From positions 1 through 29,086 of the IMG/VR virus record IMGVR_UViG_3300032303_001470: a stretch of DNA of 29,086 bases; one strand, 5' to 3'. The position numbers were made by a program, and so were the translations under genes. This stretch comes from a virus (Duplodnaviria; Caudoviricetes). Positions 1 through 29,086 of the stretch are shown one piece after another (the first letter of the stretch is position 1; each line of letters opens with the position of its first letter). The notes beneath the pieces were generated by a model that saw nothing but the letters and a program-made list of their open reading frames with translations, was not told the origin of the DNA and ran no database searches.

Positions 1-81
1 GAAGCGTATTTGGTAGAAATATTTTCTGCTCATACTTTGCGTAATAAATATCGCACAATTGCGGTGAAGGTTGGTGAGTAA
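1..81 (+). CDS. 3' end of hypothetical protein (partial)
   Basis: Frame open from window edge (EAYLVEIFSAH...VKVGE) to TAA 79-81, overlapping next ATG (TAATG). Confidence 0.6.
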   Translation, partial: EAYLVEIFSAHTLRNKYRTIAVKVGE

Positions 82-203
82 TGGGATACATAGAAATATT
101 TCGCCTTGATGAACAAGGTGCTGGGTGGGTTGATCTTTCTGAGGCTACCCCCGCAGAATTGCTTGACCTAGAAATTGGTCTATTTAATGAAGGGGCTTTG
201 TGA
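81..203 (+). CDS. small acidic hypothetical protein (40 aa), not in ORF track
   Basis: MGYIEIFRLDEQGAGWVDLSEATPAELLDLEIGLFNEGAL; TAATG coupling to upstream gene. Confidence 0.7.
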   Translation: MGYIEIFRLDEQGAGWVDLSEATPAELLDLEIGLFNEGAL

Positions 204-214
204 GATAAATCACA
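199..214. promoter_or_regulatory. CRP/GlxR-type box
   Basis: TGTGA-GATAAA-TCACA, perfect TGTGA-N6-TCACA, upstream of promoter at 243-264. Confidence 0.7.
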
Positions 215-242
215 AGGCAACACACCCCCCTAAACTGGAAAA

Positions 243-264
243 TGTCAGCGATAACTGATAGAAT
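243..264 (+). promoter_or_regulatory. promoter with PafBC-like -26 element
   Basis: TGTCAG-N10-TAGAAT; SD AGAAAGG(T) before ATG 298. Confidence 0.7.
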
Positions 265-297
265 TACAATTCAAACAATAAAGAAAGGTGGTCAGAA

Positions 298-486
298 ATG
301 ACTTACACTATAAGACTAGAAACCTACAATGGTGCTACTAAAAAAATAAACCTACCTTCTAAAGGTGCGGTTGCTCAATTCATAAACACTTACCCAAACA
401 AATTACCTGTTGGCATATCTGTTAAATTAGATTGTGACGCTTTAGGTATTCGTGGCACACTTAGAGGAAAGGCGTTGGTGAAATAA
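298..486 (+). CDS. hypothetical protein
   Basis: 62 aa ORF with SD and upstream promoter. Confidence 0.8.
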   Translation: MTYTIRLETYNGATKKINLPSKGAVAQFINTYPNKLPVGISVKLDCDALGIRGTLRGKALVK

Positions 487-635
487 TGATAAACTCCGTA
501 ATGTCTTTTGCTTGTGATGAATGTTCAGGTTCAGGTCTTATCTTTTGGGGTAATGACCTTGACTATGATGTAGAAAAATGCGAGTGTAAAGATTTTACCC
601 TTGGCACTTTATTTACTAGCGGAGAGGCTAACTAA
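486..635 (+). CDS. small Cys-rich (CxxCxGxG...CxC) protein, 49 aa, not in ORF track
   Basis: MINSVMSFACDECSGSGLIFWGNDLDYDVEKCECKDF...; TAATG overlaps at both ends; similar to 1034..1219. Confidence 0.8.
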   Translation: MINSVMSFACDECSGSGLIFWGNDLDYDVEKCECKDFTLGTLFTSGEAN

Positions 636-844
636 TGACTAGAAAAGACTATATCCAAACCGCTAATATCTTAAAAGAATTTATAGATGAAATTCCGCAA
701 ACTACTTATGAGGATTTGGTAGATCAATTTTGCCAATGGTTCAAATCAGATAACGCAAATTTTGACTACGCAAGATTTGAAAAGGCTTGCGGAATTGATG
801 AAATTGGTTTAATTCCTGTTGGCTCTGAAATGTTTAAAGTATAA
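635..844 (+). CDS. hypothetical phage protein
   Basis: 69 aa; GGAG SD; MTRKDY...F..DN.NFD..RF..AC pattern typical of small phage proteins. Confidence 0.8.
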   Translation: MTRKDYIQTANILKEFIDEIPQTTYEDLVDQFCQWFKSDNANFDYARFEKACGIDEIGLIPVGSEMFKV

Positions 845-848
845 ATAA

Positions 849-876
849 AAATCCTGGACACGATTTAAAACTGTCC
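849..876 (+). ncRNA. H-type pseudoknot motif, copy 1
   Basis: P1 AAATC/GATTT, loop CT, P2 GGACA/TGTCC, loop AAAAC. Confidence 0.75.
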
Positions 877-890
877 GAACATTTGTTCTA
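875..890. promoter_or_regulatory. LexA (SOS)-like box
   Basis: CCGAAC-ATTT-GTTCTA versus actinobacterial consensus TCGAAC-N4-GTTCGA. Confidence 0.5.
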
Positions 891-905
891 AAATCCCCCG
901 AGGCG

Positions 906-926
906 TTTTCCACAGGTTTATCCACA
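906..926 (+). promoter_or_regulatory. two tandem DnaA-like boxes
   Basis: TTTTCCACA (906-914) and perfect TTATCCACA (918-926), each followed by GG. Confidence 0.6.
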
Positions 927-935
927 GGGCGATTA

Positions 936-951
936 TGTGGTTAAGATCACA
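936..951. promoter_or_regulatory. CRP/GlxR-type box
   Basis: TGTGG-TTAAGA-TCACA (1 mismatch). Confidence 0.6.
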
Positions 952-980
952 CTCCAGATTGTCCAGATTAGGGCGTCTGA

Positions 981-1010
981 TTGGATTTTGTCAGTCCAGT
1001 ATGATAGGAT
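981..1010 (+). promoter_or_regulatory. promoter with PafBC-like -26 element
   Basis: TGTCAG(989-994)-N10-TAGGAT(1005-1010); SD GAAAGGA before ATG 1034. Confidence 0.7.
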
Positions 1011-1033
1011 AAAGATATAACGAAAGGAAACAA

Positions 1034-1219
1034 ATGGGAAAGTTTAAAAACACACTAATGGAAATACTTGCTCATGATGAGTGCTATGGAGCAGGTTGGC
1101 AATTTACAGGAAATGCGATAGACTATGATGTATGGGCGTGTGAGTGTAATCCTTACAATATCCCTGCTGATGAAATACAGGAATACCACCAATTATTCAA
1201 AACTAAGGAGAACGCATAA
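1034..1219 (+). CDS. small putative metal-binding protein, paralog of 486..635
   Basis: HDECYGAG...GN..DYDV..CEC. Confidence 0.8.
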   Translation: MGKFKNTLMEILAHDECYGAGWQFTGNAIDYDVWACECNPYNIPADEIQEYHQLFKTKENA

Positions 1220-1428
1220 TGGAATATACTTATTCACTTACTACTTCATATGACGGAAAGTTAATTCATACCCTGCGAGTTAGCGATATGCTAGAAGCAG
1301 TTAATGCTTGGACTAAATGCGTGGACTATGGAACTGCTAAGGAATACGCAACCTATAATTTGTCTGACCCAACAGGTAAAATGTATACTAAAACTTTCTT
1401 TACTAATGGAGAGGTCGTAATTAAATAA
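1219..1428 (+). CDS. hypothetical protein
   Basis: AAGGAG SD, TAATG coupling. Confidence 0.8.
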   Translation: MEYTYSLTTSYDGKLIHTLRVSDMLEAVNAWTKCVDYGTAKEYATYNLSDPTGKMYTKTFFTNGEVVIK

Positions 1429-1742
1429 TGGGAAGCATAACAGCAATAGGTTTAGCAGATACAACGCTAGACCTAGAAACGCAATTAAAGTATCACTTGC
1501 AAGGTAATCATTATCCACCAATACCAACAATAATGGTGCAACCTTGCATTGAGGCAATTGATGCTGCATATGATGAGGATTGGGATAGAAAGATTAACTT
1601 GCCTTGTGATGGTGTAGATAAAAATGGTGAGCCATTTCAAATTACTTGGAAAGGTAATGCTTGGACTACTGCCAGCATGTTAATAGATCATGCACACCTA
1701 CAATGGTTCATTGAGCCAGTAGATGAGGAAGAAAATGATTGA
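1428..1742 (+). CDS. hypothetical phage protein
   Basis: 104 aa, coupled; HL..NHYPP motif. Confidence 0.8.
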   Translation: MGSITAIGLADTTLDLETQLKYHLQGNHYPPIPTIMVQPCIEAIDAAYDEDWDRKINLPCDGVDKNGEPFQITWKGNAWTTASMLIDHAHLQWFIEPVDEEEND

Positions 1743-1974
1743 TCTAGAAAATGATGATACTATTGCTCTTATGGATTACTATAAAGTTGATATATTAACT
1801 GCGGGACAGTTAATGGTTGACGATTGTATTCTAGTTGCTGATGAGGTTGTGTCTATTGTAGATATAGTTTCACTACGTGATGGATACACTTTAGAAATTG
1901 TAAATGATTTTGGTGAAAGAGAAATAATTGAAGTTGGCGAATACGACCAATTTGATTTAATGATGTTGCAGTAA
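1735..1974 (+). CDS. acidic hypothetical protein
   Basis: ORF 1723..1974; ATG 1735 preferred because GAGGA precedes it. Confidence 0.7.
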   Translation: MIDLENDDTIALMDYYKVDILTAGQLMVDDCILVADEVVSIVDIVSLRDGYTLEIVNDFGEREIIEVGEYDQFDLMMLQ

Positions 1975-2022
1975 AAAGCGGGGGCTCGGGCAATTTGTCC
2001 GATTTGTACTAATTAAGGCGAC

Positions 2023-2051
2023 TTGATATTTTTCCCATATTCTGCTAGAAT
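2023..2051 (+). promoter_or_regulatory. SigA-type promoter, leaderless transcript
   Basis: TTGATA-17-TAGAAT with extended TG; ATG 6 nt downstream. Confidence 0.75.
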
Positions 2052-2057
2052 TTTTAT

Positions 2058-2786
2058 ATGACTACACCACAGTTAAAAAGATCGTTTGACAGAAAGGTTG
2101 CTAATCTTGTCACAAAAAATGGAAAGCAAGCCGCTATGGCAAATACTTTTGGATTACCTGCTGGTAAAGAATTCTCATGTCCTGGTGCCACTAGCGTCTG
2201 CGAAAGCGTCTGCTACGCAGGAAAACTTGAAAAGTTATTCAAAGGAGTAAAGGCTAACCTTTTACACAATTGGGAATTATTAAAAGACGCTGATGAACCT
2301 ACTATGGTTGATCTATTAGAGAACATGATTGCTGATTTTAAAAAAGATTGTGAAAAGAAAAATGCTCCCTTACTATTCCGTATTCATTGGGACGGTGATT
2401 TCTTTAGTGATACTTACACTAGAGCATGGCAATATATCATCCTTAATAATACAGATATAAAATTTTGGGTATACACTAGAGTACACTCTGCAGCGGTAAT
2501 GCTTAAGGGTATACCTAATCTATCTTTATACTATTCCACAGATAGTGAGAATAAGGAGATAGGTGTTAGTTTAAAGAAAGATCATGGCATACGCCTTGCA
2601 TACCTTGCAAAGAATTTTGCTATAGGTCAAGCAGATATGAAAGAGTTATTTAATAAACCTGGCGCTAAGTGTCCTGAAAACTTAAAGGCAATTCCGCTTA
2701 TCTCATCTAGTGGCTCCGCTTGTGTTTCATGCGGATTATGTGTATACTCTAAGAGCGATATAGTTTTTTCATCATCTAAAAAATAG
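2058..2786 (+). CDS. gp88-family phage protein, putative Fe-S/radical-SAM-like
   Basis: CPGAT..C...CYA, RIHWDGDF, WVYTR and C-terminal CP...C..C..C motifs. Confidence 0.75.
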   Translation: MTTPQLKRSFDRKVANLVTKNGKQAAMANTFGLPAGKEFSCPGATSVCESVCYAGKLEKLFKGVKANLLHNWELLKDADEPTMVDLLENMIADFKKDCEKKNAPLLFRIHWDGDFFSDTYTRAWQYIILNNTDIKFWVYTRVHSAAVMLKGIPNLSLYYSTDSENKEIGVSLKKDHGIRLAYLAKNFAIGQADMKELFNKPGAKCPENLKAIPLISSSGSACVSCGLCVYSKSDIVFSSSKK

Positions 2787-2796
2787 GGGGTAGTGT

Positions 2797-2862
2797 TTGG
2801 AAGTCTTAATAGTATTATCAGTTATATTCGCCTATCTATTGTTCGCTGGCATGGGGCACTAA
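2797..2862 (+). CDS. 21-aa hydrophobic peptide, not in ORF track
   Basis: TTG start after GGGGG; MEVLIVLSVIFAYLLFAGMGH. Confidence 0.45.
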   Translation: MEVLIVLSVIFAYLLFAGMGH

Positions 2863-2892
2863 ATGTCCGTTTTGTCCGTTTTTGTATTGTAA

Positions 2893-2933
2893 TGTGAGAT
2901 ACATCACTAGTATTACATCTCAAAATATGAGAT
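2893..2933. promoter_or_regulatory. CRP-type box plus second palindrome
   Basis: TGTGA-GATACA-TCACT (2893-2908); ATCTCA-N5-TGAGAT (2917-2933). Confidence 0.6.
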
Positions 2934-3012
2934 TATCAGAAATATAATTTGTATTTTTGAGCAAAAAATGTTAGACTTATACAGTAAGCCAAACCAACAG
3001 AAAGGGACACAA

Positions 3013-3177
3013 ATGTCCGTAGCAAACGCAACATACAAAGTAGGCGACACCTACACATCACAAAAATCAAAGGTAGTAGGAACTATTACCGAAATTGTGC
3101 CAACTAACAAGAACACAGTTAGAGTTAAGTTAGATGTTAATGGCGCAACTCGCTGGACAACTTGGACAGCAAAGTAA
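3013..3177 (+). CDS. small basic beta-rich (SH3/KOW-like) protein
   Basis: ATG 3013 follows SD AGAAAGGG; ATG 2968 lies inside the promoter -10 (TGTTAGACT). Confidence 0.8.
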   Translation: MSVANATYKVGDTYTSQKSKVVGTITEIVPTNKNTVRVKLDVNGATRWTTWTAK

Positions 3178-3196
3178 TCTTAGCCTAGTGGCTAAA

Positions 3197-3222
3197 GTCC
3201 TGAGCATGACGAGAAACTGCTC
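3197..3222 (+). ncRNA. H-type pseudoknot motif, copy 2
   Basis: P1 GTC/GAC, CT, P2 GAGCA/TGCTC, loop GAGAAAC; preceded by hairpin TTAGCC/GGCTAA (3180-3195). Confidence 0.7.
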
Positions 3223-3270
3223 AACTTAATACCCCCATCAAACCCATCAACAGATAAGGAAACCATCACA

Positions 3271-3693
3271 ATGGCAAGAAGCAAACCCATCAGCGTTAAA
3301 ATCGCTACTGCTAAGGTTATCACCGCCTTAGAAAATAGGTTAGCAGAACTAGAGGCTAACTATAAAACACAAGACGAGAACGAAGCAAAGTTCCAAACCG
3401 CAATAGAGGCTTGGAAAAAAGAACTATTTGCTTTTGCTATCGCTAATGTTTCTAAGGCTGAAAACCTACGCACCAACTATCGTCAATGGTCTAGCAACCT
3501 TAATGTTGATTTTGATTTAACAGTTAAGGAAGGCGAGTTCCCTGCTGAACCTCAAAGAGCGTTTGAGCAACTTCATCAGCACACTTATCGTGAGCAGAAA
3601 GATGAAATGGAAAATGCTATCCGTATCCTTAAAATGACAGATGAGGAAACAGTTAGCACTAGCACATATAACGCTATTGCTCGTTATCTTTAA
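3271..3693 (+). CDS. hypothetical phage protein (coiled-coil rich)
   Basis: 140 aa, TAAGGA SD. Confidence 0.85.
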   Translation: MARSKPISVKIATAKVITALENRLAELEANYKTQDENEAKFQTAIEAWKKELFAFAIANVSKAENLRTNYRQWSSNLNVDFDLTVKEGEFPAEPQRAFEQLHQHTYREQKDEMENAIRILKMTDEETVSTSTYNAIARYL

Positions 3694-3786
3694 TTAGATA
3701 ATTAGGTGGGGAAGGGTATTTGACTTCCCCCCTAAAAAATGTTAGACTAAGTAAGTAAGCAACCACCACAACAGAAAAGGAAAATC

Positions 3787-3957
3787 ATGACACTAGGCGG
3801 ATACACATATCAAATTGGTGATTTATTCACCACTAGTAAAACAGGCGTAACTGGTAGAATTGTAAAGTTCTCACCAATTAACTCTAAACTTACTAGAGTA
3901 TCTCTACAATTAGCAAATGGCGCACAACGCCTTGCTATGGTAAGCACAACTAAATAA
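3787..3957 (+). CDS. 56-aa paralog of 3013..3177, not in ORF track
   Basis: MTLGGYTYQIGDLFTTSKTGVTGRIVKFSPINSKLTRVSLQLANGAQRLAMVSTTK; same promoter/leader as paralog. Confidence 0.85.
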   Translation: MTLGGYTYQIGDLFTTSKTGVTGRIVKFSPINSKLTRVSLQLANGAQRLAMVSTTK

Positions 3958-4006
3958 TTTATCTCTGATAAGCACTTGGCTTAATTGCTAAGTTATTCCT
4001 GAGATA

Positions 4007-4035
4007 AGATTCCTGAGTAAGAATCTAAACTGCTC
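4007..4035 (+). ncRNA. H-type pseudoknot motif, copy 3
   Basis: P1 AGATTC/GAATCT, CT, P2 GAGTA/TGCTC (one G-U), loop AAAC; preceded by long hairpin 3959-4007. Confidence 0.75.
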
Positions 4036-4072
4036 ACTTTTTAATTGCCCTGCAAAAATCCCCCGAGGGGCG

Positions 4073-4104
4073 TGTGATCTAAATCATATCTCATTATGTG
4101 AGAC
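4073..4104. promoter_or_regulatory. CRP-type box plus second palindrome
   Basis: TGTGA-TCTAAA-TCATA (4073-4088); ATCTCA-N5-TGAGAC (4088-4104). Confidence 0.55.
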
Positions 4105-4174
4105 TAATTAAGAACGGCATTTGCATTTCCACAATCTTGATGATATTATTGTATTAACAGAAAAGGAACCCCTA

Positions 4175-4642
4175 ATGAGCGAAATACTAACACAGGAGCA
4201 GTTAACTGTTTCTTATAACCCTAACCTACTAGTTACGTACAAGTATGTTCCAGAAACCTATGCAGCGCCAGAGTCACCTACATTCATGACTGATAAGGTT
4301 ACTGACATTGAGTGGCAATTGCATAAGTCACGAGAGTATGCAGCAAGGGCTGCAGAGAGACGCAGTGACATTGCATGGCTTGAAGATCAGATTGCTGAAT
4401 GGTATGATCCTAACTATTCTAAAGAAGATGTTTTAAAAGCGCTAGCAGAGCACTTTGATATCAATCCTACTAAACAGATTGAAGTTCAAGGTACTGTTTC
4501 ATTCAGTGGAACAATTAATGTTCCAGTGTCTGAATTGGATGACTTTGATCTAAGTAATGTAACAATTGATGTTGATTTGAATTCATATGAGTATGACGCA
4601 GATCTTAATGTAGACGAAGTGTCTCTAGAAGACCACTACTAA
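4175..4642 (+). CDS. acidic hypothetical phage protein
   Basis: ATG 4175 after AAAGGA; TTG 4121 is the promoter -35 (TTGCAT). Confidence 0.8.
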   Translation: MSEILTQEQLTVSYNPNLLVTYKYVPETYAAPESPTFMTDKVTDIEWQLHKSREYAARAAERRSDIAWLEDQIAEWYDPNYSKEDVLKALAEHFDINPTKQIEVQGTVSFSGTINVPVSELDDFDLSNVTIDVDLNSYEYDADLNVDEVSLEDHY

Positions 4643-4665
4643 ATTTGATAGGGGGCTATCAAAAC

Positions 4666-4692
4666 GGACCTGAGCACGTCCTAAAAAGGCTC
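4666..4692 (+). ncRNA. H-type pseudoknot motif, copy 4
   Basis: P1 GGAC/GTCC, CT, P2 GAGC/GCTC, loop TAAAAA; preceded by hairpin TTTGATAG/CTATCAAA (4644-4663). Confidence 0.7.
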
Positions 4693-4774
4693 CACCTCTT
4701 TGCAACCAACTCGGGCTATCCGAAATGTCCGATTTGTACCATTTAAGAAGATTAAGCCTTTTTCCCAATCCTAG

Positions 4775-4803
4775 TTGACATTGTCTGCCATGACTGCTAA
4801 ACT
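4775..4803 (+). promoter_or_regulatory. SigA promoter with additional -26-like element
   Basis: TTGACA-17-TAAACT, extended TG, and TGTCTG(4782-4787)-N10-TAAACT. Confidence 0.8.
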
Positions 4804-4829
4804 TAATTAAAACAACCGAAAGGATAAAA

Positions 4830-5846
4830 ATGGCTCATGATTTAGAAACTCAAAATGGTGTTGCATCTTTTGCATCATTTAGAGAGCCTGCATGGCATAA
4901 TCTTGGTACCGTATTTGATACTGAGAAAAATACAAGTGAAATGCTTGTTGCTGCTAATCTTAATAATTGGAATGTTAGACTAGATGAATTAACAATTCCA
5001 TCTAACATGACATCTGACAAAAACTACCAATATGTAGTTCGCACAAATCCTACTGACAAATCTCAAACTGATGTTTTGGGAATTGTTGGTGAGCGCTATG
5101 TTCCATTACAAAATGAAGAGTTATTTGCTTTTGGCGATAACATTCTTGATGGTGGTGGGCGTTGGGAAACTGCTGGCTCAATTAGTGGTGGGCGTGTAGT
5201 ATTTGGCTCTCTTGCATTAGAGCGTGAAACTGTGTTAGACCCTAATGGTGTTGCAGATGTTGTAAAGACTTATTTACTCATCAACACATCACATGATGGT
5301 TCTATTGCAATTCAAGCAAGCATAACACCTGTTCGTGTTGTGTGCGCTAACACTCTTAATGTTGCACTTAATCGTACACGCAAGAAAGATGGCGTCAAGC
5401 AATCTTTCAAAATCCGTCATACCCAAACTGCTCAAGGTAAAGTTGCCGTTGCTCGCCAAACACTAGGCATGGCTAACTCTTACATGGATCAATTTGACAA
5501 GATGGCACATGCAATGATTGCTAAAGAAATCTCAGCACAAGATTTTAATAACATTATTCTTGCTGCTTACCCTAAGCCAGAAACTGATTCTAAGGGTTCT
5601 GTAAAGAAATGGGAAAACAAGGTAGATATTATTAACGATATTTACACTGGTGAGTTTAACGGAATGATTGCTGGTAATGCGTGGGGAGCATTTAACGCTC
5701 TTACTGAACGCCTTGATTGGTACCGTACTGCTCGCACTGGTAATGGTGAAAGCATGTTTGCTGCTGCTTCTGGATTTGACCCTGCAACTAACGCAGAGAA
5801 AAATCGTTTGCTAACTGTTGTGCAAAATACTTTGCAACTAGTTTAG
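4830..5846 (+). CDS. DUF932 family phage/plasmid-like protein
   Basis: MAH..E, R..AWH.LG, LG.VG.RY..LQN, ETAG...GG, SHDGS, TPVRVVC.N, HT motifs. Confidence 0.85.
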   Translation: MAHDLETQNGVASFASFREPAWHNLGTVFDTEKNTSEMLVAANLNNWNVRLDELTIPSNMTSDKNYQYVVRTNPTDKSQTDVLGIVGERYVPLQNEELFAFGDNILDGGGRWETAGSISGGRVVFGSLALERETVLDPNGVADVVKTYLLINTSHDGSIAIQASITPVRVVCANTLNVALNRTRKKDGVKQSFKIRHTQTAQGKVAVARQTLGMANSYMDQFDKMAHAMIAKEISAQDFNNIILAAYPKPETDSKGSVKKWENKVDIINDIYTGEFNGMIAGNAWGAFNALTERLDWYRTARTGNGESMFAAASGFDPATNAEKNRLLTVVQNTLQLV

Positions 5847-5850
5847 TAAA

Positions 5851-5879
5851 AAAATCCTGAGCATGATTTTAAACTGCTC
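5851..5879 (+). ncRNA. H-type pseudoknot motif, copy 5
   Basis: P1 AAAATC/GATTTT, CT, P2 GAGCA/TGCTC, loop AAAC; ends 4 nt before tRNA-Asp. Confidence 0.8.
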
Positions 5880-5883
5880 TACT

Positions 5884-5957
5884 GGTCCCATAGATCAATT
5901 GGTTAGATCGTTACCCTGTCACGGTAAAGGCTACGGGTTCAAGTCCCGTTGGGATCG
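5884..5957 (+). tRNA. tRNA-Asp(GTC)
   Basis: Acceptor GGTCCCA/TGGGATC, anticodon arm TTACC-CTGTCAC-GGTAA, T-loop GTTCAAG; CCA not encoded. Confidence 0.95.
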
Positions 5958-6094
5958 CAAGGGCCCGAGTATAACATTTTTGTTATAATTGTATTACGTT
6001 GACATAACATTTTTCCCATTTTCTCATTACGGATAGTTGACTTTTTTCCCATTTTGTAGGATAATTAATTCATAACCACACATTGGGAGGATTA

Positions 6095-6271
6095 ATGTTA
6101 GGATATACATATAAAGATATACAGGCCTTTGGTAATAGTTTAACTTGGGCTATTGATACCGCCAAATCTCAAGGGGATGAACAAAACTATAAACAATTAC
6201 TAATAGTATGGGACTTCTTTGAAGGTTTGTTAGCAGAAGGTTACATAGATGAGAACACATACTATGGATAA
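6095..6271 (+). CDS. hypothetical protein
   Basis: ATG 6095 after GGAGG; promoter TTGACT...GATAAT upstream. Confidence 0.75.
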   Translation: MLGYTYKDIQAFGNSLTWAIDTAKSQGDEQNYKQLLIVWDFFEGLLAEGYIDENTYYG

Positions 6272-6461
6272 TTTTATTAAAAACTATATTGAATATATGA
6301 AGATTCATTTAATTAGTCTTGAACAAGATAGATTAAACACAGACTATAGATTCTCTGCTAATGAATGCTATGAACTAAATGGGCAGATAAAAGCAACCGA
6401 ACACCTGTTGTCAGTGGCTAACGATATACTGAATAACGATATTCAAGGAAAGGGGTATTAG
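6249..6461 (+). CDS. hypothetical protein
   Basis: Overlapping ORF in operon; start could be ATG 6264. Confidence 0.7.
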   Translation: MRTHTMDNFIKNYIEYMKIHLISLEQDRLNTDYRFSANECYELNGQIKATEHLLSVANDILNNDIQGKGY

Positions 6462-6703
6462 TGAGTGACAAGTATCCATTAATCCCTGAGTATCTAACTA
6501 AAGGGCTAGAGGACACATCTATCCCCCTCATTGACCTAATGCATGGTTATCTTAAGAATGAGATGTTGGACATGGAAGGACTCCTTGACGGAGACAACGA
6601 TGACCGATTCTTGCAAGGATATATGCAGGCATTGACAAACTGCTACTGCATGACCTATAATCTATCTATAGACCGCAAAAGAATAGAGGAGGCCCATGAA
6701 TGA
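6461..6703 (+). CDS. hypothetical protein
   Basis: GTG start with AAGGGG; internal TGTCAG-N10-TATACT promoter at 6409-6430. Confidence 0.75.
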   Translation: MSDKYPLIPEYLTKGLEDTSIPLIDLMHGYLKNEMLDMEGLLDGDNDDRFLQGYMQALTNCYCMTYNLSIDRKRIEEAHE

Positions 6704-7073
6704 CCTTATAGAACTTATAGAGCAAGAATGGTTTAATAAATTTATTCCTATGTTAAGCGATAGCAATAGCGATAACAATTTTGCCCTTTTTGATTTATTT
6801 GACGGTAATAATAAGTTTATGCTTGAATCATACCCTAAAGAAATAGATATGATTAAATCTGGGGTTAACGAGTATATTTGGACTGTTAAAAAAGATGATA
6901 GCGGTGATTATTATATAGTTAATGGACATTCTGATACTGATAGGATTGGTTACTTTATTGCTACTGTTCCTTTTGATCAACAATTAAACTATAAAATAAA
7001 AATAATATCAGATATTGAGACATTAAAAAAATTAGGACTGAGGGAAGTTTTATCAAAAGAAGGAGACCAATGA
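6696..7073 (+). CDS. hypothetical protein, tandem paralog of 7070..7528
   Basis: MNDLIEL.E.EWF..F.P, IWT, RIGYFI..VPFD shared. Confidence 0.85.
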   Translation: MNDLIELIEQEWFNKFIPMLSDSNSDNNFALFDLFDGNNKFMLESYPKEIDMIKSGVNEYIWTVKKDDSGDYYIVNGHSDTDRIGYFIATVPFDQQLNYKIKIISDIETLKKLGLREVLSKEGDQ

Positions 7074-7528
7074 ACGACCTAATAGAACTTACAGAGGAAG
7101 AGTGGTTTGAAACTTTTCAACCACTTCCAAACCTTATAGACCCTAATGCCTCGTTTAACGATGGGGAGCAAGGGTATATGTTTGAGACATATGGCGCAGA
7201 GTTAGATGTTGTTAAAGCCCACGACCCTAATAGGATATGGACTTATTGTGACGGAGACAATGGCGGTACCTATATATTTCAGGGTATGCGTATAGTTAAT
7301 AGGATTGGGTACTTTATAACTTCCGTGCCATTTGATGGTAGCAAGGACTATCAGATACAAATCAGTAGTGATGATGTGTATGAGTGTCCTACCTGTAATC
7401 TGGTTTGGGAAGATGAGATGGCTATCCTACATTATGACAAGTTTGAGGATTTGGAAAAATGCGCTGGTTGCGCTACAATGGAAGAAATCAAAGAGATAGA
7501 AGAAATGGAGAACCAAACTCTTGGCTAA
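7070..7528 (+). CDS. hypothetical protein with C-terminal CxxC...CxxC zinc ribbon
   Basis: AGGAG SD, ATGA overlap; CPTC and CAGC. Confidence 0.85.
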   Translation: MNDLIELTEEEWFETFQPLPNLIDPNASFNDGEQGYMFETYGAELDVVKAHDPNRIWTYCDGDNGGTYIFQGMRIVNRIGYFITSVPFDGSKDYQIQISSDDVYECPTCNLVWEDEMAILHYDKFEDLEKCAGCATMEEIKEIEEMENQTLG

Positions 7529-7679
7529 ATGGGAAATAGAAGTAATATTTGAACCAACAGGCGACTACATGAATTTTGTGTATGAGACTGACAATGAAGA
7601 CGAAGATACCATTTTTAAAGAGGTAGCAAACCAACTATCAATCGTACCTAACCTAGTAGAGAAAAACGAGGTAGAGTAA
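7521..7679 (+). CDS. 52-aa acidic protein, not in ORF track
   Basis: TTG start after GGAG; MAKWEIEVIFEPTGDYMNF...; fills gap and couples to ATG 7679. Confidence 0.7.
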   Translation: MAKWEIEVIFEPTGDYMNFVYETDNEDEDTIFKEVANQLSIVPNLVEKNEVE

Positions 7680-8077
7680 TGGGAGCCCGTTGCACATTCG
7701 TATTTAAACAATCAGAGGACCTAGCAGTAGCGCTGTACAGCCATTGGGGCGAAGACAGCATGTATGAAGATCTTGCTCGTGCTCTGCAGCATGCCGCTCC
7801 ACGTAAAGGGGACACTGAATACTATACACGTATGGCTATTAGTTATCTAATGCAAGATTCTATCTTGGACGAAACAGGGTTTGGAATCTATGCATGTAAT
7901 CCTAATGACTTAGGGTTTGCGGACCATCCAATATTAATTGACCTGACTAATAACACTATCAGTCATGACACTGTTAACCATAAAGACATTGATAGTTTTA
8001 TTAATTATAATTCGCCTGATCCAGTTACAAAGGATGCAGGCATTCCGACAGCGGGGGTAGGGGTCACCCTTCGCTAG
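7679..8077 (+). CDS. hypothetical phage protein
   Basis: 132 aa; MG.R...LY.HW pattern. Confidence 0.8.
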   Translation: MGARCTFVFKQSEDLAVALYSHWGEDSMYEDLARALQHAAPRKGDTEYYTRMAISYLMQDSILDETGFGIYACNPNDLGFADHPILIDLTNNTISHDTVNHKDIDSFINYNSPDPVTKDAGIPTAGVGVTLR

Positions 8078-8084
8078 TTAATAT

Positions 8085-8121
8085 GGGGAGGGCGTGAACT
8101 GTGGTGGGTTGCGCTCTCCCC
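8085..8121 (+). terminator. GC-rich hairpin, putative terminator overlapping next promoter
   Basis: GGGGAGGGCGT...GCGCTCTCCCC followed by pyrimidine tract and TGATACAAT. Confidence 0.6.
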
Positions 8122-8146
8122 CCTTCCTTTGATACAATGAGAGGTC

Positions 8147-8377
8147 ATGATGAGAGTTAGAGTTCTAAGAGCCAGCAAAGAGGAAAAGGTAGCGGTAGCC
8201 ATAGGTAGGCTATTGTCTGACTTTCACCTTGACTTGGAAAAGGTTGGATTTTATTTGGCTAAGGCTTTACCATATACAGTTTATCGCAGGGCATTGGAAG
8301 TATTATCAAGTGCTGAGTTCCAAGAGAACGAAGTAGAACAAACTAGGATTGGATATCGCAATGACAGACTTTACTAA
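8147..8377 (+). CDS. hypothetical protein
   Basis: 76 aa with upstream -10 and GAGG. Confidence 0.75.
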   Translation: MMRVRVLRASKEEKVAVAIGRLLSDFHLDLEKVGFYLAKALPYTVYRRALEVLSSAEFQENEVEQTRIGYRNDRLY

Positions 8378-8633
8378 GGTTTGTGAGATTTTAGGTAGTC
8401 TATACTCTAATTATAGGGATGATGAGGAGTTAGATGATTTTATGGACTTTAATGATTTAGGGCTACCCCTTGCTTATCTGTCTGCTGAAAATCTTTGTCA
8501 GGTATCAGATGACGGTGCTAGATACATAATGGAAACCTGGAACTTGTTTTTACAAAGTCTTAATTTAGAGGATACTGGTAATTGGGATAGCCTAGATGAT
8601 TTGTTAGGTTCTGCCGATGACAAACTAAATTAG
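8361..8633 (+). CDS. acidic hypothetical protein
   Basis: ATG 8361 preferred; F..FNDLGLPLAY motif. Confidence 0.75.
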   Translation: MTDFTKVCEILGSLYSNYRDDEELDDFMDFNDLGLPLAYLSAENLCQVSDDGARYIMETWNLFLQSLNLEDTGNWDSLDDLLGSADDKLN

Positions 8634-8659
8634 CACAAACGGCTCGGGTAACACATTGC

Positions 8660-8786
8660 CAAACCTTTATTTACGAAAAACATATTACGATCCCAAACCT
8701 TTTTTTCCAGATTCATGGACAAACCTTCCAAACCTTATTTTCTAAAAAAACATTACGATCCGCTAGAATATTTTCCAGATTCATGG
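8660..8786. repeat. repeat block A (CAAACCT x4, TTACGA x3, TTTTCCAGATTCATGG x2)
   Basis: CAAACCT at 8660, 8694, 8720, 8729; 16-mer at 8703 and 8771. Confidence 0.85.
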
Positions 8787-8813
8787 TTACTATAGGGATA
8801 TTGGGTATCTTTT

Positions 8814-9344
8814 TTATACCCGCCCAAATGGATAATAGTTTAAATTAAGAACTGCCCTAAACCTTTGGTCTGTACAACTGGTTCCAGTATGCCAGGCCTG
8901 TGAATCAAAAATAACAATTCTATTCTCTATAGATTCTATTTTGATTCCATCTATAAATTTTGTATACCCATTATTATTATTTAAATAAAACACGGCAGTT
9001 AACAAACCAGTATTAGTTGTTAAATCTTTATGATATCCATATTCAAGCAGTTCTTCAGTTCTCATTGTCATATTTGCTTTTATTTTTACTATAGCCAATG
9101 GATTAATTTTTTTTATTAATGGATTTAAAATATTAAAATGGTCTGACTTTATTATATGTGTATTATAGAATGTATGTACAAATTGAAAACTATCTTTAGA
9201 TTCAGCCTCTTTTTCACTTTCACTTACTTTTGACTTATTGTAACTCCATGGGATTGCAGGACTAAGTATAAAATCCTGTATTTGTTTAAAATCTTCTTTG
9301 TCTAAAAAATTATCTATAACCCAATACTCTGGTTTGTTTGCCAT
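8814..9344 (-). CDS. 2OG-Fe(II) oxygenase-like protein
   Basis: HxD (YHKD), distal H (WHTG), R.V.N; IDNFL N-terminus; leaderless promoter 9351-9359. Confidence 0.8.
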   Translation of the reverse strand: MANKPEYWVIDNFLDKEDFKQIQDFILSPAIPWSYNKSKVSESEKEAESKDSFQFVHTFYNTHIIKSDHFNILNPLIKKINPLAIVKIKANMTMRTEELLEYGYHKDLTTNTGLLTAVFYLNNNNGYTKFIDGIKIESIENRIVIFDSQAWHTGTSCTDQRFRAVLNLNYYPFGRV

Positions 9345-9405
9345 CTAACAAGTATATCATTATCTTAACAAACCTTCATATTAAATATAATGATATAATT
9401 TGGCT

Positions 9406-9588
9406 ATGAGCCCAAGACCTTTTTATAAACAACGATACACCCCCTACTTCCAGAGTGCTCATTATCTTAATGAGTCTAACTCATCTAAAATGGAAAAAAA
9501 GATAGAAGCCTTTATAGTTACTGTGTTTTATATACTTACTTTAATACCTCGGAAAATTTTTAGATTCCGTGTTCGTCGTCACAAATAG
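9406..9588 (+). CDS. small basic hypothetical protein with hydrophobic segment
   Basis: TGATATAAT 6 nt before ATG 9406. Confidence 0.6.
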   Translation: MSPRPFYKQRYTPYFQSAHYLNESNSSKMEKKIEAFIVTVFYILTLIPRKIFRFRVRRHK

Positions 9589-9598
9589 TACTATCAGA

Positions 9599-9920
9599 CA
9601 TTACGAAGCGGGATTTATAATCCCATTTCCCACAATATAAAACATACCAAACCTTTCTATATTTTTTCTTGGTTTTTTAAATATTATCCAAACCTTTCTA
9701 GATTTTTTCTCTGGTTTTCTAATACTTTTATAACTTTTTTGTTATGTTTTTATAGGGGTTTTATAGTTGACAAACCATGGTTTTGGGGATATAATGCATG
9801 CCCAATATGAAGGTTTGGAAGGTTTGAAGGTTTGGGGATGGGAGGTTTGGCCGCCAGAACATTACGACGCCATCTATAAAAACGCTCAATCACCCACTAT
9901 CCTCCACTTTGCTCCATTCT
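9599..9920. repeat. repeat block B, origin/terminus-like
   Basis: ~31-bp direct repeat at 9647 and 9688, T-rich tract, palindrome AAACCATGGTTT (9772-9783), AGGTTTG x4 (9811-9849), CATTACGA at 9599 and 9860. Confidence 0.85.
9767..9795 (+). promoter_or_regulatory. perfect consensus sigma70/SigA promoter with no sizeable ORF downstream
   Basis: TTGACA-17-TATAAT. Confidence 0.8.
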
Positions 9921-9938
9921 AACCCAATCTCAAAAATA

Positions 9939-10514
9939 TCAGTAAGAAATAAGTTGTGGATTTTTGTCTCTAAAGTCGTTAGCATCTTTAAATATTGGGT
10001 CTTTTAAACTTACTCTAAGGTGTGTATAGTCTTTTACATTATATGGATCAAAAAACCTTATAAACAACATTTTAACATATTCTCCATCTTTAAACTCCTT
10101 ATGGGTTCTCCAATGAATCTCTTGATTTTGATTAAAGATTAAAGCAGAGTTGTCTTCTAACCTATAAGTCTGCCTATTTAATCCAAGATCCCAAACCGTA
10201 TTAGATGATAATTGCATGTTAAAAAGTAACTCATTTTGATCTCCATCAAAGTGTGGAGGTATATCAGGCTTACCATATAAAAGGTTATACTCTACACACA
10301 AAATGTTACTTATAACAAGATTGCTATGTCCTAAATCATTTACAATGTTTTTAAATTTATGCAATATGCTTGGATTAAACAGTAGTTTTAAATCAGGAAT
10401 AGTCCTTAATCTGCCAAATTCACTTTGTATTTTTGAATCACATTTTACTATAATTTCTTCTATATCTTTTATTTCTTCTTCAGAGAGTATGTTCTTTATG
10501 ATGGATATAGCCAT
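9939..10514 (-). CDS. 2OG-Fe(II) oxygenase-like protein
   Basis: PHFD (HxD) and IHWR; leaderless promoter 10521-10529. Confidence 0.75.
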   Translation of the reverse strand: MAISIIKNILSEEEIKDIEEIIVKCDSKIQSEFGRLRTIPDLKLLFNPSILHKFKNIVNDLGHSNLVISNILCVEYNLLYGKPDIPPHFDGDQNELLFNMQLSSNTVWDLGLNRQTYRLEDNSALIFNQNQEIHWRTHKEFKDGEYVKMLFIRFFDPYNVKDYTHLRVSLKDPIFKDANDFRDKNPQLISY

Positions 10515-10577
10515 TTAAATATTATATCATTTTTTTAAGCGGTATCTAAATTATTTAAATAATGATATAATTTTTTT

Positions 10578-11135
10578 ATGGAGTATACAATAGTAACAAT
10601 TCCCAGAACTGGAAGCAATTATTTAGATGGCCTTATAACACAAAAAATACCTTATTTTCCTAGTATAGTTAGAACACATGAATTTTTTGAAAACCCAGGT
10701 CACATAATAACCTTAGCCAGAGATCCAAAAGATGCAGTTTTGTCAAGATTAGCAATGAGGGCTGCCTACGCTAAACAAAATCTTACCCCATTTCCAGATA
10801 AATTTCAATCTTTTAAGTTTATGGTTGATTATATTAATATGGGAGAAAGATTATATAAAGAAGCCAGAATTATAATAGATTACGATGATTTAATAAATTA
10901 TCCAGATAAGGTAATAAAATATATAGCAAAAGATATGCAAAGGCCATACAAGAATATTGAGTATAAAAATGATTTAAAGGATAAAGAAGATAAAAGTTAT
11001 TTAGTTAGTAGTAAAAACACCACTTGTTACACTGAGTTAAAACCTTTAGTAGACTCCTTAGATTTTACTAAGGCATACAAGGTATACCATAAAATGTTAT
11101 CTAGGGCTATAAAGGTACAAACCGACGGTATTTAA
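10578..11135 (+). CDS. sulfotransferase-like protein
   Basis: PRTGSNYL (5'-PSB loop), RDPKDAVLS (3'-PB), YDDL...P. Confidence 0.75.
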   Translation: MEYTIVTIPRTGSNYLDGLITQKIPYFPSIVRTHEFFENPGHIITLARDPKDAVLSRLAMRAAYAKQNLTPFPDKFQSFKFMVDYINMGERLYKEARIIIDYDDLINYPDKVIKYIAKDMQRPYKNIEYKNDLKDKEDKSYLVSSKNTTCYTELKPLVDSLDFTKAYKVYHKMLSRAIKVQTDGI

Positions 11136-11208
11136 CCATCGCCCTGGCTCCATATTGTTCATATTCTAATTATCCTAAAAAGATAAATTAACGTGGTATA
11201 CTGTTTTT

Positions 11209-11643
11209 ATGGAAGAATTAATAAATCTAATTAAAGTTCTGCTTGCAGATAATATCACCCTTAAACTTAAGGCTCATGGATATCATTGGAACGTAGAGGG
11301 AATTGAGTTCTCACAATATCATGATCTTTTTGGTGAAATATATGCAGACTATGAGCAAGCAACAGATACATATGCTGAATGGCTTAGAAAATTAGATACA
11401 TATGCACCATATAAATTATCTAGATTTATACAGTTAAATGAAATTGGAGAACCAGAAGTTACATCTGATCCAGTAGTAATGTCAAAAGATCTTTTAATGG
11501 CAAACGATATGGTTACAACAAAACTTATAAATGCATTTGATATGGCAACGGCTCAAAGACAACAAGGACTTGCAAACTTTTTTGCAGATCGTATGAGTAT
11601 GCATCAAAGATGGCACTGGCAGTTATCTGCTTCAGTAAAATAA
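11209..11643 (+). CDS. dps: Dps family ferritin-like protein
   Basis: H..HWNV.G..F...H..F.E.Y...D..AE ferroxidase signature. Confidence 0.9.
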   Translation: MEELINLIKVLLADNITLKLKAHGYHWNVEGIEFSQYHDLFGEIYADYEQATDTYAEWLRKLDTYAPYKLSRFIQLNEIGEPEVTSDPVVMSKDLLMANDMVTTKLINAFDMATAQRQQGLANFFADRMSMHQRWHWQLSASVK

Positions 11644-11668
11644 ATTTCTATAAAATAATATAAGTATA

Positions 11669-11822
11669 CACACCTTCAAACCTTTATATCTGGCTATGGG
11701 GATATCAGTCTATAAGGTTTGAAAGGTTTGTTATTACACTAGGGGTTATGGGGATACTTTTGACTTCCCCGCAAAAATAGGATACTAACCGATAGTGCCC
11801 TCTTAGGGCATTGGAAGGTTTG
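11669..11822. repeat. repeat block C: inverted CAAACCT/AGGTTTG arms
   Basis: CACACCTTCAAACCTTTATA...TATAAGGTTTGAAAGGTTTG (11669-11730); another AGGTTTG at 11816. Confidence 0.8.
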
Positions 11823-11827
11823 CTAGT

Positions 11828-12272
11828 TCTATTTTGCGCCGAACCTAATAGATGATATACTTTATAAATGGCCACCATTGTTGATATTGACGATACTCTT
11901 CTTAGAAACGGAACTCAACCTATTCGCAGAGTTATTGATTATGTCAACGCTTTGCCAGGTGCTTTGATTATTGTAACGGGAAGAAATGTATCACAGCGTA
12001 AAGAAACTGTGGCAGCATTAAGAGCAGCAGGGGTTAAGTATTCTAGACTTATTATGAATCCAGGCTCTTCTGCAGATACCGCCAAATATAAGTATGAGGT
12101 TGGAGTTAAACTAAAATCTCAAGTTAGTTTAGCAATTGATAATAATGCAACAATGAGAGCAGCATATTCTAGAGCAGGAATACCAACAAAGGATCCTGCT
12201 ACTATTACGGACATGAAAAAATTTTGGTCAGCATTTTTTAGGCCATAAGATTTACTCTATTTTGCGCCGAAC
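11828..12272 (+). repeat. 17-bp direct repeat flanking HAD gene cassette
   Basis: TCTATTTTGCGCCGAAC at 11828-11844 and 12256-12272. Confidence 0.9.
11868..12248 (+). CDS. HAD-superfamily phosphatase (PNKP phosphatase-domain-like)
   Basis: DIDDTL motif I, VTGR motif II, K, IDN motif IV. Confidence 0.75.
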   Translation: MATIVDIDDTLLRNGTQPIRRVIDYVNALPGALIIVTGRNVSQRKETVAALRAAGVKYSRLIMNPGSSADTAKYKYEVGVKLKSQVSLAIDNNATMRAAYSRAGIPTKDPATITDMKKFWSAFFRP

Positions 12273-12286
12273 TTTATGCTAAAAAA

Positions 12287-12640
12287 TTAAGGCACTGTTC
12301 TCATTATCTTATATGAGTATTGGTTTAAAGGATCATAATCATATCCACCAGTGTTTTTGTTATACCGTCCGATTAATGCGTTATATCTTTCAACTATATC
12401 AGCAAGCATAGTATTGGCTTTATCGATGTCACGACCATGTGCATCTTGTTCTCTTATTAAGTCTAATCTACTACTTGCAATAATATCACTTGTATATCTT
12501 ATGCAGTAATTACTTTGGTCTAAGGTCATCTTACGAGCCTGTTTTAAATCCCCGCCAATAAACAACAAAGACAAACCAAGGATTAGGATTAGGGCGGTTT
12601 GAACCCAGATAATAGTTTTAATTTTAATACTCATACTCAC
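12287..12640 (-). CDS. hypothetical protein with N-terminal membrane anchor
   Basis: Hydrophobic residues ~10-28; TTGACC-18-TATAAT promoter; start may be ATG 12634. Confidence 0.7.
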   Translation of the reverse strand: MSMSIKIKTIIWVQTALILILGLSLLFIGGDLKQARKMTLDQSNYCIRYTSDIIASSRLDLIREQDAHGRDIDKANTMLADIVERYNALIGRYNKNTGGYDYDPLNQYSYKIMRTVP

Positions 12641-12642
12641 CT

Positions 12643-12722
12643 ATTATAGCCTACAGTTGATATAAAGGTCAAGTTAGGGGTGTACTAATTTAATTGACAA
12701 ACCCCCCTAACTTTGATATACT
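12643..12722. promoter_or_regulatory. divergent promoters with 10-bp inverted repeat
   Basis: + TTGACA(12694)-17-TATACT; - TTGACC-18-TATAAT; AAGTTAGGGG/CCCCTAACTT at 12671/12704. Confidence 0.7.
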
Positions 12723-12728
12723 GAATAG

Positions 12729-12830
12729 ATGTTCTGCTTTAAGTGTGGCAATAAACTAATAAACGGCGATTGTGGTTTTTGCCTTGATAATTCAAACGCC
12801 CTAAGAGAGTTTGAGGAAGAAGATGAGTAA
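12729..12830 (+). CDS. 33-aa zinc-ribbon peptide, not in ORF track
   Basis: MFCFKCGNKLINGDCGFCLDNSNALREFEEEDE; leaderless ATG 6 nt after -10. Confidence 0.7.
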   Translation: MFCFKCGNKLINGDCGFCLDNSNALREFEEEDE

Positions 12831-13035
12831 TTGGACCGAAGAGTTATCAGATGAGCATAAAGAACAAATCTGGCACTTTATTGTAGAGACTGTTAAAGAG
12901 ATTCGTGAACAGATTGCTGTAGACATTGAAGGTACCAGTGACCTTTGGAAGGCTAAAGGCCTTAATAAATCCCGTCGAACTTCTAAAGCATTTCAAATAT
13001 CTGCTGCAATTGCAAGGGGCCAAAATGAAATTTAA
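12823..13035 (+). CDS. hypothetical protein
   Basis: ATG 12823 after GAGGA. Confidence 0.75.
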   Translation: MSNWTEELSDEHKEQIWHFIVETVKEIREQIAVDIEGTSDLWKAKGLNKSRRTSKAFQISAAIARGQNEI

Positions 13036-13807
13036 TTTAAAAAATAGTATATTAGATACATTAGAGTATTCTAAAAAATTAATTATTTCTCCTGACATTG
13101 ATGGATTTATGACTGCTAAGTTAATTAATAAATACAATGGATCAATTGTCGTTGGGGCATACGATAAAAACATTTTAACTATTGCTGAAGGCATTAATCC
13201 AGAAGACTGTCTTTTTGTAGATTGTGACATGAATACGCCAGAGTTTGTTTCTATTGGCAATCATATGCGATTGCTTTCTGATAATATTTCTGTTGAGTCT
13301 TTTAACCCTAATCTGCATTTTGAAGTAACAAAATATACAGATAAATTTCCTTATGCAACTTGTTTTTTAATAACATTTGCAACTGGCGTATTAACTTCTG
13401 ATCTTGATAAAAATAAAATGGCATATGCAGACTCTACATATAAAAATTTAATAAAGTATGAACAAAATATGAAAAATTGGGCTTTAAGGTTTTATCATAA
13501 CGAAGTAGAACGAATTTTAAATCCAAGATTATCTGATCATAATGAAAGATTGTGGGTAGAAAAAGAATATCCAAAGCAATCATTTCTTTCAAAACAATTT
13601 GGTAAAACTAGATACATAAAAGCATTAAATGATGCACTTATATCAGAAAAAATAAATCATTTACCAATTGTTCACGGCACAAAATATAAAACAGGATTAG
13701 TAGACAAGAATACTGTAATAACTTATAACAAGGATATAATTTCATATGCAGAAATATATTCTGGAGAATATTCTGTTACATATAATCAAATAGCCGATTG
13801 GGAATAA
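13025..13807 (+). CDS. DHH-phosphoesterase-like protein (divergent)
   Basis: SPDIDG and FVD motifs; GNH where DHH is expected; ATG 13025 after AAGGGG. Confidence 0.5.
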   Translation: MKFNLKNSILDTLEYSKKLIISPDIDGFMTAKLINKYNGSIVVGAYDKNILTIAEGINPEDCLFVDCDMNTPEFVSIGNHMRLLSDNISVESFNPNLHFEVTKYTDKFPYATCFLITFATGVLTSDLDKNKMAYADSTYKNLIKYEQNMKNWALRFYHNEVERILNPRLSDHNERLWVEKEYPKQSFLSKQFGKTRYIKALNDALISEKINHLPIVHGTKYKTGLVDKNTVITYNKDIISYAEIYSGEYSVTYNQIADWE

Positions 13808-13810
13808 ACA

Positions 13811-14500
13811 TTAACTTTCATAAATACTTTTATTTTGAAATAAATTATTTAAAACTTTATCAAAAACTCCTTTAAAGGCTGCGTCTTCTGTTGATAAATA
13901 TACGGATCTTTCTGTTATTTCGTTAGACCTTGAAAGATGTCTTCTATTTACATAAATTTTAACATCTTCCATTTGTGAACCACCAACTTCAAACATATTT
14001 CCATACATGGATCTCCATAAACAACTTGGATATTTTTTTATTATAGTTAATAGTTTATCTTTTTCCATTAACATAGGAGTATGTAATTCATAATCTAATG
14101 CTTTATTAATGCCATTTTCAATTAACTTATTGTTAGTTAATATTAATTTTTTAATATACAATGATGAGCCAGTAATTTTAACATATTTGTTTATTTTATC
14201 CAAAAGCAATCCACTATAAAAATAATCAATGTTGTCTATTTTTTTAATTATAAAAAAATCATCATTCATTAATATAAAGTTATTTGATATTTTATCAGAG
14301 TTACAAACAGCATGTAAATTATTTAAAGCATTTGTATATTTATTGTGATTTTGTTCTATTGGTATGTGGTATCCAGAATACCAGTTAGGCTTGCCACCTA
14401 CTACCCAAACCTTTGCATCTGGAAAACTATGAAGAACAGATCTAATAGAGTATCTTAACTCTTCGTTATCGCCAGATTTACATATGTAAACAAAATCCAT
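13811..14500 (-). CDS. Stealth-like sugar-phosphate transferase / glycosyltransferase
   Basis: D.VY, EELRYSIRS, FILMNDDFF, H.P motifs resemble Stealth conserved regions. Confidence 0.65.
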   Translation of the reverse strand: MDFVYICKSGDNEELRYSIRSVLHSFPDAKVWVVGGKPNWYSGYHIPIEQNHNKYTNALNNLHAVCNSDKISNNFILMNDDFFIIKKIDNIDYFYSGLLLDKINKYVKITGSSLYIKKLILTNNKLIENGINKALDYELHTPMLMEKDKLLTIIKKYPSCLWRSMYGNMFEVGGSQMEDVKIYVNRRHLSRSNEITERSVYLSTEDAAFKGVFDKVLNNLFQNKSIYES

Positions 14501-14562
14501 TAAATACCCCGCTTTATTATAAGTATATCAGAATCTGGTATACTGATATAAACATAGAATAG

Positions 14563-15531
14563 GTGCGATCCTTGGCTAATATAATATTTCTGGGTAATTT
14601 TGAAGTGCCTTATAGTAGCGAGAACCATCATGCTAAGTCTTTGGAATCTCTTGGGCATACCGTGCAAAAATTACAAGAGAAAAAAGCGGGCAGTACAGAA
14701 ATATTAAATGCAGCATTAAAGTCTGATCTATTCATATGGGTACACACACATAGATGGCAAACCCCAGGATCTAGAACAATGACAGATGTATTAAAAGAAT
14801 TAAAGGTTGCTGGCATACCTACTATGACCTATCATTTAGATTTATGGTTTGGTATTGAGCGTGAAAAAGACTTAAAGAATGATGATTTCTACACAAACAT
14901 AGGTCATTTCTTTGCTACAGATAAGTTAATGTGTGATTGGTTTAATGAAAACACACAGGTTAAAGGACACTTCTTGCCTGCTGGAGTGTATGACAAAGAG
15001 TGCTACATTCATGAAGAGTATAATCCACATAATTTTGAAAACGATATTATTTTTGTTGGTAGTAAAGGCTATCATCATGAACATAAATACCGTCCAGAGT
15101 TGATAGACTTTTTAAGAAAGACTTATGGTAAAAGATTCTTACATGTTGGCGGCGATGGTGATACTGGAACTGTTCGTGGAGATGCATTAAACCGTATCTA
15201 TGCAAAGAGCAAGGTAGCGATAGGTGATAGTTTAAACATTAATTTTAACTATCCTTACTACACTAGTGATAGGTTGTTTGAGAGTACTGGTCGTGGTGGT
15301 TTTACTATCTACCCTCGTATCAAAGGGCTTGAAGAATATTTCAAAGACGAAGATGAGATTGTATTTTATGAACACGGCAACCTTGAAGATCTAAAAAATA
15401 AAATAGATAAGTATTTATTGGACGGGGTATCAAGAGAAGTAATTAGATTTAACGGACACGAAAGAACAAAGAAAGAGCACACCTATGTTCATAGATGGGG
15501 TACAATTATAAGTGAACTAGGGGTAAAATGA
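14563..15531 (+). CDS. CgeB/YkvP-like glycosyltransferase
   Basis: DIIFVG, R, SDRLFE..G.G, HTY.HR; start may be TTG 14572. Confidence 0.8.
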   Translation: MRSLANIIFLGNFEVPYSSENHHAKSLESLGHTVQKLQEKKAGSTEILNAALKSDLFIWVHTHRWQTPGSRTMTDVLKELKVAGIPTMTYHLDLWFGIEREKDLKNDDFYTNIGHFFATDKLMCDWFNENTQVKGHFLPAGVYDKECYIHEEYNPHNFENDIIFVGSKGYHHEHKYRPELIDFLRKTYGKRFLHVGGDGDTGTVRGDALNRIYAKSKVAIGDSLNINFNYPYYTSDRLFESTGRGGFTIYPRIKGLEEYFKDEDEIVFYEHGNLEDLKNKIDKYLLDGVSREVIRFNGHERTKKEHTYVHRWGTIISELGVK

Positions 15532-16457
15532 AAAATATAGCAATAACTGGTGCTACAGGGCTACTTGGATCTCACCTATCAAACCACTACCTATCAATAG
15601 GTTATAACGTATTTGTACTGCTAAAAGATGAGCATAGTCGCACAGAACTATCTAAAGATGTCAATAGAGTGTATGGAAGTATTAATAATAAAGTTGATGT
15701 TGATTTCTTTATAGAAAAATCAAGACCAGATTATTTTATTCACCTTGCAGCACAGACACAGGCTTATGATTCAATCAAATACCCATACAATACATTTTAT
15801 ACAAACGCTGTTGGAACTTTAAATGTTCTTGAGTCATTAAGAGAATACAAAGAGTGCAAGTCAATTATTGTTGCTTCTAGCGATAAAGCCTATGGTGAAT
15901 TGACCAATGATGAATATTTTGAAGATCACATTCTTAATGGCATATATCCTTACGATGCCTCTAAGTCTATTACAGATATTATGTGTAACTCATATAGAAA
16001 TACTTATAATATGCCAATTGTTACTACCCGTGCCTGCAACATTTATGGAACTGGTGATAACAATACACAAAGATTAATTCCTGGAATTGTAAAAGCATAC
16101 AAAGAAGATGCATTATTTACAATAAGAAATGATGGAAGAGATATTAGAGAATACATTAACGTCAAAGATGTTGTTTCAGCATACGCTAGCATTCTTGCAT
16201 ACGGGGAAGAAACAAACAACATTCCATCATTTAATATATCATCTGGAGAAAGATATTCCACGCTTCAAGTATTTAACATTGTTAAAAGTGTAATTGGTAA
16301 AGAAATTAAACATGAAATAATTAAGAGTGATGGATTTGAGATTAAAAAACAGTTTATGAATTCGTCCTTGCTACAAGAAAAAACTAATTGGAAGCCAAGT
16401 CATACTATGAAAGATAGCATGAAAGAAATTATTGATTTTTACATGGACAGTAAGTGA
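15528..16457 (+). CDS. NAD-dependent nucleotide-sugar epimerase/4,6-dehydratase
   Basis: ITGATGLLG, HLAAQ, SSDKAYG, YDASK, NIYG, R.YI.V.D. Confidence 0.9.
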   Translation: MKNIAITGATGLLGSHLSNHYLSIGYNVFVLLKDEHSRTELSKDVNRVYGSINNKVDVDFFIEKSRPDYFIHLAAQTQAYDSIKYPYNTFYTNAVGTLNVLESLREYKECKSIIVASSDKAYGELTNDEYFEDHILNGIYPYDASKSITDIMCNSYRNTYNMPIVTTRACNIYGTGDNNTQRLIPGIVKAYKEDALFTIRNDGRDIREYINVKDVVSAYASILAYGEETNNIPSFNISSGERYSTLQVFNIVKSVIGKEIKHEIIKSDGFEIKKQFMNSSLLQEKTNWKPSHTMKDSMKEIIDFYMDSK

Positions 16458-16963
16458 ATATAAACTTCGGATGTGGAGGCATTCAGCCTTCTAATTGGAC
16501 CAACATAGATCTTGATCCAGAGTTTAAAACTGAATATAAAGATTTAAGTTTAATACTTGATAACTCTTGCGATACCATTGTTTGTCATGCAATAATTTGT
16601 TGTGTTAAGTATCATGATATTGAAAATGTGTTGTCAGAATTTTATAGAGTCTTGAAGCCAACTGGAGTTGTAAGAATTAGTCTTCCAGATATCGTGTCTG
16701 GTTTTGATGCATATAAGAATAACAACATTAACTTTTTTCCTAATTCAGAAGATGACTTAGATAAAAGATTTTCTGCATGGCTAACTTGGTATTCACAATC
16801 GGCATCATTATTAACAAGTAAAGCATTGCAATATAAACTGCAGGCTGTTGGTTTTAATGACCTTGCTGAAACACAATTTAAACAAACAAAATATTCAAAT
16901 GAAAAAATATATGAACTTGATACAAGAGAACATGAATTTTATTTTGTGGAGGCAATGAAATGA
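16454..16963 (+). CDS. class I SAM-dependent methyltransferase
   Basis: INFGCG, W.NID, E.YRVLKP.G...I..PD. Confidence 0.85.
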   Translation: MNINFGCGGIQPSNWTNIDLDPEFKTEYKDLSLILDNSCDTIVCHAIICCVKYHDIENVLSEFYRVLKPTGVVRISLPDIVSGFDAYKNNNINFFPNSEDDLDKRFSAWLTWYSQSASLLTSKALQYKLQAVGFNDLAETQFKQTKYSNEKIYELDTREHEFYFVEAMK

Positions 16964-17667
16964 TAGAGATGATTAAAACAATTTTAAATGGAGAGTTTGA
17001 AATTGTGCTTCCAAAACATCGTGCAGATAGACCAGAGTGGCATAGTGAAGCAGGTTGGGAAAAGTTAAGACTTAAATCAATGAATGAACATATTGGAAAA
17101 AAAGATGTTGTTTATTATGTTGGTGCAGAAGAGGGAGAGTTTCCAGCATTATGCCAAATGTGGGGAGCAGAAGTTGTACTCTTTGAACCAAATCCAAAAG
17201 TTTGGTCTCATCTTCCAGAAACTTGGTCTGCTAATAAATTAAAATTGCCAATGATTTGTATTCCTGGATTTGCTTCTGATAAAACAAATGATCTTGCACG
17301 TGTTTATTATAATGAATGGCCACCAGAGGCTGACAATGAAATTGAAGCAGCACATGGATTCAAAGAGTTATATCTTGAAGGAGATAATTATGGTCAAACA
17401 ACTATAGATAATTGCGTTTATAATTTATTGATTAAACCGCCTACCGCCATTTGCTTGGACGTAGAGGGTAGCGAATGGAAGGTCCTAAAAGGGGCTGAGA
17501 GGGCTATTAGAGAGTACAAACCCAAGATTTGGTTATCTGGACACCCTGAGTTTATGCTACAACAATGGAATGAATCTTTATATAATCTCAGACAATGGAT
17601 AAAGGGGTTTGGGTATAAAGAAACTCTTTTAGACTATCAGCATGAGGTTCATCTGTTTTATGAGTAA
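16960..17667 (+). CDS. FkbM family methyltransferase
   Basis: VGA..G, FEPNP, TID, LDVEG.E..VL.GA. Confidence 0.85.
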   Translation: MIEMIKTILNGEFEIVLPKHRADRPEWHSEAGWEKLRLKSMNEHIGKKDVVYYVGAEEGEFPALCQMWGAEVVLFEPNPKVWSHLPETWSANKLKLPMICIPGFASDKTNDLARVYYNEWPPEADNEIEAAHGFKELYLEGDNYGQTTIDNCVYNLLIKPPTAICLDVEGSEWKVLKGAERAIREYKPKIWLSGHPEFMLQQWNESLYNLRQWIKGFGYKETLLDYQHEVHLFYE

Positions 17668-18280
17668 TCTAATATTTTCTCCACACACAGATGATGCAAT
17701 CTTTTCATTAGGTGATTATATTGTTGACAATGATGATGTTTTTACAATTGCTTCCGCATTTGCTGGTATACCAACAGATGATGTTGGATATAAAAAACAT
17801 ACTACATTAAGACAAGAGCATTACGAAGCCTGTTCTATGATCAATGCTAAAGTTATTAATGGAGATTTGTTAGACGATGTTTATGGTAAACAAAACGAAG
17901 AGCGTTTAATTAATTGGATAAAAGATGTTATAGTAAATTTTGATAATGTTTATATTCCATTAGGAATTTATCACCCAGACCATATTTTTTTATCAGATAT
18001 CTTAATTGATTTGATGAAAGATTTTAATAAAACATATTTTTTATATGCTGAATTGCCATATAGATTGCTATATCCAGAGTTGCATAGAACAAGATTAAGA
18101 ATATTTGAATCAAACCATATTTTAGAAAATATTCCTATTAATTTTACACAACATAAAATTGATGCAATAAAAAAATATAACTCACAAATAGCACTTGTAC
18201 ATAATCCATCGTACATAGACGAAGATTTAATTGACAAACTGGTTGCAGAAGAAAAACTATGGAAAATTAAAAATGATTAA
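17660..18280 (+). CDS. PIG-L/LmbE family deacetylase
   Basis: SPHTDD, R..E, HPDH, Y.ELPY, K..AI..Y.SQ. Confidence 0.85.
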   Translation: MSNLIFSPHTDDAIFSLGDYIVDNDDVFTIASAFAGIPTDDVGYKKHTTLRQEHYEACSMINAKVINGDLLDDVYGKQNEERLINWIKDVIVNFDNVYIPLGIYHPDHIFLSDILIDLMKDFNKTYFLYAELPYRLLYPELHRTRLRIFESNHILENIPINFTQHKIDAIKKYNSQIALVHNPSYIDEDLIDKLVAEEKLWKIKND

Positions 18281-19121
18281 CGCATACCTTTATTCAGTTA
18301 AAGAAGAAGACTGTGCTGCTGATAAGTGGGACTATGGCTTATTAAAAGAATTTTTTGATAAAAACAAGATTGTCCCAGAAAGAGTAACAGCCTTAGTTAA
18401 TAAAGATAGGGCGTTTGTTGTTGTTCCTGGACCACAAAACATAGGTCATGAAGAATTAATATCTGATGAGTTAAATAAAATAAATAGAGTGGTTTTATTT
18501 ATTACTGGTGACGAAAGTGGATCTTTTGATGTAGATAAAATTAAACACAACAACATTGAGATATGGATTGCATGTCCTCATGATAAACATAAAAAATATA
18601 ATAGATTAGCACTTGGTGTTCCACAACACTTGAGTAAAAACTTACCAGATTATCAGGATAAATCCTATGATGTATTTTTTGCAGGGCAAATAACCCATGC
18701 AAGAAGAAAAGAACTGGCAAAAGTGATGCCATCAATACCAAACTCCTTCTATGAGCCAACTACTGGATTTGCACAAGGTTTAGTTCCTAAAGTATATTAT
18801 GACAAAATGTTTATTAGTAAAATTATTCCATGTCCAAGTGGTGCAGAGGTTATAGATTCTTTTAGATTTTATGAGGCTATAGAAATGTTATGCTTACCAA
18901 TAGGAGATAAGTTAAATTCAAAAATGCAAGAAACAAACTTTTTTAATCTTGTTTTTAATTCTGATTTTCCAGTAGAGGTTACAGATAATTGGCATCACTT
19001 AAAAAAAATGATTCCTCGTTTAATTGAAAACTATCCACAAAATATGCATCAAGTAGTTTGCTGGTGGATGAAATATAAAAGAGATCTTAGTATTAAGTTA
19101 ATGAGGCAAGTAAATGCATAA
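18273..19121 (+). CDS. exostosin (GT47)-like glycosyltransferase
   Basis: FFAGQ...R, PCPSG, SFRFYEA....C.P. Confidence 0.7.
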   Translation: MINAYLYSVKEEDCAADKWDYGLLKEFFDKNKIVPERVTALVNKDRAFVVVPGPQNIGHEELISDELNKINRVVLFITGDESGSFDVDKIKHNNIEIWIACPHDKHKKYNRLALGVPQHLSKNLPDYQDKSYDVFFAGQITHARRKELAKVMPSIPNSFYEPTTGFAQGLVPKVYYDKMFISKIIPCPSGAEVIDSFRFYEAIEMLCLPIGDKLNSKMQETNFFNLVFNSDFPVEVTDNWHHLKKMIPRLIENYPQNMHQVVCWWMKYKRDLSIKLMRQVNA

Positions 19122-19875
19122 AAGAGATATAACTATAATTCTTGCAACATCAGTAATTCCAGATCATCCTAATACTGCAATGATAGAGCAAACTATTAAT
19201 GATATACGATTTCATCTTCCAGACAATGAAATCATTATGCAAATAGATGGACTAAGGGATGAACAACTTAATCGTAAAAAAGATTACGATGAATATAAAA
19301 ATCGCATATTGTGGAAATGTTTACATCAATATAAAAATGTATTACCAATAATTTTTGATAAACATAGTCATCAAACCACAATGATGAAAAGAACTATTAA
19401 ACTTATAGATACTGCAGCAATGCTTTACGTTGAAGGTGATGCTCCTTTAGTTACAGATTATGAAATTGATTGGCAAAAATGTTTAGACATGTTAGAACTT
19501 GGTCATGCTAATACTATTCGTTTCCATCATGAATCGGAAATTCCAGAGCCACACAAACATCTTATGTTTGGATTAGAAAATGGTTTTATGAAAACATCAC
19601 AATGGAGTCAAAGACCACATTTAAGCACTGTAAAATACTATAAAGATATAGTTTTACCATTTTCTGATGAAAAAACTTTTATTGAAGATAGGCTTCATGG
19701 AAAAGTTCAAGATGATATATTTCCATATGGTGAATTTAATCAAGAAGGATGGGATACACATAAACTTTGGATTTATCACCCAGAAGGACAAATCAAACGT
19801 TCTTATCATTTAGATGGTCGTCAGGGTACAAGAAAATATACCAAGGATGACGATGCCTGGGGGTATTCCGAATGA
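19114..19875 (+). CDS. putative GT-A fold glycosyltransferase
   Basis: ITII, EII..ID, LYVEGD, YHLDGR; position in glycan operon. Confidence 0.55.
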   Translation: MHKRDITIILATSVIPDHPNTAMIEQTINDIRFHLPDNEIIMQIDGLRDEQLNRKKDYDEYKNRILWKCLHQYKNVLPIIFDKHSHQTTMMKRTIKLIDTAAMLYVEGDAPLVTDYEIDWQKCLDMLELGHANTIRFHHESEIPEPHKHLMFGLENGFMKTSQWSQRPHLSTVKYYKDIVLPFSDEKTFIEDRLHGKVQDDIFPYGEFNQEGWDTHKLWIYHPEGQIKRSYHLDGRQGTRKYTKDDDAWGYSE

Positions 19876-20909
19876 GATTAGGAATTATAGCAAGATGTGA
19901 CAATACTGGTCTTGGTAATCAAACTAGAGAATTAGTAAAAATGTTAAATCCTGACAAAATTTTACTTATTGATTCACACTCTTTTAATAATAATAAACAA
20001 TATCCAAATTGGTATAATGGATATAGTGTAATAAAAACAATAAGAGGCATGCCTAGAACAAAAGAAATTCTTAGTTTTTTAGATGATATCGATGTTGTTA
20101 TTAGTTGTGAAACATTCTATCATTTAGATTTTATTGATATAGCAAGAAAAAGAAATATAAAAACAATCTTACAGTATAACTATGAACTATTTGGAAATAT
20201 GGTTAATCCAGAGTGGCCATTGCCAGATGTTTTGCTTGCCCCAAGTATTTGGAATTTGGATATTGTTAAAGAAAAATTTGAATCAAAATGCAAGGTAACT
20301 CACTTACCGCCACCAACAGATACATCATTATTTAATGTTGTAAGAGAAAATAACCTATTAAAAACCCATAAACGAATACTTCATGTTGCTGGTAAAAAAG
20401 CAGCCAAAGATAGAAATGGAACTAATACTGTGGTAGAAATGCTTAAGTATTCTAATGCAGATTATGAACTTGTGGTAGCAACACAAACTCCTTTAGATTT
20501 TATAACCAAAGATAGCCGTTTAAAAATAAACAAAGATAATGTTACAAATAGAGAAGATTTATATAATGACTATGATGCTATGGTTCTTCCTAGACGTTAT
20601 GCTGGTCTTTGTTTACCTATGAATGAGGCTTTAATTTCTGGTTTACCCGTTTTTATGACAGATATATCACCTAATAATCAAATACTTCCTAAAGAATGGT
20701 TAATAAAATCAGATAAAATTGGAGAGTTTAAGACTAAGTCAATGGTAGATATTTATGAGGCTAACCATGAAGAATTAGCAAAATCTATTGATAACTATTT
20801 TAATAATGTAAATATATATGATAGCAAACAAAAGGCCATAGAAGTTGGATTTAATAATTTTTCAGTTGAAGTATTAAAAGATAAATGGTTAAATATTATA
20901 AATGAATAA
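19872..20909 (+). CDS. GT4-like (group 1) glycosyltransferase
   Basis: D..VLP...AGL.LP..EA...GLPV..TD. Confidence 0.85.
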   Translation: MRLGIIARCDNTGLGNQTRELVKMLNPDKILLIDSHSFNNNKQYPNWYNGYSVIKTIRGMPRTKEILSFLDDIDVVISCETFYHLDFIDIARKRNIKTILQYNYELFGNMVNPEWPLPDVLLAPSIWNLDIVKEKFESKCKVTHLPPPTDTSLFNVVRENNLLKTHKRILHVAGKKAAKDRNGTNTVVEMLKYSNADYELVVATQTPLDFITKDSRLKINKDNVTNREDLYNDYDAMVLPRRYAGLCLPMNEALISGLPVFMTDISPNNQILPKEWLIKSDKIGEFKTKSMVDIYEANHEELAKSIDNYFNNVNIYDSKQKAIEVGFNNFSVEVLKDKWLNIINE

Positions 20910-20910
20910 A

Positions 20911-20945
20911 CAGAAAAGCCAGCCTATCTCTAGACTGGCTATCTG
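20911..20945. terminator. bidirectional terminator-like hairpin between convergent blocks
   Basis: CAGA..AGCCAG.CTA / TAG.CTGGCT.TCTG. Confidence 0.65.
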
Positions 20946-20957
20946 ATAGAAGATTAT

Positions 20958-21224
20958 TTACTTCTTCTTAGCAGCCTTTTTTACTGGTGCCTTTGCAGAC
21001 TTAAGAGCCTTTGCAACTTCATCAGCATCAGGTAAAATACCGAATGCTTTATCGTTTGGATTGAGTGCTCTCAATGCGACGGGCGCTACAGCAGCAACTA
21101 GTGCAGCCCATAGATCCTTTGGATCTGTAACTCCTGCCATGTATAGTGCAAGACCTGATGCAAGAACTGAGCGACCATATGATGCCAGCATTGCCTTTGT
21201 CTTATCGTTTAGTACTTTTTCCAT
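20958..21224 (-). CDS. putative holin
   Basis: ATG 21224 after GGAGGA; two hydrophobic segments, R.LNP.D..FG, basic tail. Confidence 0.6.
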   Translation of the reverse strand: MEKVLNDKTKAMLASYGRSVLASGLALYMAGVTDPKDLWAALVAAVAPVALRALNPNDKAFGILPDADEVAKALKSAKAPVKKAAKKK

Positions 21225-21232
21225 TATTCCTC

Positions 21233-21391
21233 CTAGGATATAATTTGTGTTATTATTGTAAAACCAATCCATAGACCAATAATTCCTGCAACTCCTGCAA
21301 AAACTGGTGGTGCTGGGACTGGCAATTTGAATGCTGCAAACACTACACCGCATCCAAAACCTGTAATAATTGATAGCAAAACATCTTTCAT
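21233..21391 (-). CDS. XapX/DUF1427-like small membrane protein, not in ORF track
   Basis: MKDVLLSIITGFGCGVVFAAFKLPVPAPPVFAGVAGIIGLWIG... (LP.PAPP signature). Confidence 0.8.
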   Translation of the reverse strand: MKDVLLSIITGFGCGVVFAAFKLPVPAPPVFAGVAGIIGLWIGFTIITQIIS

Positions 21392-21392
21392 G

Positions 21393-21755
21393 TTATTTTT
21401 TTTCTTGATCCATCTCTGGTAAAAGCGCTAAAAGTTTATTAGAATAGTTATCTAAACCTTCTATTCTTAATTCATCTGAAACCTCTTTAATGGTTTGCTG
21501 TGACTTTTCAATGTATTCAAAAGCCCAATCTCTTGAATCAGAAAGAAACTTTATAAAGTTTTCTCTATGTATTGTATCGTCAGACATACTGGTACCATTG
21601 TTTGCTTGATAGTTTAATTCTTCAAGTGCCTTGGTTTTTATAAAAAGTTCAGCCAACAATAAGTTAGACTTTTTTAGTTTATTAAAAGTAGCCAAATAGG
21701 ACAGTCCAAAAGAAAAAGATAGAATAGCAAAAAATATCAAAAAGATTGTTTCCAT
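21393..21755 (-). CDS. membrane-anchored hypothetical protein
   Basis: N-terminal TM; FIKFLSDSRDWAFEYIE. Confidence 0.8.
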   Translation of the reverse strand: METIFLIFFAILSFSFGLSYLATFNKLKKSNLLLAELFIKTKALEELNYQANNGTSMSDDTIHRENFIKFLSDSRDWAFEYIEKSQQTIKEVSDELRIEGLDNYSNKLLALLPEMDQEKK

Positions 21756-21785
21756 ATTATCTATTGTATCCTATGCTAACCAACA

Positions 21786-21917
21786 TTAAAAATCATCTTC
21801 TTCAATGTCAAATAAATCTAAGTCTGATAACTGACTAAGCCTTGAAGCAAAAAACAAATTAATTGCAACAAGAATAGATATTGTTGATAATATTAATATA
21901 ATTATTTTATTTTTCAT
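21786..21917 (-). CDS. 43-aa membrane peptide with acidic tail, not in ORF track
   Basis: MKNKIIILILSTISILVAINLFFASRLSQLSDLDLFDIEEDDF; ATGA overlap. Confidence 0.65.
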   Translation of the reverse strand: MKNKIIILILSTISILVAINLFFASRLSQLSDLDLFDIEEDDF

Positions 21918-22045
21918 TTTTCTATTGTTCCTTTACATCTAATACAGGCTAAATAGTCTTTACCAGTAAACGGACAAGATCCAGCATCAATAAATGAGTG
22001 ACCTTTTATTTTACATTTGACATATACAATTAAATCTTTTATCAT
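21914..22045 (-). CDS. 43-aa Cys/His peptide, not in ORF track
   Basis: C...GH......CPFTG..Y..C.RC; ATGA overlaps. Confidence 0.7.
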   Translation of the reverse strand: MIKDLIVYVKCKIKGHSFIDAGSCPFTGKDYLACIRCKGTIEK

Positions 22046-22272
22046 TTCATGGCCTCTCTTGTAACTAACACAATTGCTCCATTATCTTCTAAAGCCTTCT
22101 TTACCTTTACCATATATTCTACAGCATGTCTTTTTTCTGTGTCAAATAGACGCATAAACATAGCCTCATTGGCTTTAACTGTAATAAAATGTTCATTATC
22201 TATAATATCTACTTTAAAATTTTTAGGCGCTAATATCGAATGAAAGGCCATTTTCATTTGATCTGTATACAT
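22042..22272 (-). CDS. hypothetical protein
   Basis: ATG 22272 coupled to upstream stop. Confidence 0.75.
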   Translation of the reverse strand: MYTDQMKMAFHSILAPKNFKVDIIDNEHFITVKANEAMFMRLFDTEKRHAVEYMVKVKKALEDNGAIVLVTREAMK

Positions 22273-22475
22273 TACTTTCTTCCCCACTGAATCTTATTCC
22301 ATCCACGCTCGTGTGCGTAATAAATAAATACTTTAACTACCGTTTCCCAAAAGGCAATAGCACCTGAAAGTGTTGCATCTCCAGTAATCACATATGCAAC
22401 AACAAATGAAGATAGGGTTCCCCATATACGATAACTTAGTGCTTTAGTAAATGATCGTGCCTTGGTTACTGTCAT
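22272..22475 (-). CDS. DUF2061-like membrane protein
   Basis: RS..KA.SYR..GT ... YY.HER.W..I.WG. Confidence 0.8.
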   Translation of the reverse strand: MTVTKARSFTKALSYRIWGTLSSFVVAYVITGDATLSGAIAFWETVVKVFIYYAHERGWNKIQWGRK

Positions 22476-22579
22476 AGCATAGGCTCACTATCGTCTGTTC
22501 CGCCAAAATATTTTTCTATAACATAGACCATAATTCCAGCAAATACAAACGATATTATAAGAGCGGTGAATATATCCAT
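22472..22579 (-). CDS. 35-aa membrane peptide, not in ORF track
   Basis: MDIFTALIISFVFAGIMVYVIEKYFGGTDDSEPML. Confidence 0.6.
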   Translation of the reverse strand: MDIFTALIISFVFAGIMVYVIEKYFGGTDDSEPML

Positions 22580-22582
22580 AAC

Positions 22583-23344
22583 CTATATTCCTAATTCTTT
22601 ACGTTTTTGTGTTGCAGAAATAGCATGAATGTCTGCACCTAAATCTACCTGTTCAATCTTATACCCCACATCACGACCATAAACAATGTTGGTAATGTTA
22701 GGTAATTTTAATACTAATGCGCCATCCATAAATTCATCTTTGGCAATATATTCTTTTACCTGATCAAACTTGAGTGGATCTTTTTCACTTGTATTATATG
22801 TATTTCGGATTCCAAGTAATACTTGTTTGGTTCGTTTACCCGCTTCTTTATATAAAGCGTGATGACCTTCATGCCACGGCTGATAACGACCAAGCATAAG
22901 TGTTGTTGGTGCAGACCAATCATGTAAATTATGTTTTTGAATTATATGAAATGCTTTTTCTTCAGCATTTAATTCATGATTAGAAAAATACACATTAGCA
23001 GTTTCAGGACGCTCAAACATTTTGTTAGTGTCTTCAAAACGGCCTTCAACAATTGTATCCATAAATACTAAAATGTCTGCCTTGCCAAATGCTTCTCTTG
23101 TAGCATCTGTAGGACATACAAAATCTACAATTACTGGGGCAACTCCTTGATTAGCAATAAGCCTTGCCATTGCACCCATACGTCTTGCTTGCTCTATGCG
23201 ATCTTCAGGAGCAAACCCAAGGTCAGAGTTAACTGTAGAGCGTACCTCATCTGCATTAAGATGAATAGCATTAATACGTTCCTTCAATGCTTTTGCTAAT
23301 TCTGTTTTACCAGAACCAGGTAGCCCAATTATTTGTATAATCAT
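22583..23344 (-). CDS. cysC: adenylylsulfate kinase fused to HxGH nucleotidyltransferase-like domain
   Basis: GLPGSGKT P-loop, AD.VR, DLGF..EDR.EQ.RR; C-terminal GRYQPWHEGH. Confidence 0.8.
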   Translation of the reverse strand: MIIQIIGLPGSGKTELAKALKERINAIHLNADEVRSTVNSDLGFAPEDRIEQARRMGAMARLIANQGVAPVIVDFVCPTDATREAFGKADILVFMDTIVEGRFEDTNKMFERPETANVYFSNHELNAEEKAFHIIQKHNLHDWSAPTTLMLGRYQPWHEGHHALYKEAGKRTKQVLLGIRNTYNTSEKDPLKFDQVKEYIAKDEFMDGALVLKLPNITNIVYGRDVGYKIEQVDLGADIHAISATQKRKELGI

Positions 23345-23345
23345 T

Positions 23346-23630
23346 CTATTTCTCCATTGTTAAAGATTGCCAAGTATCTGACCAGTCTTCTTTGGTTTTA
23401 TGATTGTTGAATTCTTTTGAAATTTCCCCATCTTCTAAGTATACACCACCCCAAACACCCCACTCTTTGCCAGATATTCCTACGGCAAAACAAGTTTTTG
23501 CTACTGGGCATAATTTACACATGGAGTCAACAATTTTGCGGTTACTTGGATCATCCTCATATTTATCAAAATATATATTAGTATCAAGCCCTAAACATCT
23601 AGCATTATCTTTCCATAAATGCTGTTTCAT
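23346..23630 (-). CDS. whiB: WhiB family transcription factor
   Basis: W...A.C, C..CPV...C, GVWGG. Confidence 0.9.
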   Translation of the reverse strand: MKQHLWKDNARCLGLDTNIYFDKYEDDPSNRKIVDSMCKLCPVAKTCFAVGISGKEWGVWGGVYLEDGEISKEFNNHKTKEDWSDTWQSLTMEK

Positions 23631-23632
23631 TT

Positions 23633-23842
23633 TTATTGTCGATACTTATCTGGAATATTCCAACCATTACGACTAGGTGAATAAACTTTATGAAGATACC
23701 ACTTGTCTTTTATCCTAATACCTGCTGAAGATGTTTTTGCAGTTTTTGATTCTTTTAAATCAATAACATCCCAACCTTGCCAAATTAAATTTTTATTTTT
23801 AAAAACAATTTTTTCCATTGTGTTTAAACTTTTAATCAACAT
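23633..23842 (-). CDS. hypothetical protein
   Basis: 69 aa, GGGGG SD. Confidence 0.75.
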   Translation of the reverse strand: MLIKSLNTMEKIVFKNKNLIWQGWDVIDLKESKTAKTSSAGIRIKDKWYLHKVYSPSRNGWNIPDKYRQ

Positions 23843-23851
23843 AAATACCCC

Positions 23852-24202
23852 CTAGTATTTAAATATACCAACCTCTATATTTTTTAATTGTGCTTCTGAA
23901 ACTAATTTAGATACACTTTCATCTGGTTTACTTAAAAATGCAAAATAGTTAACTTGATTTAAATTTTCTTTCATCCAAATTGGAGCAACTTTATAAAATT
24001 TTATTTTTTTACCACGTGCTTTCATTCCTTTTTCTGATATATTAGAAAATTCTGAAACAAAAGAATTAACTTTTGCTGGGCCAGCAGAATAGATTATAAA
24101 ATCTTTATCATCTTTGTGCATATTTGACATGGCAACTCCCATAGAGCGAATAAACACACTATAGTCATTAAAATCAGTTGTACCCTGCACTGCCACGATC
24201 AT
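23852..24202 (-). CDS. YspA/SLOG-like hypothetical protein
   Basis: IVAV.G...F.DY N-terminus and Rossmann-like pattern. Confidence 0.5.
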   Translation of the reverse strand: MIVAVQGTTDFNDYSVFIRSMGVAMSNMHKDDKDFIIYSAGPAKVNSFVSEFSNISEKGMKARGKKIKFYKVAPIWMKENLNQVNYFAFLSKPDESVSKLVSEAQLKNIEVGIFKY

Positions 24203-24590
24203 TTTTTTCCCCATCTTTTAAACTATCTAATATAAAAAGCATTTTATCTAAATCTATTTTTGGTAAATTATATATATCGACTGGCCTTGTGGTATTTTTT
24301 TGTATTTCACCATTAACAGCCTCTGCGACATAAAACTTATTGTCAGACACCCAATATGCTTTATTACCTAAAACAATAACTTTAATCATACTACTTTCTC
24401 TACGTTTTGTCAACTGTGTAGAGTTATCTTTATTTGTTAAAGAAATTGAAAAAAAATGTTTTAATAAGTTATGAACATCGCTTTGACAAAAAAAAGTTTT
24501 TGATATTCTTTTTTTTTCTTTTTTCTTTCTTATATTAATTATAGAGCAAATGACTAAGATTGTCAACAATGCTATTATTAATTCTTGCAT
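24174..24590 (-). CDS. membrane-anchored hypothetical protein
   Basis: N-terminal TM followed by Lys run; AYWV.DN.FY.A. Confidence 0.75.
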   Translation of the reverse strand: MQELIIALLTILVICSIINIRKKKEKKRISKTFFCQSDVHNLLKHFFSISLTNKDNSTQLTKRRESSMIKVIVLGNKAYWVSDNKFYVAEAVNGEIQKNTTRPVDIYNLPKIDLDKMLFILDSLKDGEKNDRGSAGYN

Positions 24591-24602
24591 GTTTAAAATA
24601 TT

Positions 24603-24776
24603 CTATTTTTTATCTGCAACGGCTTTGTTATTTGTTTTTAAATTTGCAACATTTTCAAGTATGCTAATCCTATTTAACTTTATTTGTAATTGTAATAAAT
24701 TAAATTCAAGATCTGTGCTTTTTTGTTTATAAAAAATAACTAATTGTTTTATTTCTTCTAAAGTTAAATCTTCCAT
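24603..24776 (-). CDS. 57-aa coiled-coil protein, not in ORF track
   Basis: MEDLTLEEIKQLVIFYKQKSTDLEFNLLQLQIKLN...; AAAGGA SD. Confidence 0.75.
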   Translation of the reverse strand: MEDLTLEEIKQLVIFYKQKSTDLEFNLLQLQIKLNRISILENVANLKTNNKAVADKK

Positions 24777-24778
24777 TT

Positions 24779-25150
24779 TTATCCTTTTCTAAAATTAAAT
24801 GGGCTATTTGCCCAAATCTTTTCTACTTGCTTTTTTTCTCTTTCTACAATTGCACGGCTCCATGAAAATCCTGCATCCCCACCCCAGGCATCCCACATGA
24901 TTCTACCGTTAGACGGAAACTCTGGACCATCATAAAAACCTTTGCCTTTTTTATCTACTTCATGACGGGAAAAGAAAGAAAACATTCTTTTAACAGTACT
25001 AAGAGACATTGCTGATCCATTTACAATATCAGTTGCACGACCCCAACCTACAGGAGTTCCTGCGCCAGTTGCCTTGCCATCTTCTTTCCACTTTAATGCA
25101 CGACGGGCAGCAGCCTTCATACCAGAAGTAGGGGTATATGTATCAGCCAT
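24779..25150 (-). CDS. conserved phage protein (possible head-associated domain)
   Basis: GT.VG..RA, TVKRM.SFFSRH, WD.WGGDAG..W. Confidence 0.75.
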   Translation of the reverse strand: MADTYTPTSGMKAAARRALKWKEDGKATGAGTPVGWGRATDIVNGSAMSLSTVKRMFSFFSRHEVDKKGKGFYDGPEFPSNGRIMWDAWGGDAGFSWSRAIVEREKKQVEKIWANSPFNFRKG

Positions 25151-25253
25151 TCTTCTTATCCCGTTTTTGTTGTTTAGCAACACGTTTTTCTTTAAGAGTC
25201 ATCTTAGGCTCTTTTTTTGTATTAGCATTAGCCTTTTGTTCTTTATTTGCCAT
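25143..25253 (-). CDS. 36-aa highly basic peptide, not in ORF track
   Basis: MANKEQKANANTKKEPKMTLKEKRVAKQQKRDKKNG; AAGGGG SD. Confidence 0.7.
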   Translation of the reverse strand: MANKEQKANANTKKEPKMTLKEKRVAKQQKRDKKNG

Positions 25254-25257
25254 TTAT

Positions 25258-25401
25258 TTACCCCTTTTTTATTTTTGGATATGGACCAAGATCTGCTTTA
25301 ATTGTACCGTCTTTTCTTAGTCTAACAATTCTGCCATTTTTAATTTGTAAAGAATTAAAAGCGTTGTTTTTAAAATAAGAACCAGAAGATCTATTAGCCA
25401 T
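25258..25401 (-). CDS. 47-aa basic peptide, not in ORF track
   Basis: MANRSSGSYFKNNAFNSLQIKNGRIVRLRKDGTIKADLGPYPKIKKG; TAATG coupling. Confidence 0.7.
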   Translation of the reverse strand: MANRSSGSYFKNNAFNSLQIKNGRIVRLRKDGTIKADLGPYPKIKKG

Positions 25402-26198
25402 TATTTTTCAAACCTTAGAGGATTAAAGGATCCATCCCAAATACTTTTTGTTGTAGATTGTGACTCTGATTTATACGTACCACCACGACGCTTATATTCT
25501 TGAACTACCCAAGAGTTAGCAACTGCAGATGGATAAACATCAAATTTATCTTTTGCTGCTTGAACAACTCTTGCATAAAGTTTAGGGTTTGAAGGAGTTG
25601 ATCCACCCCTACGTGGTTTAATCATTTCACCATAGTTAGGCTTTTTTGCTTTTTCCATTTCATCTTCCATTTCTTGTGATTTTCCAATTGATGAATCATA
25701 CATTGCTATTGCAACTTCAGTATTCATAGCCTCATTATTTTGAAGGTCTGGAATAAACAATGGTTCAATCTTTGTTACCATTGAAGATTTTACACCAATT
25801 AAATTTTCAGTTTCATCCCATCCATAACCTTCTTCAAACTCAAGAATACGAACTAAAACTACTGGTTCTTCTGTTGAGGCTTTTAAAGAATAATCAGAAT
25901 ACTCTATTCCAAACATACCATCTGTCATTACATATTGAATAATTCCAACATAAACTTCATCTTCACCAGATGCAATAACAAAATCACCTTCTTTTGGCAT
26001 TGATTTTTCTATAATAGAAATAAATTTTTGTGCAGTACTAGCATAAATAGCACGAGCCTGTGCTTGTGCCTGTGCTTTTGTTGGATGGCATCCATGAACT
26101 GTTCCATCTGCGCTTACTGTTGGAAATCCATTGCATCCATAAGAGCCTTTGGCTCCTGCATGATATCCTCCTGCTGGCTTTCCATTTCCTGCTGGCAT
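25401..26198 (-). CDS. multi-domain hypothetical phage protein
   Basis: GGAGG SD; N-terminal GCH.T...A..Q module, acidic middle, C-terminal YPSA.AN.W...EYKRRGG module. Confidence 0.8.
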   Translation of the reverse strand: MPAGNGKPAGGYHAGAKGSYGCNGFPTVSADGTVHGCHPTKAQAQAQARAIYASTAQKFISIIEKSMPKEGDFVIASGEDEVYVGIIQYVMTDGMFGIEYSDYSLKASTEEPVVLVRILEFEEGYGWDETENLIGVKSSMVTKIEPLFIPDLQNNEAMNTEVAIAMYDSSIGKSQEMEDEMEKAKKPNYGEMIKPRRGGSTPSNPKLYARVVQAAKDKFDVYPSAVANSWVVQEYKRRGGTYKSESQSTTKSIWDGSFNPLRFEK

Positions 26199-26236
26199 AA
26201 TAAACCTCCTAGGCTATATAACGATTATATCAGAGT

Positions 26237-26566
26237 TTAAAGTTTTAAAAGTCTAATAACTTCAAAAAGGTTCCAACGATCTTCTTTAGACAATTCATTA
26301 ACAAGATCTTGATTTATTGCCTTTTCTGTTAACGTAATTACTGGGTCTTTAGCAAAAAAATCGAGATTTATAAAGCCTTTTTCCCACAATCTCATAATAT
26401 TTGTATTTATATCATTTAAATGTTGATGATAAAGATCAGGCATTAATTTTTGTATTTTTGGAGTAAAAGCATAAAGTAATTCACCAGTTTCTTCATCTAC
26501 AGCAACGGCTTCAACACCTCCATCAAGAATCAGTTTTTCAATTAATTCATCATCATATCTACTCAT
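26237..26566 (-). CDS. hypothetical protein
   Basis: 109 aa, overlaps thioredoxin stop. Confidence 0.8.
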   Translation of the reverse strand: MSRYDDELIEKLILDGGVEAVAVDEETGELLYAFTPKIQKLMPDLYHQHLNDINTNIMRLWEKGFINLDFFAKDPVITLTEKAINQDLVNELSKEDRWNLFEVIRLLKL

Positions 26567-26810
26567 TTTTAATAAATTTTTCTAATTCATCTTTTGTTTT
26601 TGCACCACTTATACGATTTAATTCTTTACTATTTTCAAATAAAATAAAAGTAGGAACTGATTTAATTTCAAACTGTTTAATTAATTCTTTTTCATAGTCA
26701 ACATCTATCATTTGAAAATTAAAACCTTCTCTTTTCATATCCTCAACAATTGGTCTAACTTTTTTACAAGGATTACACCACTCTGCTGTAAAATAAAATA
26801 TGTTTTTCAT
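26559..26810 (-). CDS. thioredoxin
   Basis: F.A.WCNPC, IDVD, I.SVPTF. Confidence 0.9.
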   Translation of the reverse strand: MKNIFYFTAEWCNPCKKVRPIVEDMKREGFNFQMIDVDYEKELIKQFEIKSVPTFILFENSKELNRISGAKTKDELEKFIKNE

Positions 26811-27214
26811 TTTCCAGACTTTGCTCTAGCCTTTTTTAATACTTCAAAATCTTTAATTTTTGTTTCACCAAGATATCCCCAAGCATATCCATCATTAATC
26901 ATTTTATCGTTTAATGATTCTGTATCACCATTTACGTATATCCAACCAAGAATTCGACCATACTTTTCTGATGAATTCATTTTTTCAGTTTTAATTACAA
27001 CAGACTTAACATCTTTAAGATGTTTTTTTAAATAATCTTTAGACTCAAGACCAAGAACTTTTTCTGCTTTATCTGTTGTTCTTGATTCTGGAGTATCAAT
27101 ACCAGCCAAACGAACACGAGATGAAAATAAAATATCAAATCCTAAATCAATAATAACATCAATGGTATCTCCATCAACAACATTCTTTACTTCTTTTACA
27201 AAATACTCATACAT
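26807..27214 (-). CDS. thermonuclease (SNase-like) family protein
   Basis: VVDGDTID, RVRLAGIDTPE, KYGRILG. Confidence 0.9.
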   Translation of the reverse strand: MYEYFVKEVKNVVDGDTIDVIIDLGFDILFSSRVRLAGIDTPESRTTDKAEKVLGLESKDYLKKHLKDVKSVVIKTEKMNSSEKYGRILGWIYVNGDTESLNDKMINDGYAWGYLGETKIKDFEVLKKARAKSGK

Positions 27215-27525
27215 TATATTGCTCCAATTGTTTTGTTTTCTATTAGTTTTTCACGTTCATCAATAACTTCTAACATGAAAGACATCATTTTTTTATATGA
27301 TTCTGGGTTATTCATTATTTTTTCATAATGATGATTGCAAAACATTAATTCTCCAGAAGCACCTTTTACTTTAATTAATGCTTGTGCTAAGCATTTATCA
27401 CATCTATCTTTTGCATCTAGTTTCCATTGTTTTGGCTTTGTACTAAGATCATCTTTAATAACACTGCTCATAGTTCTATTATACATCCAATTACTTCTTT
27501 CTATTTTCGGTTGAGTAAAATCCAT
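27214..27525 (-). CDS. zinc-binding hypothetical protein
   Basis: DRCDKC...L.FC.HH; true start probably a downstream ATG. Confidence 0.7.
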   Translation of the reverse strand: MDFTQPKIERSNWMYNRTMSSVIKDDLSTKPKQWKLDAKDRCDKCLAQALIKVKGASGELMFCNHHYEKIMNNPESYKKMMSFMLEVIDEREKLIENKTIGAI

Positions 27526-27676
27526 TTCCGTTAAAAATTGTACCTAAATTTGAAAATACACGAACCATTTTGTTATTGCAAATTTCACAGTTATATCCTG
27601 GATCTATGTCTTTTATAGATCTTTCTTTAATAAATCTTTTTGCACAAGACATACAATCATATTCATACAATGGCAT
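27491..27676 (-). CDS. FmdB family zinc-ribbon protein
   Basis: MP.YEY.C..C ... C..C...M.R ... F.G.GFY.T. Confidence 0.85.
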   Translation of the reverse strand: MPLYEYDCMSCAKRFIKERSIKDIDPGYNCEICNNKMVRVFSNLGTIFNGNGFYSTENRKK

Positions 27677-27877
27677 TTATTTAATTTTCTTTCCAAATTT
27701 AGCCCAAACTCTTTCATGAAAAAAATATCCCAATGCTTCCCAACCAATATAAATTAAAGCGCCAAGACTTGCATACTCCCACTCTCCAGTGAAAAGATAT
27801 ATAACTCCAGCAACGCCAACAAGATGAAATGTTTCCCAACTTAATGTTTTAAGCAAAGTTCTTTTAGTTGATTCCAA
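27677..27877 (-). CDS. DUF2061-like membrane protein
   Basis: TTG start after AGGAGG; ES.KR.LLKT.SW ... YF.HER.W. Confidence 0.75.
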   Translation of the reverse strand: MESTKRTLLKTLSWETFHLVGVAGVIYLFTGEWEYASLGALIYIGWEALGYFFHERVWAKFGKKIK

Positions 27878-27894
27878 AGTTTCCTCCTAATAAA

Positions 27895-27927
27895 GGACAG
27901 TTTATTTAAAGACATGTCCAGGTCTCT
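27895..27927 (-). ncRNA. H-type pseudoknot motif, copy 6
   Basis: - strand: P1 AGAGAC/GTCTTT, CT, P2 GGACA/TGTCC, loop AAATAAAC; begins 6 nt after TATAAT (27934-27939). Confidence 0.75.
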
Positions 27928-27948
27928 TATTCTATTATATACTAACTA

Positions 27949-28377
27949 CTATTTTTTAGCAACTTTAATATCAATAGATTTTGGTTTTTTGTCTTCAGGA
28001 ACAATGCGATCAATACTAATATGAAGCATTCCATCCTTTAGATCAGCACCAGTAACTTCCATGTATTCACCAAGAGCAAATGATCGTGTAAATTTACGAC
28101 CTGCAATTCCCTTATGAACAATTTCAGCATCAATTACTTCAATAATTTCACCTTTAATAATAAGTGTTCCATTATCTACTGAAACATCAATATTATCTTT
28201 TGTAAACCCTGCGACTGCAATAGACAATCTATATGTATCTTCATCTAGTTTAAGAAGATCATATGGAGGGTATGACTGTGAATTTGTTTTATGTGCTGTA
28301 TTTAGACGGCCTAACTCTCTGTTAAAGCCAATAAAAAATGGATCATTAAATAGATCCATTGCGAACTGTGTTACCAT
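27949..28377 (-). CDS. hsp20: Hsp20/IbpA small heat-shock protein
   Basis: YPPY, AVAGF, HKGIA.R.F.R.F.L, A.LKDGML.I, PE.KKP..I.I. Confidence 0.92.
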   Translation of the reverse strand: MVTQFAMDLFNDPFFIGFNRELGRLNTAHKTNSQSYPPYDLLKLDEDTYRLSIAVAGFTKDNIDVSVDNGTLIIKGEIIEVIDAEIVHKGIAGRKFTRSFALGEYMEVTGADLKDGMLHISIDRIVPEDKKPKSIDIKVAKK

Positions 28378-28378
28378 T

Positions 28379-28429
28379 TTATTCCCCTTTCAAGCGAATA
28401 AGTTAATGTATCCCCCGTAGGCAGATACA
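28379..28429 (-). promoter_or_regulatory. ROSE-like RNA thermometer leader of hsp20
   Basis: UUAUUC-G-CUU-GAAA-GGG-GAAUAA hairpin hides SD; upstream cUACGg hairpin; TGATATAAT at 28435-28443. Confidence 0.6.
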
Positions 28430-28452
28430 ATACTATTATATCAAACTTTTAG

Positions 28453-28524
28453 TACCCCCAAGGGGAATTGAACCCCTGTTGCCACCGTGAAAGGGTGGTG
28501 TCATAACCACTAGACCATGAGGGC
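28453..28524 (-). tRNA. tRNA-Glu(TTC)
   Basis: GCCCTCA/TGGGGGT acceptor, CCACC-CTTTCAC-GGTGG anticodon arm, GTTCAAT T-loop. Confidence 0.95.
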
Positions 28525-28525
28525 A

Positions 28526-28599
28526 TGGAGCGGATAGCGGGAATCGAACCCACACATTAACCTTGGCAAGGTTACGCACTACCACTATGCAATATCCGC
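28526..28599 (-). tRNA. tRNA-Gly(GCC), CCA encoded
   Basis: GCGGATA/TATCCGC acceptor, TAACC-TTGCCAA-GGTTA arm, GTTCGAT, ends TCCA. Confidence 0.95.
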
Positions 28600-28611
28600 A
28601 AAAACATTATT

Positions 28612-29085
28612 TTAAATTTGTCCCCACACGTAAGGTGCAAGTTTTTCATAAAAGTAATCCTCATCAAATCCGTAAGTCTGCATTAGTAAAAATGACATAT
28701 CAGAATTTGACTGAATATTTTTTGTGAACTCTACAAACTTATCAAATCCATAAAGTGCTACCAAGACTTCAGTCGCCAATCCCCCCACCCAATAAGAAGT
28801 ATTTGCAATTGATTGATCTGATGAAGGAGTAAGCATTTTCATTCTACTCTTGAATTTTTCCAAGTTTCTTGACTCAAAATCAGATTTTGCCTCAGCGGGT
28901 AAATTTTTATATAAACTTGAAAGCCAATAATATCTTTCACTCAAATTTGGATCAGTTGGATAAAATCCTAATGTCCAACCAAAATAACTTGCTGAACCTT
29001 CTGTGTACCAACGAAGCATGTGGGCATTTCGTCCACCGTAACCCATTTGAAATAAATGCGTATACTCATGTGGTCCTGTTTGTTT
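28612..29085 (-). CDS. gluzincin-like metallopeptidase domain (5' partial)
   Basis: Frame open to window edge and adds GPHEYTHLFQ (HExxH) ahead of WYTEGSA. Confidence 0.65.
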   Translation of the reverse strand, partial: KQTGPHEYTHLFQMGYGGRNAHMLRWYTEGSASYFGWTLGFYPTDPNLSERYYWLSSLYKNLPAEAKSDFESRNLEKFKSRMKMLTPSSDQSIANTSYWVGGLATEVLVALYGFDKFVEFTKNIQSNSDMSFLLMQTYGFDEDYFYEKLAPYVWGQI

Positions 29086-29086
29086 A

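Follow-up and report, generated by a model that had tools for sequence, protein, structure and literature searches.

Six predicted pseudoknots of about 30 nt lie dispersed between the genes of a freshwater actinobacterial phage, on a 29,086-nt stretch of DNA that was analysed at its full length (the window), which raises the question of what such small folds do for the transcripts that carry them. All six copies originally predicted here are present and pair as had been described, and all of them are located between genes on the coding strand (Table 1). A relaxed descriptor applied to the window matches exactly these six copies, and among 200 dinucleotide shuffles of the window, 175 gave no match, 24 gave one and a single shuffle gave two. 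Copy 4 is degenerate, with AAAAA replacing the AAAC at the end of its loop 3. The tolerance of the second stem (P2) for G-U pairs holds for copy 3, but not for copy 4, where the P2 junction is an A.G mismatch; the G-U pair of copy 6 is located in the first stem (P1). Four metatranscriptome runs over positions 2900–6100 are uninformative, as all of them are assembled contigs of relatives that are blind to ends and strand, and their drop in depth after copy 2 carries no weight here.

Table 1. Pseudoknot copies in the window and the features around them
Feature	Positions	Strand	Upstream stop codon to closing C of P1 (nt)	Pairing and surroundings
Copy 1	849..876	+	8	P1 AAATC/GATTT, P2 GGACA/TGTCC; follows ORF 635-844
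Copy 2	3197..3222	+	21	P1 GTC/GAC, P2 GAGCA/TGCTC; between ORF 2968-3177 and ORF 3271-3693
Copy 3	4007..4035	+	54	6-bp P1, P2 GAGTA/TGCTC with U.G; downstream of ORF 3787-3957; short U-run 3′
Promoter-like site	4120..4149			downstream of copy 3, after the U-run
Copy 4, degenerate	4666..4692	+	26	A.G at P2 junction; downstream of ORF ending at 4642
Promoter-like site	4775..4803			downstream of copy 4
DUF932 gene	4830..5846	+		copy 5 at its 3′ end
Copy 5	5851..5879	+	9	follows DUF932 stop; 4 nt separate its 3′ end from tRNA-Asp
tRNA-Asp(GTC)	5884..5958	+		
Copy 6	27895..27927	-	26	6-bp P1, longer loop 3, P2 GGACA/TGTCC; Hsp20 gene upstream, ribosome-binding site of DUF2061 gene downstream
Promoter-like TTGCTA-17-TATAAT	27934..27962	-		consensus match only; predicted start at P1 of copy 6
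Hsp20 gene	27949..28377	-		upstream of copy 6

The predicted fold is an H-type pseudoknot of ~27 nt, with a 4-bp P1 closed by a C-G pair, a CU loop, a 5-bp P2, one extruded base and a loop 3 that ends in AAAC. Covariation in both stems, first noticed among the six copies, is also seen across the larger family: in a search that left P2 unconstrained, 63 of 72 matches are fully paired, with 33 pair types. The closing C-G pair of P1 was preset in most descriptors, and it is found in 25/25 sequences of an alignment selected by protein. Rfam (Rfam 15) holds no matching family; neither a scan of the window at E <= 10 nor 60 locus scans placed a family over the motif. Selection on an RNA fold outside the known families, as originally proposed, is thus supported by covariation, shuffles and Rfam scans. 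A description of the motif was not found in the published literature that was searched (the Weinberg 2017 supplement and part of the Fremin 2023 supplement lay outside the search and may list it), nor in what the Minerva preprint says on pseudoknots and phage. A DNA-level operator is ruled out because the G.U wobbles and the A-rich loop are confined to the coding strand. The knot is not a hammerhead ribozyme either, as the bases that would form its invariant CUGA core covary as P2, with the 33 pair types given above.

The family is very common in phages and mobile elements, while being absent from the Rfam catalogue. We estimate that it occurs in 6300 IMG/VR and 550 GTDB stretches, and its carriers are many unrelated phages and some bacteria from many phyla, as well as archaea. 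The family is not peculiar to the window phage. Two cultured cyanophages (S-EIVl and NMeng1) carry the knot. BLAST against cultured phages returned mostly chance matches inside genes, and the two of 45 records that were examined further were both real. Some chromosomal copies form a group in which a 20–26-aa peptide ends at a UGA stop that the knot overlaps; chromosomal copies keep a fixed spacing relative to a conserved Cys-rich peptide, and several peptide-linked copies are followed by an ordinary terminator. NCBIfam contained a family for 0/9 of the peptides. The breadth across phyla had been missed by the original prediction, as had the stop-codon anchoring, the position just 5′ of tRNAs and ribozyme cuts, and the coremin-like scaffold, all described below.

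Antirestriction and early genes (ArdA, ArdC, DUF932) are frequent neighbours of the knot. Together with the invariance of the unpaired C, A and AAAC positions, this association would suit a binding site, a decoy or a small-ligand sensor (preQ1-like or ToxI-like). However, the flanking genes share no pathway, copies are single and dispersed, no expression platform is present, a plain hairpin can replace the knot (see below), and no recurrent partner gene was seen in the flanks scanned, despite the spread over many phyla and archaea. This function is therefore improbable in our view. The two options of this kind that had been suggested are not supported. For a preQ1-I-like sensor, there is no RF00522 match over any copy at E <= 10 and the genes flanking the knot are unrelated; for a ToxI-like decoy, the copies are dispersed and form no tandem array, and no toxin gene is among the flanking genes named.

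The distance between the knot and the stop codon upstream of it has a sharp onset (n=358): no copies are found at 0–6 nt, 2 at 7 nt, 56 at 8 nt and 43 at 9 nt. An onset at 8 nt resembles the spacer of frameshift pseudoknots. Readthrough or frameshifting is excluded as a rule, as the open frame past the stop has a median of 7 codons, a slippery heptamer occurs in 7/184 copies, and the frame stays open for at least 40 codons in 11/184. The knot could instead mark a boundary to the ribosome, sitting right against it at termination and, for example, keeping it from re-initiating or from sliding on to the next gene. The sharp onset, the fixed spacing to the Cys-rich peptide in chromosomal copies and the ability of coremin to stall ribosomes are in line with such a signal, yet many copies lie >20 nt from any stop codon and the geometry around tRNAs and ribozymes would be left unexplained, giving it a low probability. 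We also give little credence to an intrinsic terminator or attenuator of pseudoknotted form, with P2 serving as the terminator hairpin. TTTT occurs <=12 nt downstream in 111/471 copies, and promoter-like sites follow window copies 3 and 4, but the U-run is absent in 360/471 copies, and tRNAs, ribozymes and ribosome-binding sites start within a few bases 3′ of the knot and must be transcribed through.

A same-strand tRNA is located 3–13 nt downstream in 56/471 copies (~40 of these representing one orthologous slot) and upstream in 3. In the window, an RNase P cut at the 5′ end of tRNA-Asp would leave copy 5 as the 3′ end of the mRNA. Type III hammerheads are located directly 3′ of the knot in L083, L087, L248, L253 (twice) and L342, those of L087, L248 and L342 being assigned by core pattern only, and twister-P1 ribozymes in L273 and L292. 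The knot lies 5′ of the cut site and so stays with the upstream fragment once the ribozyme has cleaved itself; a knot downstream of the hammerhead core was found in 0/115 cases. The slot just 5′ of the type III hammerhead cut normally holds a hairpin: a structure of <= -10 kcal/mol is present there in 26/33 hammerheads, compared with 1/33 in each control window. In independent samples, 1/33 type III hammerheads and 0/24 twisters have a knot. Exchange with a hairpin is also observed past the stop of the DUF932 gene, where loci chosen by protein only have the knot in 76/80 cases and a plain GC hairpin (-20.8 kcal/mol, no U-tract) takes its place in the other four, which form one lineage, showing that the two are directly interchangeable in this slot. 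Lastly, the knot is followed by convergent genes in L230 (rpsI, 12 nt) and L244 (FtsK, 96 nt), and therefore has nothing downstream to protect. Both are Pfam-confirmed, the only type of case used because orientation counts from mechanical ORF calls are noisy; Pfam gave no match for 8/13 convergent ORFs.

Based on these positions, our best reading, held with moderate confidence, is that the knot functions as a 3′-end stabiliser that would keep 3′→5′ exonucleases from degrading the RNA upstream of it. Of the options originally offered, a nuclease roadblock or processing signal fits best. Downstream cleavage by RNase P, by a ribozyme or by an endonuclease of the host, or else termination by Rho, would create a new 3′ end that is trimmed back to the knot by PNPase or RNase R/II. 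The exonucleases would come to a halt only a few bases beyond the upstream gene, and long early transcripts would resolve into separately stable pieces with no need for a terminator. The 8-nt floor after the stop may keep the knot core clear of the terminating ribosome, while the conserved C/U and AAAC loops probably form major- and minor-groove triples. The stems alone have weak nearest-neighbour energies (-5 to -8 kcal/mol), and blocking strength therefore depends on tertiary contacts that are unproven.

Besides the exchange after DUF932, the tRNA and ribozyme placement and the convergent genes, the 3′-end stabiliser agrees with the distribution of RNase J, which is not seen in 29/77 knot-carrying genomes, one of them complete, though most are incomplete MAGs in which phage contigs may be mis-binned. 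The comparison covered 77 of the 107 GTDB loci judged real and had no background to set them against; it indicates that RNase J is not required, and says nothing about enrichment. Several observations argue against this reading. Most copies have no identified downstream cut site, and few ribozymes in the independent samples carry the knot. The predicted transcription start coincides with the knot start in 5/471 copies (including window copy 6), and in L031, L037 and L038 the gene behind the knot is divergent, which places the knot in a 5′ leader. Genes were called as mechanical ORFs. Where a terminator follows chromosomal copies, a 3′ cap looks redundant. Finally, the scaffold resembles that of coremin, a tested 5′→3′ block.

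The main rival, by analogy with coremin, is that the knot could be a bacterial xrRNA: by stopping RNase J, a 5′→3′ exonuclease, it would release stable downstream sub-transcripts. The coremin motif (PMC10520033) shares the C-G closing pair, the first-loop C, the penultimate-loop A and an AAAC-U spacer in a 10-nt register, the latter being present in 254/320 knot copies. With the scaffold alone fixed, the 129 matches in IMG/VR include loops of 4 nt (4, all CGAA), 6 nt (39, 27 of them fitting YGNNAD) and 8 nt (72, the knot family). RNase J1 is stopped in vitro by flaviviral xrRNAs (PMC5760640), and some knot copies are located at predicted transcript starts. However, the coremin loop rule YG(N)nAD demands a G at position 2, where the knot has U 64, C 7 and G 1 (n=72), and the second hairpin that coremin requires is depleted after the knot (66/469 versus 112/469 in a control window). 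Ribozyme and RNase P cuts would separate the knot from the downstream RNA, many carriers show no RNase J (with the reservations given above), and Xrn1 is not stopped by frameshift pseudoknots of similar size (PMC10321173). We consider an RNase J block unlikely. A wider proposal, which we put forward tentatively, is that plant viruses and phages share a coremin-like superfamily with loops of 4, 6 and 8 nt, of which the knot is the prokaryotic branch with Watson-Crick pairing, acting as a protein-free, possibly bidirectional exonuclease block. It would then be the first natural bacterial xrRNA, paired by phages with RNase P sites and self-cleaving ribozymes, cutting long transcripts into separately protected pieces.

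If this superfamily exists, phage ribozymes would gain a purpose; that of self-cleaving ribozymes near phage genes has been called unresolved (PMC6765202), and the knot bears on their role. With its Watson-Crick pairing, it also provides a clean model of the coremin fold, described as unsolved in 2023 papers, and it may find use as a compact stabilising part; it is directly testable in vitro and present in cultured cyanophages. As a stabiliser, it would to our knowledge be the smallest structured mRNA end-protector in bacteria.

Among known systems, bacterial mRNAs carry 3′ stabiliser hairpins and REP-type elements behind stop codons and immediately 5′ of processing sites. The knot takes the same position, and one orthologous slot holds either, but those hairpins are sequence-free, whereas the knot is a conserved pseudoknot with invariant loop bases. 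In MALAT1 and NEAT1, a triple helix precedes a tRNA-like element and RNase P cleavage leaves a compact 3′ end; a knot before a tRNA follows the same logic, although it is unrelated in sequence, much smaller and prokaryotic, and keeps a 3–13-nt tail. The preQ1-I aptamer (RF00522) and ToxI repeats match the knot in size and H-type topology, but it has no model match, common regulated pathway or tandem array. Luteovirus -1 frameshift pseudoknots such as that of BWYV (PMC10321173) are likewise compact and H-type, with a 2-nt loop 1 and an A-rich minor-groove loop, while the knot lies outside coding sequence, with no slippery site or overlapping frame. STAXI (RF01728; PMC2864571) also consists of small pseudoknots, which occur on mobile elements near genes for antirestriction and DNA handling; its tandem units with a UUCG hairpin differ from the knot, which has AAAC and no RF01728 match. 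Coremin (xrRNA-C) and xrRNA-WCC are elements of eukaryotic RNA viruses (PMC10520033, PMC10321173). xrRNA-WCC has a 4-nt loop, G as loop 1, a 3-bp S2 and a G-C junction, and the knot, with its 8-nt loop, CU as loop 1, A-U junction and 5-bp P2, falls outside that class. Compared with coremin, the knot has a loop of 8 nt in which position 2 is U or C, a canonical 5-bp P2 and no second hairpin, its hosts are DNA phages and bacteria, and its exonuclease block is putative; shared by both are a 4-bp hairpin closed by C-G, a loop that begins with C and ends in A-D, and a location after the stop codon.

The original prediction held that six short H-type pseudoknots (knots hereafter), covarying in both stems, P1 and P2, are dispersed over the window. 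Both their positions and their pairing are confirmed: a relaxed descriptor finds exactly these six copies, compared to at most two matches per shuffle in 200 shuffles, and all six pair, with copy 4 being degenerate. The consensus knot consists of a P1 of ~4 bp closed by a C-G pair, a C-U (sometimes C-C) loop, a 5-bp P2 with a junction A-U pair, one extruded base, and a loop 3 ending in AAAC. Across the window and 80 loci retrieved via the DUF932 protein, a descriptor that leaves P2 free found 327 copies, 325 of them on the + strand (Markov controls: 0, 0, and 2). When only P1 and the loops were fixed, all four free P2 positions were paired in 114/116 unique copies. An independent scan fixing only the P1 scaffold returned 72 eight-base loops, of which 63 are fully paired through 33 distinct P2 combinations (shuffle mean 20.6, maximum 31). 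Conversely, fixing P2 yielded a P1 of at least 3 bp in 153/153 viral and 116/125 GTDB matches. Finally, in an alignment of one orthologous slot (the site after the DUF932 stop and before a tRNA), comprising 25 of 42 distinct sequences, 99.1% of cells are paired, with compensatory changes at 4/9 pairs. The knot fold is real, with covariation in both stems.

The window is a phage fragment of 33.6% GC that encodes WhiB, Hsp20, DUF932, GP88, and three tRNAs. Lake metatranscriptome assemblies contain DNA of its relatives, and we infer a freshwater actinobacterial phage. Its long, repeat-rich non-coding stretches are possibly an origin or genome-end region.

Locations of knots and associated features (L-numbers denote compared viral or GTDB sequence stretches)
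Feature	Location	Remark
Knot copies 1-5	window 849-876, 3197-3222, 4007-4035, 4666-4692, 5851-5879	+ strand
Knot copy 6	window 27895-27927	- strand
GAAC-N4-GTTC palindrome	window 877 (region 877-926)	immediately 3′ of copy 1; LexA-box-like
TTATCCACA	window 918	DnaA-box-like site, just past copy 1
TGTCCGATT and CCCGAG/CTCGGG repeats	window 1996, 4726; 895, 4060; 1985, 4710, 5969, 8643	5′ of early promoters
Long non-coding stretches	window 8633-8814, 9344-9939, 11643-11868	rich in CAAACCTT/AAGGTTTG repeats
Tandems	L031:10620-10760, L037, L038; L040:5788, L053:5791, L077:5778	larger or 9-nt-loop pseudoknot immediately 5′ of standard knot
Different H-type pseudoknot	L292:257-317, 843-903	P1 CCCAG/CTGGG, P2 GAGCT/AGCTC; in the slot 5′ of two other twisters
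Chromosomal Saccharibacteria knots	L221, L268, L288, L310, L334	conserved flanks; apparently within an ORF of 14 codons that is preceded by a divergent peptidase S11 gene
Cys-rich peptide gene	L222, L233, L243, L247, L267, L271, L277, L283, L337	e.g. L233:2520-2582, minus strand

Extrapolation from partial scans gives ~6300 IMG/VR and ~550 GTDB stretches matching one knot subtype. Five near-complete virus records carry 5, 5, 5, 1, and 3 copies (reversed control none), and the cultured cyanophages S-EIVl and NMeng1 carry 3 and 1. GTDB matches span Saccharibacteria, Bacillota, cyanobacteria, Bacteroidota, Chloroflexota, Methanobrevibacter, and others, where MAG labels may cover mis-binned phage contigs. 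Named genes flanking them include ArdA, ArdC, DUF7249, DUF3768, and phage head genes; many copies therefore reside in mobile DNA. At chromosomal copies in Aminicenantes, Thermodesulfobacteriota, Spirochaetota, KSB1, and others, we observed a conserved gene for a Cys-rich peptide of 20-26 aa, MK(R/K)..(P)R.AHC.EGC...S, with its UGA stop inside the knot at fixed spacing; NCBIfam gave no match to the peptide.

Rfam 15 has no match over any of the six window copies at E <= 10, in agreement with a predicted fold outside known families. The knot fails the tests for STAXI, terminator, and frameshift-signal identity, as well as those for preQ1-I and ToxI, which leaves the preQ1-like and ToxI-like decoy options proposed originally unsupported. 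Literature searches, together with passages of PMC5737381, PMC2864571, PMC6765202, PMC12191101, and the Minerva preprint, yielded no description of the motif, and subscription papers could still list it; likewise, three of the six supplementary files of PMC10690425 hold no match, and its remaining supplements could still list it.

For 358 copies, an ORF (called mechanically) lies upstream on the same strand; here the distance from stop to the C of the P1 closing pair is never 0-6 nt, but 7 nt in 2, 8 nt in 56, and 9 nt in 43 copies. The knot ends 3-13 nt ahead of a tRNA in 56/471 copies, about 40 of which represent the single orthologous slot, and only 3 copies come after a tRNA. This slot holds a knot in 76/80 loci and a plain -20.8 kcal/mol hairpin without U-tract in the remaining 4. 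Confirmed convergent genes come after two copies. In 8 places, the knot lies immediately 5′ of type III hammerhead or twister-P1 ribozymes, with the cut ~6-13 nt past it by hand reading, and in 3 loci immediately 5′ of the DUF2800 RNA; downstream of independently sampled hammerhead cores it is absent (0/115). A strong hairpin immediately precedes the cut site in 26/33 independently sampled type III hammerheads (1/33 in each control window), and a knot does so in 1/33; independently sampled twisters have a knot in 0/24. In phage type III hammerheads (L349-L462), the strong 5′ hairpin is nearly always present, often containing GTGTC-loop-GACAC.

RNase P cleaves at tRNA 5′ ends, and hairpins stop 3′→5′ exonucleases. 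Judged by sequence, the placement of the knot fits a single job, that of a structure which terminates the upstream RNA on its 3′ side once a cut has been made, and whose place a stabilizer hairpin can take. A downstream cut would leave the knot at this end, 3′→5′ exonucleases would trim the RNA back to it, and the conserved bases would make tertiary triples. Counting against such 3′ stabilization are the absence of an identified cut site from most copies, the predicted transcription starts that coincide with the knot start in 5/471 copies (window copy 6 included), the three copies located in a 5′ leader, and some chromosomal knots overlapping the stop of the Cys-rich peptide gene, which has its own terminator.

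By analogy, the knot may instead work like coremin (xrRNA-C), a plant-virus motif that blocks a 5′→3′ exonuclease. RNase J1, a bacterial enzyme of this polarity, is halted by flaviviral xrRNAs (PMC5760640), but no RNase J was seen in 29/77 carrier genomes. Fixing the coremin-like scaffold in IMG/VR returned loops of 4 (4 matches), 5 (1), 6 (39), 7 (7), 8 (72), and 9 nt (6), and 27/39 of the 6-nt loops fit YGNNAD. These coremin-consensus hexaloops occur among L469-L598 (e.g. L478, L489, L514, L521), and in L514 and L515 the 6-nt and the 8-nt form share a contig. Several 6-nt forms lie on contigs of 13-50 kb, and hence probably on DNA phages. Like coremin as described in PMC10520033 and PMC10321173, the knot has the C-G closing pair, a C as first and an A as penultimate loop base, and the AAAC-U spacer in a 10-nt register. 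The knot family still fails on two defining coremin features, a second hairpin and a G in position 2 of the loop, and is therefore not classed as coremin. We regard the knots as a new family, very widespread and built on a scaffold resembling that of coremin, which probably performs a job already known.
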